Shown in pieces: positions 1 to 64,000 of a stretch of DNA of 64,000 nucleotides (position 1 is its first letter; each line of letters starts with the position of its first letter). Source of the DNA: Bdellovibrionales bacterium (lineage in GTDB: Bacteria > Bdellovibrionota > Bdellovibrionia > Bdellovibrionales > JAUICD01). Position numbers and translations under genes: made by a program. The stretch lies in NCBI GenBank assembly GCA_965197425.1, contig CBDANC010000012.1, positions 32,001-96,000 on the forward strand, in the 5' to 3' direction. Under the pieces are notes generated by a model. The model was not told the DNA's origin. It ran no database searches and worked only from the letters and a program-made list of their open reading frames with translations.

Positions 1-558
1 CATGGTGCTAATGCTGGCAATACTGCTATAGTTAAACTTTTGTCGCTTAATCCAGAAGTTGATATTAACGAGCAAGATGGATATGGCTACTCTGCTCTTA
101 CTTGGGCAGCTATAGAAAGTAGCTACAATGCTATTAATATTTTATTAGAAGCGCATGAAAGACCTGATCCAAATGTAAGAGACATGAATGGTAGAACACC
201 ACTTATTTGGTCAATTTTTGCACAATATATAGAGAAGAATCAAAATAGCACTGGAGCAATACAAGCATTATTAAACGCTCCAGGAGTGGATGTAAATGCA
301 AATGATAATATCATGGGCTGGAACGCTCTAATGTATGCTGTTCGTCTTCCTGGAAAGGGAGCTGACCCTAATGTTGTAGACGATAGATATACTAATGAAA
401 GACTAGATTTAGTAGAACTTTTGGTAAAAAGCGGCGCGGATATAGGAGATCAAGATTCATCAGGCTTCACTGCATATGACTGGGCAAGAGCTTATAATAA
501 AAGCTCAGAAATGCAAAACCTTCTAAGTAGAAGACCAAGAGTGGTAGCAGATCAGTAA
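1..558 (+). CDS. Ankyrin-repeat protein, 5'-partial
   Basis: Frame 1 is open from base 1. Repeated ankyrin-like units: GYSALTWAA, GRTPLIWSI, GWNALMYAV, GFTAYDWA, with DINEQD/DPNVRD/DVNAND linkers. Confidence 0.9.
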   Translation, partial: HGANAGNTAIVKLLSLNPEVDINEQDGYGYSALTWAAIESSYNAINILLEAHERPDPNVRDMNGRTPLIWSIFAQYIEKNQNSTGAIQALLNAPGVDVNANDNIMGWNALMYAVRLPGKGADPNVVDDRYTNERLDLVELLVKSGADIGDQDSSGFTAYDWARAYNKSSEMQNLLSRRPRVVADQ

Positions 559-610
559 ACACCGCCTTGCTACTCGCACAGGCCTTTGATTTTGAATCGA
601 AAGTAAAAAG

Positions 611-695
611 TGGTGCGGGCGGAGGGACTTGAACCCCCATGCCGTAAAGCACTAGATCCTAAGTCTAGCGTGTCTGCCAATTTCACCACGCCCGC
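611..695 (-). tRNA. tRNA-Leu(TAG)
   Basis: Reverse complement GCGGGCGTGGTGAAATTGGCAGACACGCTAGACTTAGGATCTAG...GTTCAAGTCCCTCCGCCCGCACCA. Long variable arm and encoded CCA. Confidence 0.97.
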
Positions 696-698
696 TCA

Positions 699-1082
699 TT
701 ATGACTCTTCAACTAATTTTTTGTACTCTTTAGCTTTCAACAGTGAAGCTAATTCCCTTTCATTGTCCATTTCAATTCTAATAAGCCAACCATCATTCAT
801 TGGATCTTCATTCAAAATACCAGGCTCATCAATAATAGAGGTATTGACTTCCACAACAGTTCCAGTAACCGGGGCGTAGAGATCATTAGCAGCTTTTACA
901 CTCTCAATTGAACCAAAAGAATCATTTTGAGCTAACTTCTGACCTTCATCAGGTAAATCAACATACACTATCTCACCCATTTGATCCTGGGCAAAATCAG
1001 TTATACCAACAGTTACAATGTTCTCATCAACACTGGCCCACTCATGCTCTTTCGTATAATAAAAACTATCCACAATTGACAC
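699..1082 (-). CDS. gcvH: Glycine cleavage system H protein
   Basis: YTKEHEW, VGITDFAQ and lipoyl motif ESVKA; adjacent to gcvT. Confidence 0.97.
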   Translation of the reverse strand: MSIVDSFYYTKEHEWASVDENIVTVGITDFAQDQMGEIVYVDLPDEGQKLAQNDSFGSIESVKAANDLYAPVTGTVVEVNTSIIDEPGILNEDPMNDGWLIRIEMDNERELASLLKAKEYKKLVEES

Positions 1083-1209
1083 AAATCCTCCAATAAAAAC
1101 TAATTTCTAAGCCCTACACTTCTAAGGCTATTAAATTGCTTTGTCTACCTATTTTTGTTCCAAACCAAAAACCCCAGCTACACTAACAGTACTAAACTTA
1201 CATTGTTTA

Positions 1210-2265
1210 CTAATTTTTATTGGTTGTTACAAATGGAGTAGGAACAATTTTTGCCTTTTTAAAAGAGTTTCTAATTTTGCAGTATATAATACTGCCTTCG
1301 CTGCTAAAATGCTCTAAGACATATCCCACACCTATAGGAGTACTTAAACTAGGCGAAAATGTTCCACTAGTAACAACACCTATTTTTTCTTCATCTAAAG
1401 ATGATAATTCATAACCTTTTCTAGGAATACCACCTTCTACCTTAAACCCTACAAATCTTTTCGTTAGACCATAAGTTTTTATATCCAACAAAGCATCCTT
1501 TCCAATAAAGTCCTTACCAAACTTCACCGCAAAATTGAGGCCAGCCTCAATGGGATTAGTTGTTTCATCAATATCATTCCCATACAAAGGGTATTTCATT
1601 TCAAGTCTCAAAGTATCCCTAGCACCAAGTCCACAAGGCTTTGCTCCTAAAGCAATACATCTGTCCCAAAACTCTGTAATTTCAGCACTTGAAACAAAAA
1701 CTTCAAGCCCATTCTCACCAGTGTAACCAGTTCTAGCTATCAACATACCATCTATTTCAATAAACCTAAAAGGCTTCAAACTAACTAAACTTGCATCAAA
1801 TAATTTACAAGCTAACTCTATAGACCTTGGGCCTTGAAGAGCAATTTGTGCATAGTGCTTGCTTCTATCTTCTATGAAAGTGTTGTTGTTATGCTTTAAT
1901 ACCCATTTTAAAATCTTGTCTTTATTGACTGCATTAGTACAGACCATATATGAGTCCTTGAGGCGGTATACTATTACATCATCTAAAATTCCACCTTGGT
2001 TGTTGGTTATGAAAGAATACTGAGCCATCCCAACTTCGAGTTTAGATACATCATTGGTGGTTAAATAGTTTAGCAAAGCAAGTGCCTTATCACCTTCAAA
2101 GAAAATTTCACCCATGTGAGATACATCAAATATACCTACATTTGATCTTACATTATTATGCTCATGCCTTATACCTTGCTTGTATTCAATAGGAAGTACC
2201 CATCCACAAAAATCTACCATTTTTGCGCCTAATGATTTGTGTTTTTCATATAGAGGAGTTTTCAT
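1210..2265 (-). CDS. gcvT: Glycine cleavage aminomethyltransferase T
   Basis: KTPLY, FDVSHMGE, RTGYTGE, GLGARDTLRLE motifs. Confidence 0.97.
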   Translation of the reverse strand: MKTPLYEKHKSLGAKMVDFCGWVLPIEYKQGIRHEHNNVRSNVGIFDVSHMGEIFFEGDKALALLNYLTTNDVSKLEVGMAQYSFITNNQGGILDDVIVYRLKDSYMVCTNAVNKDKILKWVLKHNNNTFIEDRSKHYAQIALQGPRSIELACKLFDASLVSLKPFRFIEIDGMLIARTGYTGENGLEVFVSSAEITEFWDRCIALGAKPCGLGARDTLRLEMKYPLYGNDIDETTNPIEAGLNFAVKFGKDFIGKDALLDIKTYGLTKRFVGFKVEGGIPRKGYELSSLDEEKIGVVTSGTFSPSLSTPIGVGYVLEHFSSEGSIIYCKIRNSFKKAKIVPTPFVTTNKN

Positions 2266-3101
2266 CTATTATCTTTTATCTGACTTGCCAAATATAGTGT
2301 GTTTTGCATAAGCATTGTAACAGTCATAGGACCAACACCTCCAGGAACAGGAGTTAGAGCATATACATGTAAATTTTCAGTTTGCACGTCCCCACATATA
2401 CCTTCTCCATCTCTATGTATCCCTACATCCACTACAGTTGCAGATTTCTTAAAAGCAGATTTGCCAAAAAATCTTTTCTTGCCAGCAGCCACTATCACAA
2501 TATCTCCCTTAGTTGTATAACCTTCCAAATCTTTAGTTTTAGAATGGCACACAGTTACCGTGGCATTTTTATCTAATAAAAGTTTAAACATAGGTTTTCC
2601 TACAATATTACTCCGACCCACAATAACAGCATGCTTTCCAGCTATTGGAATTTTATAATACTCTAACAAAGCTATTATTCCTTCTGGAGTACAAGGAGAT
2701 AACATATGATCCCCTGCAAATACTCTGCCCATGTTCTCATACCCAAAACAATCTACGTCTTTCTTAGAAGAAATTTTACTGATTACTTTAGATTGTTCCA
2801 ATCCATCATAAAGCGGTAGTTGCACTAAAATAGCATGTGTGTCGCTATCAAGATTTAGATCATCTATCAAATTTAAAATTTTATTTTGGTTATTTTCTAC
2901 CTTATAAACTGATGTATGAATACCCAGATTGTTAGATGTCTTTACTTTATTCTCTATATATATACTACTGGCCTCATTATTGTTTGCATGTATTATTGCA
3001 AGCTTTGGGGGTTTATTATGCCTTTTTTTAAATGAATCTACTCCACTTTTGATCTTCTCTTGCATAAGAGTAGCTAATTTTTTTCCATCCAAAATTATCA
3101 T
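2262..3101 (-). CDS. folD: Methylenetetrahydrofolate dehydrogenase/cyclohydrolase
   Basis: ILVQLPL, KDVD, PCTP, GRSNIVGKP, TPVPGGVGPMT motifs. Confidence 0.97.
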   Translation of the reverse strand: MIILDGKKLATLMQEKIKSGVDSFKKRHNKPPKLAIIHANNNEASSIYIENKVKTSNNLGIHTSVYKVENNQNKILNLIDDLNLDSDTHAILVQLPLYDGLEQSKVISKISSKKDVDCFGYENMGRVFAGDHMLSPCTPEGIIALLEYYKIPIAGKHAVIVGRSNIVGKPMFKLLLDKNATVTVCHSKTKDLEGYTTKGDIVIVAAGKKRFFGKSAFKKSATVVDVGIHRDGEGICGDVQTENLHVYALTPVPGGVGPMTVTMLMQNTLYLASQIKDNR

Positions 3102-3102
3102 A

Positions 3103-4743
3103 TCAATCCTTCAAATGAAATATTTTTTCAAAGTAAGTGCCCCTACCCTTTTCTGAGCGATTAAGCACAGGTCTTTTATATATATTTACTATTTTCATAC
3201 CAGAAAGTTCAGCTATTCTGGGATATAACTCATACTTATCATTTGCAACAATAAATATATTAAAATCTCTGGCTAAATATTTTTTAGAGTTTTGTAGTGT
3301 TTTTGCAATAGATTTTACATAAGATAGCCTTGCCATAGAGCTCTGCCCCTTTGCTAAAGACCCTATTTCCAACTCATCAGCTCTTTTATATTTAAAAAGA
3401 TCATATGCATAGGCATGTTGATTGTGATAGTCAATTAATCCAACATAAGGTGGACTGGTAAAAATACCTTTTATCTTTTTAGTTTTTAAAAGCTTTAAAA
3501 TAAATTCGTCTGCTTTTTTTAAACTAGTAATTAAATTTATTTTTTTTGAATCACCTTTTAAACACACTTGTTTTGTTTTAGTGCGTTTAGAGTTAAACTC
3601 TTGAATTCTGGCCAAAGTATCATGGCTATATCTATTCCACCAAGACCAAATAGAAAATAAGGGCTTGCAAATTTTGCCGTGCTTTTTACAGTAGTAAGGT
3701 GTTGTTATGGGATGTTTTAATGTAGCTAAATCAGAGTGAGTTGTTGCCCTACAAGATCTGACAGCTCTACTTAATACAATTTCTAAAAGTTGTTTTGTTT
3801 CTTTGTTCTTAATATGCTGTATTTTATCTAAGATAAAATACATATCATCTCTTATAGGTTGCAAAAACCACTTACCTATAAAACTATCAGATTCAGATTG
3901 ATTTAGTTTAATGGAGTATTTTTCTATTAAATTTTTATAAGCAAAAATAAATTCTTTTTCTTTTTTCTTGGAATATTGCTCTTCATCTATTTTTTCTATT
4001 CTAACTTTTCTTTTAAATTCCGGAGTAGGAAAGTTGGTTTTATTAAAAGCATTTAACTCTTTTACCAGGGCTTTTTCAAATTCAATAATAGATAAATTTA
4101 ATTTTCTTTTCAAAAACAAGGAGTTAATTTTATTAAATTCGTTTTGTAATTCAGGTAAGTTATACTTGCGGGTTTTAGCATTAGCAATGTTTGTATTAAA
4201 GATAGAGATATCAATACCTATCGCATGGATCCCTAATTCATTGGCTTGTACAAGTGTTGTCCCGCTGCCACAAAATGGATCTAATACAATATCTCCTGGC
4301 TTAAAAAAAACTTCCTTTTTGAACTTGTCTGTTTTGTTATCTAAAAAGTATTCTACTAATTGAGGAATAAATTTTCCTTTATAAGGGTGGAGTCTGTGTA
4401 CATGTTTTGTTGTATCTTTTTCTCTTAAAAAATCAAAAGAAAGGTTCCAATTTAGATCATTTCCAAGCTTCTTTTGCCAATCTATTTTTTTGTTCTTAAC
4501 AAAATTTTTATAGTAATTTAAAAGTTCAATTTTGCTAACAAAAGTTATTTTATTTTTATAATATTTTTTTATTCTTCCATACTGAATTAAATATGAGATA
4601 TTAGAATCAGTTACTTTTTTATTTAGATATTTTGAAGCCCATAAACTTGCTTGATGTATAGTAAGCAAGTTTTTATCTTCCGAAAAATATATTCTCTTTT
4701 TCGAAGAAAATGCCGTTGAATTATCTACTTGTCTTGTGGTCAT
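3103..4743 (-). CDS. Site-specific DNA amino-methyltransferase (probably N4-cytosine), with possible N-terminal HTH; no cognate endonuclease seen
   Basis: HRLHPYKGKFIPQL, SAM-binding motif DPFCGSGTT and catalytic motif TSPPY near the C-terminus. Confidence 0.88.
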   Translation of the reverse strand: MTTRQVDNSTAFSSKKRIYFSEDKNLLTIHQASLWASKYLNKKVTDSNISYLIQYGRIKKYYKNKITFVSKIELLNYYKNFVKNKKIDWQKKLGNDLNWNLSFDFLREKDTTKHVHRLHPYKGKFIPQLVEYFLDNKTDKFKKEVFFKPGDIVLDPFCGSGTTLVQANELGIHAIGIDISIFNTNIANAKTRKYNLPELQNEFNKINSLFLKRKLNLSIIEFEKALVKELNAFNKTNFPTPEFKRKVRIEKIDEEQYSKKKEKEFIFAYKNLIEKYSIKLNQSESDSFIGKWFLQPIRDDMYFILDKIQHIKNKETKQLLEIVLSRAVRSCRATTHSDLATLKHPITTPYYCKKHGKICKPLFSIWSWWNRYSHDTLARIQEFNSKRTKTKQVCLKGDSKKINLITSLKKADEFILKLLKTKKIKGIFTSPPYVGLIDYHNQHAYAYDLFKYKRADELEIGSLAKGQSSMARLSYVKSIAKTLQNSKKYLARDFNIFIVANDKYELYPRIAELSGMKIVNIYKRPVLNRSEKGRGTYFEKIFHLKD

Positions 4744-4896
4744 TTAGTCCTTTTTGTATTCTCTATAATAACTTTTAACAAACCAAATTGAACTACCACT
4801 ATATTTATTAGGTCAACACCTCTATAAATTGCCTATTATTTAAGCATAAAGATTAGTTATTTGCACTGTTTTTAAAAATAGTATAGTTAAGGTTGC

Positions 4897-5097
4897 ATGG
4901 CTGGTGTTTGGTATTCTAAGAAGAAAAATAGGGTTGAGTTCAATAACCCGGATAGCGTTCCAACTACGCTTAAAAAATTTAAACAATCAGCAGGAGTTGA
5001 AGCTCTGTATCAATTTATATATGAGAATAATATCAGAAGAGAGTTTTTTTCAACTTTAAACAAATTGTATAAGCTAAAAAAATATAAAAAAAAGTAA
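4897..5097 (+). CDS. Small hypothetical protein
   Basis: 66-aa ORF with ATG, filling the gap upstream of the pilin cluster. Confidence 0.6.
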   Translation: MAGVWYSKKKNRVEFNNPDSVPTTLKKFKQSAGVEALYQFIYENNIRREFFSTLNKLYKLKKYKKK

Positions 5098-5225
5098 CCT
5101 AAGCAAAATTCAATGCCTTACGTTTCCTATTTTAAATCCTGACTTACAATACTGACTGTAGAAGTTAAAGCAGTTCAACTTTTAAACTGTATCTAGTTTA
5201 AAACCTATTTAATTTCACTTCAAAC

Positions 5226-5241
5226 CTGGCATGATCTTTGT
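5226..5241 (+). promoter_or_regulatory. Putative sigma-54 (-24/-12) promoter of the Flp/Tad-like cluster
   Basis: CTGGCATGATCTTTGT matches TGGCA-N6-TTGC except for the last base, about 20 nt upstream of an AGGAGG RBS. Confidence 0.45.
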
Positions 5242-5277
5242 ACTTTAGATCTATTTTGCCAGGAGGTTTTGCATAAT

Positions 5278-5541
5278 ATGAAGCACAAGAAACAAAAAAA
5301 TTCTGAAAGAGGTCAAGGGTTAGTTGAATACCTAATAATTGTGGCTCTAATGGCTATTGCATCAATAGGAATTATGAAAATAATGGGACAAAATATTCAG
5401 GCTCAGTTTGCAAGAATTACTCATGCACTAAGAGGTGAAAATAAAAAACCAAGATTACAAGATATTAATCGAGGATCTTATAAACAAAAGGATTTAAGTA
5501 ACTTTTTTGAAGGAGCTGCAACAAATGCAGGTGATAATTAG
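5278..5541 (+). CDS. Flp family type IVb pilin
   Basis: ERG|QGLVEYLIIVALMAIA: prepilin cleavage site with EY at +5/+6, then a hydrophobic helix. AGGAGG RBS; the alternative start is TTG at 5269. Confidence 0.85.
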   Translation: MKHKKQKNSERGQGLVEYLIIVALMAIASIGIMKIMGQNIQAQFARITHALRGENKKPRLQDINRGSYKQKDLSNFFEGAATNAGDN

Positions 5542-5860
5542 ATCGAATAAAGGTCAGGTTACAACAGAAATTTTAATTTCTCTTCCTATAGTTTTATTTT
5601 TAGCTTTGTCTGGGATATATGTAATGTTAGCGTTGCAATCAAAACTTTGGCTTAAACACTACGCATATGAGTATGCTGTTTGTGTACATTATCAAAAACC
5701 TAGATGCAAAAAAGATAATGTCTATATCATAAAAAAACTTTTTCCATATTTAAGCAATATAAAATCCAATGTTACTAAGCTAGGCAATAGGACTATTGCC
5801 AAGATAACCGCTGAATGTTTCGGTAAAAAGCTAGTAGAACAAGGGGTTTTTAATGAATAA
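5525..5860 (+). CDS. TadE-like pseudopilin
   Basis: NKG|QVTTEILISLPIVLFL prepilin-like N-terminus. Confidence 0.7.
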   Translation: MQVIIRSNKGQVTTEILISLPIVLFLALSGIYVMLALQSKLWLKHYAYEYAVCVHYQKPRCKKDNVYIIKKLFPYLSNIKSNVTKLGNRTIAKITAECFGKKLVEQGVFNE

Positions 5861-6551
5861 GCCAAAAAGAAACAACAGAAATCAAGAAAGAGGAAGTTTT
5901 CTTATTTTGTTTTTATTTGTGGGCACTATTTTTATTGGCATTTTGAGTACCGTTTCTGCTTCTGGATTATATTTGAAACAAAAAACACAAACTCTTACTA
6001 CATGCAGATCAAAACTTGTAAACATTCAAAATAATATGAAAAATAATCTTACATCTCTCATGGCTTTAAATTTTAAGGCAAAGTCTTTAAGGACATCGTA
6101 TAGCCTGACTAATGTAGCTTATAGAACAGCTATAGCAACCGGACAACTTGTACACGCTGCTAGCCTTAAGGCTATTTTGGAAGGCATCAAAAAAGCACAA
6201 AGAATTTTACAGTTAAAACAAAAAACAATTTTAAGTGCTGCCTATTTAAATTCTGTAACCCAACTTTCAGGTCTTAAAACTACAATATCAATTGATGTTA
6301 AGGTTAAAACAGCTCCATTTGCAAAAAAATTAGCTATAAGAAAAGTTGACGCCCATTCTATTACCCCTTCCTACTACCCTGCTTACAATTTTATTGAGAA
6401 ACAAAAAATTACAGTTGCTTGGGAGGAAGATCCAATAAAGAGAATCCCACAGTTTATAAGAAAAATATTTGGAAGAATTTCAGTGGTTGGAGAAAGTTGT
6501 GCAGCTAGTTTAAAACAAGAAGGATCAAGATGGAGAAGCGTTTTAATTTAA
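5853..6551 (+). CDS. TadG-like pilin-associated protein
   Basis: ERG|SFLILFLFVG N-terminus; overlaps its neighbours in an operon. Confidence 0.6.
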   Translation: MNKPKRNNRNQERGSFLILFLFVGTIFIGILSTVSASGLYLKQKTQTLTTCRSKLVNIQNNMKNNLTSLMALNFKAKSLRTSYSLTNVAYRTAIATGQLVHAASLKAILEGIKKAQRILQLKQKTILSAAYLNSVTQLSGLKTTISIDVKVKTAPFAKKLAIRKVDAHSITPSYYPAYNFIEKQKITVAWEEDPIKRIPQFIRKIFGRISVVGESCAASLKQEGSRWRSVLI

Positions 6552-6679
6552 ATAAGAAAGGACAGGGATTAATAGAATTTATGATTATCTCTTTTTTAAT
6601 GGCAATGATAATACATGCAACATTCAATGTATATCAAAAGTCATATGAAGTAATGGAAGAAAAGCAGTGGAACAATTAA
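6530..6679 (+). CDS. 49-aa pseudopilin-like protein (missing from the ORF track)
   Basis: MEKRFNLNKKG|QGLIEFMIISFLMAMIIHATFNVYQKSYEVMEEKQWNN, with a GAAGGA RBS upstream. Confidence 0.7.
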   Translation: MEKRFNLNKKGQGLIEFMIISFLMAMIIHATFNVYQKSYEVMEEKQWNN

Positions 6680-6722
6680 CTTTTTAACATAAAGGTAACA
6701 GAAATTTTAAAAAGGATATAAA

Positions 6723-7196
6723 TTGGAGCTATTAAAAGTTTTACTTTCAAAAAAATTAACATCCTTATTGTTGCTTAGTTTAGGCTTAACAGCATTAGCT
6801 ATAGCAATCAAAAGTTTTACTAATAAACCATTAGAGGCTAATGAAACTGAGATTACCTTAACAGCAGATACATTTATCCCGCCTGGATATGTCTTAATTC
6901 CTATCACAGTTTCAAATTATGATTCTTTAAACGGACTAGTAGATCAATTTGCCGTAGTTAATTTATACACCACTTATCAAGAAACAAATAAAACCCCTAA
7001 GCTAGTAGCCGGCTCTGTTAAACTAATAAAATCCTCTGTCGATTCTAATCATTTTGCAGTTTTAATTAAAAAAAATGACTCGTTTTCCATAATAAAACAA
7101 AATCAAGAATTTTTTGTAACAATACAAAACCCAAAACATAGTGAGAAAGTAAAAGTTTTAAAAGAACATCCCAATAGGATTCAATATTTAGATTAG
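6723..7196 (+). CDS. Membrane-anchored protein, possibly RcpC/CpaB-like
   Basis: N-terminal TM helix followed by IPPGYVLIPITV...LVDQFAVVNLY; located in the pilin operon. Confidence 0.5.
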   Translation: MELLKVLLSKKLTSLLLLSLGLTALAIAIKSFTNKPLEANETEITLTADTFIPPGYVLIPITVSNYDSLNGLVDQFAVVNLYTTYQETNKTPKLVAGSVKLIKSSVDSNHFAVLIKKNDSFSIIKQNQEFFVTIQNPKHSEKVKVLKEHPNRIQYLD

Positions 7197-7208
7197 AAAG
7201 GAGATATC

Positions 7209-8090
7209 ATGTTTAATATTTTGTTTTATTTAATTATTAAAATTTTATATTCATATCCAGTTTTTGCTTTAGAAGTAAATAACACCATAGAAAATGGAAT
7301 TACTAATGAAGAGGTTAAAGAAAGTATTTTTTATGATGAATCAGAATTTCATAATCGTCTACATCGTTTACTTATCACAAGTCACAAGCAATATTTAGAT
7401 AATGAATTTGAAAAAGCAATAGATACTTTAAAAGAGATTGTCGATCTAAGACTAGTGTATGATTGGAGATCTGATAAGAGAGCTGTTATAGCAAATTCAT
7501 ATATCAGGCTTATTGAATTAGATAGAGACAACCAGGACAGTTGGGTAAGAGAGTTTGTATCATTCAATGGTACTAATGGAGTTGATAGTGACTCCATTTT
7601 TGATCCCAAAATAATAAAAAAGATAAACTCAAAAGCTAAAAAAATAAAAAAAGAAATGATAAAATGGTATGCAGAAAACCTGCCTGATAATGTTGACTAT
7701 GTGAGAATTAACGGTGAAAAAGTTTATTTAATTGATGTAGCATACGACATACTAGAGGATGCTACTTATAGAATAACATTATTTTTTAAAAACGGTGATG
7801 CACAAACCAGGGTGTTAACTGGTCTAGAATTACTAAATTATAACTGGAATAATAACAAATTTAACGTAGAGTCCAAGTCAGATATTACACAAAGCATTCC
7901 AACAATGGTAAAAGCGTCGGATTCAAATGATATAACACCTAAGCTTTATAATGGTGATGTAGATAAATTTGGTCAGTTTGTAAAAAAGAATTGGAAAATG
8001 CTCACTTTCTACAGTGTTGTGGCAGTAGTTTTAACCAAGACTCTTACGTCTAACAAAGAGTCTAGACCCTCTTATGAAACTAGGTTATAG
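7209..8090 (+). CDS. Hypothetical exported protein
   Basis: 293-aa ORF with GGAG RBS, signal-like N-terminus ending VFA and a C-terminal hydrophobic segment. Confidence 0.7.
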   Translation: MFNILFYLIIKILYSYPVFALEVNNTIENGITNEEVKESIFYDESEFHNRLHRLLITSHKQYLDNEFEKAIDTLKEIVDLRLVYDWRSDKRAVIANSYIRLIELDRDNQDSWVREFVSFNGTNGVDSDSIFDPKIIKKINSKAKKIKKEMIKWYAENLPDNVDYVRINGEKVYLIDVAYDILEDATYRITLFFKNGDAQTRVLTGLELLNYNWNNNKFNVESKSDITQSIPTMVKASDSNDITPKLYNGDVDKFGQFVKKNWKMLTFYSVVAVVLTKTLTSNKESRPSYETRL

Positions 8091-8171
8091 CATGTTACAT
8101 GCTTTGTAATTTCCAAAACCTCTGTTTAGTATAAAGAGATTTCTTGACTTTATAGGCCTGGTATTTAACCA

Positions 8172-9137
8172 TTGCTTGGCTTGGAACATAGATTTATAAA
8201 AAATTTAAAAGAAAATGACTTAGTTCAAGGTGTTTACCTTGTAAATCAAGCTACTTTACTTAAAAGTAAAGCAGGTAGTTTATATATCTCGGCTGTACTT
8301 TGTGACAAAACAGGTAGCATAGACGCCAGAATGTGGGATGCTAACAATGAACTAAAAAACAAAATAAATGCTGGAGAATTTGTTAAATTAAAAGGACAAG
8401 TTAAAGTTTATAGAGAATCAAACCAAATTATAATTCAAAATATAGAAACTGTAGATGAAACTAAGATTGATATAACAGACTACCTTCCCACAGCTAACAG
8501 AAATTTGCAAGATATGTATGATGAGCTTATTAGTATTGTAAATACAATAAACGACACCTTTATAAAAACTCTGTTATTAAATACACTAGAAGATGAAACT
8601 ATAAAACCTCACTTTATGCGAGTTCCAGCTGCAAAAAGCATTCACCATGCTTATATCGGGGGTTTACTGGAGCATGTATTGAGCATATGTAATCTTATGC
8701 TTAAAATAAGTGATCACTATAAAATTTTAAATAAAGATTTATTATTATTTGGAGCTATTTATCATGATATTGGCAAAGTATGGGAACTTTCATACAAAAC
8801 ACAATTTCAATACACAGATGTGGGAAGACTTGTAGGGCATATTACCTTAGCCTCTGAACTCATTGAAAAGAAATCTTCAGAAATTAAGGAGTTTCCAGAA
8901 AAACTAAAAAATATTTTAAAGCATATTGTATTAAGCCATCATGGAAAACTGGAGTTTGGATCACCAAAGAGACCAAAATTTTTAGAGGCATTTGTGTTGC
9001 ATTATGTTGATGATCTCGATAGTAAAATGTATTCAATAGGTTCTATTATTAAAGATCATAAAGAAAAACAAAATAACTGGACTACTTATTCTGAAATGTA
9101 TGATCGATATTTTTACACAGAAACATATGATACATAA
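8172..9137 (+). CDS. YhaM/Cbf1-family OB-fold HD-domain 3'-5' exoribonuclease
   Basis: DKTGSIDARMW OB fold, PAAKSIHHAYIGGLLEH, HDIGK, SHHGKLEFGSP. Confidence 0.92.
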   Translation: MLGLEHRFIKNLKENDLVQGVYLVNQATLLKSKAGSLYISAVLCDKTGSIDARMWDANNELKNKINAGEFVKLKGQVKVYRESNQIIIQNIETVDETKIDITDYLPTANRNLQDMYDELISIVNTINDTFIKTLLLNTLEDETIKPHFMRVPAAKSIHHAYIGGLLEHVLSICNLMLKISDHYKILNKDLLLFGAIYHDIGKVWELSYKTQFQYTDVGRLVGHITLASELIEKKSSEIKEFPEKLKNILKHIVLSHHGKLEFGSPKRPKFLEAFVLHYVDDLDSKMYSIGSIIKDHKEKQNNWTTYSEMYDRYFYTETYDT

Positions 9138-9170
9138 AAAATATATACAAAAGCTTAATACCAAATTCTA

Positions 9171-10538
9171 ATGCTATATTTTTTAGGCTACATTTTTTTT
9201 ATTATTGCTATAAGTGTTTTTATCGGTAGAAAAGTAAAGAGTACATCTTACTTTTTTGTTGCAAATAGAAGCCTAAACTGGACTCTTTTGTGTGCAACTA
9301 TTTTAGCAGCAAATATTGGTGCTGGCTCTACAGTTTTAGCTACTGGTCTTGGATATCAAAATGGCTTAGCCGCCTGGTGGTGGGTAGGATCTGCTGGCAT
9401 AGGTACACTTATTTTAGCTTTTTGGATTGGCCCAAAAATTTGGCGAGTAGCTAAAAAAAACAACCTATTAACTTTAGGCGACTTTCTGGAATATAAATAT
9501 AATCGACAACTTAAAATCTTTATATCTACTGTAATTACAATTGCTTCACTAGCCATATTGGCAGGACAATTAATTGCGTTTGCTTGGGTACTAGATGTTT
9601 TGTTTTCATACCCAAAATGGCTTTCAATTTTAATTGGTGGTTCCATAATGGTTTTCTATTTTGCTGCTGGCGGTATTATGAGTTCTGTTTGGGTAAATTT
9701 AATTCAACTAATTATATTGTTTTCTGGATTTATGGTTGCCCTGTTTACAAGTTTTGATTATGAAAATTTATCTAACTTGGAGTTATCTACTTTTTTTGTC
9801 TCAGGTGAATCTGGATTTATGTATTTATTTATGCTAGCCCCTGCTTTTATAGTTTCTCCAGGAATTTTACAAAAAGTATTCGCAGCTAAGGATGAGCAAA
9901 ATTTAAAAAAAGGTCTATTAGTATGTGGATTAATGTTACTTTTATTTGCTCTAATACCTACAATACTTGGCATAACAGCAAAAGTAATTTTGCCAGACTT
10001 AGCAAATCCAGAATACGCTCTTCCAGAGCTTTTTTTAACATTACCAAACTGGGTAAGCTTACTTGCACTGGCTGGTGTTTTATCTGCTGAAATTAGTTCT
10101 GCCGATGCAATTTTATTTATGCTAACCACTTCTATTTCAAAAGATTTTTATAAAGGAATTTTTAACCCAAATGCAAGTGATGTGCATTTATTAAAAGTAA
10201 CCAGAGTATCTGCTATTGTGGCTGGAAGTATCGGTATTTTACTTGCAATTTTATTACCTAATATAGCTACAGCACTCACCATATTTTATTCTGTTCTCAC
10301 CGTAAGTTTATTTGTTCCTTTAATATTTGGATTATTTTGTAAAAATATAAATACAACTCATGTTTTAATATCATCTGGTTTTGGTGTTTTAGTGTTATTT
10401 TTAGCTCAAATATTTTCCTTCGAGCTTCCTTGGTGGATGACCAATGTGCTGTTAGGATTACTAACTTCTGTAGTGTTGTTTTCTCTTCTGCACTTTGTAT
10501 ACAATAAAAACAACTACCCTGTGGGTAGAAGCATTTAA
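9171..10538 (+). CDS. Sodium:solute symporter family protein
   Basis: FFVANRSL, AANIGAGS, SAEISSADA motifs; about 13 TM segments. Confidence 0.9.
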   Translation: MLYFLGYIFFIIAISVFIGRKVKSTSYFFVANRSLNWTLLCATILAANIGAGSTVLATGLGYQNGLAAWWWVGSAGIGTLILAFWIGPKIWRVAKKNNLLTLGDFLEYKYNRQLKIFISTVITIASLAILAGQLIAFAWVLDVLFSYPKWLSILIGGSIMVFYFAAGGIMSSVWVNLIQLIILFSGFMVALFTSFDYENLSNLELSTFFVSGESGFMYLFMLAPAFIVSPGILQKVFAAKDEQNLKKGLLVCGLMLLLFALIPTILGITAKVILPDLANPEYALPELFLTLPNWVSLLALAGVLSAEISSADAILFMLTTSISKDFYKGIFNPNASDVHLLKVTRVSAIVAGSIGILLAILLPNIATALTIFYSVLTVSLFVPLIFGLFCKNINTTHVLISSGFGVLVLFLAQIFSFELPWWMTNVLLGLLTSVVLFSLLHFVYNKNNYPVGRSI

Positions 10539-10584
10539 TGGTAGTAAGAAGCATGTATCCTATTTTGTTATCCACCACCAACCC

Positions 10585-10631
10585 GATTGCCTGATTCCAG
10601 ATTGTCTGAGTGGCTGACTGCCAGATTGCTT
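10585..10631 (+). repeat. Degenerate 8-mer tandem repeat (GATTGCCT-like, about 6 units)
   Basis: gattgcct gattcca gattgtct gagtggct gactgcca gattgctt. Confidence 0.65.
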
Positions 10632-10657
10632 GTTTATAGAAAGACCTTTATGTAGTA

Positions 10658-10746
10658 GGATCGGCATCGTATCCAGCGCTGGGCAACCACTCGGCAGAAA
10701 AAAATAGGCAGAGCCTCCTTGTTTTCTGCCTCGTTCGGAAGACCTT
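10658..10746 (-). repeat. Modular hairpin element (one unit)
   Basis: Minus strand AAGGTCTTCCGAACGA-GGCAGAAAA...TTTTCTGCC-GAGTGGTTGCCCAGC...GATGCCGATCC; begins on the last base of the comM TAA. Confidence 0.9.
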
Positions 10747-12155
10747 TAATATATAGGGTTTTGGATTCTATATAGCGTTTCATAAGAAAGTTTATGTGCT
10801 TTATTCAAGAAACTTGCTTTTATTTTTTCATAAGAAGCTATATCCGCAAGTGTTCTAGCTACTTGTAAAATAGATAGTTTTGTTCTGTTCTGCATAGATA
10901 ATTCTGGAAAGTGCATATCGAATTGATTGTCAGTATCTAGCTTTAAAGTTTCAGATGGGGACAATTTTCCATTGGGTATAACTTGCCCCCTTGATTTTAT
11001 AGCAAACATTCTGGCTTTTTGGACAACCTTGTAAATTTCTTTGGATTGAATTTCTTGTGGTTCCTTAAAATTGTCGGAAACATAGATGATATGAAATCTA
11101 TCAAACACCGGACCAGAAATTTTATCTAAATATTTTTGTAACCTATATGAAGAACAAATACATCGTCTTGAATCGTGTGGTAAGTATTTTCCACACCTGC
11201 ATAGGTTTGTAGTTGCTAAAAACAAAAAATTAGCAGGTAGTATTCTCATACCACTAGCCCTTGCAAGATATACTTTGCCTTTTTCCAAAGGCTCCCTCAA
11301 AGATTCTTGCACAGAACTGGAATATTCTAATAACTCGTCTAAAACTAATACACCACCATGAGCTCTGGTTACAGCACCTGGCCCTATTGGAGATCCACCA
11401 CCTATAACAGCAATATGACTACTGGTATGATGAGGTGATTCAATAGGTCTCCAGGTTAAATTTTTTCCAAGCCTTCTCCAAATAGATTTAGATTCAAAAA
11501 AAATGTCTTTGGAGGGGTCTAGCAAAGATCTCGATATGATGTCACAACTAGTGGTTTTGCCAGTACCAGGGGAGCCCACAAATAATGCATTATGCTCTCC
11601 AGTAGCTATTATGCTACATACTTCAAATTGAGTTTTGGATATCAAAAAGGTAGGTAATTCTGGTCTATTAAAACTAAAACCATTAGCTTTAACTTTAATA
11701 TAATTTGGATCTATAATGTCTGATAGTTTTTTAATTTGAAATGAATCAAATCTAAGATTTTTACACATCCCGGTACAAAATAAATGATTTGCCTGTACAT
11801 CATTGATATCGCAAGGTGCTCTAACATCCCCTTTTAACCCAAGTTCTCCATAAAAGGTGTCGGTTTTTAGACTTAATTGCTTTGTTTCAGCTAAAATTCC
11901 TGCAGCTATGGCAAGATCCAGTCCTTGGCTTTTTTTCTTAATGTTATTAGGTTTAATATGTACAAGTATTTGGTGTTTTTTAGGCCAATGAAACCCTTGA
12001 TTTTTTAAAGCAGATTTTATTCTAATACCACTTTCCTTGATGGCGTTGTCTGGAAGACCGATTATTTTTAGATCCGGAAGCCCAGACATAAGACTTACGT
12101 CTATTTCAGCTTTCATTAGTTCAAAGTCATTATCAATAAAAGAATAAACCCGCAT
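10746..12155 (-). CDS. comM: YifB/ComM-family Mg-chelatase-like AAA+ ATPase
   Basis: IIGLPDNAIKES, LDLAIA, GELGLKG, GSPGTGKT, PHHTSS, AHGGVLVLDEL, ISGPVFDRF. Confidence 0.88.
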   Translation of the reverse strand: MRVYSFIDNDFELMKAEIDVSLMSGLPDLKIIGLPDNAIKESGIRIKSALKNQGFHWPKKHQILVHIKPNNIKKKSQGLDLAIAAGILAETKQLSLKTDTFYGELGLKGDVRAPCDINDVQANHLFCTGMCKNLRFDSFQIKKLSDIIDPNYIKVKANGFSFNRPELPTFLISKTQFEVCSIIATGEHNALFVGSPGTGKTTSCDIISRSLLDPSKDIFFESKSIWRRLGKNLTWRPIESPHHTSSHIAVIGGGSPIGPGAVTRAHGGVLVLDELLEYSSSVQESLREPLEKGKVYLARASGMRILPANFLFLATTNLCRCGKYLPHDSRRCICSSYRLQKYLDKISGPVFDRFHIIYVSDNFKEPQEIQSKEIYKVVQKARMFAIKSRGQVIPNGKLSPSETLKLDTDNQFDMHFPELSMQNRTKLSILQVARTLADIASYEKIKASFLNKAHKLSYETLYRIQNPIY

Positions 12156-12182
12156 AGCATTTACCTCACCTCCAGTAAAGTA

Positions 12183-12199
12183 TGCAAATTGTTTGCCAG
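12183..12199 (-). promoter_or_regulatory. Putative sigma-54 promoter of comM
   Basis: Minus strand CTGGCAAACAATTTGCA equals TGGCA-N6-TTGCA, about 28 nt upstream of the ATG. Confidence 0.65.
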
Positions 12200-12338
12200 T
12201 TTAAACTGATAAATTTTCACTTTTAAAGTGATTAAGGTGTTTTAAATTTTAAAACACTACTAGCAAGCTAGGGTTTATGATGTTATTTATTAGATGTTGT
12301 GAACTTGCAATGTTTTCAAATAACACTAAGAGACAAAT

Positions 12339-12950
12339 TTGGTATTAGGGAGGCTTAATATCAAATCTGAACTATCTTTAATGATTACTGACTTTATCCT
12401 AGCTACTTTTACTTTTATCTGGTGCTTTAGGCTTTTCAGAATGATTGTAGCAGGGAAGCACAATCTTTATCCTTACTGCATTGTATTATTTTGTATAAGC
12501 CAGGCGGCATTTTTGGCTGGCGTATATCATGGATATGTAGAGTTTATGCCAGAAATTGCACAATTATTTCTTTGGAGATTGGTTTTAGGTTTTATTGGAG
12601 TTGCTGGGCTTTTTCTTTTGTATATTTTAGTTGAAAAACAAAGCCGTAATTTCAAAGCTTTTGTACATACTGTTTTTGGCATTGTCTATTTTGGAACTGC
12701 TTTTTACACACAAGAATTTATGTTTAGCATGGCCGCTTACTTATCGATTGTAGTTGTAGTTTTTGTAACATCTATGAGAAAATCGGGATTCAAATATATG
12801 ATGCTGTTTTCTCTTTTAACTATTATTGCTGCAGGTTTGCAATTATCTAACTTTAAACTACATGAGTTTTTTACCAGTGATGATATGTATCATCTCGTTC
12901 AAACTGTTGGGTGTTATTACTTTTATAAACATGCCAGAGTAAATGCATAA
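12339..12950 (+). CDS. Multi-pass membrane protein (7-TM-like, unknown function)
   Basis: ITDFILA...AGVYHG...DDMYHLVQ in a hydrophobic protein. Confidence 0.7.
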   Translation: MVLGRLNIKSELSLMITDFILATFTFIWCFRLFRMIVAGKHNLYPYCIVLFCISQAAFLAGVYHGYVEFMPEIAQLFLWRLVLGFIGVAGLFLLYILVEKQSRNFKAFVHTVFGIVYFGTAFYTQEFMFSMAAYLSIVVVVFVTSMRKSGFKYMMLFSLLTIIAAGLQLSNFKLHEFFTSDDMYHLVQTVGCYYFYKHARVNA

Positions 12951-12965
12951 GTTGGCAGGTGGTGT

Positions 12966-14594
12966 TTGAGTTATCCTAAAAGTATTCCTAGAGAGATTAA
13001 TTCCAAATACTCTAGCATTGCACAAAGTTTTGTAGAAGCCTGTAAAGCTTACCCAGAGTTCCCAGCTTTTAGCAATATGGGTAAAACTATTACCTATGCT
13101 GAAATTTTGGAATTAAGTAAAAATATGGCCGCTTTTTTTAAAAAAGAAGGATTAAAAAAAGGTGATAGAGTAGCTATACAATTACCAAATTTATTACAGT
13201 TTCCAATTTGCTTGTTTGGAGCATTAAGAGCTGGCCTTGTAGTTGTTAATGTAAATCCACTTTATACTGCAAGAGAACTGAAGCACCAACTTAATGATGC
13301 GCAGGTAAGTTATGTAGTTATTTTAGAAAACTTTGCAAGTGAACTTGAAAAGGTAATTAAAGATGTCTCATCATTAAAAAAAGTTATTATAACTGAAATT
13401 GGAGATATGTTGGGTTTTCCAAAAAGTATTATTGTAAACAAGTTAGTTAAATTAAAAAAAATGGTACCGAACCATAATATAGAAGGTATTAGTTTTGTAG
13501 AAGCACTCAAAATAGGTTCGAAAAATTCATTCAAAGATGAATATACAACTGGTTACGATCTAGCATTTTTGCAGTACACAGGTGGAACAACTGGCGTTTC
13601 TAAAGGAGTGATGCTTACCAATAAAAATATGGTATCCAACATGGATCAAGTAGCACTTTGGATGCAGCCAATTTTAGATGACAAAAAAGAGATAGTTATA
13701 ACTGCCCTACCCTTGTACCACATTTTTGCTCTCACTGTTAACTTGCTTTCGTTTATTAAGGTGGGCGCTTTAAATGTCTTAATAACTAACCCTAGAGATA
13801 TTAAAGGTTTTGTAAAAACATTAAAACAAACAAAGTTTACTATAATGACAGGAGTCAATACTCTTTTTAGAAAGCTACTCTCAGAACCAGGTTTTATGGA
13901 TATTGATTGGCCCTCCACTAAACTTGCTGTAGCTGGCGGAATGGCTTTGAACAGGAGTGTATTTGAAGAATGGAAAGAAAAAACAGGAAGTACCATTATA
14001 GAAGGATACGGTCTTACAGAAGCCTCTCCTGTTGTTACATGTAATCCAGTTGATGGCACAGACAAAATTGGAACCATAGGACTGCCTTTACCGTCTACCA
14101 AAGTTAAACTCCTTCATGAAGAGGGAGCTAAAGGTTCAGACCCAGGTGAGTTATGTGTAAAAGGACCTCAAGTTATGAGAGGTTATTGGAAAAGACCAGA
14201 AGCAACTCAAAAGGTGCTAGATTCTAAAGGTTGGCTTAAAACCGGAGATATTGCAACTATCGATAAGAATGGTTTTGTAAAGATTGTGGATAGAAAAAAA
14301 GATATGGTTTTAGTTTCTGGATTTAATGTCTACCCAAACGAAGTAGAAGATATTTTATGTTCTCATCCTGAGGTTCTAGAAGCTTGTGTCATTGGCAAAA
14401 AAGATAAAAAGTCAGGAGAAATGGTAAAAGCATTTTTAGTTGTCAAAAATACAGACTTTCCTAAAGAAGAAATTATAAATTTTTGTAAAGCGCATCTTGT
14501 GGGATATAAGGTGCCAAAAGAAATAGAGTATAAAGATGAACTACCTAAAACAAATGTAGGCAAAATTCTAAGAAGAGCCATGAGAGATAACTAA
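12966..14594 (+). CDS. fadD: Long-chain-fatty-acid--CoA ligase
   Basis: LQYTGGTTGVSKG, EGYGLTEASP, KTGDIA, VSGFNVYPNEVE, PKTNVGKILRR. Confidence 0.95.
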   Translation: MSYPKSIPREINSKYSSIAQSFVEACKAYPEFPAFSNMGKTITYAEILELSKNMAAFFKKEGLKKGDRVAIQLPNLLQFPICLFGALRAGLVVVNVNPLYTARELKHQLNDAQVSYVVILENFASELEKVIKDVSSLKKVIITEIGDMLGFPKSIIVNKLVKLKKMVPNHNIEGISFVEALKIGSKNSFKDEYTTGYDLAFLQYTGGTTGVSKGVMLTNKNMVSNMDQVALWMQPILDDKKEIVITALPLYHIFALTVNLLSFIKVGALNVLITNPRDIKGFVKTLKQTKFTIMTGVNTLFRKLLSEPGFMDIDWPSTKLAVAGGMALNRSVFEEWKEKTGSTIIEGYGLTEASPVVTCNPVDGTDKIGTIGLPLPSTKVKLLHEEGAKGSDPGELCVKGPQVMRGYWKRPEATQKVLDSKGWLKTGDIATIDKNGFVKIVDRKKDMVLVSGFNVYPNEVEDILCSHPEVLEACVIGKKDKKSGEMVKAFLVVKNTDFPKEEIINFCKAHLVGYKVPKEIEYKDELPKTNVGKILRRAMRDN

Positions 14595-14764
14595 AACTCT
14601 AGGCTTTTACAAATCAGCTAAAAATATTTGACACGCTAAGACTTAAACTACTTTATAGTTTTTTATATAATTCGAAGGCTGTATTGAGTTTTTTTAATTT
14701 GTTCTTATTTGAGCTTTGTTGTAGAAGGACAGTTTTGAAGAAATAAAATAAATAGGAAAAACAT

Positions 14765-16147
14765 ATGTTGGAAGCAATTGATCAATTTTTAGCTACTGCC
14801 GTAGGTTATGTTTGGAACATACCTCTAGTGGTAGTTTTGATAGGCTCTGGGCTTTTATTTACTTTTTTGCTAAAAGGTGTTCAGTTTACTGCATTTCGAC
14901 ATGCTATTGATATTGTAAGAGGTAAGTTTGATAAAAAATCTGATCCTGGAGAAATAACACACTTTAAAGCATTAACTACTGCACTGTCTGCCACAATTGG
15001 TTTAGGTAATATAGCTGGTGTTGCAGTGGCTATAAACATGGGTGGGCCTGGTGCTTGTTTTTGGATGATGGTAGCTGGCCTGGTTGGTATGGTCACCAAA
15101 TTTTGTGAATGTTCTCTTGCCGTTAAATATAGAAAAGTAGATTCCAACGGCAAGGTTAGGGGTGGCCCTATGTACTATATTCAGATGGGTCTTGGGGATA
15201 AATTTAAACCTCTGGCAATTTTCTTTGCCTTAGCTTGCATGATTGCAACTTTTGGTGCGGGTAACATGTTTCAGACCAATCAAGTTGCAAAGGTTTTGAA
15301 TAGTTACTTTGATATTCCGGTTATATTGACTGGACTTGTCTTAGCCACCGCAACTGGTCTAGTGATTATTGGTGGTATTAAGCGAATAAGTAATGTTACA
15401 GGCTTCTTGGTTCCTTTTATGGGAATTATATATATGGGTGGATCATTATTAATTATTGGTCTTAATGCCTCAGAAATCCCAACTGTGGTAGGCATGATTT
15501 TTGAGGGAGCATTTAGTGGCACTGCTGCTGCAGGTGGCTTTGCTGGTGTTGCTGTAGCTGAGGTTTTAAAACAGGGTGTAAGAAGAGCCTGTTTTTCAAA
15601 TGAAGCCGGGCTTGGTTCTGCCCCAATTGCTCATGCTGCTGCTAGCACAAAAGAACCTATAAGAGAAGGTATCGTAGCTACAATAGGCCCGTTTGTAGAT
15701 ACCGTTGTAATTTGCATGATGACTGCTTCTGTTATACTTCTTTCTGGTGCTTGGCCAGCAGATGCCGGAATTGATGGAGTTGAGCTCACAGCAATGGCAT
15801 TTGACATGTCACTTCCTGGATTTGGAAAATTCTTTGTTCCTATTGCAGTAACTTTGTTTGGGTACTCCACATTGATAAGTTGGGCTTATTATGGGGAAAT
15901 GGCTACAGACTATTTATTTAAAGAAAACAAAACTGTCATGATGATTTATAAATTAGTCTTTTGCATTTTTGCATTTACAGGTGCACTTTGGGCTTTGGGT
16001 CCTGTTCTAAACTTTTCTGATATAATGTTAGGCCTCATGGTTGTACCTAACATAATAGGGGTATGGTTATTATTTCCTAAAATTAAAGCTGAAACTAAAA
16101 GTTACTTTGATAGACTTAAAAAAGGTGAATTCGATAAACCAAACTAA
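14765..16147 (+). CDS. Alanine/glycine:cation symporter (AGCS family)
   Basis: ATIGLGNIAGVAVAINMGGPGA, GGPMYYI, FSNEAGLGSAPIAH. Confidence 0.95.
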   Translation: MLEAIDQFLATAVGYVWNIPLVVVLIGSGLLFTFLLKGVQFTAFRHAIDIVRGKFDKKSDPGEITHFKALTTALSATIGLGNIAGVAVAINMGGPGACFWMMVAGLVGMVTKFCECSLAVKYRKVDSNGKVRGGPMYYIQMGLGDKFKPLAIFFALACMIATFGAGNMFQTNQVAKVLNSYFDIPVILTGLVLATATGLVIIGGIKRISNVTGFLVPFMGIIYMGGSLLIIGLNASEIPTVVGMIFEGAFSGTAAAGGFAGVAVAEVLKQGVRRACFSNEAGLGSAPIAHAAASTKEPIREGIVATIGPFVDTVVICMMTASVILLSGAWPADAGIDGVELTAMAFDMSLPGFGKFFVPIAVTLFGYSTLISWAYYGEMATDYLFKENKTVMMIYKLVFCIFAFTGALWALGPVLNFSDIMLGLMVVPNIIGVWLLFPKIKAETKSYFDRLKKGEFDKPN

Positions 16148-16384
16148 TTTGGTAAGCTTGTCACCGAATAATTGGCTTCATTAGGAAGATCTTATAGCAC
16201 CGGGATCAGCATCGTGTTCAACGCTAGGCAACCACTCGGATAAAAACTAACTGGAGTTGTATTAAACCTACAAAGTTGGGCAACCCGCTAGGCCAAAAGG
16301 CAAACAAGTTCACCTTATTGTCCTAGCTTAGAAGACCCTGATGTGAACAAGTCCACTTGTTTTCATCCTCGTTAGGAAGACCTT
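16148..16384 (-). repeat. Modular hairpin elements: a nested pair (outer 16202-16384, inner about 16271-16339) plus a partial unit
   Basis: Two AAGGTCTTC/AGGGTCTTC starts and two GGTTGCC(C/T)A ends, one inside the other. A further AAGATCTTCCTAATGA start follows. Confidence 0.9.
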
Positions 16385-16393
16385 AAGTTTACT

Positions 16394-16711
16394 TTAGTTT
16401 AAATGCTTTGCTACACACTCTTTTATTTTATCATAAGAGATATTGCCTACTAGATTTTCTAATGCCTCACCTTTTTTGAATAAGATTAGTGTTGGAATAC
16501 TTTTAACTCCATATTTAGCAGGGCTATCAGGATTATCATCAATATTCATTTTTTGTACCAAAAGCTTTGGAAACTCAGATGCTATTTGTTCTATCTTTGG
16601 CAGAAGTGCTTTACACGGTCTGCACCAAGATGCCCAGAAATCCACTAAAACACAATCAGACTGTAAGATAACCGATTCAAAATTTGAGTCCTTAACTTCT
16701 GCAATTGCCAT
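16394..16711 (-). CDS. trxA: Thioredoxin
   Basis: VLVDFWASWCRPC, YGVKSIPTL; GGAGG RBS before the ATG at 16711. Confidence 0.93.
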   Translation of the reverse strand: MAIAEVKDSNFESVILQSDCVLVDFWASWCRPCKALLPKIEQIASEFPKLLVQKMNIDDNPDSPAKYGVKSIPTLILFKKGEALENLVGNISYDKIKECVAKHLN

Positions 16712-16760
16712 TTCTTCCTCCAATAAATTATGTATGTTAATTAAGTCGTATCATGCCTTG

Positions 16761-16790
16761 CAAAGCTGGGCAACACTGAGCCTAAAGATG
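16761..16790 (-). repeat. Truncated hairpin-element end
   Basis: CAAAGCTGGGCAACACTGAG matches 54168-54187. Confidence 0.75.
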
Positions 16791-16796
16791 CAAAAA

Positions 16797-17645
16797 TTAT
16801 TTTAAGTTTTCCAACATAAACTGTGGCAACTTAAAAGAAGCTTTGTGTAAATCCAGGTTATAATATTTTAATTCAATATTCTGTATTTTATCCTTTTTTA
16901 AATCTCTAACTGGATGTAAGTTTTTTGATGAAAATGCAAATGACCAAAAACCTGATGTGTAAGTCATATTGTGGTAATTATATATTCTTACTAATTTAAA
17001 AATAGATTGTAGCAAGTTATACATCTTTTTTTGAAATTTAGAGTTATAAAACGGAGATTCAAATTGACTTACTACAATACCATCTTTAGATAGAATACGA
17101 TAAACATTTTTATAAAACTCTTCCCCAAAAAGTGGTACAGAAGGTCCAAAGGGGTCAGTGGAATCTATAATTACAACATCAAAAACTTGATCTGTCTCAT
17201 TTACATATTTATTTCCATCCATAGTTAAAACTTCTACTTTTGGATCATCTAACTTTAAAGAGGTTTGTTTTAAAAATTGTTTAGACGCCTCTAATACCAA
17301 AGGGTCTATTTCTACCAACACACATTTTTCTACACTTTTATGTTTTAAAACCTCTCTTACAGTTCCTCCGTCACCGCCACCTATAACCAAAACATTTTTT
17401 GGATTAGGATGAACAGAGAGAGGTACATGAGTAATCATTTCGTGATAGATAAATTCGTCTCTTTCACAAACCATAATGATACCGTCATTTAACAACATAC
17501 GACCAAACCCTTTGGTCTCTACTACTTCAACATGTTGAAAATCACTTCTTTTAGAATAAAGCACATTATCTACTCTAATTTTGGTTGCAAAAAAATCTTC
17601 ATGTTTTTCTTCAAACCACAGCTCCATTTCTTTCCTGGTGTCCAT
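16797..17645 (-). CDS. speE: Polyamine aminopropyltransferase (spermidine synthase)
   Basis: SDFQ, DEFIYHEMITH, VLVIGGGDGG, VIIDSTDP. Confidence 0.96.
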   Translation of the reverse strand: MDTRKEMELWFEEKHEDFFATKIRVDNVLYSKRSDFQHVEVVETKGFGRMLLNDGIIMVCERDEFIYHEMITHVPLSVHPNPKNVLVIGGGDGGTVREVLKHKSVEKCVLVEIDPLVLEASKQFLKQTSLKLDDPKVEVLTMDGNKYVNETDQVFDVVIIDSTDPFGPSVPLFGEEFYKNVYRILSKDGIVVSQFESPFYNSKFQKKMYNLLQSIFKLVRIYNYHNMTYTSGFWSFAFSSKNLHPVRDLKKDKIQNIELKYYNLDLHKASFKLPQFMLENLK

Positions 17646-17654
17646 AATGGTTTC

Positions 17655-18584
17655 CTATATACTTAGCCTAGTTGGATTTTTAAAGTGCTTGTCTGGTTTA
17701 AAGAAATTAAAAAATTCTACGCTACAATCTTGAGATATGTTGTGCTGTATTTTTCTTTTATTATCATAGTGCTTTAATTGAGGTATATTTTCTGACTGAA
17801 ATTGTACAATATCAAATGTATCCGGCCTAAATATATCTAAAACCCTATCTATAACAGATTGATATTCTTCATATGATTTAAAAACATAATTAGTTTCAAA
17901 ACTTGCATAAGAAGATAGATCTTCAGGAGTAACATGAAAAGTGTAATATTCTTTATCTTTAATGGCATTTAATGAATACCCAGGAGGATCAAATAAATAA
18001 GAATCTGTTTTAAAGCCTTTTATAATATTATCTAACCCTAAATGCGACACTTGTTTGTTAAAAAAATTAGACTTAGCCTCATTAGATAAGTCTTGCATTA
18101 AAATTTCAAAAGTACCGTTAATTTTATCAAAAGTAAGGTTAGTATCATTATGAAAAAGACACACATGATTTTCATAAATACTACCAAAAATATAAGCCTT
18201 ACCATTTATTATTTTATTTAATCTTTTGGCATCCTGAGTAAAGGTATATTTTTGATCCTTGGGGAACATAGGATTTTTTCTTTCATAAAAGAAATATAAA
18301 ATATTTTCTCTTTTAATTTTTGTAATTAAAAACTCAAAAGTATTTAGTATACAGGTTTTTCCACAAGTTATTATTATAATAGAGTCATCATATACAAACA
18401 TTGAAGATTCAGATAAAAGGTATGCATCAATAAAGTCATTTGAAATGACAGATAATACTTTAGCACCAGATCTTTCTATAGCCTCTTCAAAATAAGCTCT
18501 ACCCCATGATCTTAATTTGCAGTTTTTAGTAAGAAGCTCTAGTTTTTTTTCTGTACCCTCAAAGCTGTTAGGGATAGATAGCAT
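17655..18584 (-). CDS. speD: S-adenosylmethionine decarboxylase proenzyme, eukaryote-like (class 2)
   Basis: FEGTEKKLE, AYLLSE|SSMFV pyruvoyl self-cleavage motif, ITCG, FDPPGYSLN, HVTPE, SYASFETN; adjacent to speE. Confidence 0.9.
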   Translation of the reverse strand: MLSIPNSFEGTEKKLELLTKNCKLRSWGRAYFEEAIERSGAKVLSVISNDFIDAYLLSESSMFVYDDSIIIITCGKTCILNTFEFLITKIKRENILYFFYERKNPMFPKDQKYTFTQDAKRLNKIINGKAYIFGSIYENHVCLFHNDTNLTFDKINGTFEILMQDLSNEAKSNFFNKQVSHLGLDNIIKGFKTDSYLFDPPGYSLNAIKDKEYYTFHVTPEDLSSYASFETNYVFKSYEEYQSVIDRVLDIFRPDTFDIVQFQSENIPQLKHYDNKRKIQHNISQDCSVEFFNFFKPDKHFKNPTRLSI

Positions 18585-19160
18585 TTACAGATTTGACTCC
18601 ACAAATTTCCAGTTAACAAGACCCCAAAACGCGTCTATGTATTTGGGCCTGGCATTTCTATAATCTATATAATAGGCGTGTTCCCAAACATCACAGGTAA
18701 GAAGTGGAATGTCATCTCCTGTAATTGGTGTTTTTGCATCAGGAGTGGAAGTCACTTTGAGTTTTCCTTTATTATCTTTAACAAGCCAAGCCCAGCCTGA
18801 GCCAAAAGCAGTAGCGGCGGTCTTTGTAAATAAAGTTTTGAACTCATCAAAAGAACCAAAGTCTGTTTTGATTTTTTCTAAAAGGTCACCTTTAGGTTCC
18901 TTTCCTCCATCAGGACTTAAGCAATTCCAATAAAAAGTATGATTCCAAACTTGAGCTGCGTTATTAAATATCCCACCATCAGATGAACGAATAATATCTA
19001 CAATTTGTTTGTCATCATCAGGGGTATCCTTTATGGCAGCATTAAGCTTATCGACATATGCTTTGTGATGTTTTCCATAGTGATATCCTATGGTCTCCTC
19101 TGAAATATAAGGACTAAGACTTCCAGGATCAAATGGTAAATCTGGTAATGTTACAGACAT
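18585..19160 (-). CDS. sodB: Fe/Mn superoxide dismutase (Fe-type signature)
   Basis: HYGKHH, NNAAQVWNHTFYW, FGSGWAWL, DVWEHAYY. Confidence 0.93.
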   Translation of the reverse strand: MSVTLPDLPFDPGSLSPYISEETIGYHYGKHHKAYVDKLNAAIKDTPDDDKQIVDIIRSSDGGIFNNAAQVWNHTFYWNCLSPDGGKEPKGDLLEKIKTDFGSFDEFKTLFTKTAATAFGSGWAWLVKDNKGKLKVTSTPDAKTPITGDDIPLLTCDVWEHAYYIDYRNARPKYIDAFWGLVNWKFVESNL

Positions 19161-19178
19161 TTTAACCTCCTTAAAATG

Positions 19179-19463
19179 CTAATAATCAGGCCCCTCAGGC
19201 CCCCATGTGTTACAAGACTCGGTATTGAATACCAGAGGCGATGACTCTAATACAGATTTAAATAAAAATCGTATATCAGACCATGCTTCTTTTTTAATCA
19301 TATCTATGGGTACTCTTACTACAAATCTTCCCTTTGTAAATAGCAAAATATTATTATCCACCATAATTTCTAAATTATAATCCTTAAGATTCAGGCTATC
19401 TATCACCCTCTGGGCCATTTCAACCTGAATATCGTTTAATTTTTTGTCTACTACTATGCCCAT
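19179..19463 (-). CDS. Hypothetical protein
   Basis: 94-aa ORF co-oriented upstream of sod. Confidence 0.6.
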   Translation of the reverse strand: MGIVVDKKLNDIQVEMAQRVIDSLNLKDYNLEIMVDNNILLFTKGRFVVRVPIDMIKKEAWSDIRFLFKSVLESSPLVFNTESCNTWGPEGPDY

Positions 19464-19509
19464 AAAACCCTAGATTTGATAACACCTGTAGACCAAATTA
19501 GCAATACCA

Positions 19510-19690
19510 AAGGTCTTCCAACGAGGCCAATAAAGTGAACTTGTTTGCTTTTTGATTGAGGATGAGCCTAATGAGGCAAACAAGGGAAGCTTTGCTTTCC
19601 TTGGTTCAATTGGCTCACGGGATAAACCTTTATATTATCCAATTGAAATAACCTCCCTGACGGTCGGTTTTTGTTTAATGGCTGTTTCAG
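19510..19690 (+). repeat. Modular hairpin elements (two units)
   Basis: AAGGTCTTCCAACGAGGCCAA..., then GATGAGCCTAATGAGGC carrying the CAATTGG...CCAATTG cassette. Confidence 0.88.
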
Positions 19691-19760
19691 CTAAGGCATT
19701 GCCCTTTTAAGCTTTCTAGCGTACAATTCGTCTTATAAAAGAACATAAAAAAGGCTACTT

Positions 19761-19931
19761 ATGAAAATACTAGATTTTTTGTTTGGCAAAAAACCCAAAA
19801 TAACCTTTAAACCTGACGGCACAGTTGTACACAAACATAAAAAGGAATATTGGGAAAAATGGAACAACAGATTTCACACACCAGAATATGACTGGAGAAA
19901 CCACTCTGGTCTTAAGAAAATACCAAAGTAA
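19761..19931 (+). CDS. 56-aa hypothetical protein (missing from the ORF track)
   Basis: MKILDFLFGKKPKITFKPDGTVVHKHKKEYWEKWNNRFHTPEYDWRNHSGLKKIPK; AAGG RBS; sits between repeat loci. Confidence 0.7.
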   Translation: MKILDFLFGKKPKITFKPDGTVVHKHKKEYWEKWNNRFHTPEYDWRNHSGLKKIPK

Positions 19932-19937
19932 TACTTA

Positions 19938-20122
19938 AAGGTGAGCCTAATGAGGCTAATAAGATGGATTGGTGAGACATAGCACGAAGTGCAAGTGAAA
20001 CCAAAACATCTTTTAGCCAAATGGCTCTTTCGAAAACAGATCTCCGTAAACCTCATGTTTTGTCGATAAACCAGAGGTAGAAATAATATCATGTTTCCCG
20101 CGTCTTTCTCACGACCGATCCC
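19938..20122 (+). repeat. Modular hairpin element (GAGCC-type) with an extra tail module
   Basis: AAGGTGAGCCTAATGA-GGCTAA...TTAGCC-AAATGGCTC. The tail TGTTTTGTCGATA...AGAGGTAGAAA is homologous to the reverse complement of about 36510-36590. Confidence 0.85.
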
Positions 20123-20129
20123 GTTTCAC

Positions 20130-20290
20130 AAGGTCTTCCTAACAAGGATAAAAACAAGTGGACTTGTTTACATCAAGGTCTTCTAAGCTAGGACAATAAG
20201 GTGAACTTGTTTGCCTTTTGGCCTAGCGGGTTGCCCAGCTTTGTAGGTTTAATACAACTCCAGTTAGTTTCACTGAATGGTTGCCCAGCT
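20130..20290 (+). repeat. Nested hairpin-element pair; inverted copy of 16244-16384
   Basis: 20130-20270 versus the reverse complement of 16244-16384: 5 mismatches in 141 nt by eye. Confidence 0.92.
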
Positions 20291-20299
20291 TAACATGCC

Positions 20300-20650
20300 T
20301 CATACAACTTTGCCCGCTAACTCAGTAAGCATTCTAATAGGTCTATACCATTTAAACTGATTAATGTAGTTGACCTCAAATTTTACTTCGTTACTCTCCT
20401 CAATCTTGTTGCTTCCACACATTATTGCGTGCTTAATCCAAGCTGGAGTACGATAGCAAAGCCTAACACTACCTACATGTTTGTTATTTTTTAAAACAAG
20501 ATTTTGTGTATACACTCTGTTATCACTAAGAGTAATATTGACCACTAATCTTTCAGTTGGATGAAGACTAACTCCCTCAACTTCTAACTCAACTACTATG
20601 GATTCTCCCTTAAATTTGGTTGAGTCTATAAATAACGGATTGTTTTTCAC
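20300..20650 (-). CDS. Hypothetical protein downstream of ParA
   Basis: 116-aa ORF whose start overlaps the ParA stop. Confidence 0.6.
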   Translation of the reverse strand: MKNNPLFIDSTKFKGESIVVELEVEGVSLHPTERLVVNITLSDNRVYTQNLVLKNNKHVGSVRLCYRTPAWIKHAIMCGSNKIEESNEVKFEVNYINQFKWYRPIRMLTELAGKVV

Positions 20651-21390
20651 TTAATCAATTCCTCAGAAAGCTCATTGTAAGCTTTGGCAGCTTTGTTGGA
20701 TGGTGAGTAGTCTATAATGGGTAAATGTGCATGGTGGGCTTCCTCCACAGCAATAGCATCTGGAATGTAATCTTCAAATATTTTTATACCATAACTGTCT
20801 CTTATTTGAGAAATCACTTGAGTTGCAATCTTCCTGCGTTTATATCTGGTAATTACAATTCCCTTAACATCAATCTTGTGACCAAGCCCTGTCTTTAAGT
20901 TGTTGATAGTCTGTAAGATTAAATCAATTCCCTTAGCAGAAAAGTATTCAGGACAAATTGGAATAATAATCTCTTTAGATGCCATCAAGGCATTGACTGT
21001 TATTAAACCAAGACTCGGAGGACAATCTATTATAATAGCGTCATAACGCCTCTTTATTGGATCCAACTTTTTTTTCAAAAGTCTCTCCCTTCCAAAATGA
21101 GTTGCAATTTGAATGTCCAAGCCAGATAACATAATTTCAGAGGGAATCACATCAAACCCAAATTTTTCAGACTTCACAATGGCCTGATCAACCGATAGCT
21201 TGTTAACTAAGACATCATAGATAGTATGATCAAACTCCTGATCACCGAACACAGCTTTAGTTGCAGAAGACTGAGGGTCTAAGTCAATCATCAATACTTT
21301 TAAGTTTTTCTTAGCCCAAACCGCAGCGACATTAACAGTAGTAGTGGTCTTAGCCACACCACCTTTTTGATTTATAACCGAAAAAATCAT
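20647..21390 (-). CDS. ParA/Soj-family ATPase (no adjacent ParB)
   Basis: NQKGGVAKTTT deviant Walker A, IDLDPQ, IIIDCPPSLG. Confidence 0.93.
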   Translation of the reverse strand: MIFSVINQKGGVAKTTTTVNVAAVWAKKNLKVLMIDLDPQSSATKAVFGDQEFDHTIYDVLVNKLSVDQAIVKSEKFGFDVIPSEIMLSGLDIQIATHFGRERLLKKKLDPIKRRYDAIIIDCPPSLGLITVNALMASKEIIIPICPEYFSAKGIDLILQTINNLKTGLGHKIDVKGIVITRYKRRKIATQVISQIRDSYGIKIFEDYIPDAIAVEEAHHAHLPIIDYSPSNKAAKAYNELSEELIK

Positions 21391-21637
21391 ATACCACCCA
21401 CAAAACAATTACAGTCAAAGTTACAGGCCCTAAGACCTAGCCTGAGCTTTGCAGTAAACAAGCCCAAATTAATCAACCCGGTCTGTAACTTATTTTAAAA
21501 CAGCTATAAATGTTATTCTATATAAATCGATACAGCAATATTTAACGCTACCATGCTGTACCCATATGCAGTAAACCTACCCTCTAGTCTTGAAATTATA
21601 AAAAAAGATAAGTTGTATAAAATCTTAATTATAGTGA

Positions 21638-21884
21638 AAGGTCTTCCTAGCGAGGTCAACAAGATGGATTGGTGAAACACAACACGAAGTGCAAGTGAAA
21701 CCAAAACATCTTTTGACCGAGTGGATGCCCAGTTCAAAGATAAGCCTAACGAGACCAAATAAATGGACTGGTGCAACGAGTGTACAAAGTACAAGTGAAA
21801 CCAGAACATTTTTTGGCCAAGTGGCTCCTTCCCGGTGGACCTCACAGCCAATACCCTACCACTACACATGTCATCAAACTCATC
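21638..21884 (+). repeat. Modular hairpin elements (two tandem units)
   Basis: AAGGTCTTCCTAGCGA-GGTCAA...TTGACC-GAGTGGATGCCCAG, then AAGATAAGCCTAACGAGACC...GGCCAAGTGGCTC. Confidence 0.88.
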
Positions 21885-21901
21885 CCATATGTTATATACT
21901 T

Positions 21902-22726
21902 CTATTCACCTTTTTTTCTAACAGACTCTACAATTTTATAAATTTCCGAAGTGCTTAGCTTGCTTTTTTGTCTTAACTCTTTTGCTAATATTTTAGTTGA
22001 CCTGTTATCTTCCAAGGCTATTTGTTTTATTTGGGATAAATCAATAATACTACTGGGCTTTGAATAAATTAATACAAACTCACCTTTGATAGCTTTGTTT
22101 TCAAAATGAAGTATAATTTCACTTACAGTACCTACAATTTTTTCTTCGTACTGTTTGGTAAGTTCTCTTGCTACAAAAAGTTTTCTATTACTAAAATATT
22201 TTTTAGCTGAGTTTAAATGTTTCAAAAGCCTATGAGGAGCTTCAAATGCAACAATTAAACTAGGTAGCATTTTTATGCTTTCAAAAAATTTATTCCTTTT
22301 AGCATCCTGATTTGGAGCAAAGCCGGTAAAATAAAAATCCTCTACTAGAAAAGGGCATACAGATAAAGCAGCAGTAATGCTAGATGGACCAGGACACACT
22401 TTAACAGGAATGCCTTCGTTGTAACACAAGCTTACTATCTTAAATCCAGGATCACTAATCATAGGAGTTCCAGCATCAGATACCAACGCAACTGACTGAC
22501 CATCCTTTAATGCCTTTAGAATAATATTAGCTTTTTTAATTTCATTATCCTTGTAATATGAAATTAATTTCTTATACTTGATACCAATACTGTTGGAAAA
22601 AGCTTTAAATATTCTAGTATCTTCAGCAGCTACAATATCTGCATTTTTCAGTGTTTCTGTTGCATTTGTAGTAATATCTGACTTGTTTCCTATGGGGAGA
22701 GATATCAAATACAGGGCGCATTTCAT
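21902..22726 (-). CDS. rsmI: 16S rRNA C1402 2'-O-methyltransferase
   Basis: LPIGN, AAEDTR, VSDAGTPMISDPG, FEAPHRL, ARELTK. Confidence 0.95.
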   Translation of the reverse strand: MKCALYLISLPIGNKSDITTNATETLKNADIVAAEDTRIFKAFSNSIGIKYKKLISYYKDNEIKKANIILKALKDGQSVALVSDAGTPMISDPGFKIVSLCYNEGIPVKVCPGPSSITAALSVCPFLVEDFYFTGFAPNQDAKRNKFFESIKMLPSLIVAFEAPHRLLKHLNSAKKYFSNRKLFVARELTKQYEEKIVGTVSEIILHFENKAIKGEFVLIYSKPSSIIDLSQIKQIALEDNRSTKILAKELRQKSKLSTSEIYKIVESVRKKGE

Positions 22727-22785
22727 AGGTCCAGGTTTGTATCAAAGGCTAGAGTGATTATGCAATATGTATTAGGATTATAGTT

Positions 22786-23082
22786 ATGAAAATTGACATT
22801 AATACAAACTCTGATGCTGTAGTAATGTCGTTTGCTGGCTTTTTAGATTTTGAGTCTGTGGGCCAGTTCTCAGAGGCGATGAGCAGGCTTGAGCTTAGCA
22901 AAAAACTAGTGTTTGATTTTAGAGACCTAGAATTCGTAGGCTCTTCTGGAATAACAAGCTTCATTGATACAATAGACAAATTTTATCAAAAACATGAAGG
23001 GCAAATTAGACTTGCCGGAGTAGGCAGCGACTTTAAAAAAATTATCGAACGATACGACTGTTCCAGATCTATTGAAGAATAA
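22786..23082 (+). CDS. STAS-domain protein (anti-sigma-factor antagonist-like)
   Basis: LVFDFRDLEFVGSSGI motif. Confidence 0.85.
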   Translation: MKIDINTNSDAVVMSFAGFLDFESVGQFSEAMSRLELSKKLVFDFRDLEFVGSSGITSFIDTIDKFYQKHEGQIRLAGVGSDFKKIIERYDCSRSIEE

Positions 23083-23160
23083 TATGTCTCAAAACCCAAC
23101 ACTGATTGAATCAAGCCAATAAATCGGCTCTACTGGTATATTTTGGCAGATTATCTGAGT

Positions 23161-23730
23161 TTATACGCTTTTAAGATTAAAGATGCTGTCCACAGTTTTA
23201 GTCATTTCACTTTCTGAAGTCCGTTTTGCCAAAGCCATCTCTTTTATCAAAAGATTATGTGCTTGGTCTAACATCTTTCTTTCACCAAAACTAAGCTCCT
23301 TATCGCTGGATAAGTGAAATAAACCTCTAAGCACTTTTGCTATTTCATAGATACTTCCAGTTTTGATTTTATCCATGTACCCTCTATGCCTTCTATTCCA
23401 AGTAAGCTGGACGGTGCTTTTGAGACCTGATTCTGCAGGCTTTTTTAAAAGACCCAATACATTTTCTACTTCATCGTTGCTTATAAGATGCCGTATTCCA
23501 ACTTTGTTTATATTCTGCTGAGGAACACTAATAATCATACCCCCATCCAAAATCTTAAGTGAGTAAAACTGATTGGGCTCGCCCATTATCTCTTTTGTCT
23601 CTATAGAACGTATCTGCCCTACCCCATGACCTGGGTAAACCACATAGTCTCCTACCTTAAAATGCAAGCTTTTGTCACATGTCATCTTCTCTAAATCCGT
23701 CATCTTTCCTAAATCCCTAGTTAATTTCAT
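23161..23730 (-). CDS. carD: CarD family transcriptional regulator
   Basis: FKVGDYVVYPGHGVG, TWNRR, LSFGERKML. The true start may be a downstream Met. Confidence 0.93.
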   Translation of the reverse strand: MKLTRDLGKMTDLEKMTCDKSLHFKVGDYVVYPGHGVGQIRSIETKEIMGEPNQFYSLKILDGGMIISVPQQNINKVGIRHLISNDEVENVLGLLKKPAESGLKSTVQLTWNRRHRGYMDKIKTGSIYEIAKVLRGLFHLSSDKELSFGERKMLDQAHNLLIKEMALAKRTSESEMTKTVDSIFNLKSV

Positions 23731-23958
23731 TAAGATCCCCTAAACATACCTCTAACAACACACCTTTGGTCAATATCCCACTTCTAAAAACAAGCCTATT
23801 TTCAGTAAGGTATTGATATAATCTAAAGCAAAGTTTTATAACCAACCTCTCTAGTGTACCATTATATGTTGGGTTGATCAAACGATCTGACCGTGATAGT
23901 CTCTGCTGCAAGCTTATTTTATTCACTGTAAGAAGATATTACAAAGGGAAATTCAGCC

Positions 23959-25350
23959 TTGACACACCCTAAAGATCCACCTGTTTCTAGGGTAAGATTT
24001 GCTCCAAGTCCTACAGGCAGCTTACACATTGGCGGGGCCAGAACGGCGCTGTTTTGTAAGCTCTTTTCCAAAAAGACCAATGGGACATTTATTTTAAGAG
24101 TTGAAGATACAGATTTGGAGCGCTCCAGCAAAAAATTCCTCAAAACGCAGATTCAAGACTTAAAATGGCTTGGGATTGACTGGGATGAAGGCCCTTTTAT
24201 GCAAAGTGAAAGGCTAGAAATATACAAAAAATATGCTCAAACCTTACTCTTACAAAAAAAAGCTTTTTACTGTTTTTGTAAAGCAGATTTAAAACCAAAT
24301 TGCGACAAAATATGCCTTAACCTTACCGAAACTCAAATTGCAGAACAGATTAAAACCAACTTCCCTACTATAAGATTTAAAAATTCAATCAAAAAAACAT
24401 ATATACTAAACGATCTCATAAGAAAAAAAGTAAGCCTTCCTTGGAACATGGTAGGTCATTTTGTACTAGTTAGATCAAATGGCTTGCCGGTCTATAATTT
24501 TGCATGTGTCATAGATGATTATTTGATGAACATTACACATGTTTTGAGATCTGAAGAACATCTTTCAAATACCCTGAGGCAATTAATGCTCTATGAAGCC
24601 TTTGAATGGGAAAAACCCAAGTTTGCACATTTATCCATGATACTAGATAAAGACAAAAAAAAATTAAGCAAAAGATCCGGTGCCTGTGCCTGTGGGGAGT
24701 ATAAAGAGCAAGGTTTTTTGCCCGAGGCTTTAGTAAACTATTTGGCCCTTTTAGGGTGGAGTCACCCAGAAGAAAAAGACATATTCGACATAAAAGAAGT
24801 TATTGACAATTTTTATTTAGAAAAATTGACTCCAAGCCCAGCAGTATTTGATGAAAATAAGCTTAGATGGATTAACTCCAAATATTTAAGGAAAATGGAC
24901 AAAGAAAAACTAGTCTTACTTTTAAAAGACTCCATACATCTAAAAGAGGCAGATATCATAAAACCACTAGATATCTTTCTAAACTATTCTGAAACTTTAA
25001 ATGACTTAAAAGATATGTATAATTTGCTAGATGACAAAAAGTTCAAACTAACCAAAGAAGCCAACGAAACGCTTTTGTGGGAAAAATCAAAAGAAATACT
25101 AATTAACTGGAAAAATGCTATAGAAACTAAAAGCTCAATTGATGAGGAAGCTATACATCTAATCCAAAATGAGTTAAAAAAGAAGCTTTCAGTTAAAGGT
25201 AAGGAGCTGTTTATGCCTATTAGAGTTGCTGTTTTAGGAAAAGCCAGTGGTATAGAACTTAAAAAAATTGCCCCTATACTAAGTAAAAAGTCCTTACTTT
25301 TTAGAGCAAATTTTTGTATTGAAAGCATACAAAATACCAAACATCCATAG
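23959..25350 (+). CDS. gltX: Glutamate--tRNA ligase
   Basis: RFAPSPTGSLHIGGART, LRVEDTD, KLSKR. Confidence 0.96.
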   Translation: MTHPKDPPVSRVRFAPSPTGSLHIGGARTALFCKLFSKKTNGTFILRVEDTDLERSSKKFLKTQIQDLKWLGIDWDEGPFMQSERLEIYKKYAQTLLLQKKAFYCFCKADLKPNCDKICLNLTETQIAEQIKTNFPTIRFKNSIKKTYILNDLIRKKVSLPWNMVGHFVLVRSNGLPVYNFACVIDDYLMNITHVLRSEEHLSNTLRQLMLYEAFEWEKPKFAHLSMILDKDKKKLSKRSGACACGEYKEQGFLPEALVNYLALLGWSHPEEKDIFDIKEVIDNFYLEKLTPSPAVFDENKLRWINSKYLRKMDKEKLVLLLKDSIHLKEADIIKPLDIFLNYSETLNDLKDMYNLLDDKKFKLTKEANETLLWEKSKEILINWKNAIETKSSIDEEAIHLIQNELKKKLSVKGKELFMPIRVAVLGKASGIELKKIAPILSKKSLLFRANFCIESIQNTKHP

Positions 25351-25359
25351 TAAGATCCT

Positions 25360-26823
25360 ATGCTAAAAATATACAACACAAAATCTAGAACAAAAGAAAC
25401 TTTCCAGAGCATAAACCCAAAAGAGGTTAATATATATGTCTGTGGACCTACAGTGTACGATCTACTACATATAGGAAACTTTAGAGGAGCTATCTTTTTT
25501 AATCTTGTTAGAAATCACTTAGAAAACCTAGATTATGAAGTAAAATACATTTATAACTACACAGACATAGAAGATAAAATAATAAAAAAAGCCTTAGAAA
25601 AAAATGCAAACACACAAGATATATCACATCACTACATTAAAGAATTCGAACAAGATTATAAAACTCTTAAAATAAGAAAACCAACCCATACGCCAAGAGC
25701 CACATCTTATATTAAAGAAATGATTGATCTCATAGAGAAGCTTATTAAAAATAAAAAAGCTTATGTAACCAACACAGGAGATGTGTTGTATTCAGTATCA
25801 GACTTTAAAAACTACGGAAAGTTATCAGGAAAAGATCTAAAAACACTAGAAGAAGGTCATAGAGATATTGATGTCAGAGTGCAGAAAAAAAATCCTTTAG
25901 ATTTTGTGCTATGGAAAATGGCCAAGAAAGACGAGCCTTTTTGGGAATCTCCTTGGGGAAACGGTAGACCTGGTTGGCATATTGAGTGTTCGGTTATGAG
26001 TACTGAAATGCTGCCATCAGGAATTGATATACACGGAGGAGGAATTGATTTAATTTTTCCTCATCATGAAAATGAAATAGCTCAAAGTGAAGGCGGATAT
26101 AAAAAACAATTTGTAAAATACTGGATGCATAATAACTTTATTAGCTTCAAATCAGAAAAAATGAGCAAATCTCTAGGAAATATAATTCTCGCTAGAACTT
26201 TTATGGAAAAATACGACGCTGAAGTTTTCAAATATATTATTCTTTCTTCACACTATAGATCTCATAGTAGCCTTTCAACTTCTCAAATACAAAATGCAAT
26301 AGCAGCACTTGCCAGAATTTATTCCAGCTTGGCTATTGCAGAAAAAATACTGTCTAAAAAAATAGATCTAGAAAACACTAACAACAAATTCTCTAAAATA
26401 ATAGAAACTGAAAACAAAAAAGCTTTAGATGCATTAAATGACGACTTTAATACACCATTATATTTTTCCTCTATATTTAATGTGGTAAGAGAATTTAATA
26501 AATATTATAAGATAGGCCAAAAGGTAACACCCGAATTAGCATCTATAGCCAATTTATTTTATACATTTATAAAATGTAAATCGAAAACCCTAAACTTGCT
26601 AGAACAAACACCAGCAGAGTCATTTTTAAAAAAATTAGATGATTTATTGTTAGATGCTAAAAATATAAAAAGAGAAGAAATAGATAAATTGGTAAACGAA
26701 AGAACACAGACTAGAAAAAACAAAGACTACAAAAAAAGTGATTTGTTAAGAAAAAATTTGATGGGCTTAGGAATTGAGTTACATGATACAAAGGATGAAA
26801 CATTTTGGGAAGTGAAAAAGTAA
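25360..26823 (+). CDS. cysS: Cysteine--tRNA ligase
   Basis: CGPTVY, HIGN, GRPGWHIECS, HGGGIDLIFPHHENE, KMSKS. Confidence 0.98.
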   Translation: MLKIYNTKSRTKETFQSINPKEVNIYVCGPTVYDLLHIGNFRGAIFFNLVRNHLENLDYEVKYIYNYTDIEDKIIKKALEKNANTQDISHHYIKEFEQDYKTLKIRKPTHTPRATSYIKEMIDLIEKLIKNKKAYVTNTGDVLYSVSDFKNYGKLSGKDLKTLEEGHRDIDVRVQKKNPLDFVLWKMAKKDEPFWESPWGNGRPGWHIECSVMSTEMLPSGIDIHGGGIDLIFPHHENEIAQSEGGYKKQFVKYWMHNNFISFKSEKMSKSLGNIILARTFMEKYDAEVFKYIILSSHYRSHSSLSTSQIQNAIAALARIYSSLAIAEKILSKKIDLENTNNKFSKIIETENKKALDALNDDFNTPLYFSSIFNVVREFNKYYKIGQKVTPELASIANLFYTFIKCKSKTLNLLEQTPAESFLKKLDDLLLDAKNIKREEIDKLVNERTQTRKNKDYKKSDLLRKNLMGLGIELHDTKDETFWEVKK

Positions 26824-28793
26824 AATTTGAACTTCAAACCAGCTTCAAACCATCTGGAGATCAACCTAGCAGCATTAAATCTATTACAGAAAATATAAAA
26901 AAAGGTATTAAACGACAAACTCTATTAGGAGTTACTGGATCTGGTAAAACATTTACCATGGCTCATGTGATCAAAAACTTAAAAGTCCCAACACTTATCC
27001 TAGCACATAACAAAACTCTAGCTGCCCAACTCTTTGGAGAATTTAAAGAACTTTTTCCAAATAATGCAGTTGAATACTTCGTAAGCTACTATGATTACTA
27101 TCAACCAGAAGCCTATCTACCGTCTACAGATACTTTTATAGAAAAAGACTCTGCTATAAATGATCGAATTGACAGAATGAGGCATTCTGCAACACGATCT
27201 TTATTGGATAGAAAAGATGTAATTATAGTAAGTAGTGTGTCTTGTATATATGGTTTGGGAAGCCCAGATGATTATAATAAATTAAGAATTACATTGAATG
27301 TAAATCAACACATTACAAGGGAACACCTATTAAGAGAATTAGTGAAAATACTATATAATAGAAATGACACTGATTTTAGTAGAGGCACATTTAGAGTAAG
27401 AGGTGATGTAATAGATATATATCCCCCATATGAAGAACACATGGCCTTAAGAGTTGAATTGTTTGGAAATTATATTGAAACAATATCCTGGATAGATCCC
27501 ATAAAATCAATACAATTACAAGCATGTGATAAAGTGTCTATTTATCCAGGAAGTCATCATGTACATTCAAGAGAAAGACAACAAATTGCAATCGACAGTA
27601 TAAGAGATGAACTCTGCTCACAACTTAGTCGTTTAAAAAATGATATTAGGCTGCTAGAGGCTAAAAGATTGGAGCAAAGAACAGAATATGACATGGAAAT
27701 GATCGAAGAAATGGGCTTTTGCCATGGAATTGAAAATTACTCTAGACACTTTACGGGAAAAAAACCAGGAGAACCTCCCCCTACCCTGCTAGACTATTTT
27801 CCTAAAAACTTTTTATGCATAATGGATGAAAGTCATGTAACAGTTCCACAACTAGGTGGTATGTATCGCAGTGACAGATCTAGAAAACTAACTCTGGTTG
27901 AACATGGGTTTAGACTTCCCTCAGCTTTAGATAATAGACCCTTAAATTTTGAAGAGTTAAATAAACTTTTAGATAAAGTACTTTATGTTTCAGCTACCCC
28001 TGGGGAATATGAAATCAAAGACTCAAATGGATTAATTACAGAACAAATTATAAGACCAACTGGACTTTTGGACCCTGTAGTTGAAATACAACCTGCCACT
28101 TTTCAAGTAGACCATCTATTAGAAGAAATAAAAAAAAGAGTTGCACTAAAAGAAAGAATCCTAGTAACAACCCTTACCAAAAAAAGTGCTGAAGACTTAA
28201 CAGAGTACTATGAAAAAATGGGTATTAAGGTAAAATATCTACATAGTGATATTAAAACCATTGAAAGAAGCGATATTTTAAAAAACTTACGGTTGGGAGT
28301 CTTCGACTGCCTTATTGGCATAAACCTTCTTAGAGAAGGTTTAGACTTACCTGAAGTGTCAATGGTAGCTATTTTTGATGCTGACAGGGAAGGGTTTTTA
28401 CGATCCGAAAAATCACTAATTCAAACTATAGGCAGAGCCGCAAGACATATTAATGGAAAAGTCATTTTATATGCTGATGATATGACTGGCTCAATTAAAA
28501 GTGCAGTTAGAGAAACTAATAGAAGGAGGAAAATACAAGAAGAATATAATAAAATTCACTCAATCACACCCACCGGAATAAAAAAAGAAATCCAAAGAAG
28601 TTTACAAGATCTTTATGCTAGTCCTAATATTACAAAAACAGAAGAAAAATTAAAGCCAGAGAATATCGAAAAACAGATTAAAAAATTAAAAAATCAAATG
28701 AAAAAGCTAGTAATAAACCTAGAATTTGAAGAAGCGGCTACTATTAGAGATAAAATAAAACAGTTAGAGTTTTTAGACTTAGAATTAAGATAA
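26805..28793 (+). CDS. uvrB: Excinuclease ABC subunit B
   Basis: GVTGSGKT, YYDYYQPEAY, DESH, GINLLREGLD, C-terminal UVR domain. Confidence 0.98.
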   Translation: MGSEKVKFELQTSFKPSGDQPSSIKSITENIKKGIKRQTLLGVTGSGKTFTMAHVIKNLKVPTLILAHNKTLAAQLFGEFKELFPNNAVEYFVSYYDYYQPEAYLPSTDTFIEKDSAINDRIDRMRHSATRSLLDRKDVIIVSSVSCIYGLGSPDDYNKLRITLNVNQHITREHLLRELVKILYNRNDTDFSRGTFRVRGDVIDIYPPYEEHMALRVELFGNYIETISWIDPIKSIQLQACDKVSIYPGSHHVHSRERQQIAIDSIRDELCSQLSRLKNDIRLLEAKRLEQRTEYDMEMIEEMGFCHGIENYSRHFTGKKPGEPPPTLLDYFPKNFLCIMDESHVTVPQLGGMYRSDRSRKLTLVEHGFRLPSALDNRPLNFEELNKLLDKVLYVSATPGEYEIKDSNGLITEQIIRPTGLLDPVVEIQPATFQVDHLLEEIKKRVALKERILVTTLTKKSAEDLTEYYEKMGIKVKYLHSDIKTIERSDILKNLRLGVFDCLIGINLLREGLDLPEVSMVAIFDADREGFLRSEKSLIQTIGRAARHINGKVILYADDMTGSIKSAVRETNRRRKIQEEYNKIHSITPTGIKKEIQRSLQDLYASPNITKTEEKLKPENIEKQIKKLKNQMKKLVINLEFEEAATIRDKIKQLEFLDLELR

Positions 28794-30632
28794 ATGAAAC
28801 TACAAAAACTTTTAGAATCCTCAGCAAGAATGCCCTCTCTACCAGGGGTATATATTATGAAAAATACACAGGATAATATTATATATATAGGAAAATCTAA
28901 AAATCTAAAAAAAAGAGTAAAGACTTATTTTTCAAAATCACCCAAAAACATTTTTATCATGTCTCAAACACACACTATATCTTATCTACTCGCAAACACA
29001 GAGGTAGATGCATTACTATTAGAAGCATCTTTGATCAAAAAACATAAACCAAAGTATAATGTAAGACTTAAAGACGATAAAGCATATCCTTATATAAAAA
29101 TTAGTACGCAACATACGTTTCCAAAAGCATCCTTGGTGAGAAGAGTACTAAATGATGGAAACCTCTATTTTGGACCCTATACAAGTCGTTTTGTGGTAAA
29201 CGAAACAATTAGTTTTCTAAATAAAAATTTTAATATTAGAGATTGTACTGATTCTGATTTTAAGATTAGAAAAAAACCATGTCTTACATATCAAATGGGA
29301 TACTGTAAAGCACCATGTGTAAAAAAAATCTCACAAGAAGAATATAATATTGACATAAAAAAAGCTTTAGATTTTTTAAAAGGCAAAAACAAAAGGTTAG
29401 TTGTTAAAATAAAACAACAAATGGAGAAAGCTGCAAAAAAAGAGCAATTTGAAACTGCGTCTAAAATACGAGATAACTTATTTGCAATAAAAAAGCTACT
29501 TAAAAGCCAGCCAATAATCAGTGGGAATGCAAAAATTGATACGGATGTTGTGGGATACTTTAGCTCTGAACAAGGCATTATGATAAGCACATTGCACATA
29601 AGAAAAGGAAGAAAAGTTGGAAATAGAAATTTCTTCCTCTCTCACCTAGATTATAATATTGAACTACAGGATGAACCTAGAACATGGCTTGTTTCGTTTT
29701 TAAATCAATATTATATTGAAAATGTAGTTCCAGATGAAATTTTAATACCAATTAACCTAAGCTTAGATCTCATTAAACTTTTAGTAGCCGCTTTTGAAGA
29801 AAGATCTCATAAAAAAAGCCAAATAAGATTCCCGACAGATTCTGAAGGTAGCAAATTAATACAAATGGCTCTTTTGCATGCTCATGATAAATTCAAAGAA
29901 TATGTCTCCAAGTCAGATAAAAAACTAAATGCTTTAAAAGATATACAAAAAAGATTCAAGTTAAAGACCCTGCCTAAAAGAATAGAATGCTTTGATATAT
30001 CAACCTTAAGTGGAGAAGAGACTGTAGCAAGTCAAATCGTGTTTTCCAATGGAATACCGGATAAGGAATTTTATAGAAGGTATAAAATTAAAGACTCTAA
30101 GCTGTCAGACTATGATGCTATTAAAGAAGTTCTAACCAGAAGATTTAAACATAAAGAATATGAAAATCCAGATTTAATTCTAATTGATGGAGGAAAAGGA
30201 CAGTTAAATTGTGGAATTACTGTTCTAAAAGAACTAAAATTAAAAATACCAATAGCAAGCATTGCTAAATCTAGAACAACAAGCAATTTTTTAAAAAAAG
30301 ATATCCAAATTTCAGAAGAAAGGTTTTTCCTTCCAGGAAGAAAAAATCCTATAACATTTAAAACTAATCAAGAAAGCTTTAAAATGTTAACTAACTTAAG
30401 AGATGAAGCGCATAGATTTGCAATTACATATCATAGAAAGCTTAGAGAAAACACTAGTCTAGAAAGTAGACTTGATACAATAGGAATATCTTCTAACAAA
30501 AAAATATTACTCTTAAGGCATTTTGATTCTATAGATGATCTAAAAAAGGCATCTGTAGATGAAATATCTAATATAAATGGCATCGGAAAGAAAATGGCTT
30601 TAAAAATTCAATCTGAACTAAAGAATATATAA
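28794..30632 (+). CDS. uvrC: Excinuclease ABC subunit C
   Basis: PGVY...YIGK GIY-YIG, IECFDIS, IDGGKGQ, RDEAHRFA, HhH. Confidence 0.97.
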   Translation: MKLQKLLESSARMPSLPGVYIMKNTQDNIIYIGKSKNLKKRVKTYFSKSPKNIFIMSQTHTISYLLANTEVDALLLEASLIKKHKPKYNVRLKDDKAYPYIKISTQHTFPKASLVRRVLNDGNLYFGPYTSRFVVNETISFLNKNFNIRDCTDSDFKIRKKPCLTYQMGYCKAPCVKKISQEEYNIDIKKALDFLKGKNKRLVVKIKQQMEKAAKKEQFETASKIRDNLFAIKKLLKSQPIISGNAKIDTDVVGYFSSEQGIMISTLHIRKGRKVGNRNFFLSHLDYNIELQDEPRTWLVSFLNQYYIENVVPDEILIPINLSLDLIKLLVAAFEERSHKKSQIRFPTDSEGSKLIQMALLHAHDKFKEYVSKSDKKLNALKDIQKRFKLKTLPKRIECFDISTLSGEETVASQIVFSNGIPDKEFYRRYKIKDSKLSDYDAIKEVLTRRFKHKEYENPDLILIDGGKGQLNCGITVLKELKLKIPIASIAKSRTTSNFLKKDIQISEERFFLPGRKNPITFKTNQESFKMLTNLRDEAHRFAITYHRKLRENTSLESRLDTIGISSNKKILLLRHFDSIDDLKKASVDEISNINGIGKKMALKIQSELKNI

Positions 30633-30637
30633 TCTTG

Positions 30638-33600
30638 CTAGTGTTGGCTTACAGCTACCATTTTAGATATGCCCTTATCTTCCATAGTCACGCCATATAA
30701 CCTATCGCTAAACTCCATAGTTTGTTTGTTGTGAGTTACCATTATAATTTGAGACATCTTAGACATCTCTCTTACTAATTCATTAAACCTTACAACATTG
30801 GCATCATCCAAAGGTGCATCTACCTCATCTAACAAACAAAATGGAGAAGACTTAACCAAAAATACGGAAAAAATCAATGCAGTAGCAGTAAGGGCTTTTT
30901 CTCCCCCAGAAAGCAAGTTGACATTTTGAAGTTTTCGGCCAGGAGGTGACACACTAATATCAATGCCCATTTCATATTTTGCTCTTTTAGGTTTTTCTCC
31001 TTCTTCTTGAGTTGGTTCAACTAATTCTATACTAGCTTCACCTCCACCAAATAGTATTGGAAACACCTGTTGAAATCGTTCATTAATAGCTTCAAATTTT
31101 TCTTTAAATCTTTTGGTACAAACTCTTCCTATTTTATCTATTACTTTTTTAAGCTCATCCTTAGAAGACAGTAAGTCATCCCTTTGCTCTACCAAGAAAT
31201 TATACCTCTTAAGAGTTTCTTCGTACTCATCAATAGCAGTTAAGTTTACATCACTTAACTTTTGAAGCTTTTTATTTAAAGATACTAGTTTTTCAGACAA
31301 TTCTTCTATGTCAATATCTTCATCATGTTCCTTTACATGTTCTGTAGATAAATCCAACATATGCCGTTCATAAACTTGCTCCGACAAGGATTCAATTTTA
31401 AGGTTAATTTGACTTTTTTCTAGTTGTACATTGTTTAATTTTTGATTTTTTTCTAAAAGCTCTTTATTCAATTGTGAAATTTCATCTGAATGACCATCAA
31501 TCTCACTTTTTAATGTTTCATAATTATTTATAATATGGCTTTTTTCTTGTGATAAATCATCCAAACGATCGATAAGCAAAGCTAGATTTTTCTTTTTTTC
31601 TAAAAGCTCTTTATTAGATCTTTCTATGAAACTAATGTTAGATTCATGCTTTTGATTAAGCCTATCTAAATCGTCAGAAATTTCCAAAATATTTTGTTTC
31701 AATATTTCAAGGTTATCTTCCTTGCCCTTCAATTGCTGAATTTTAGAAGCTAATACTGCCTTTAGCTCCATCATTTTAGCAAAAACACCATGTTCTTTTG
31801 ACTGATCACTAGATATACCACTTAAAAGATCCTGATAATCAAGGGTTTCTTTTTTATATATAGAGTTTATCGAATCTAAATTTTTACTCAACTCTGCTAT
31901 TTTGGTATCTAGATTAGATTTTTTGTCATAAAGTATATTGCTGTTAGTATCAATTTTCTTTAACTCATTTTCTATACTAGAAAGCTCCCTTTTAGAAAGT
32001 TTTAAGCTTTCATGTACCTCTACAGTTTTAATATCATACTCTCCAATCTCGTCTTTAATACTGGATATTTTAGAATCTATTTCACTAAGATTTTTTTCTT
32101 TTTTGTTTAAAGATTCTTGTGCTAGATAAAGTTTTCCCTGCCATTCTGCTTCCAACTTTTTAAGCTCTTCTATTTCTCTTTTTCTTCTAAGTACCCCAGA
32201 GTCAGCACTCTCAGGAGTTCCTGCAGTTAAAATTCCATCAGAAAGCACATCTCCATCCAAAGTAACAAATGTGTTTTCTGGATAAACTTTGTTAAGCTTA
32301 ATGGCATCATCTATATTCTCTACGATAGCTACTCCATCCAAAATATTATTAATTATCTCAGAGTATTTTTTGTCTGTCTCTACAAACGAAGACAACATAC
32401 CTATTATATTTTTAGGAACACTTTTCTTTTTAGTTTGGTAAGAACCTGCGAAGCTGGATCTTCCAGAGTTATTTTCTTTTAAATAGTCTATAGCTTCCAA
32501 TACATCACTATGAGAAGTGGTAACCAATGTTTGAAGTTTCAAACCAAGACTTGCTTCCATAGCTAGTTCATATTTTTTATCAACCTTTACCATTTGAGCT
32601 ATAGGCAACATAGAATAACTGCCATCAGGGTGCACTTGCGCTTTTTTACTCATTAAACTCTTAATACCCGCCTGAAAACCTTCGAAGTTATTGCTCATAG
32701 TCTCTAAGCTATACAGTCTACTTGTAACTTCATTTAACTTACTTTTAAACTGATCAAGCTCTGAGTTTTTATGACTAATTTCACTTTTTAATTGTTTGTT
32801 TTCTGAGTTGAAAAAAGACAGATTGGATTCTTCCAGCTTAGTTTTATAAAAAGCTAATTTTTCATCCAAAGATTTTATCTGAGATTCCAAGGATGTTTTT
32901 TTATCTTTTAACTGATTTTTAGATAACAAAACATCGTCTATCCTCTTACTCAATTCCTCTGACCTAACCTTGGCCTCTGTTAGCTGTAAGCTAGTATCCC
33001 TTTTTTGATTTTCTAAATCAGTTACCTTTTCTTTCGAAAAGTCCACTTTACTTTTTGTGCCTGATAAAGTGGTTTTTATCTCATCATGATGAGAACTCAA
33101 TTTATCATATTCATGATTTAAAGAATCTACTTCCAAAGAGTACTCTCGATAATAACCCTCTAAATCCGAAAACTCAGATTGCAATTTTTCTTGTTTGCTA
33201 GCAAGCTCAGCTTTTTGTACATCATTTGACTCAATTATCCTATTAGTCTCTTCTATCTCCCATGTTAGTTTTTTTATCTCATCTTCCTTAGCTTTAATAG
33301 TATCACTGCTAACACCTAGATTTTGTTTAGCATCATCTATTGTTCGTTCAAGCTCTACAATTTTAAGTTTTTTAGCAGCAGTAAAGTTATTAGCTGTAGA
33401 TATTTTAGAATCTATTGCAGCAATCTCAGACTGATAATCAGCTATAGTTTTATTAATAGAATCTAACTCGTTTATAAAACCTCGATACTTATGTGAAATA
33501 ATAATTAAATCAAGATTTCTGTAAGAAGCTTTTAAGTCTTTATATTTTTTAGCTCGCTTAGCCTGCCTGTCTAGAAAATCCAACTGCCTTTTAGACTCAT

Positions 33601-34189
33601 TGATAATATCACCAATTCTGGTCAAATTATTCTCTGTTGCCTCAAGCTTTCTTATAGCTTCTTTTCTTCTAGCTCTAAACTTAGTAATACCAGCAGCTTC
33701 TTCTATCAAAACTCTTCTCTGCTCAGGTTTGGCTACCACAAGATTGCCAATAGTGCCTTGCTCTATTACACTCAACCCACCAGCACTTATGTCCATAAAA
33801 ATTTCTTGTATATCACGTAGCCTTACAGGTTTACCATTTGCTAAGTATTCCGATTGACCTCCACGATGAAGCCTCCTGGTAAGCTGTATTTCGGAAAAAT
33901 CTTTAAACTGAACAGGAAAACTATCCCCCTCATCCTCAAAGGTTAAACTAACCTCCGCCATTCCAGAAGGAGCAAAGCCAGAAACCCCCTTGAAGATCAT
34001 GTCATCCATCGAAGATCCTCTTAAAGTTTTTGCTGACATTTCTCCCATAACCCAGCAAAATGCATCCACAATATTGGATTTTCCACATCCATTAGGACCG
34101 ACTATACTTGTGATGTTAGAATCAAAATCAATGACAGTCCTATCACGAAAAGATTTAAATCCTACTAATTCCAGCCTCTTAATCTTCAT
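30638..34189 (-). CDS. smc: Chromosome segregation protein SMC
   Basis: GPNGCGKSN, long coiled coils with hinge, LSGGEK, LDEVDAPLD. Confidence 0.97.
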   Translation of the reverse strand: MKIKRLELVGFKSFRDRTVIDFDSNITSIVGPNGCGKSNIVDAFCWVMGEMSAKTLRGSSMDDMIFKGVSGFAPSGMAEVSLTFEDEGDSFPVQFKDFSEIQLTRRLHRGGQSEYLANGKPVRLRDIQEIFMDISAGGLSVIEQGTIGNLVVAKPEQRRVLIEEAAGITKFRARRKEAIRKLEATENNLTRIGDIINESKRQLDFLDRQAKRAKKYKDLKASYRNLDLIIISHKYRGFINELDSINKTIADYQSEIAAIDSKISTANNFTAAKKLKIVELERTIDDAKQNLGVSSDTIKAKEDEIKKLTWEIEETNRIIESNDVQKAELASKQEKLQSEFSDLEGYYREYSLEVDSLNHEYDKLSSHHDEIKTTLSGTKSKVDFSKEKVTDLENQKRDTSLQLTEAKVRSEELSKRIDDVLLSKNQLKDKKTSLESQIKSLDEKLAFYKTKLEESNLSFFNSENKQLKSEISHKNSELDQFKSKLNEVTSRLYSLETMSNNFEGFQAGIKSLMSKKAQVHPDGSYSMLPIAQMVKVDKKYELAMEASLGLKLQTLVTTSHSDVLEAIDYLKENNSGRSSFAGSYQTKKKSVPKNIIGMLSSFVETDKKYSEIINNILDGVAIVENIDDAIKLNKVYPENTFVTLDGDVLSDGILTAGTPESADSGVLRRKREIEELKKLEAEWQGKLYLAQESLNKKEKNLSEIDSKISSIKDEIGEYDIKTVEVHESLKLSKRELSSIENELKKIDTNSNILYDKKSNLDTKIAELSKNLDSINSIYKKETLDYQDLLSGISSDQSKEHGVFAKMMELKAVLASKIQQLKGKEDNLEILKQNILEISDDLDRLNQKHESNISFIERSNKELLEKKKNLALLIDRLDDLSQEKSHIINNYETLKSEIDGHSDEISQLNKELLEKNQKLNNVQLEKSQINLKIESLSEQVYERHMLDLSTEHVKEHDEDIDIEELSEKLVSLNKKLQKLSDVNLTAIDEYEETLKRYNFLVEQRDDLLSSKDELKKVIDKIGRVCTKRFKEKFEAINERFQQVFPILFGGGEASIELVEPTQEEGEKPKRAKYEMGIDISVSPPGRKLQNVNLLSGGEKALTATALIFSVFLVKSSPFCLLDEVDAPLDDANVVRFNELVREMSKMSQIIMVTHNKQTMEFSDRLYGVTMEDKGISKMVAVSQH

Positions 34190-34190
34190 A

Positions 34191-34333
34191 AAGGTCTTCC
34201 TAGCGAGGTCAATAAGGTGGGTTGGCGAAACGATTGCACTTTAGTGCAAGTGAAGCCAAAACATCTTTCAATAAAGGTGGGCGCCTGTTTCACCGAGTGG
34301 TTGCCCAGCTCCACACGTGTCATCAAACTCATC
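34191..34333 (+). repeat. Modular hairpin element abutting the smc start codon
   Basis: AAGGTCTTCCTAGCGAGGTCAA...CCGAGTGGTTGCCCAGC; the tail TGTCATCAAACTCATC is shared with about 21869-21884. Confidence 0.88.
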
Positions 34334-34374
34334 ACAACAACAATTATTATATCCAAACAAATGACACTCAAGTG

Positions 34375-35643
34375 TTATTTTAACATTTTAGAGATCTGGG
34401 TAGCTGGAACTCGATCCTGCGTCATAGTATCTCTGTTTCTCACAGTGACCATCTTATCATTCAAGGTGTCAAAGTCTACCGTAACACAAAATGGTGTACC
34501 AATTTCATCCTGCCTTCTATATCTTTTACCTATACTGCCCGTATCATCATACTGAGTAGAAAAACTTTCAGACAATTCTTTATAAATATTTTGTGCTACT
34601 TCTATAAGCCCTGGTTTTTTCGAAAGTGGAAGTACCGCAACTTTTATCGGAGCAATGTCAAATGGAAACTTCATAACCACTCGAATATCGTCTGATAATT
34701 TCTCTTCGAAATAAGCGCTACATAAAATAGCCAAGACCAGTCTGTCACACCCAACCGATGTCTCCACAACATAGGGAACAAATTTAGTATCTTGATCTTT
34801 AAAATAACTGAAACTTTTTTTAGAAAACTCCTGGTGCTTTTTCAAATCATAGTCAGTTCTATTATGTATTCCCTCTAGCTCATGCCACCCAAATGGAAAT
34901 TTATATTCTATGTCACCTGCACTTTTTGCATAGTGTGCCAACTCATCTGGGCTATGTTCTTTAAATCTCAGCTCAAGCCCTAAAGCTTTATAAAAATCCA
35001 TTCTTATATTTTTCCAGTTTTCGAAAGATTTCTCATCGTTTCCAGGCTCTACAAAATATTGCATCTCCATTTGCTCAAACTCACGAGTTCTGAAAATAAA
35101 ATTCTCTGGTGTAATTTCATTTCTAAATGCTTTTCCTATCTGTGCAATTCCAAATGGTACTTTTAGCCTCATAGTTGTTCTGACATTTTCAAAATTAACA
35201 TATATACCCTGAGCAGTCTCAGGCCTTAAATAAATCTCCTGCTCCTCCAGAGGGCCCATAAATGTTCTAAACATTAAATTGAAATCACGCGGCTCGGTCA
35301 AATCCGAACTACCACAAGTAGGACACTTTTTATGATCTGACATATTATCTAATCTGTGCCTGGCCTTGCACCCCTTACACTGAACAAGTGGATCTGAAAA
35401 TCCATCAATGTGCCCTGAAGCCTTCCAAACAGTAGGATGCATCAATATTGCGGAATCTAAACCTACAATATCTATCCTGCTGGTCATAGAATCCCACCAA
35501 AGCTTTTTTACATTGTTTTTTAAATAAACTCCAATAGGACCATAATCATAACAAGCATTGATACCACCATAGACTTCTGAACTCTGGAAAACAAAACCTC
35601 TCCTTTTACACAGTGATATCAATGTCTTCATATTATCCAGCAT
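34375..35643 (-). CDS. glyQS: Glycine--tRNA ligase (dimeric type)
   Basis: [42 protein letters not shown]. Confidence 0.96.
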
Positions 35644-35736
35644 GTAACTATCTAATCCGTATAATCTCTATATTTCAAGATTTTTATAAAACGAAATATA
35701 CCCTTTATATCCTAGATGAGATAAAACACTTGGTGT

Positions 35737-36468
35737 ATGGATACAAAAAAAATTATTTTAGTAGCTTCAGGCAAAGGGGGAGTAGGCAAAAGCACAGTCG
35801 CTAGTTTACTTTCTGTAGCACTTTCTAAAAAAAATAAGAAGGTAGGCCTAATTGACTGCGACATACACGGCCCTAGTATACCCAGAATGTTTGGCAAAAT
35901 TAATAGTAGAATAACAGTAAAAGATAACAAAATGCTTCCCTTAGAACAATATGGCGTAAAGTTAATGAGTATAGGATTTTTGGTGGAAGAAACTAGCGCT
36001 GTGATATGGCGAGGACCTATGCTATTTAAAGCAGTAAGTCAGTTTTTTGATGATATATTATGGGGTAACCTGGATTATCTAATAGTCGATCTACCACCCG
36101 GAACAGGCGACATACAACTTACCATAGCACAAAAGTTCAAAGTATCAGGTGCAATAATAGTAACCACACCTCAAAACATTGCATTATCTGATGTAATTAA
36201 ATCAATAGACATGTTCAATACAGTAAAAATCCCTATCCTAGGTGTCGTAGAAAATATGTCCTATTTTCTATCAGATGAAAATAAAAAGTTAGAGCTATTT
36301 CCAAAAGGAAGTTTGAACAAATACCTACAAGAAAAGAATATCCATATTATTTCGCAAATACCATTCCTAAAAGCCATTGCACAAGGATCTGAAGTGGGTA
36401 TCCCCTACACACAATCCAAATCACTAGACTCGTTTGATGAAATTATAAAAACTATAGACAAAGTTTAG
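35737..36468 (+). CDS. Mrp/NBP35 (ApbC) Fe-S carrier ATPase
   Basis: SGKGGVGKST, DIHGPS, IWRGPM, DLPPGTGD, ENMS. Confidence 0.95.
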   Translation: MDTKKIILVASGKGGVGKSTVASLLSVALSKKNKKVGLIDCDIHGPSIPRMFGKINSRITVKDNKMLPLEQYGVKLMSIGFLVEETSAVIWRGPMLFKAVSQFFDDILWGNLDYLIVDLPPGTGDIQLTIAQKFKVSGAIIVTTPQNIALSDVIKSIDMFNTVKIPILGVVENMSYFLSDENKKLELFPKGSLNKYLQEKNIHIISQIPFLKAIAQGSEVGIPYTQSKSLDSFDEIIKTIDKV

Positions 36469-36509
36469 GCTTTGCCAGGTTGCCTGAATACCGAGCTACC
36501 TAAAATCTC

Positions 36510-36682
36510 TCAGGAACCACGCTATAAACAAAGTTTGTTTTCTATCTCTAAGGTATCGACAAAACAAAAAATTCTCGGGGGCCGGTTCTCTGCACAACTC
36601 TGATACTGAAAACACCTTTGGCTACATTTGGACTTCGTCTAAGCATTTCGCCAAGGCATTTTCAGCATCAGCGAAGGGCCTT
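36510..36682 (-). repeat. Divergent modular hairpin element with tail module
   Basis: Minus strand AAGGCCCTTCG-CTGATGCTGAAAATGCC...GGTGTTTTCAGTATCAG-AGTTG; starts on the last base of the upstream TAA. Confidence 0.75.
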
Positions 36683-37956
36683 TAATTTGGGATTACAATT
36701 TTTCTTCCAACTAAAATTTTAGCGCTCTTATTTAAAGTGTTAGCTTTGTACAGTTGAGATAATGAAACCTTATATCTTCTAGCAATATGGCTCAGGGTAT
36801 CACCTCTTCTTACAATATGTATCTTTTTGCCACCAGCAGAAGAACCTCTGTAAACTCGCAGTTTTTGACCAGCTTTTATAAAGCCTCTTCTGTTTAGATT
36901 GTTCAAGTTTCTAAGCTCAGACACTTTAGTACCAAACTTAAGAGCTATACCAGATAAAGTATCACCCCTTCTTACCACATAAAGATCGTGTGATCTGGCA
37001 TAAACTTTTTTACTAACATGGCTTTTATCTAAAACTGCAGCAACCTTACTTCTAGTATCAACAGGAACCTTCATATACTGATCATTCCTAGAGAAAGGCA
37101 CATAATCTCTAAGAATACTAGGGTTAAGAGTTTTCAGGGTTTTTAGAGAAATTCCAGAGTGTTTAGCAAGCTTACTTAGACTAATTGATTTTTTTAAATC
37201 CAGTTTTTCATATTGCAAAGGTGGTTCATCCTCTATGTTATAAAAACCATAGCTAGAAGGATTCTTAGCTATTAATCTGGCCGCAAGATACTTAGGAACA
37301 TAGTTCATGGTTTCTCTAGGAAGCTGTTTGTTTTCTACCAAATCCCAAAAATTACGAGTATGATTTCTCATAACCACACGCTTAATCTTATTTTCACCAG
37401 CATTATAAGCAGCCATACTCAAATACCAATCACCAAACAAACTATATAGACTTTTAAAATAATTAGCAGCAGCTATCGTAGCTAACTCAGGATCTCTTCT
37501 CTCATCAACATATACATTGACTTTCAAACCATAAGCACGCCCCGTGCCTCTGACAAACTGCCAATACCCAACAGCAGAAGCTCTACTTCTAGCTTTACTA
37601 CTAAACCCAGATTCTATAAATACAACATAAATAAGATCCTCAGGCAAATTATGCTCTTTCAAAATAGACTTCATCAAACGGGAGTATTTAGGATATCTGG
37701 CCAAGTACATGTTCATGTACTCTCTGCCATCCCCCTGGAAATAATTTAGCCACTTCTGAACCAACTCATTCATATAGTCAGGCACAGGGGTAGAAAACGG
37801 CTCTGAATAATGAGGGCCCCTTAGTTTACTAAAATTACTTTTAGCTACAGCAACAGTACGATCATTAGAAGTAGTTAAACCCCTCTCGTAAATAGAAGCA
37901 CATCCCGTTAAGAACAAAACAATCGGTAAAATTAAAACTCTCATCTGTATCCCCAT
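36682..37956 (-). CDS. MltD-like lytic transglycosylase with LysM domains (lipoprotein)
   Basis: LTGC lipobox, IESGF, GYWQF, AAYNAGE, PRETMNYV and two C-terminal LysM repeats. Confidence 0.92.
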   Translation of the reverse strand: MGIQMRVLILPIVLFLTGCASIYERGLTTSNDRTVAVAKSNFSKLRGPHYSEPFSTPVPDYMNELVQKWLNYFQGDGREYMNMYLARYPKYSRLMKSILKEHNLPEDLIYVVFIESGFSSKARSRASAVGYWQFVRGTGRAYGLKVNVYVDERRDPELATIAAANYFKSLYSLFGDWYLSMAAYNAGENKIKRVVMRNHTRNFWDLVENKQLPRETMNYVPKYLAARLIAKNPSSYGFYNIEDEPPLQYEKLDLKKSISLSKLAKHSGISLKTLKTLNPSILRDYVPFSRNDQYMKVPVDTRSKVAAVLDKSHVSKKVYARSHDLYVVRRGDTLSGIALKFGTKVSELRNLNNLNRRGFIKAGQKLRVYRGSSAGGKKIHIVRRGDTLSHIARRYKVSLSQLYKANTLNKSAKILVGRKIVIPN

Positions 37957-37988
37957 CCCATTAAGAACAATTGTATCAAAGCTTAAGG

Positions 37989-40256
37989 CTACCAGAAAGG
38001 TTTTTTCATATCAACAACCTGATTATCCAATACCCTATACATCAAAATTGTTCTAAGAATTGCTTTGACATAAAACCTCGTTTCTGCATATGGCAGGTCC
38101 TCAATCCAAAGCTCATCAATATACTCTACGGAAGATTTCAATTTAATTTTATAGGCCAAAAGCCAAGCACGGTATCTACCTATGCCAGCATTATAGGCCG
38201 CCAATGCCTGGGGCAAATGGTTATCAAAAGCCTTCAACATACGATTAATATAGCCCATGCCCAACATAATATTCTGGCCAAAATCATCCCTATTTAAATC
38301 CACCTTAGCCAAACTAGCGGTTTCCTTCAAAGTACCAGGAGTCAGCTGCATAAGACCAAATGCTCCGGCAGGACTTATAGCATCTACCTTAAATAAACTC
38401 TCCTGCCTAATAATACTAAGCGGAATTTCATAGCTAAAAGGATACTTGAACTTTTCTATATTACTCTTTATTATACCTACAAATTCATAAGGATAAGTAA
38501 ACTTAATAAAACTACTGTTAACCAAAGATTTATCCAACTCCCAGGCCCTTTGTATAAGCTTGGTAGCTTTAAGAAAATCTCCGGCTATATACCAATATTT
38601 TGCTTTCAAAGCCATAATAGTAGGATTTTCAAAGTCAGATAGAGATTCTATTTCCAAACCAGCTTCATCAAACCAACCCACATTTAGCAAATATTGAAGC
38701 CTTTCAAAAGCTTGTGTTTCTGCACTGGTATATAACAGCTTTAGTGTAGCATCAGGCTTATTTGAAATAAAATTAGCAAGCTTGCCATCATTGTAATGAG
38801 CTCTTACCTTCATTGAATAATATGTCAAAGGGTACTCTTCCAAAATTTGTTTGGAAATCTCAGAAGCCTTCTCTTTGCCCTTTTGTTTTATCAAACTTAC
38901 CCACAACCAATACATGGTACCTAGCTTTAAGTCCTCATCATCCTTTAAAAGAAGTTTTTCAAAAATGCCCGCTGCACCAGAAAAATCTTTAAGTTTAATG
39001 TGAATTAAACCCAATCTAAACAGGGACTCTGAAACAAATTCGGAGCCAGAGTATTGATTAATTAATTTTATATATACAGACTTTGCAAAATTAGTGTCAT
39101 TCACCGTATAAGCAGCCCTAGCTGTTTGAAACAAGAAATCATCATAAAAAAATCCAGGAATGTTTTTTTCAAAGGAAGTTTTTAATAAATTATAAGCTTC
39201 ATCATAAACTTGGGACCAATATAATTTGCTGGAAAGATCTAATATAAAGTCCTTAGATACTAGATTAATATTATCAGTAACTAGTAAATTAGCCTGCTTT
39301 TTTGTTAAATTAAGTTTGCTTCTTTTAAATAATCTAACATATATATCTACGGCATTTTTGCTAGCCCATGTAAGATGAATGCTACCTGGATAACTTTCTA
39401 AAAGTAAAAAATAATTTTTTAAAAAATCTAAAACATTACTTTTTCCGTTAGATAGTTTGTCAACAAGCTTTTGTTCTTCTTTTGACAGAAAAGTATTACT
39501 TGTATCTACTAACTGTTCTGGTTTTTTTGGGTAAATCAATCTGTCTTGCTCACCTAAAAAATTTTTATTTTGTAAAGATTCAAGCTTCGATAGAACCTCA
39601 TCATTATCTTTAATACTAAGACTTCTATGTAAATAAGCTACAGATGAGTTTAAATCCTGAGAAGTTAAATCACTAACCATAGAATATATCTGCGATTGAA
39701 ACTTAGGGCTATTCTCCCAATAATTTTTATTGTCAAAAAGTTTATCTAAAACATTGTATGCTAGCTTATGTTTTGTTTTAGTATATAAATCTAAAAGTTC
39801 AATGTGAGCATCTGTCCAAGAAAGTTTAAGGGGTTTTGAATAGGTGCCTGCATTTAGGTGCCTGGCACGGATGCTATCTAATACTTGCGTAAACCAAGAA
39901 ATATCAGGATTTCCTTGTTTTAACAAAGATCGTTTATCTTTTTTTATTATTTTAAGCGCACATTTAAGTTGTTTGTTTAAAATCCAAGGTTTAATGAAAG
40001 TGGCTTCATTTGGGTGATTTTTTAATAAATTAGAAATCAGTCCAAGGCAACTTGCGTAGTCACCTTTTCTAAAAACCCTCTCCGTCATAAAGAGGGTTTT
40101 GTTAATACCATCCATATTTTTATAGCGCTCTACTACACTATTTTCATCCCACCATCGTAATAAATTACCCTCTACCTTGGAGGTAAGATGGACAGGGGTA
40201 AGCTCAGCAAAAGCTGAACCTATTAATAAAACAAAAAGTATTGACACAAAAAACAC
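37989..40256 (-). CDS. Slt-type soluble lytic transglycosylase with TPR region
   Basis: IIRQESLF, SPAGAFGLMQL, AAYNAG, ETRFYV. Confidence 0.9.
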   Translation of the reverse strand: MFFVSILFVLLIGSAFAELTPVHLTSKVEGNLLRWWDENSVVERYKNMDGINKTLFMTERVFRKGDYASCLGLISNLLKNHPNEATFIKPWILNKQLKCALKIIKKDKRSLLKQGNPDISWFTQVLDSIRARHLNAGTYSKPLKLSWTDAHIELLDLYTKTKHKLAYNVLDKLFDNKNYWENSPKFQSQIYSMVSDLTSQDLNSSVAYLHRSLSIKDNDEVLSKLESLQNKNFLGEQDRLIYPKKPEQLVDTSNTFLSKEEQKLVDKLSNGKSNVLDFLKNYFLLLESYPGSIHLTWASKNAVDIYVRLFKRSKLNLTKKQANLLVTDNINLVSKDFILDLSSKLYWSQVYDEAYNLLKTSFEKNIPGFFYDDFLFQTARAAYTVNDTNFAKSVYIKLINQYSGSEFVSESLFRLGLIHIKLKDFSGAAGIFEKLLLKDDEDLKLGTMYWLWVSLIKQKGKEKASEISKQILEEYPLTYYSMKVRAHYNDGKLANFISNKPDATLKLLYTSAETQAFERLQYLLNVGWFDEAGLEIESLSDFENPTIMALKAKYWYIAGDFLKATKLIQRAWELDKSLVNSSFIKFTYPYEFVGIIKSNIEKFKYPFSYEIPLSIIRQESLFKVDAISPAGAFGLMQLTPGTLKETASLAKVDLNRDDFGQNIMLGMGYINRMLKAFDNHLPQALAAYNAGIGRYRAWLLAYKIKLKSSVEYIDELWIEDLPYAETRFYVKAILRTILMYRVLDNQVVDMKKPFW

Positions 40257-40342
40257 CTAAAAGTAAATTTTTATCCTTTATCAACTTCACATAATAACAA
40301 GAAGTTTATTTTTTTAAAAGGTTAAACACAGGCAAGCTTAAA

Positions 40343-41062
40343 ATGATATCATTGGTAATACCAGCATATAACGAAGAAAAAAGGCTTCCTAAATCAATAC
40401 AAGATTTTAAAAGTTTTTTTGCAAAATTAAATCTAGAAATAGAAATTATTATTATTATAGAAAAATCAAAAGATAACACTGTACAAATAGCAAAAAAACT
40501 TACCAATAATTGTAAGATGTTCAAAATCATAGCAAACGATGTACAGCTAGGACCTGGATATGCGATTAAAATGGGGGTAGATGCTGCCCAAGGTGAGTAT
40601 ATATTTGTAACCGATGCAGATATCCCTATCCCTCTTACTTATGTCTTAAAATTTTTGGAACATCTAAACTCAAACAAGGATATTGACATACTATTAGGTA
40701 ACAGGGCAATGGGCAAAACCAATACCAAAAACCCTTTTATAAGAAAGTGTGCAAGTAAAGTATTTAATATTTTGGTAAGAAATATAACTGGAATTACGGC
40801 GACTGATACTCAGTGTGCATTCAAAGCTTTTAGAAATAAAGCAGCTAAGAAAATTTTTGCACACATCAGATCCCATAATGCAGCGTTTTGTGTAGAAGCT
40901 TTAATGCTGGCTAAAAAATTTAACCTTAAATACGAAGAAGCGCCGGTTACATGGACACATAGTGGAGGTGGGTACATAAACCACATAAATATAATTTACC
41001 ACTCGACATCTATATTTACCTCAGTGATTAAGTCTTTTTTTAGGGTAAAGCTTTTAAAGTGA
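40343..41062 (+). CDS. Family 2 glycosyltransferase (polyprenol-phosphate glycosyltransferase-like)
   Basis: ISLVIPAYNEEKRL, TDAD, DTQCAFKAF. Confidence 0.9.
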   Translation: MISLVIPAYNEEKRLPKSIQDFKSFFAKLNLEIEIIIIIEKSKDNTVQIAKKLTNNCKMFKIIANDVQLGPGYAIKMGVDAAQGEYIFVTDADIPIPLTYVLKFLEHLNSNKDIDILLGNRAMGKTNTKNPFIRKCASKVFNILVRNITGITATDTQCAFKAFRNKAAKKIFAHIRSHNAAFCVEALMLAKKFNLKYEEAPVTWTHSGGGYINHINIIYHSTSIFTSVIKSFFRVKLLK

Positions 41063-42277
41063 TTTACAGATATCAGGAGAGTCTGGGTTTAAAACTGGAT
41101 CTCCACAAGTATCCTCGCACATCCAGCATTGTGACTTGGGTTTATCTGCTAACTTTTGGTTGCAAGTCCTAGCAGGCCTATAGCATGTAGTTGTTCCACA
41201 AAATGTTTTTTGAGCAGCAACACAGGTTGGCATTGCTGTGCTTGGGTAGCTTTTGGCATCACCTACAGATCCATTGTCTATGCCACAGGTGATTGTTTTA
41301 TTTGTAGGAAAGCCACAGACCGTTTTACATTCTGTGCAACTGTTCTCACTTCTCCTCTGTTCGCAAGTAAGACCTCCACCACCGTAACAAGTGACACCAC
41401 AAAGTGTTTTTTGTGATGTAGGGCAAGTTGGTTTGTTTGATTCATCATATTTGTACTGATACATAGCACCACTGCCACAAGTAATTGAGACAGCCCTAGG
41501 CTCCTCTGTGCAGCTATTAGGATCATCACAAACTTTACAAGTATCCCCAACCTTCTTTGCTTCGCAAGTTGTAGCCCCATTACAAACTCCGTTGTTACAT
41601 ATGTTACAATCACCGCTACAAGAGATGTTGTGATCTTCACATTGTTTAGTAGTGGTATTACAAACCTGACAACCTAGGCATGTTGGGCATTCGGTGTTCT
41701 TACAAACACCACCTACACAGCTCTGAGCAGGAGGACAAGTTCGATCCCTCGGCATTTCAGTTAAACTATTAGGATTATCACATACTTTACAACTATCCCC
41801 ACCTCTTTTTGTATCACAAGTTACACCTTCAGTATTGTCTGTGGTAGTGGTTGTTTCAGTTGTTTCGGTTACACATCTTTCTATAGATACATTGTGATCG
41901 TCTATCTGTTCTTTTTCATCAATTAATTGAAATGTTCTGATGGAAAGTTCATAAAAATCATTAGTTAGGTTAGTAAATACAATATTATCTACTGAGATTA
42001 AGGTGTTTGCACCATCATTATCTAGTGCAATTTCATCACAACTCAAAAAATCTGTATCTATTATAGGTTCAATTCTTTTGCACTTAAGCAAAATATTATC
42101 AACAGCTACAGGATCAATTTTGAGTGTAACAGTATTATCATCACCTATACATTTGGGTGTAAATTCAAATAATGAGAAAGAAGATGGATCTCTGCTAAAT
42201 TGTTGGGTATTGCAGTTTCGATAGCCAAATAAAATTGAGGCAAGTAAAGCACACAATAAAACTATAGACCTGAGCAT
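41054..42277 (-). CDS. Cys-rich putative lipoprotein (YRNC signal)
   Basis: MLRSIVLLCALLASILFGYRNC; N-terminal domain shared with 51536 and 51994; Thr linker; Cys modules. Confidence 0.85.
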   Translation of the reverse strand: MLRSIVLLCALLASILFGYRNCNTQQFSRDPSSFSLFEFTPKCIGDDNTVTLKIDPVAVDNILLKCKRIEPIIDTDFLSCDEIALDNDGANTLISVDNIVFTNLTNDFYELSIRTFQLIDEKEQIDDHNVSIERCVTETTETTTTTDNTEGVTCDTKRGGDSCKVCDNPNSLTEMPRDRTCPPAQSCVGGVCKNTECPTCLGCQVCNTTTKQCEDHNISCSGDCNICNNGVCNGATTCEAKKVGDTCKVCDDPNSCTEEPRAVSITCGSGAMYQYKYDESNKPTCPTSQKTLCGVTCYGGGGLTCEQRRSENSCTECKTVCGFPTNKTITCGIDNGSVGDAKSYPSTAMPTCVAAQKTFCGTTTCYRPARTCNQKLADKPKSQCWMCEDTCGDPVLNPDSPDICKSL

Positions 42278-42430
42278 ATTATCCCTTCGTGAAATATCAA
42301 GTGAAATACTAAGCGCAACACTAACACCCAACAGAGACCATTACAAGTATCAACAACCAGGCACTGTTCTCACATCGAGGCACTTTTAGCACATGAGACT
42401 TTCCTTATCTGATTTAAAGAAATTACATTA

Positions 42431-42815
42431 AAGGTCTTCCAAACTAAGGCAAAAACAAGTGGACTTGTTCACTTTTTTTGACTTAGTGGTTGCCCAGCTC
42501 CGGAACACGATGCCAATCCCGTCACTTAAGGTTTTCCAATGAGGCCGATAAAAGTTGATTGGCGTAGCAGATGTGCAAAGCACGAAGCGAAGCAAAGAAA
42601 CTTTTTTGGCCGAGTGGTTGCCCAGCTTTGGACACTGATGCCGATCCCGTCACTTAAGGTCTTCCGAATGAGGCAAATAAGGGAAGCTTTGCTTTCCTTG
42701 GTTCAATTGGCTTACGGGATAAACCTTTATATTATCCAATTGAAATAACCTCCCTGCGGTCGGTTTTTACCGAATGGCTGTTTCCTGGTGGACCTCACAG
42801 CTAATACTGTCACTA
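42431..42815 (+). repeat. Three tandem modular hairpin elements with different apical cassettes
   Basis: Units are joined by GATGCC(A/G)ATCCCGTCACTT|AAGGT junctions. Confidence 0.92.
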
Positions 42816-42926
42816 TAAACTATTTTACATAACCTTAGGTTATTATTGCAAAATTCATCCATCTATGCTACAAAAGCACTCAAGACAATCAGCTCTACTC
42901 GCTTTACTTAAAAACCAAGAGTTACA

Positions 42927-43042
42927 GGATCGGCATCGTGTTCCAGAGCTGGGCAACCATCAAACTAAAAGATGTCTTGGCTACATTTGGACTTTGTCTT
43001 ACATTTCACCAATCTATCTTTTAGCTTGATTAGGAAGACCTT
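42927..43042 (-). repeat. Modular hairpin element
   Basis: GGATCGGCATCG...GCTGGGCAACC...TAGGAAGACCTT; contains the spurious ATG at 42972. Confidence 0.88.
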
Positions 43043-43055
43043 ATACTTATTTTAT

Positions 43056-46000
43056 ATGTACATGTATTTAAACTTTACTTTTAGCCTAACTAGAAAAATA
43101 GCACCTCTGTTATTTTTTATTCTCTCCTTCACCAGTGGAGTATCCACCACCAGTGGAGTATACACTTCTGCTCATGCTCAACAAGGTCTAGGTGAATTTG
43201 ATACCTTCACAGATCCTAGTACAACTGATCTTAGATTAGCAGAAAATGCAGTATCTTCATGTGAGGTGTTACAGGAAGTTGCTAAAATTGAAGCAAACAG
43301 TCTATCTTCACAAGAATTTTTCAATAAACTACAAAAGACAGATTCTAATGGAAATTTATTAATTGATACTGAAGATTGTACTGAAAGCATACTTCAGTTT
43401 GTATCATCTCTATGTTCCTCTAATTCAAATACCAACAGGTCATTTTGTAACACCCTTGGCTTCAGTGTGGTTACACCACTCGTAGTGGATACTCCACTGG
43501 TGGTGGATACTCCACTCGTAAATATTAGTAATACTGGTGAAGGTGACTACAAATCTTATGGTAGTTCTGCCCTAGAGAGTTTAGATTTAAACAATTCCAA
43601 TGTTCAAGTTCAACATCCTGATAATAATCCCACATTATCTAACGAAGGAAGTTCTACATTTTCTATAGCAGGACTTCTTTTTTCATTTACTCCCATTAAA
43701 AGATTAAAACTAGCAAGAAACCTAACAAGATCAAACTTAGTAACCTCTAGGATAAAGCCTGTTTTAAATGGAGCTATGTTAATACTAGCTACACTAGGCT
43801 TATCTTCATGTAGTGATGTAACAGAGCCTGAGCCAGTCCCAATAGTAGAAACTCCCTGTACTAGAGGAGAATCAGGATATTTTCAGCTAACTGGTGGCAC
43901 TAACAGTGCTGGTGGTACTAACAGTGCTAGTAATTGCATACAGCTCATAGACCCTCCTACAGTTAGTTATCTTGATAGTGAAGGTAATGTTGTTACGAAC
44001 ACAAATGATATCTCAGATCATTCTATAAAAGTAACATTTGAAGAGCCTGTAAGCTTCATTAGTACAAGTGAGCATGGAAATCTAACTTCCGAAAATGTGG
44101 TTAAGATGGTTGATATAAAGTTAGGCAATGTAGATCTTTTAGATGTTGGATTTGTTTTTACTATAGAGGTTTCAAGTGATGAGGCATCTTTCACTCTGAC
44201 TCCGAAAACCACCTATCCTGCTGGAGATTATGTAGTTGGTGTAAGTAACTATGCAAAGAAGGCTGATATATCTAAGATAGCTGCTAGTACTAACAGAGCT
44301 CAGTATCTTAGCAGGGTTAATGATATGTCACAGTCTTTGTCTTCTTTCAATGTACACACCCCCTGCAGTAGAGGAGAGGAAGGTTATTTTGAGCTTCAAA
44401 ACTCAAGTGTTATGACGGATTGTATTAAGCTTACACTTCCTACTATTAGTTATCTTGATGAAGAAGGTAACACTGTAGAAGATACATCTACAATCTCAGA
44501 TCACTCTATAAAAGTAACCTTCGATGGGAGGGTCAGTTATATAGACTCTTCTCGTTATGAAGGTCTAACAGCGGCTTTTGCAAGAAACATGATAGAGTTA
44601 AACATAAACAGTGAGAATTTATTAACTGGTACTTTTAGATTTCAGATAGAAGCTGGAGTTGAAGAAGATGAAAGCTCATTTTTTATCTTAACTCCAATTT
44701 CAAGTTATCCTGCTGGAAGTTACTCAGTAAAAGTAAAAAACTATGTTAGCTCTTCAGATGCTTCAAAGATTGCAAATGCTACTAATACAGAAAACTATCT
44801 TGCACTAATCAACAAGGAATATTCTTCATTTTCAACACCTAATATTAGCACTCTGTGTGAAGAGAATGCTTCTGGATACTTTGAGCTAACAAATGAAAAT
44901 GGTTCGAAGGACTGCATTAGAATTCCTCAAGTGGTGTTTACTTTTACCCCTAGGGGTGGAAGAGAGATGATCGAGTCAAACTTTGACCCGACTTCAGTTA
45001 TAAAGATTTATTTTGATTTAGAGGTAGTGTATTTATCTGACTCCGGTGAGTGGCGAGAGATTACCAAGGAAGATATTTTAGAGATGGTAGAAATTTCTGT
45101 AAAACCTGAATACAGCTCAAGAAAGGTTGATCATGTGAATACGGATGGTGCTATAGGTTTGGACCTAGTATCGGTAAGTCATGTTGGAGGTAAGACTGTT
45201 ATTACCATAGATTCTCCTTATGATCACACACATGAAGATGGAAGGATCTATGGTTTTCATGTCCCTTATAATATTATAGTCACAAACTTTGCTAAAAAAA
45301 CTGATGTATCTAAAGTTGCAAGTAGTAGCTCTATTAACTCTTATTTAGAGGACACCGCAACCTTTTATCAAGGAATACATGGTGGGCTGTATAAGCCAAC
45401 CTCTTGTGATCTAGGATATGCACAATCTGCCGCAAATTATGATCAGTATAATGATGCAGAAGAGTTAGATCACTTTATATGTGAGACTGATAAGATGCTG
45501 GATACATTTTTACCTCCATCAGGAGACATTGCCTTTGATATGGCAATGTTCGATGCAAATAATGATGCTGATATGACTCACTTAGAAAAAACCGATCCTG
45601 GTACAAGGCATGTTATTGATCTTGCGTTTGTTACTTCGGATGTTCTTTTTGAAAATGCTAGTGGTGATTGGCGTACATATTTCGAAGATAAAGTTATTAA
45701 AGGCTTAAACAAGATGTTTCAATACTCCGGGGTGAATGTTGAATTTAGAGTTTCTGTGATTGGCCCTTTTTCTGATTATAGAGGGTATTTGTATTGTGAT
45801 CTCCCTACCATAGAAAACGTAGTTAACCCTCAAACTGGGCTTGGAAGCGAAGCACAAGCTATTTCAGAATTAATTCCGATCATTCGCAAAAAACATCCTG
45901 TTGATATATTTGTTGTAATGGTTCCATATGGTGGAGGATATGCGGTGATAGGTGATGGTCTTAGACACTTCCCTGTTTCAGCTAGATGGAGTTCTTCACT

Positions 46001-46574
46001 TGCTATGCCAGTCTCTTCGGGTTTGTTTGATATGAGTCTTGGTGAAACACAACTTGAATCTCGTGCTACTGCTGCTAGAAATCTTCTTGCACATGAAATT
46101 GGTCATGTTTTACGACTACATCATGATGTGGATACTCTGATAGAAGCGGGAGCGTCCGTAGAATCACTTAGGAACACAATATACTGGACGAATGTTACTA
46201 CCTTTGCTTATGGGTACGGTGGTAATCGTAGTGATGAACCCATTGGAACTATAATGGCTTATTCTAGATTGAGTCAATTTATCCCTTTATTTAGTGCAGA
46301 CAAGCAAATTTTAAGATCTGAGCTTTGCGACACTGTGGATGGGATCGATGAAACTCACAAATATGGTTACTGTAATAGTAGTAACCCACATCCTGATAGA
46401 TTGATTAAGATTGGTGGTTCTTATAAGTATGGTATGTTTGTAGATGCATCGGAAGCAATGCAATACACGGTTGGAGTTGTTTCTGAATACTCTGATGTAG
46501 GTGCTGCTCCTTTAGATCTTTCGACAGTTTCCAACGCAGTAACTGCGAGGACACTGAGAGCTAACCACCGATAA
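43056..46574 (+). CDS. Large exported protein: three repeated beta-rich domains plus a C-terminal metzincin/reprolysin-like Zn peptidase
   Basis: Three C-x5-6-GYF(Q/E)L...CI repeats, HEIGHVLRLHH and the Met-turn GTIMAY. Start moved to the ATG at 43056, outside the repeat element. Confidence 0.8.
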   Translation: MYMYLNFTFSLTRKIAPLLFFILSFTSGVSTTSGVYTSAHAQQGLGEFDTFTDPSTTDLRLAENAVSSCEVLQEVAKIEANSLSSQEFFNKLQKTDSNGNLLIDTEDCTESILQFVSSLCSSNSNTNRSFCNTLGFSVVTPLVVDTPLVVDTPLVNISNTGEGDYKSYGSSALESLDLNNSNVQVQHPDNNPTLSNEGSSTFSIAGLLFSFTPIKRLKLARNLTRSNLVTSRIKPVLNGAMLILATLGLSSCSDVTEPEPVPIVETPCTRGESGYFQLTGGTNSAGGTNSASNCIQLIDPPTVSYLDSEGNVVTNTNDISDHSIKVTFEEPVSFISTSEHGNLTSENVVKMVDIKLGNVDLLDVGFVFTIEVSSDEASFTLTPKTTYPAGDYVVGVSNYAKKADISKIAASTNRAQYLSRVNDMSQSLSSFNVHTPCSRGEEGYFELQNSSVMTDCIKLTLPTISYLDEEGNTVEDTSTISDHSIKVTFDGRVSYIDSSRYEGLTAAFARNMIELNINSENLLTGTFRFQIEAGVEEDESSFFILTPISSYPAGSYSVKVKNYVSSSDASKIANATNTENYLALINKEYSSFSTPNISTLCEENASGYFELTNENGSKDCIRIPQVVFTFTPRGGREMIESNFDPTSVIKIYFDLEVVYLSDSGEWREITKEDILEMVEISVKPEYSSRKVDHVNTDGAIGLDLVSVSHVGGKTVITIDSPYDHTHEDGRIYGFHVPYNIIVTNFAKKTDVSKVASSSSINSYLEDTATFYQGIHGGLYKPTSCDLGYAQSAANYDQYNDAEELDHFICETDKMLDTFLPPSGDIAFDMAMFDANNDADMTHLEKTDPGTRHVIDLAFVTSDVLFENASGDWRTYFEDKVIKGLNKMFQYSGVNVEFRVSVIGPFSDYRGYLYCDLPTIENVVNPQTGLGSEAQAISELIPIIRKKHPVDIFVVMVPYGGGYAVIGDGLRHFPVSARWSSSLAMPVSSGLFDMSLGETQLESRATAARNLLAHEIGHVLRLHHDVDTLIEAGASVESLRNTIYWTNVTTFAYGYGGNRSDEPIGTIMAYSRLSQFIPLFSADKQILRSELCDTVDGIDETHKYGYCNSSNPHPDRLIKIGGSYKYGMFVDASEAMQYTVGVVSEYSDVGAAPLDLSTVSNAVTARTLRANHR

Positions 46575-46708
46575 TAAACCGAGTTTCGCTTGGTTCTTGG
46601 CGGTGGTCGAATTTGTTTTCGCACAGATTATAGGTGTTAAAGGGTTATCAAAGTGATAAGGAAAAGAAGAGTGTGTTTTAGCTAAAACATATCAATAATA
46701 ACAATACC

Positions 46709-49700
46709 TTAAATGGTATAACAATGCCCTGTCATGCTTGCGTCAAAGACATTAACCGTGCACTGGTAGGGTGTAGGGCAGTCGTGGTGATTCTCACACC
46801 TTATTTCAGTACATTGCCAAGGGCAGCAATCACATACCTCAGTTGCACCACAATTTGTATTAGTCCAACATTCTACACCACTTTCGCTCCTACTTGTAGC
46901 ATTACAACTCGGATCAGAAGTATTAGGATAACCCGACATACTACCACTGCCACAGGTAACACCACAACTCGCTTTGCAGGTTGGAGGACTACCAGGACAA
47001 CAGTTTGGAGTAGCTCCAGAACAGGTAGGACCAGTTGAAGTACAACATCCTGTACCAGCGTCACATGTTCCACCACAACCACAATCTGCATTGCTAGAGC
47101 AAGGGGTGCTGCAAACAGGGACACAACCACCACTACCGTCACATGTTGTTCCTGGTGGGCATGTTTGTGGAGTACCACATGGTTTATCGCATGTGGTACA
47201 TGTAGCTGTATTTGATACACAAGTTGGTTGTCCTGTAACCGGAGTGCCACACAGCTTAGGGCATGTGGTACATGTAGCCGGATTGGCAGTACAAGTTGAT
47301 GGGCCTTGTTCGCATACCCAACTTCCGTTTTTACATTGAGCAGTCTCACAATTATCGCTATCGCAAGTTGGTGGTGTGCCTGAACATGGAGGACAGGTTG
47401 ACGGTTCATTACAAATTCCACCATTACATATTCCACAGGAGCGACAACCCCCCGACTTATTTCTTGGAATTTCAGTTGTACTGTTAGGATCAGTGCACTG
47501 TTGACATTCGGGATCGGTTATTCGTGATCCACAAGTTTGAGGAATATAGCAAGTACCGCTACCATTACATATTTGAGGAGGTACACATTTTGATGTTGGA
47601 GATGCACAGTTATCGGCACACTGTTCACATGCAGCATTATTTGCAACACAAGGAGCTTTACAAACTGGAGGATTCACACCAGTACAACAGTTTTCTCCAG
47701 TTGGACATCCACTACTTGTATCGCATTCCCAACCTCCACTACCACATATAACAGCCTGACAAGTGGCAGCACAATCTGGTTGTGCGCCTGAACAAGTAAC
47801 ACAAATAGAAGTACAAGTCCCTGGATTTTGACATGTTGGGGTTGGAACAGCACAGTCACCAGCCCCACTACAAGTAGGAGTTTTGCAAATTGCACCACAC
47901 CTAACTTGACCAGAAGGACATGGATTATCTACACAACTGGAACTACAAGTTCCTGCATCGCTACAAGATTTGCCTGCACCGCAGTCACTATTACTATTAC
48001 AAGTAACAGGACAACAACTAGAGCCACAATTTCCTGCACCTTGACATACTCCACCAGGACAGTCAGCATCACTATTACAACCAACACCACCAACACAAGT
48101 AACACAACTAGCACTACATTGTCCTGCATCTTGACATGTTTTACCTGCATTGCAGTCGCCATCATCATCACAAGCAACAGAACAACAATTAGTTCTGCAC
48201 TGATTATCAGGACAACAAGTCTGACCAGTTGGGCATGGATTAGGAGTACACACTGGAGGAGGCGGTGGCGGGGGTGGAGGATCTACACAACCTCCACTAC
48301 CATCACATACCTTGCCGCCTGAACATCTATTAACTGGAGATGAGCATGGACCGTGGCATTCTTCGCAGTTATTAGAACTTGCATTACATGGGGCCCTACA
48401 ACTGTAAGAACAACATATATCACCACCACAGTGACCGTCATTAAGACACTCAACACAATTACTAGCACCATCACAGTACGGAGTACCACCACCACACTTA
48501 TACTGACAGACACCAGGAGTACCAAAACTACAACTAAAACAATTAGGGGTATTACAAGGCGTAGCCCCTGTACAAATACCACAACCTAGACCATTGGTAT
48601 TACAGGTAGCTCCACATGTAGGATCCTCATTAAATCCACAACTCACACTACTAGGACATGAACGATCCACTGTCCTATTTAAAGAATCAAGAGGATGAGA
48701 ACAGTTAGTACAAGGACCTCCTGTAGGACAAAGAAAAGGATTGTAGTTGTTAACACCACTACAACAATTTACACCAGCCTTATAACAGGTAACTCCACCT
48801 AAGCTTGCAGAACCTCCATGACAAGATTGTCTGGTGGTCTCAGGGTAATCACGCATATAACCTTGGCCACATTGCACACAGGCTGTACCATCGTTTACAC
48901 ACTGCTCAACCCAATAATCACAGGTAACTCCAGTACCATTAACAGGACGAACAGGGCTGTTCGCAGGACCTGTCCTCTCCTCTATGGAATCATCAAAATA
49001 ATTATTGTAAATTCTAATATTACTAAGCTTTACACAACTAGATGTACCGTTAGTTATACCATTACCTAATAATAGATTAAATGTATGCTCACAATCACTC
49101 CGAGCATTATAAAATGGATTATCTATCCTACGGTTGTACTTAGCAATATTAGGATCAGGATTTGTAACACCACAGTTTTTGGGAGGAGTTGCGTAGATGC
49201 CAGAAGCATGAGTATTACCAAACTGTGCACAGTTGTAGGCAAAAACCCTATGCTCCTCTGTATAATCATCACTCTGTATCTGTCCGTTTTCTGTGGCAGA
49301 GTAATCATTACCATATTCATCTACTAACTTAAATCTAACTCTATAATCAGCATCCTGATCTTCATCAGGCCAACTGGATACATTTAAATTATCTAACTCA
49401 AGTCCTAACTTACCATCATCTACGCTAGATAAACTAGCTATCAATGAAGCACGATTAGGTTGACTAGAGGTAAGCTTAAAGTTCTCACATAAATCCCACC
49501 TAGGTGAACTTGTACTGCCATCCGTACTACCATACTCAGTACCACTTCTTCTTATACCAAGCTTATGTACACCACCATTACCAAAAGGCCTATAGGAGCT
49601 TAAACCTGCTATATCATCACAATCGGGGGGGCCTTTAACACAGTCCTCAAAACTACTCTTATCAAAACCACATAAAAAGACTCCTCTAAAATCTTCCTCA

Positions 49701-51310
49701 TCATCAGCAAAGGAACTAGGGTTGTTTACATCTCTCCAAACCTTACCAATATTCCTAAAGTTCAATGTCAATTCATCAGCATAATCACTAAGAGTAGTAT
49801 GAGCATTACCATCAGGCTTAGTAGGGATAGAATCAGCAGCACCATACTTATAACCAACATTTAAACCAGGGTTGTTTTGAAGAGGGTGAGTTGTGGAAGC
49901 TATAAAATCATTAGAACCATCTTTAATCTCTCTGTCATGGTGAACATATACAGGTCTTCTAGATGGAGGAACTGCAAAGCTGTTAGCATAAGCAAATAAC
50001 TTATTTGACTTACAGGATCTTTCTAACTTATCCACACCAGGTCTTGTTTTAACTTCAACAAATAACTTCAAACCTACATCTGACCTCATCTGGGCTGAAG
50101 TTAGACTCCTCTCCAGCTTATAACCAATCTTATTCTGTCTCTCTAATTCGTTGGTGCCTAAAACACTATCTGTAATGTATCTATCGTACTTAGAATGAGG
50201 TCTTAGAAAGACTGCTGGATGAACCTTAGTATCAGTACAACCAAGAGCACTACGATTAGATAAACTCCAAGGCCTTATACCTATCTTCACATCATATGGC
50301 TGAGCAGTATTAGTATAACTAGTACTATAATCAGTAAAACCTGCTAAGAGATGCAAATTTAAGGCATTTTTGAGACTCTTGGATAAACCATATAAGTACT
50401 CAGAGGTAAAAGTATCCCAAGCATAATGATTAGAAGATAAATTAGCATCAGCCATTTCCTTATAGTAATCAGGTTCAGGTCCTGGAGTTGCTGGTTTTAC
50501 ATCATCTAGCTTCTTATGTAAGTCTATCAGCTTAGCAGTGTTACCAGCCTCGTAGGTAATCACCATATCATCGGCAAGATCAAAGGTCAGGTTATCTACA
50601 TTAGATGGACATATGGTAGAACGATACTCGTTAAATAAATCTTCTACTAAACTAACACCACTACCTCTATGAAACTTATCTACTTTCAAAGTAATGTGAC
50701 TATTACTACCATGAGGCTCTATAACAAGATTAGGACCAGCATTATGAGTAGCCTCTCCACTAGTGTTTACAGATATAGTGCTTCTTTCTTCTATAGCTGC
50801 TTCAAAATCAGTAGGAGGAGTACCAGGAAAGTGTTCGGAGTTAAGCAAAACAATAGGTTCTAAGCCACCCTGAGAAAATCTCTCCATTACATTAGTAGCT
50901 ATAGCTGCACATTCATAGGAATCATCAGTCAACTTAGATGCCGTGTTCATCTGACCAGATATAAATGTAACTACAAAACCAGATATGGATACTAAAGCTA
51001 AACCAACTACAGTCTCTATTAAAGTAAAACCACCACCTTGCAGGTGGGGGCATTTACCACCAGTAGAGTACCCACCACCTTGCAGGCGGAGGCATTTTAA
51101 TAGAGGCTTAAACAAACTTTTATTCTGTTTGAAATATGCATTATTTAAACGTAACTTTAAACCTCTATGCGGAATTTTAGAGGGGGGGGGTACAGCTAAA
51201 TATTCGTTATTACTAGTGTTTTTAGTATTAGCTTCTTTATCAGCAACTCCACCAACAGCACTACTGTCAATACCCCTGTGAGAGTTTTTGTTTCGAAAGC
51301 CCCATCCCAT
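46709..51310 (-). CDS. Giant type IV prepilin-like protein with a Cys-rich C-terminal half
   Basis: G|FTLIETVVGLALV N-methylation motif at residues 94-95; about 750 aa of Cys-rich modules with a poly-Pro hinge. Confidence 0.85.
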   Translation of the reverse strand: MGWGFRNKNSHRGIDSSAVGGVADKEANTKNTSNNEYLAVPPPSKIPHRGLKLRLNNAYFKQNKSLFKPLLKCLRLQGGGYSTGGKCPHLQGGGFTLIETVVGLALVSISGFVVTFISGQMNTASKLTDDSYECAAIATNVMERFSQGGLEPIVLLNSEHFPGTPPTDFEAAIEERSTISVNTSGEATHNAGPNLVIEPHGSNSHITLKVDKFHRGSGVSLVEDLFNEYRSTICPSNVDNLTFDLADDMVITYEAGNTAKLIDLHKKLDDVKPATPGPEPDYYKEMADANLSSNHYAWDTFTSEYLYGLSKSLKNALNLHLLAGFTDYSTSYTNTAQPYDVKIGIRPWSLSNRSALGCTDTKVHPAVFLRPHSKYDRYITDSVLGTNELERQNKIGYKLERSLTSAQMRSDVGLKLFVEVKTRPGVDKLERSCKSNKLFAYANSFAVPPSRRPVYVHHDREIKDGSNDFIASTTHPLQNNPGLNVGYKYGAADSIPTKPDGNAHTTLSDYADELTLNFRNIGKVWRDVNNPSSFADDEEDFRGVFLCGFDKSSFEDCVKGPPDCDDIAGLSSYRPFGNGGVHKLGIRRSGTEYGSTDGSTSSPRWDLCENFKLTSSQPNRASLIASLSSVDDGKLGLELDNLNVSSWPDEDQDADYRVRFKLVDEYGNDYSATENGQIQSDDYTEEHRVFAYNCAQFGNTHASGIYATPPKNCGVTNPDPNIAKYNRRIDNPFYNARSDCEHTFNLLLGNGITNGTSSCVKLSNIRIYNNYFDDSIEERTGPANSPVRPVNGTGVTCDYWVEQCVNDGTACVQCGQGYMRDYPETTRQSCHGGSASLGGVTCYKAGVNCCSGVNNYNPFLCPTGGPCTNCSHPLDSLNRTVDRSCPSSVSCGFNEDPTCGATCNTNGLGCGICTGATPCNTPNCFSCSFGTPGVCQYKCGGGTPYCDGASNCVECLNDGHCGGDICCSYSCRAPCNASSNNCEECHGPCSSPVNRCSGGKVCDGSGGCVDPPPPPPPPPVCTPNPCPTGQTCCPDNQCRTNCCSVACDDDGDCNAGKTCQDAGQCSASCVTCVGGVGCNSDADCPGGVCQGAGNCGSSCCPVTCNSNSDCGAGKSCSDAGTCSSSCVDNPCPSGQVRCGAICKTPTCSGAGDCAVPTPTCQNPGTCTSICVTCSGAQPDCAATCQAVICGSGGWECDTSSGCPTGENCCTGVNPPVCKAPCVANNAACEQCADNCASPTSKCVPPQICNGSGTCYIPQTCGSRITDPECQQCTDPNSTTEIPRNKSGGCRSCGICNGGICNEPSTCPPCSGTPPTCDSDNCETAQCKNGSWVCEQGPSTCTANPATCTTCPKLCGTPVTGQPTCVSNTATCTTCDKPCGTPQTCPPGTTCDGSGGCVPVCSTPCSSNADCGCGGTCDAGTGCCTSTGPTCSGATPNCCPGSPPTCKASCGVTCGSGSMSGYPNTSDPSCNATSRSESGVECWTNTNCGATEVCDCCPWQCTEIRCENHHDCPTPYQCTVNVFDASMTGHCYTI

Positions 51311-51535
51311 GAAGCAAGATCATAGCAAACAAGATACACATTGCTATAACTTTTTTTAGAAATATCAGTATTTTTTATTCTCCCGGAATGATGTCTTTGG
51401 ATAAGACACAATTCGTAGAGAATGAGCGTGTTTAAGACCTGCAGCTGGGAGAAGCGTTGGGGTTTAAAGTAGGCGGGCCACAAGTACTCGTTGGGGTAGC
51501 ACTAAATACAACATTGATAGCCTAAGATTGGTAGC

Positions 51536-51949
51536 TTAAGTGCCACATTTTTTCATATCTACTTCATACTCCTGGCCAAACTTTCTTGTACCATCAACTA
51601 ATTGAACTGACCTTATAAAAAACTTATAATGCTCTTTATCTAAATTATTAAACAAAATGCCGCTATCACCAATGGGATAGGTGTTTGAACCATCGTTATC
51701 TAAGGTAATACCACCACAATCCAAAAATTGAGTATCAGCAATAGGGACAGTTCTCTTACACTGAAAAAAAGTATCGTCTAATAATGAAGCCACATTAAGT
51801 GTAACAGCCTTACTATCATCTATACACCCAGGTGTTATCATAAATGGCATAGATGAAGCATGATTCACAGAAGTAATATCAGTAGTACAATTTTGATATG
51901 CAAAAATTGAAACCACTAAACATAAAAAAAATACTACAGGCCTTATCAC
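51536..51949 (-). CDS. Short YQNC lipoprotein paralog (N-terminal domain only)
   Basis: IFAYQNC signal; colinear with the N-terminal domain of 51994..52962. Confidence 0.82.
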   Translation of the reverse strand: MIRPVVFFLCLVVSIFAYQNCTTDITSVNHASSMPFMITPGCIDDSKAVTLNVASLLDDTFFQCKRTVPIADTQFLDCGGITLDNDGSNTYPIGDSGILFNNLDKEHYKFFIRSVQLVDGTRKFGQEYEVDMKKCGT

Positions 51950-51993
51950 AACTGACCCCTTTTTATTTTTTCACAAACACAAATTTGCTAATT

Positions 51994-52962
51994 TTAAAAG
52001 CGTATACACATCTCAGGATCAGCATTAGGTGCAGGTGTAGGTTCACCACAAACACTCTGACATTCCCAACAGTTTGGCATAGCTTGGAGTTGCCTTTTTT
52101 GCTCGCAAGTCTGCTCAGCCCTATAACAAGTAGTAGCACAGAATTGTTTTTCATCAGCAACACACGTAGGCCTACTTGAGCTTGCATAATTTGTAGCATC
52201 ACCAGCAGCACCATTGTCTGCACCACATGTAATAGATTTGTTAGTAGGAACTCCACAAGTAGCTGTACATTCTGTACAAACATTATTGTTTCTTTGTTGC
52301 TCGCAAGTAGGTCCTCCGTCAGCATAACAAGTAATCTCACCATGAGTTTTTTGTGATGTAGGGCAAGTTGGCTGTGAGCTTGAAGGGTGCGGATGTCCCG
52401 ACATAACGCCTTGACCACAAACAACATTAGTAGTGACAGTAGTCCCTGTGGTTGCTGTGGTTACGGTAGTCCCCGTAGTTGCTGTAGTAACAGTAGTTCC
52501 TGTATTACCACCGTCGTTGTTATCATTATTGTTGTCGTTGTCATTAGTTGTAGTACCACATCTTGTTATGATTACTTCGTAATCTTCATCAAATTCCCTA
52601 ATTCCATCAACTAGTTGAACTACCCTTATAAAAAACTGATAATTGTCCTGCTGTAGATTATTAAATAAAACACCACTATTACCAACAAGGTGAACACTCG
52701 AACCATCGTTATCTAAGGTAATGCCACCACAATCCAAAAATTGAGTATCAGCAATAGGGACAGTTCTCTTACACTCCAAAGAAATATAATTTTGCAACGA
52801 TGAGGATACGCTAAGTGCAACAGAATTATCACTGCCTATACATTCGGGTGTTAGTTCAAATGGTACAGAAGCCTGATCTACAGAAGTAATACTAGTAGTA
52901 CAATTTTGATACGCAACAATTGAAGCTGCTAAAGCACAAAAAAATGCTATCGACCTTACCAT
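51994..52962 (-). CDS. Cys-rich putative lipoprotein (YQNC signal)
   Basis: MVRSIAFFCALAASIVAYQNC; Asn/Thr-rich linker; Cys modules colinear with the C-terminus of 41054..42277. Confidence 0.85.
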   Translation of the reverse strand: MVRSIAFFCALAASIVAYQNCTTSITSVDQASVPFELTPECIGSDNSVALSVSSSLQNYISLECKRTVPIADTQFLDCGGITLDNDGSSVHLVGNSGVLFNNLQQDNYQFFIRVVQLVDGIREFDEDYEVIITRCGTTTNDNDNNNDNNDGGNTGTTVTTATTGTTVTTATTGTTVTTNVVCGQGVMSGHPHPSSSQPTCPTSQKTHGEITCYADGGPTCEQQRNNNVCTECTATCGVPTNKSITCGADNGAAGDATNYASSSRPTCVADEKQFCATTCYRAEQTCEQKRQLQAMPNCWECQSVCGEPTPAPNADPEMCIRF

Positions 52963-53303
52963 GGACCACCCCCGTATTGTGTATACTCCTAAGAGTATAC
53001 TTACACCCATCCTCTAACACAACAATTGGTAGAATAAAATATTTCTAAGACTCTATCTCCCAACCTAAAGTCTTGGTTTTTCAGAACTATAAACAACAAT
53101 CTCACTGATCTATCTTGAGCCTAAGTATAACTTAACATGTACACTAGAGTGTGGGTTTATTAAATTTTCAACACCAAAAATATTAAAAATATTAAAGGTA
53201 TTGGCTTAATAGTTGCTCAAGCTCATTAGCTTTTGAGTGTCTTAAATTTCTTGACTTAGTATTTATTATCAATAAGACTGCCTTAGCTTACAATTGAAAG
53301 TAT

Positions 53304-53379
53304 TCGGGAGTAGCTCAGTTGGTAGAGCAGTTGACTGTTAATCAATTGGTCGGGGGTTCAAGTCCCTCCTCCCGAGCCA
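53304..53379 (+). tRNA. tRNA-Asn(GTT)
   Basis: TCGGGAGTAGCTCAGTTGGTAGAGCAGTTGACTGTTAATCAATTGGTCGGGGGTTCAAGTCCCTCCTCCCGAGCCA. Confidence 0.97.
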
Positions 53380-53444
53380 GTACATCTACCAAGGCGTGTT
53401 GCCACATCTATAAAAATCGTTAGTTTTACTATTTATTTTATTGT

Positions 53445-53819
53445 TTATTTTTTAGAGTTATCTTCTTTAACTTCCACATCCTGAAAATCACCTTTAGGAG
53501 GTGCTAGTTTTTTTAACTCTATATCTAACCTTTCTTTTAAGTTAGAGGGTTTTGGAATAACCATTGGATCCCCAACATAAATAACTAAATTATCTTTTAA
53601 CTGTATTTCTTTGAAAATTTTAATGTTTTTGTCATAAAACCTATAGTGCCATATATCCATTCCATCACTTCTTTTAGACTCATAAGGAGAACCCAGCTTA
53701 TCCAACACTGCTGTCTTGTCCATACCCTCTTTAATTCGACTAAATCTCTTCAAACCACTTGTAGCACAAGCAGAAAGCAGAAGTGCAAATAATAAAACCA
53801 GCAACGAAACTAAACGCAT
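53445..53819 (-). CDS. SmpA/OmlA (BamE-like) lipoprotein
   Basis: LSAC lipobox; IKEGMDKTAVLDKLGSP...WHY. Confidence 0.8.
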   Translation of the reverse strand: MRLVSLLVLLFALLLSACATSGLKRFSRIKEGMDKTAVLDKLGSPYESKRSDGMDIWHYRFYDKNIKIFKEIQLKDNLVIYVGDPMVIPKPSNLKERLDIELKKLAPPKGDFQDVEVKEDNSKK

Positions 53820-53865
53820 ATCTGTGTAGATTATTAAACAAATATAAAATTAAATCAAACACATA

Positions 53866-54265
53866 AAGGTCTTCCGAGCGAGGCCAATAAAGTGAACTTG
53901 TTTGCTTTTTTCAATTGGCTCACGGGATAAATTTTTATATTTTCCAATTGAAATAACCTCCCTGCGGTCGGTTTTTTAATAAAGGTGAGGTTAATGAGGC
54001 CAAAAACAAAGTGACTTTGTTGCTTTTTTTTGGCCGAGTGCCTGTTTCACCGAGTGGTTGGCTTCATGCCCAGTACTGGGCAACCACAAGGCTTTGAAAA
54101 TAGGCAAAGCCTCCTTATTTTTTACCTCGTTCGGAAGACCTTATGGAACGGGATCGGAATCAGTGTCCAAAGCTGGGCAACACTGAGTTTAGAAGATGTC
54201 TTGGTTACACTTGGACTTTGTCCTGCATTACACCAATCCATCTTCTAGACTCATTTGAAGACCTT
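53866..54265. repeat. Four modular hairpin elements: two on + meeting two on - end-to-end
   Basis: Starts with AAGGTCTTCC at 53866, ends GAAGACCTT at 54265; central palindrome TGCCCAGTACTGGGCA at 54067-54082. Confidence 0.9.
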
Positions 54266-54282
54266 GAGTATAATCATAAAAA

Positions 54283-55551
54283 ATGAAATTTAATCAAGTT
54301 ATACAATACATAGAAAACAAAGGCATAAGCCTAACTAAAGATAGAGTCCCTAGAAGATTAACCTTAGGCCCTATTAAAACTGCACTTAAAACATTAAACA
54401 TAAAACCTGCTTTAAATGGCGAAAGAGTAATACTAATTGCAGGTACAAATGGAAAAGGTAGTGTAGCCAAAACTTTAGAAACACTACTGACATCACAAGG
54501 TTTCAATGTAGGGTTGTACACTTCCCCACACCTGATATGCACAACAGAACGAATCTCAATAAATGAAAACCCCATAAGTAAGCAGCTATTTACAAAAACT
54601 TTCAAAGAAATAAAGAAAGCTATAAAAAACCTAACCCATTTTGAAATACTAACCTTAATAGCAGCACAAATATTTTTTAAAACAAAAAAGGTAGATTGGG
54701 CTATTTTTGAAATAGGACTTGGAGGTACAAAAGATGCCACAAATGCAATCCCTCATAAAACATCCATTATAACAACCTTAGGATACGACCACGAACATAT
54801 ACTGGGAAATTCTCTAGAAAAAATAGCCAAGAATAAATTTGGTATTATTAAAAAACACAACCTAGTAATTTCCAACAAATTACCAAAAGAACTAAAAAAG
54901 TTAAAAACAAAAATTTGTGACAAAAAAAAATGCAAATGGAAAATAAGCGATAAATTTCAATACAAAACAACAGTCAAAAAATTTAACCTCAATACAACAA
55001 TTACTATGTACAAGAAAAAATGCCCTTTAAATCTTCACTCAAAAAGAGGTGCCATGAATACGGCTCTAGCATTAACAGCTTTCAAACAACTTGGATTTAA
55101 CCCACAAGAACACATGCACAAACTAAAAAATGTAAATTGGCCAGCAAGAATGTCGGAACTTAAAATACAATCTCCATGCAAAATATATCTATCAGGAGAT
55201 CATAATGAACAAGGTATAAGAAGCTTGGTAGAAATTGTGCAACAATTTCGCTACAAAAATCTGCATATAGTTGCAAGCATAAGCAAAACAAAAAATCCAG
55301 ACAAAATTCTACCTATTTTATTAACACTAAAAAGATCTAACATTTTTCTGACCACAGCACAATTTATGGGAAGGAAAAAAGAAGAGTATAATAAATGGCT
55401 TACAAAAACTAGATATTATAAAAATCCAATCAAAGCACTAAAGAAAGCTCAAAGTATATCTAAAAAAAATGACCTAATAGTAGTAACAGGATCTCTATAT
55501 CTAATAGGAGATATTTTAGAGAAATACAGATCTAACATAGGAAGACTTTGA
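54283..55551 (+). CDS. folC: Folylpolyglutamate synthase/dihydrofolate synthase
   Basis: IAGTNGKGS, YTSPHL, EIGLGGTKDATN, WPARM, TGSLYLIG. Confidence 0.93.
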   Translation: MKFNQVIQYIENKGISLTKDRVPRRLTLGPIKTALKTLNIKPALNGERVILIAGTNGKGSVAKTLETLLTSQGFNVGLYTSPHLICTTERISINENPISKQLFTKTFKEIKKAIKNLTHFEILTLIAAQIFFKTKKVDWAIFEIGLGGTKDATNAIPHKTSIITTLGYDHEHILGNSLEKIAKNKFGIIKKHNLVISNKLPKELKKLKTKICDKKKCKWKISDKFQYKTTVKKFNLNTTITMYKKKCPLNLHSKRGAMNTALALTAFKQLGFNPQEHMHKLKNVNWPARMSELKIQSPCKIYLSGDHNEQGIRSLVEIVQQFRYKNLHIVASISKTKNPDKILPILLTLKRSNIFLTTAQFMGRKKEEYNKWLTKTRYYKNPIKALKKAQSISKKNDLIVVTGSLYLIGDILEKYRSNIGRL

Positions 55552-55558
55552 GGTGCAG

Positions 55559-55590
55559 GATTGGCTGATTGCCTGATTGTCCGATTTCAA
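55559..55590 (+). repeat. Degenerate 8-mer tandem repeat (GATTGCCT-like, 4 units)
   Basis: gattggct gattgcct gattgtcc gatttcaa. Confidence 0.6.
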
Positions 55591-55596
55591 GTTAAT

Positions 55597-55709
55597 GGAT
55601 CAGCATCTTGTTACAGTGCTGGGCAACTCTGAAACTGAAAGTACCTCGGCCACACTTGTGCTTCGCACAGCATTTCGCCATGGCAACTTTCAGTTCTTGC
55701 TGAGACCTT
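55597..55709 (-). repeat. Modular hairpin element
   Basis: Minus strand AAGGTCTC...AACTGAAAGT...TGTGCGAAGCACA...ACTTTCAGTT...GTTGCCCAGC...GATGCTGATCC. Confidence 0.85.
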
Positions 55710-55714
55710 TAAAT

Positions 55715-56224
55715 CTAGATGCCGCCTTTAATACGATCTTCATCATCTAAGACTGTCTGAACACCACCCTTTAATTGAGGTCTATAAGCTAACTCTTGAA
55801 TACCATTTATAAAACTTGCTCCATTTATCCCAGGAGTTTGCCACTCAGGCCCCATTCTAACAGCATCTACAGGACAAGCTTCTTCACAAAAACCACAAAA
55901 AACGCACCTAAGCATGTCTATTTCATAATTAATAGGATATTTTTCAACTGAAGAGTCAGAATGCTCACTTGCCACAATTGTAATACAGTCCGCAGGGCAG
56001 TTGGTTGCACATAACATACAAGCTGTACACCTCAGGGAACCATCTTTTTTGACAGTTAAAACATGATTACCCTTAAACCTAGGACCATATTGATACTTTT
56101 TTTCAGGATAATTTACAGTCTGCATATCTCCCTTTCTAAATAAATTTTTTATCAGGTTAGATATGGTGATCTTTAATCCCTTTAAAATACCCGGTAAATA
56201 CCAATCTTCTATCTTTCTAGCCAT
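55715..56224 (-). CDS. nuoI: NADH-quinone oxidoreductase subunit I
   Basis: Two CxxCxxCxxxCP motifs: CTACMLCATNCP and CVFCGFCEEACP. Confidence 0.96.
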   Translation of the reverse strand: MARKIEDWYLPGILKGLKITISNLIKNLFRKGDMQTVNYPEKKYQYGPRFKGNHVLTVKKDGSLRCTACMLCATNCPADCITIVASEHSDSSVEKYPINYEIDMLRCVFCGFCEEACPVDAVRMGPEWQTPGINGASFINGIQELAYRPQLKGGVQTVLDDEDRIKGGI

Positions 56225-57689
56225 TTATATCCGGAACTCCTTTAAATAAAATTGATGCTACATCCACCCCTGAAAGAGCATTCTTAACTATGATAGTACC
56301 TACATCAATTTTTTGCTCTATACCTTTATAATTAATAAAAGTACCCGTTTTTTCAACAAAAGATTTAATAGGTATCTGCCAAGCAAAGTCTTTATACAAA
56401 ACATTCTTAGTAGGAGACATATATACAACACACTTAGCCTTCTTAAACAAGTTAATATTATCAGCAAGATCAGTATACACAGCCTGATTCTCAGGACCTA
56501 ATACAAACAAGTACTCTATCTTACCATTTGTTAATTTATTTTCCAAATCATTCCATTTGGTCTTAACCTTGTATTCTTTTAATACTTTCAATAAACCATT
56601 TGTATTTGGGTTTTTATCCCCACGAATTAAAATTCCATCATAATCATTATTTGAAATATCCCAATGATAAACATCAACTTTCATCTTTGTAAAAGAATCT
56701 ACCAACGCCCTATACTCTTCTGTAGTATATTGAGCTGTTAAAACTAGCGCAAATTTTGACTTATCCAAATTCTCAATCTTCTTGTGCAAACCCACAAGAG
56801 CTTCACCAGGAACCAAACTCTCCACACCATCTTTGGTTTTATTATATGCACTAACTAACCTGTTCTCTAAATTAGCAAATTTGTAGATAAACCTACCATG
56901 ATCACACATCCAATGAGAATTTATATCTTTGTTATAAGATGGGGTTACTCTATAAAGTCCATTCTTATTATAGTAAACTTTTACATTGCAGCCAGTAGAA
57001 CACCCTTGGCATACAGTCTCAAAACTGTCTAAAAACCACACTCTCTGCCTAAATCTAAAATCTTTAGAAGTTAAAGCTCCAACAGGACAAATATCCACTA
57101 CATTAAGTGAATAATCATTGTTCAAAGGTTTGTCTTTAAAAGTGCCCACTTCACTTCTATCACCTCGATTAAAAATACCAAGTTCATGTGACTTAGAAAC
57201 TTCGTCAGTAAACCTAACACATCTAGAGCACAATATACATCTTTCAGTATCCAAAACAACATTCTTACCTAGATCCACTACCTTTCTTTTTTTGACCTTT
57301 CTTTCAGCCATTTTTGAATCATAATTACCATAGGTCATAAAATATTCTTGCAAGCCACATTCCCCAGCCTGATCACATATAGGACAATCTAAAGGATGAT
57401 TTATAAGATGAAATTCCAGAGCCCATTTAACAACATCCTTCACTTTTTCAGATTGATTTGAAATAACCATGTTGTCTTGAACCTCAGTATTACAAGCAAT
57501 TTGAAGTTTTGGGTTGCCTTCAATTTCCACCACACACATGCGACAAGCACCAGCCACACTTAATCCAGGATGCCAACAGTAATGAGCAATCTCCCCAGCA
57601 AATTTAGATCTCATAAAAGCTTCAATAACAGTAGAGCCTTTTGGAACTTTTATGCTTTCACCATTTATTACAACTGTAACCTCAGACAT
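56217..57689 (-). CDS. nuoG: NADH-quinone oxidoreductase subunit G (short form)
   Basis: YCWHPGL, CRMC, NHPLDCPICDQAGEC, CILCSRCVRF, CPVGAL. Confidence 0.93.
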   Translation of the reverse strand: MSEVTVVINGESIKVPKGSTVIEAFMRSKFAGEIAHYCWHPGLSVAGACRMCVVEIEGNPKLQIACNTEVQDNMVISNQSEKVKDVVKWALEFHLINHPLDCPICDQAGECGLQEYFMTYGNYDSKMAERKVKKRKVVDLGKNVVLDTERCILCSRCVRFTDEVSKSHELGIFNRGDRSEVGTFKDKPLNNDYSLNVVDICPVGALTSKDFRFRQRVWFLDSFETVCQGCSTGCNVKVYYNKNGLYRVTPSYNKDINSHWMCDHGRFIYKFANLENRLVSAYNKTKDGVESLVPGEALVGLHKKIENLDKSKFALVLTAQYTTEEYRALVDSFTKMKVDVYHWDISNNDYDGILIRGDKNPNTNGLLKVLKEYKVKTKWNDLENKLTNGKIEYLFVLGPENQAVYTDLADNINLFKKAKCVVYMSPTKNVLYKDFAWQIPIKSFVEKTGTFINYKGIEQKIDVGTIIVKNALSGVDVASILFKGVPDING

Positions 57690-58959
57690 CTTGAAACCTT
57701 TCTACTTTTGATCTGCCATTGTTTATGTAATATTCAAATTCATCTCTAAATTTTGTGATAAAACCTACCGTGGGCCAAGCCGCTGAATCAGATAGAGCAC
57801 AAATTGTTCTAGCTTCCATGTTATCAGATATCTGTTTCATCAATGATATATCCTGCATTCTGCCCCTACCATCCATAATGCTATCTACAACTCTTTCAAG
57901 CCAGCCAGTTCCCTCCCTGCAAGGAGTACACTGACCACAAGACTCATGTGCATAAAAATGTAAGGTTACTTTTAACATATCTACCATACACCTAGTTTCA
58001 TCTAAGATTATAACAGCTCCAGACCCTAACATAGAACCCATACCACTTAAACACTCATAGTCCATGGTAGCCTTCTTACATTCATCATAAGTTAAAATAG
58101 GAGCAGAAGAACCACCAGGAATACAACCCTTGAGCTTACCACCATTCAACATACCACCACATTCTTTATTTATAAGATCCATTAATGGATAACCTAATTC
58201 AACCTCATAAGTACCAGGTTTATTGATATCTCCACTAACACTAAAAAGTTTAGTGCCTGAAGATTTTGGGGTGCCATATTTCAAATATGCATCAGCTCCA
58301 TCCCTTATGATATACTTAACAGCAGCTAAGGTTTCTACATTATTAACAATTGTAGGCTTATTCAAATACCCTCTTACAGCAGGAAAAGGTGGTTTTAACT
58401 TAGGGTGACCTTTCTTTCCCTCGAGCGATGAAATCATCCCTGTCTCTTCACCACATATGTAAGCTCCAGCACCCCGATAAATATCCAACTCAACATCAAA
58501 ACCACTTTTTAAAATGTTTTTACCCAGATAACCAGAACCTCTAGCCTCATCTAAAGCACTCAACAAAATATTATAAGCGTCCACATACTCACCACGAACG
58601 TAAATATAACCTTTTTTGGAGTTTGTGGCATAAGCAGAAATAACCATACCCTCTATAAGTTGATGAGGAGCACGCTCCATCATTAAACGATCTTTGAAAG
58701 TACCGGGCTCACCTTCATCTGCATTACACAGTAAAAAACGATCTTCTCCATTATCAGGAAGAAAACCCCACTTAACACCAGTAGGAAAACCAGCTCCACC
58801 TCTACCTCTAAGACCAGACTTTTTGACTTCATCTATAATCTTAGAGGGTTTCATTTTAAAAGCCTTCTTTAAAACTTCATAACCACCCAGAGACTTATAA
58901 CCTTCTAAGGTTTTAAATTCGTCTTTTTCATAATGCTCAGTTAATAATTTTGTTTCCAT
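57682..58959 (-). CDS. nuoF: NADH-quinone oxidoreductase subunit F
   Basis: GRGGAGF, NADEGEPG, GAGAYICGEET, ESCGQCTPCREG. Confidence 0.97.
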   Translation of the reverse strand: METKLLTEHYEKDEFKTLEGYKSLGGYEVLKKAFKMKPSKIIDEVKKSGLRGRGGAGFPTGVKWGFLPDNGEDRFLLCNADEGEPGTFKDRLMMERAPHQLIEGMVISAYATNSKKGYIYVRGEYVDAYNILLSALDEARGSGYLGKNILKSGFDVELDIYRGAGAYICGEETGMISSLEGKKGHPKLKPPFPAVRGYLNKPTIVNNVETLAAVKYIIRDGADAYLKYGTPKSSGTKLFSVSGDINKPGTYEVELGYPLMDLINKECGGMLNGGKLKGCIPGGSSAPILTYDECKKATMDYECLSGMGSMLGSGAVIILDETRCMVDMLKVTLHFYAHESCGQCTPCREGTGWLERVVDSIMDGRGRMQDISLMKQISDNMEARTICALSDSAAWPTVGFITKFRDEFEYYINNGRSKVERFQDV

Positions 58960-59032
58960 GTCTTATATCTTTATATTTTTGCTTTCTAAAAAAGAAAGTT
59001 TATAACCACATTTTTTTATTTAAGTTAAAAAT

Positions 59033-59506
59033 CTACCTTAACTTTCTTAAAAGATTTTTTGCCTTTTCAAAATTCATTTTATCATAGTATTTTTCGTTAA
59101 TCTGAACCGCTGGGGCATTATCACACGACCCCAAACACTCTACCCTTGTTACTGTAAATCTTCCATCTAGAGTTTTTTCTCCCTCTTTTACTTCAAGCTC
59201 CGAGCATAATTTTTCTGTTAATTCTCTAGCCTGAAACATTGAACAAGTAAGGTTACAGCAAACCTGGATATGATATTTACCCACGGGCTTTTTGTTAAAC
59301 ATAGTATAGAACTCTAATACCTCATTTACATGAGCCTCAGGTATATCCATAAGTTCACTTAAACACTCGACAGCCTCTTGGCTTATCCAACCGTTATTTT
59401 CCTCTTGAACTTTGTAAAGACAAGGAATTATAGCTGAATACTTATCCTCATAACGTTTAAGTTCTGCTTTAACAAATTTTTTTGCTCCTTCCGATAGCTC
59501 AAACAT
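59033..59506 (-). CDS. nuoE: NADH-quinone oxidoreductase subunit E
   Basis: FYTMF, VCCNLTC, ECLGSC. Confidence 0.96.
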   Translation of the reverse strand: MFELSEGAKKFVKAELKRYEDKYSAIIPCLYKVQEENNGWISQEAVECLSELMDIPEAHVNEVLEFYTMFNKKPVGKYHIQVCCNLTCSMFQARELTEKLCSELEVKEGEKTLDGRFTVTRVECLGSCDNAPAVQINEKYYDKMNFEKAKNLLRKLR

Positions 59507-61167
59507 TATCTGTCCAACTCCCCTGCTATAACATTCATACTACCCAATATTGCTATTACATCGGACAATAACCCCTTTTCAATAGATGGTACAAAGGACT
59601 GATAAATTGCAAAACAAGGTGGTCTTACTTTTAATCTATAAGGCTTAGGACCACCATCTGATACAAGATAAAACCCAAGCTCACCATTTGCAGCCTCAGT
59701 ATAATCATATATTTCACCAGCTTTTGGTCTTAAGCCCTTTATAACCAGCATAAAGTGATTCATAAGTCCTTCTATGTTTCCGTACACATCCTTTTTTTCA
59801 GGTAAAACAATGTCTTTATCTCTGATGGTGTAATCTCCGCTTGGAATATTGTTTGCCACCTGTTCTACTATCGACAGAGATTGCCTCATCTCCTCCAGCC
59901 TAACCATATACCTATCGTAAACATCACCATTTTCACCAACCGGTATCTCAAAGTCTAATTCGTCGTAGCAGTAATAAGGTGAAACTTTTCTTAAGTCCAA
60001 AGCAAGTCCAGATGCCCTTAAACAAGGGCCTGTAAACCCATAAGCAATTGCATCTTCCAATGAAGTTGATCCAACACCCTTTGTACGCTCAATCCAAATC
60101 TTGTTTTTAGATAAAAGCTTATCTATCTGTTCCACACCCTCTTTCATTTTTTCTACTGTTTTTAAAACATCTTTAAACCAACCAATGGGAGGTTCATTTG
60201 CCATCCCCCCAACTCTTGTCATTGATACAGTCAGCCTTGCTCCACACAGTTTTTCAAAGAGAGAATAAACTCTCTCTCTCATATCAAAAAGATAAAAGAA
60301 ACTAGTTAAAGCACCTAAGTCCACAGACATAGCTCCAATACAAACAATGTGATCAATAACACGACTTAACTCACACAGTATGACCCTTATAGCCTGTGCT
60401 TTCTGAGGAACTTCTACATCCAACATTTTTTCTACTGTTTTACAAAAACCTACATTGTTCATTGGAGCAGAACAGTAATTAAGCCTGTCTGTATAAGGAA
60501 TTACTTGGTTGTAATGATGAGTCTCTGCCATTTTTTCAAAACATCTATGCAAAAAACCAATTTCAACATTAGCTCTGTTAACTGTCTCCCCGTCTAACTC
60601 CGCCATAATTCTAAGGGTGCCATGAGTGGCTGGGTGCGATGGACCAATATTTATTGGAACCAGGTTTTTGTCTTCTTCATTTGTACTGACAGTAGGATAA
60701 TCAGCCTCTTGAATACTACTACAACTTTGCTGATGATGAGATACATAGTCTTTTCGCAAAGGATGGCCTTTAAACTCATGATGGGTTAATATTCTTCTTA
60801 GATATGGATGATTTTTAAAGTTTATCCCAAACATATCAAAGGCTTCTCGCTCAAACCAATTAGCGCCTTTAAAAACTCCAGTTACTGACTCTATACTATC
60901 AGACTCACCAACCTTAGTTTTTACACGAAGCCTTTTAAAGGTTTCAGACGAAAACAAATGATATACAACATCAAATCTTTTTTCCCTTTTAGGGTAATCC
61001 ACCCCACAAACATCCATCAAAAAATTAAATTTACCTTCATTTTTTAGATGCTCTAAAACAGGTTTTATTTCTTCTTTAGGTACGGTCAGTACTTCAGAGT
61101 CTGGCTCTTTAGCCCCAGTAAAATTTGATACATCAAATTTGTCTTTTAAAAATTCAATGGTAGTCAT
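59506..61167 (-). CDS. nuoCD: NADH-quinone oxidoreductase fused subunit C/D
   Basis: WFEREAFDMFG, GHPLRKDY, GPSHPATHG, C-terminal GELDR. Confidence 0.96.
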   Translation of the reverse strand: MTTIEFLKDKFDVSNFTGAKEPDSEVLTVPKEEIKPVLEHLKNEGKFNFLMDVCGVDYPKREKRFDVVYHLFSSETFKRLRVKTKVGESDSIESVTGVFKGANWFEREAFDMFGINFKNHPYLRRILTHHEFKGHPLRKDYVSHHQQSCSSIQEADYPTVSTNEEDKNLVPINIGPSHPATHGTLRIMAELDGETVNRANVEIGFLHRCFEKMAETHHYNQVIPYTDRLNYCSAPMNNVGFCKTVEKMLDVEVPQKAQAIRVILCELSRVIDHIVCIGAMSVDLGALTSFFYLFDMRERVYSLFEKLCGARLTVSMTRVGGMANEPPIGWFKDVLKTVEKMKEGVEQIDKLLSKNKIWIERTKGVGSTSLEDAIAYGFTGPCLRASGLALDLRKVSPYYCYDELDFEIPVGENGDVYDRYMVRLEEMRQSLSIVEQVANNIPSGDYTIRDKDIVLPEKKDVYGNIEGLMNHFMLVIKGLRPKAGEIYDYTEAANGELGFYLVSDGGPKPYRLKVRPPCFAIYQSFVPSIEKGLLSDVIAILGSMNVIAGELDR

Positions 61168-61745
61168 TAGTTAGCAACTTTTCTAGGTTTCCAGTTATCT
61201 TTCCAAGGCCTTGGTTGTTTGTTCTCGATCATTTTTTGGATAACCATAACACCATCCAAAACCGCCTCAGGTGTTGGAGGACATCCTGGTACATATACAT
61301 CAACTGGAATAATTTTATCTATACCCTGTAACACATGGTATGCTCTATAAAAACCACCAGAACTTGCACACGCACCCATTGACAAAACATATTTTGGCTC
61401 TAACATTTGTTGATAAATATTTAAAAGCACGGGGGCCATTTTTTCTGTAATAGTACCAGCAACAATCAATAAATCCGACTGACGTGGCGAAAATCTAACA
61501 ACCTCAGCACCAAACCTAGCTAAATCATACTTAGGCCCCATAACACTCATAAGCTCAATACCACAACAGGCCGTACCAAATGGCAGGGGCCAAAGCGAAT
61601 TTTTTCTACCCCAACCAACAATTTTATCCAATTGCGTGGTCATGTAGGAGTCTAAAAAACCATATTTGTTAGCTTCTACATCCGATATTTTAATATCTTG
61701 CTCTTTTGATAGCTTTTTTAGTTTTATATCTTTTGATTTAGCCAT
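61167..61745 (-). CDS. nuoB: NADH-quinone oxidoreductase subunit B
   Basis: [32 protein letters not shown]. Confidence 0.97.
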
Positions 61746-61867
61746 ATCAGTTTACTATACACTCACAAAATAGGGATAACAACCACAAAAACTATCAAGG
61801 GAAACGCAAAATAGCAAACTAATAGCAATTGGATCAGCTGCGAGTTCTATCAGGAACTTGAGTTGCT

Positions 61868-62039
61868 GGATCAGAATCGTGTCCAAAGCTGAACAACCTC
61901 TCAGATAAAAAACCGGCTGCAAAGGAGGTTCATCCAATTGGATAATATAAAGATTTATCCCGTAAGCCAATTGAACCAAAGTGAACAAGTCCACTACGAG
62001 TGGAGTATCCACTTGTTTTAGCCTCGTTTGGAAGACCTT
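61868..62039 (-). repeat. Modular hairpin element carrying an 18-bp micro-insertion
   Basis: GGATCAGAATCGTGTCCAAAGCTG...CCTCGTTTGGAAGACCTT; the CAAGTCCACTTG cassette is interrupted by ACGAGTGGAGTATCCACT. Confidence 0.88.
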
Positions 62040-62045
62040 TAGTTG

Positions 62046-62357
62046 TTATTTTACTTTGTTAATACATGGTGTAGTTCGATAAATTGAGTTTGAGTTTTTA
62101 TACTCATCTTCATCCAAAATTCTTTGTGAAAGTGCATGAAGTCCGTTGGCAAATTCTTCCCTAAGTTCATTCGTCACTTCTCTTTGCCTCTGAACTTTGG
62201 TTTTGCCTAAAAAATAATTACTAACCAAAAGTAGCTTAAAATGAGTACCAGACCCAAGACCATCTCCATGCATGCTACTTTGATCCTCTAGCTCTAACAC
62301 AATTGGATTAAATTTTTTTAATTTTTGTACTATTTTTTTATAAACCGTATCGCTCAT
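62046..62357 (-). CDS. bolA: BolA family protein
   Basis: DQSSMH, THFKL, GLHALS. Confidence 0.9.
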   Translation of the reverse strand: MSDTVYKKIVQKLKKFNPIVLELEDQSSMHGDGLGSGTHFKLLLVSNYFLGKTKVQRQREVTNELREEFANGLHALSQRILDEDEYKNSNSIYRTTPCINKVK

Positions 62358-62412
62358 TTTAAACTTTCAATTATGTTTGATTAACATGATCTAACTTGTA
62401 TGTTACTTGCGA

Positions 62413-62631
62413 TTACTTGTGCCGATACATGATAAGACCATGAGTTGGGTCATAAGGTGAAACTCCAACAGTAACTTTATCTCCAACAACAACTCTGATG
62501 TTGAATCGTCTCATTTTACCACATAATTTAACACTCACCTCTACATCGTTATCCAATTTAACTTTATAAATTCCGCCCACTCCAGCATCCACAACCTTAC
62601 CTTCAATTTGTGCTAAATCATCTCTTGCCAA
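62413..62631 (-). CDS. infA: Translation initiation factor IF-1
   Basis: GKMRRFNIRVVVGDKVTV...SPYD; TTG start with GGAGG RBS. Confidence 0.95.
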   Translation of the reverse strand: MARDDLAQIEGKVVDAGVGGIYKVKLDNDVEVSVKLCGKMRRFNIRVVVGDKVTVGVSPYDPTHGLIMYRHK

Positions 62632-62742
62632 CTAAACCCTCCAAAGAGAAATTTCGAAAATTACTAAAAACTCTGACAAATAAAAACTATACAAAAGTAG
62701 TCTGATAAAACTTTCTCGGTATGTCAAACCTCTTTTTAATTA

Positions 62743-62825
62743 AAGGTGAGCTTAATGATAGCAAAAAGCGAACTTGTTTGCTTTTTGCTGAATGACTCTT
62801 TTCCCGTCACTTAAGGTGAGTCAGT
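62743..62825 (+). repeat. Minimal GAGC-type hairpin element plus the start of another
   Basis: AAGGTGAGCTTAATGA-TAGCAAAAAGC...GCTTTTTGCTG-AATGACTC...CCCGTCACTTAAGGTGAG. Confidence 0.8.
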
Positions 62826-62943
62826 TTTTGGAAGTGGCAGATATACTCTACGGTTTTGTAGAATCTTTAGTACCATGGCTTTTATGTGCTTGTGTTTTAT
62901 ATGCTTGTACTTTACATCAAAGTGGATAATATAGACCCTTTGT

Positions 62944-63020
62944 GGGGTGGTAGTTAAGTTGGTTATAACGCCGGCCTGTCACGTCGGAGGCCGCGGGTTC
63001 GAGTCCCGTCCACCCCGCCA
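62944..63020 (+). tRNA. tRNA-Asp(GTC)
   Basis: GGGGTGGTAGTTAAGTTGGTTATAACGCCGGCCTGTCACGTCGGAGGCCGCGGGTTCGAGTCCCGTCCACCCCGCCA. Confidence 0.97.
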
Positions 63021-63073
63021 CTTAAGTAATATTTTAAAAATAATTAAATAAAAAACCTTTATGATTTTTAAGA

Positions 63074-63149
63074 TGGAGCTGGTGATAGGAATCGAACCTA
63101 CAACCTGCTGATTACAAATCAGCTGCTCTGCCAATTGAGCTACACCAGC
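63074..63149 (-). tRNA. tRNA-Thr(TGT)
   Basis: Reverse complement GCTGGTGTAGCTCAATTGGCAGAGCAGCTGATTTGTAATCAGCAGGTTGTAGGTTCGATTCCTATCACCAGCTCCA. Confidence 0.97.
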
Positions 63150-63192
63150 ACTGCTTAACGCATGACGATCTTTTGTACTAAAATTCATAAGT

Positions 63193-63918
63193 TCAAGTCA
63201 ACTGCCTATTTATCTCAGCTAAACCAATAGCAAGACTAACAGATGCATTGAACGAAGCATAAGAATTTATCTGCGGTATCTGTATAATTTGATCACTTTT
63301 TTTCAAAACACCAGACCTTATACCCTTACCTTCAGAACCAACCACCAAAGCAACCTTTTTATCAAAATTAACATCCCACAATGACATACAATCTGTTTTA
63401 TTATCAAATGCATATACCCAAAACCCACAATCTTTTAACTTTAATATCTCTTGCCCAATATTAGACACCCTACAAACCGGAACATGCGTAGCACCACCAC
63501 TTGCAACCTTGTAAACCACAGAAGTTAAAGAACTGGAACCATCCTTTGGCACAATAATACCATCGACACCAAATAACCAAGATGTTCTTAAAATAGAACC
63601 TAAGTTTTGTGGATCTGTTATGCCATCCAAAATTACAACTTTTGCACTTTCCTTAGAATAAATTTTTCTATCATTAAACTCTAAATGAGTTTTTATAAAA
63701 AGAATAACTCCGTCAGTATCTGAATTTATCTTATTTAAACTAGAAGAAGCCACATACTCTATGGGTATCTTATTTAATAAAATCTTTTTTTGAATATCCA
63801 ATAACCTAGGTTTGCTCTTGTAATCTGAACTAAGCTTACACAAAATTATATTTTCAGGATATACACTTAAAGCTTCAAAAGCTGCATGCACTCCAACTAT
63901 TATCTTTTTATCTTTCAA
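63193..63918 (-). CDS. rlmB: SpoU-family RNA 2'-O-methyltransferase (RlmB-like)
   Basis: LDGITDPQNLGSILRT, VGSEGKG, SFNASVS. Confidence 0.88.
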   Translation of the reverse strand: MKDKKIIVGVHAAFEALSVYPENIILCKLSSDYKSKPRLLDIQKKILLNKIPIEYVASSSLNKINSDTDGVILFIKTHLEFNDRKIYSKESAKVVILDGITDPQNLGSILRTSWLFGVDGIIVPKDGSSSLTSVVYKVASGGATHVPVCRVSNIGQEILKLKDCGFWVYAFDNKTDCMSLWDVNFDKKVALVVGSEGKGIRSGVLKKSDQIIQIPQINSYASFNASVSLAIGLAEINRQLT

Positions 63919-63927
63919 AAAACACCT

Positions 63928-64000
63928 TCAGCCTATAGAAGATAAAATCTCTAAAACAGTTTTTTTAGGATCATCACTTTTTAAAATAGCTCTACCCATA
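63928..64000 (-). CDS. pyrF: C-terminal fragment, probably orotidine-5'-phosphate decarboxylase
   Basis: MGRAILKSDDPKKTVLEILSSIG* resembles the GR-x-I...DP phosphate-binding tail of PyrF; only 23 residues visible. Confidence 0.5.
   Translation of the reverse strand, partial: MGRAILKSDDPKKTVLEILSSIG

Follow-up and report, generated by a model that had tools for sequence, protein, structure and literature searches.

Hairpin elements built from exchangeable modules lie between the genes of a Bdellovibrionales bacterium (genome G000), and they have moved. Mobility is demonstrated by an empty site, by a 66-nt module inserted in frame and by strains that do not carry one nested unit. The family likely belongs with the REP/BOX-like non-autonomous repeats, as selfish elements. 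For how they move, we favor, at a probability of about 45%, a REP/IS200-like nicking enzyme, not found in our searches, that would cut and re-join the units while they are folded as single-stranded DNA, and we infer that mobilization occurs in trans.

Units, cassettes and arrays

The window is the whole 64,000-nt stretch of DNA that was analyzed. A first-pass annotation had counted about 25 hairpin units at 14 intergenic loci; by eye we find about 25–28 whole or partial units at 14–15 loci. A motif listing gave 13 motif loci. Motif searches gave 11 matches to a first head motif (at most one mismatch), 2 to a second head, 6 to the bottom arm and 9 to the tail. Each unit is 90–125 bases long and has no gene inside. 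The whole A-type unit at 10650–10746 (minus strand) consists of a head, a stem, a short triloop cassette, a bottom arm and a tail, with overlap between its head and the stop codon of the comM-like ORF 10746–12155. The A-type unit at 61860–62039 (minus) has an extra insert in its cassette and carries the 66-nt module (~61914–61979). B-type units are found at 19938–20031 (plus; purine head tag at 19938–19941), with a long cassette of GNA/GNA loop and triloop common to the same-genus genome G001, and at 62743–62825 (plus), followed by a truncated head. Further head subtypes occur at 36470–36684 (minus; repeat family D16), with an extra module downstream, and at 55596–55712 (minus), where the head sits at the stop of a NuoI-like ORF ending at 55715. 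At 34191–34325 (plus) the head abuts the smc start codon (34189, minus strand), and the reverse strand of the unit places a run of purines 8 nt before that start.

Many units are truncated, nested or arrayed, and cassettes mix freely. At 16176–16384 (minus) an A-type unit encloses another unit (16220–16354) and is followed by a truncated head, and a similar nested composite lies at 20130–20289 (plus). Only a bottom arm and the start of a tail make up the partial unit at 16758–16786 (minus; repeat family D19). A truncated A unit precedes a B-like unit with the 66-nt module (~19601–19667) at 19506–19690 (plus). Two units with the long cassette, plus tails, run head to tail at 21638–21885 (plus), and three do so at 42431–42820 (plus), all with different cassettes, the third carrying the 66-nt module (~42698–42763). 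The region 53866–54271 holds two facing arrays (53866–54075, plus; 54060–54271, minus) with the module at ~53906–53971. A single unit lies at 42926–43042 (minus) and has an empty paralogous site at G000:C6:46531–46534.

Two chassis types had been proposed; the heads instead fall into at least six subtypes, all with one common 5′ tag. This 5′ end is fixed, and a T usually just precedes the short purine tag: of 159 outer heads, 115 have the T one base ahead of the tag, 6 have it immediately ahead and 38 have no preceding T. Terminal inverted repeats are missing from single units, whose head and tail ends are unrelated. The palindromic 7-mer block (CAATTGG...CCAATTG), listed earlier as an apical cassette, is present but is more than that, being the separately mobile 66-nt module.

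Covariation and loop types

The four base-stem pairs first quoted as covarying (21654/21713, 19954/20013, 53998/54027 and 10693/10722) are present, by reading of the sequence and in repeat family D8, and the covariation itself is confirmed. Among 88 distinct parsed G000 units, Watson–Crick pairs occur at stem positions 1, 3 and 4 in 77, 71 and 76 units, against 60, 49 and 30 after shuffling, and at the pair outside a tandem G·A motif in 64, against 46 (p = 0.0002 each, which overstates significance because the copies are related). A slid-register control paired at 13–59%, compared with 88% in the true register. The stems of G001 covary too. Template switching at hairpins can yield covariation without selection, a point that counts against the favored reading.

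Mismatches are part of the fold. Tandem G·A pairs occur in 59 of the 88 G000 units and are turned into Watson–Crick pairs in 7. Tandem T·T mismatches in the imperfect stem base are retained in both species, and of 103 G001 units, 91 have T·T at one base position and 88 at a second. A 3×3 loop has G-N-A on both sides in 53/55 G001 units and 10/11 G000 units, and apical loops are purine-N-A in 61 of the 64 G001 units in which they were called. Such triloops, described in the first-pass annotation, are present, but their strand varies by cassette: of 71 units 26 were uncalled, and the remaining 45 have the triloop on the head strand in 15 and on the opposite strand in 30. On the head strand, G·T wobbles outnumber A·C at some pairs (17 vs 5). 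GNA mini-hairpins are described as very stable in DNA and much weaker in RNA (PMC13037366). Taken together, the T·T and G·A pairs, GNA/GNA loops and purine-N-A triloops point to folded single-stranded DNA, and the loop types agree with the earlier reading of a DNA hairpin. These DNA-type motifs occur on both strands. Ribozyme readings (hammerhead, HDV-like and twister) were dropped, as by eye the cores are not constant.

Distribution, insertion and the search for a mover

The head pattern matches 99 times in G000 and never with the reversed control, so the matches are not chance. There are about 180 motif loci in G000, and more than 100 intergenic sites in each of the two sister species, G000 and G001 (1.6 Mb each; 99% and 93% complete). 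In G001 the family is diverged, folds in the same way and lies mostly at other sites; its element is also present at only 13 of 102 syntenic G000 loci. The remaining 382 genomes of the order gave chance-level matches only. Of the 42 loci returned by a GTDB-wide pattern search, 16 belong to a single Bdellovibrionales MAG record and 26 are single matches in unrelated records. Viral contigs gave 29 single pattern matches, none with the hairpin, and a metagenome scan and a search of plasmids and phages gave no match. Rfam 15 at gathering score found only tRNAs in the window (best E 1.4 at 42300–43100). Among sequencing runs, no RNA data set was listed as containing the sequence. Literature searches listed no paper on this repeat family.

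At the empty paralogous site of the 42926–43042 unit, insertion was clean with little homology. There is no target-site duplication beyond 0–1 nt, and the flanks are 74–83% identical; insertion rules rest on few empty sites, with a single clean one for a whole unit. Related strains in two other studies do not carry the nested unit at 16220–16354, and in-place exchange between strains is seen. The 66-nt module is inserted in 5 of 19 G000 four-helix-bundle genes, 4 with an intact frame. In these genes the module and a headless piece sit between short homologies. Headless pieces insert with microhomologies, so the tag is not needed for them.

The first-pass annotation had proposed an active non-autonomous family with an HUH or GIY-YIG partner. 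The family is structured, non-autonomous, modular and recently changing, with no Rfam, plasmid, phage or viral-contig match, but neither partner is supported. PF01797 (RAYT/TnpA Y1) is absent from G000 and G001, with the positive control matching, and UvrC is the only GIY-YIG protein above cut-off in both, with no standalone Ssn-type gene. Profile searches of the two genomes found no reverse transcriptase, IS110, IS630, TnpB or GxxExxY protein and no tyrosine recombinase (PF00589). A simple HUH-motif scan of 80–330-aa ORFs had no match, and by eye no nuclease gene is conspicuous among ORFs between element loci. An IS91-type Y2 search matched neither genome but is uninformative, its control matching nowhere either. 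DUF559 had one weak match within a 1,408-aa ORF of G001.

Several candidates were set aside. Rpn nucleases (1 in G000, 16 in G001) are not flanked by elements and were discounted since G002 and G004, which do not have the pattern, carry 16 and 19. Four-helix-bundle genes occur at 19 loci in G000 and at none in G001 and are therefore not the shared mover. Two genes common to G000 and G001, one for a small HNH protein and the other for a serine resolvase and adjacent to dcd, are weak leads; neither is directly element-flanked in G000.

Elements are dispersed between core genes in both orientations. Most loci are unidirectional and 8 are mixed; at some, two units stand back to back with heads outward. 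Heads fall on stop codons in 13/69 and 14/65 cases (background 3.8–3.9%) and on start codons in 9/69 (background 1.3%). A head variant with four anti-SD pairs, checked against the 16S end, is found in 9 of 11 start-abutting A heads and 20 of 69 others (p = 0.0013). The variant favored in start-abutting copies would give a better ribosome-binding site. Between co-directional genes no orientation is preferred (27 sense vs 36 antisense in G000; 23 vs 15 in G001). Replication-strand bias is inconsistent, with 71 lagging vs 48 leading in G000 (p = 0.04) and 35 vs 43 in G001 (p = 0.43).

What may move the hairpins

Known systems share parts of this design. REP/BIME-RAYT and IS200/IS605 elements likewise have many intergenic copies, a short 5′ tag, an imperfect hairpin whose mismatches are conserved, arrays and no terminal repeats (PMC8266576, PMC3733652). 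The present family differs in its purine tag (not GTAG), 3–4 times greater length, exchangeable tips and head-to-tail rather than alternating arrays, and RAYT is absent from both genomes. BOX elements of Streptococcus pneumoniae are also modular, folded, of high copy and variable in place between strains, and often supply a gene's stop codon (36 cases), but boxB expands in tandem and the terminal repeats have been compared with ISSpn2 (PMC3049150). Our family has tips that are exchanged or nested, ends that do not form inverted repeats and loops of the DNA mini-hairpin type. Rickettsia palindromic elements (RPE) are ~100–150-nt hairpins that insert in frame into genes with no mover identified, and their ends pair as terminal inverted repeats (PMC2229807). 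Here, in-frame insertion is limited to the 66-nt module and one accessory gene family. NTS/dRS3 repeats, handled by Ssn GIY-YIG enzymes, are similarly oriented single-stranded DNA hairpins whose loop is dispensable for recognition (PMC11893778); the tag here is not CGTC, units are much longer and neither G000 nor G001 has a standalone GIY-YIG gene.

REP elements are recognized through a 5′ tetranucleotide together with a mismatched stem (PMC8266576). Under the favored reading, a nicking enzyme acting in trans (lost, on a passing mobile element or of an unrecognized family) would read the tag and stem base and ignore the tip, leaving tips free to vary. Cassettes would be swapped in place by recombination among copies and by microhomology-guided insertion of sub-modules. 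Selection would retain gene-end insertions, since a head would bring back a stop codon in one orientation and provide a ribosome-binding site from the opposite strand. No mover was found, strand bias is inconsistent, the motifs lie on both strands, 38 of the 159 heads have no T before the tag, headless pieces insert at microhomologies and a clean empty site of a whole unit was seen only once; these observations run counter to this reading.

A less probable alternative has no dedicated enzyme. Stable hairpin fragments of single-stranded DNA would be captured by host repair, natural transformation or template switching in replication at microhomologies and homogenized by gene conversion. The empty mover searches fit this account, as do the 66-nt module and headless piece between short homologies, the many truncated units and free cassette mixing, the in-place exchange between strains and the comM-like gene in the window. 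Against it, one sharp 5′ end is common to at least six subtypes in two species, and mismatches are retained while adjacent pairs change, both of which suggest specific recognition; the whole-unit empty site (n = 1) also has little homology.

It is unlikely, in our estimate, that the family is a novel class of single-stranded DNA element whose mover, an unrecognized and perhaps host-encoded enzyme, reads nothing but hairpin shape and aims at start and stop codons, with stop codons and ribosome-binding sites as the benefit, even within core operons (rpoB–rpoC, the ribosomal-protein cluster). Somewhat less probable still is that RNA is the active or mobile form, as retro-copied or regulatory hairpins that reach gene ends via transcripts. 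Enrichment of heads on stops and starts and the excess of G·T over A·C would fit RNA, but there is no reverse transcriptase or Rfam match, the loops are triloops rather than RNA tetraloops, orientation is not preferred and no terminator was called at 42300–43150. We think it quite improbable that the elements are relics of integron attC-like recombination sites whose integrase has since been lost. The long imperfect hairpin with a free tip, the position just after stops, the head-to-tail arrays and ends that we take to be partly like attC end boxes recall attC, but tyrosine recombinase is absent from both genomes, the elements lie between core genes in both orientations rather than in cassette arrays, and the end-box likeness fails in G001 heads. 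An ordinary MITE family driven by a DDE transposase, suggested by back-to-back units and a C11 ORF that is presumably a DDE-like transposase, is already largely refuted, as single units have no terminal inverted repeats, most loci are unidirectional, the empty site shows no clear duplication, IS630 is absent and the C11 ORF flanks are by eye unlike the element.

The family bears on how REP-, BOX- and RPE-like repeats can spread when no transposase is visible. G000 and G001 carry one fold in different sequences without the usual movers, even tyrosine recombinase, and this narrows the search for an enzyme to the ~1,050 proteins they share. Natural variants across the sister genomes would mark the features that are recognized. 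If it exists, an enzyme that inserts single-stranded DNA by reading its shape would also be useful as a tool; if host repair is enough by itself, the family would be a clear example of selfish DNA without an enzyme of its own.

Anatomy and covariation of the hairpin units

The source Bdellovibrionales genome (1.60 Mb, 35% G+C, 15 contigs, 99% complete) carries a family of tagged hairpin units. In the window, C12:32001–96000, where the ORFs encode housekeeping and secreted proteins, the motifs and stem pairs quoted in the first-pass annotation lie at the coordinates it gave. Its estimate of about 25 units at 14 loci agrees with our count by eye (approximately 25–28 whole or partial units, 14–15 loci). 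The head, the 5′ end of a unit with its purine tag, is fixed; its pattern matches 99 times genome-wide, versus 0 for a reversed control. Looser motifs, part of whose matches may be chance, give 181 loci spanning at least 17 kb in total, 7 of them within ORFs. Median identity to the nearest neighboring unit is 92%.

Each unit runs from a short purine tag through an imperfect stem base, an A/T-rich stem, an exchangeable tip, and a bottom arm to a 25–35-nt tail. We parsed 91 units with type A or B heads, 88 of them distinct. Stem covariation had been claimed earlier, with its absence named as refutation; it is significant at positions 1, 3, and 4 and at the pair on the outer side of a tandem G.A motif. 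Watson–Crick units there number 77, 71, 76, and 64 of the 88 distinct (60, 49, 30, and 46 when shuffled), the p-values overstating significance because copies are related. Pairing is 88% in the true register versus 13–59% in slid registers. The fold is established; positions 6–8 are too constant to show covariation either way.

Module exchange is equally established. One bottom arm accompanies A heads in 73 of 80 units, and the complementary other arm accompanies B heads in 9 of 11. A heads carry five classes of cassette, the exchangeable apical part; three of these also occur on B heads, with or without a separately mobile 66-nt module. The swappable cassettes first proposed stand, while the limit to two chassis types does not, since at least four further head subtypes carry the same tag. 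Units join head to tail, with mixed orientations at only 8 loci.

Another family of hairpin repeats is unrelated to the tagged heads; it lies at C15:87360–87578, C14:348269–348411, and C12:155092–155269 and was also seen in the leader sequence of a very large pilin-like ORF. Contigs C2, C3, C5, and C8 are tandem repeats almost without ORFs, C9 has an ORF resembling a eukaryotic transposase, and C10 looks phage-like; all are possibly binning contamination.

A related family in the sister genome

The closest relative, G001, is of the same genus (median protein identity 69%). The source head pattern has no match in G001, which has a hairpin family of its own at 121 loci. The register of its tag, its base, and the position of its tail match those of the source units. 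Among its 103 distinct units, base positions 2, 4, and 8 covary (84, 71, and 64 versus 46, 56, and 37 shuffled), and two T.T mismatches flanked by covarying pairs are kept in 91 and 88. We aligned four window and eight G001 units, hand-picked and with the structure derived from the same rows; 12 of 16 pairs changed on both sides, and covariation was 0.65 versus 0.29 shuffled and 0.07–0.17 slid. The long cassette is therefore common to both genomes; short cassettes were seen in the source only. A joint pattern matches 37 times in the source and 41 times in G001; none of the order's other 382 genomes has more than 3 matches. No genuine match came from viral contigs, metagenomes, plasmids, or phages.

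G001 also holds (e.g., L073–L090) 16 Rpn (PF04754) paralogues, four of them interrupted or abutted by hairpin elements, a lipoprotein-like family of 21 members, and two CRISPR-like arrays with 36-nt repeats.

Insertion and position at gene ends

G001 elements are also present at no more than 13 of 102 syntenic source loci, though even this overlap exceeds background (28 of 796 gene pairs). The comparison of empty and filled sites proposed in the first-pass annotation yielded one whole-unit pair, window 42926–43042 and the empty paralogous C6:46531–46534. This insertion is 124–126 nt, without terminal repeats and with a duplication of at most 1 nt (flanks 74–83% identical). Of the 19 four-helix-bundle loci (TIGR02436), five contain the 66-nt module, always at one position and between short homologies, and it keeps the reading frame in four ORFs; one gene with the module also contains a headless piece of a different subtype. 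Among runs with related strains from two separate studies, one low-depth X2 contig aligns to window 15925–16219 and 16355–16513, with 42 letters replacing 135, and X4 joints (one low-depth contig) would fit a simple unit at the 15925–16513 locus. The nested unit therefore varies in place between strains. Host repair and template switching alone might account for the family, an unlikely explanation though the strongest rival.

A bias of the heads toward gene ends is established. T stands one base 5′ of the tag in 115 of 159 outer heads, directly 5′ in 6, and in neither place in 38. TAA-register heads lie on a stop codon in 13/69 (source) and 14/65 (G001) cases, versus 3.8–3.9% of intergenic TAA sites, and overlap an opposite-strand start codon in 9/69 versus 1.3% background. 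Because AA comes with the element itself, this excess may reflect selection, not aiming. A variant with four pairs to the 16S end occurs in 9 of 11 start-abutting A heads versus 20 of 69 other A heads (p = 0.0013; a post hoc test, made once the pattern had been seen, on predicted starts). Orientation showed no consistent preference relative to transcription or replication.

The four-helix-bundle family (TIGR02436/PF05635, ~97 aa; 19 source loci, e.g., C14:51409–51702 and C15:352729–353253) is absent from G001; with its flanking arrays of 7- and 8-base units, it looks like a second mobile family. A cassette-like 56-codon ORF (window 19761–19931) lies between two element loci. Paralogous secreted-protein ORFs (51536–53010 and 41054–42331), partly duplicated with 1,013-nt tandem spacing, have no Pfam match.

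Probable DNA hairpins and the missing mover

An apical loop could be called in 64 of the 103 G001 units (not in the other 39), and it is purine-N-A in 61. G-N-A is found on both sides of a 3 × 3 internal loop in 53/55 G001 and 10/11 source units, N being free and the first G fixed by the search pattern. The paired GNA/GNA arrangement corresponds to a zipper motif of DNA. Among triloops closed by C-G, GNA or its complement accounts for 33% (source) and 57% (G001) near element loci, versus 10% and 11% elsewhere. In the source, 45 units had a called triloop, 15 on the head strand and 30 on the opposite one, which counts against a single working strand. PMC13037366 describes GNA mini-hairpins as highly stable in DNA and far weaker in RNA. 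An RNA route is improbable.

An HUH or GIY-YIG partner had been suggested; neither a Y1 transposase nor a standalone GIY-YIG nuclease was found in either genome, with positive controls. Family-specific searches, likewise controlled, found no tyrosine recombinase, reverse transcriptase, IS110, TnpB, IS630, or GxxExxY in either; these negatives cover the named families only, in assemblies that may be incomplete. XerC/XerD (PF00589) are absent from both, and three family relatives have 2–7 PF00589 matches. By eye, ORFs between neighboring element loci encode core or secreted proteins. The distribution of the candidate movers Rpn, a small HNH gene, a serine resolvase, and the genes for four-helix-bundle proteins does not follow that of the elements. 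The single resolvase adjoins dcd in both genomes (L185:1870–2589, L072:15237–15929). A 548-aa transposase-like ORF (C11:5853–7499), which we take to be IS1634-like, has flanks unlike the hairpin element.

Our tentative reading, at a probability of about 0.45, is that a nicking enzyme supplied in trans would recognize the tag and mismatched stem base of folded single-stranded DNA, while recombination among copies would shuffle the tips. This mode of recognition is that of TnpA-REP (PMC8266576). The family resembles REP, BOX, and RPE repeats in how it works, but lacks at least one defining feature of each of REP/RAYT, NTS/Ssn (GIY-YIG nucleases of CGTC-tagged repeats), attC, and MITE (REP/RAYT, PMC8266576, PMC3733652; BOX, PMC3049150; RPE, PMC2229807; NTS/Ssn, PMC11893778). 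Descent from an attC site is very unlikely, and a MITE is the least credible origin of all.

A literature search, with supplements and ISfinder outside its scope, found no description of these hairpins. The family is real, hitherto undescribed, and confined to one genus, and its main interest is the missing mover.
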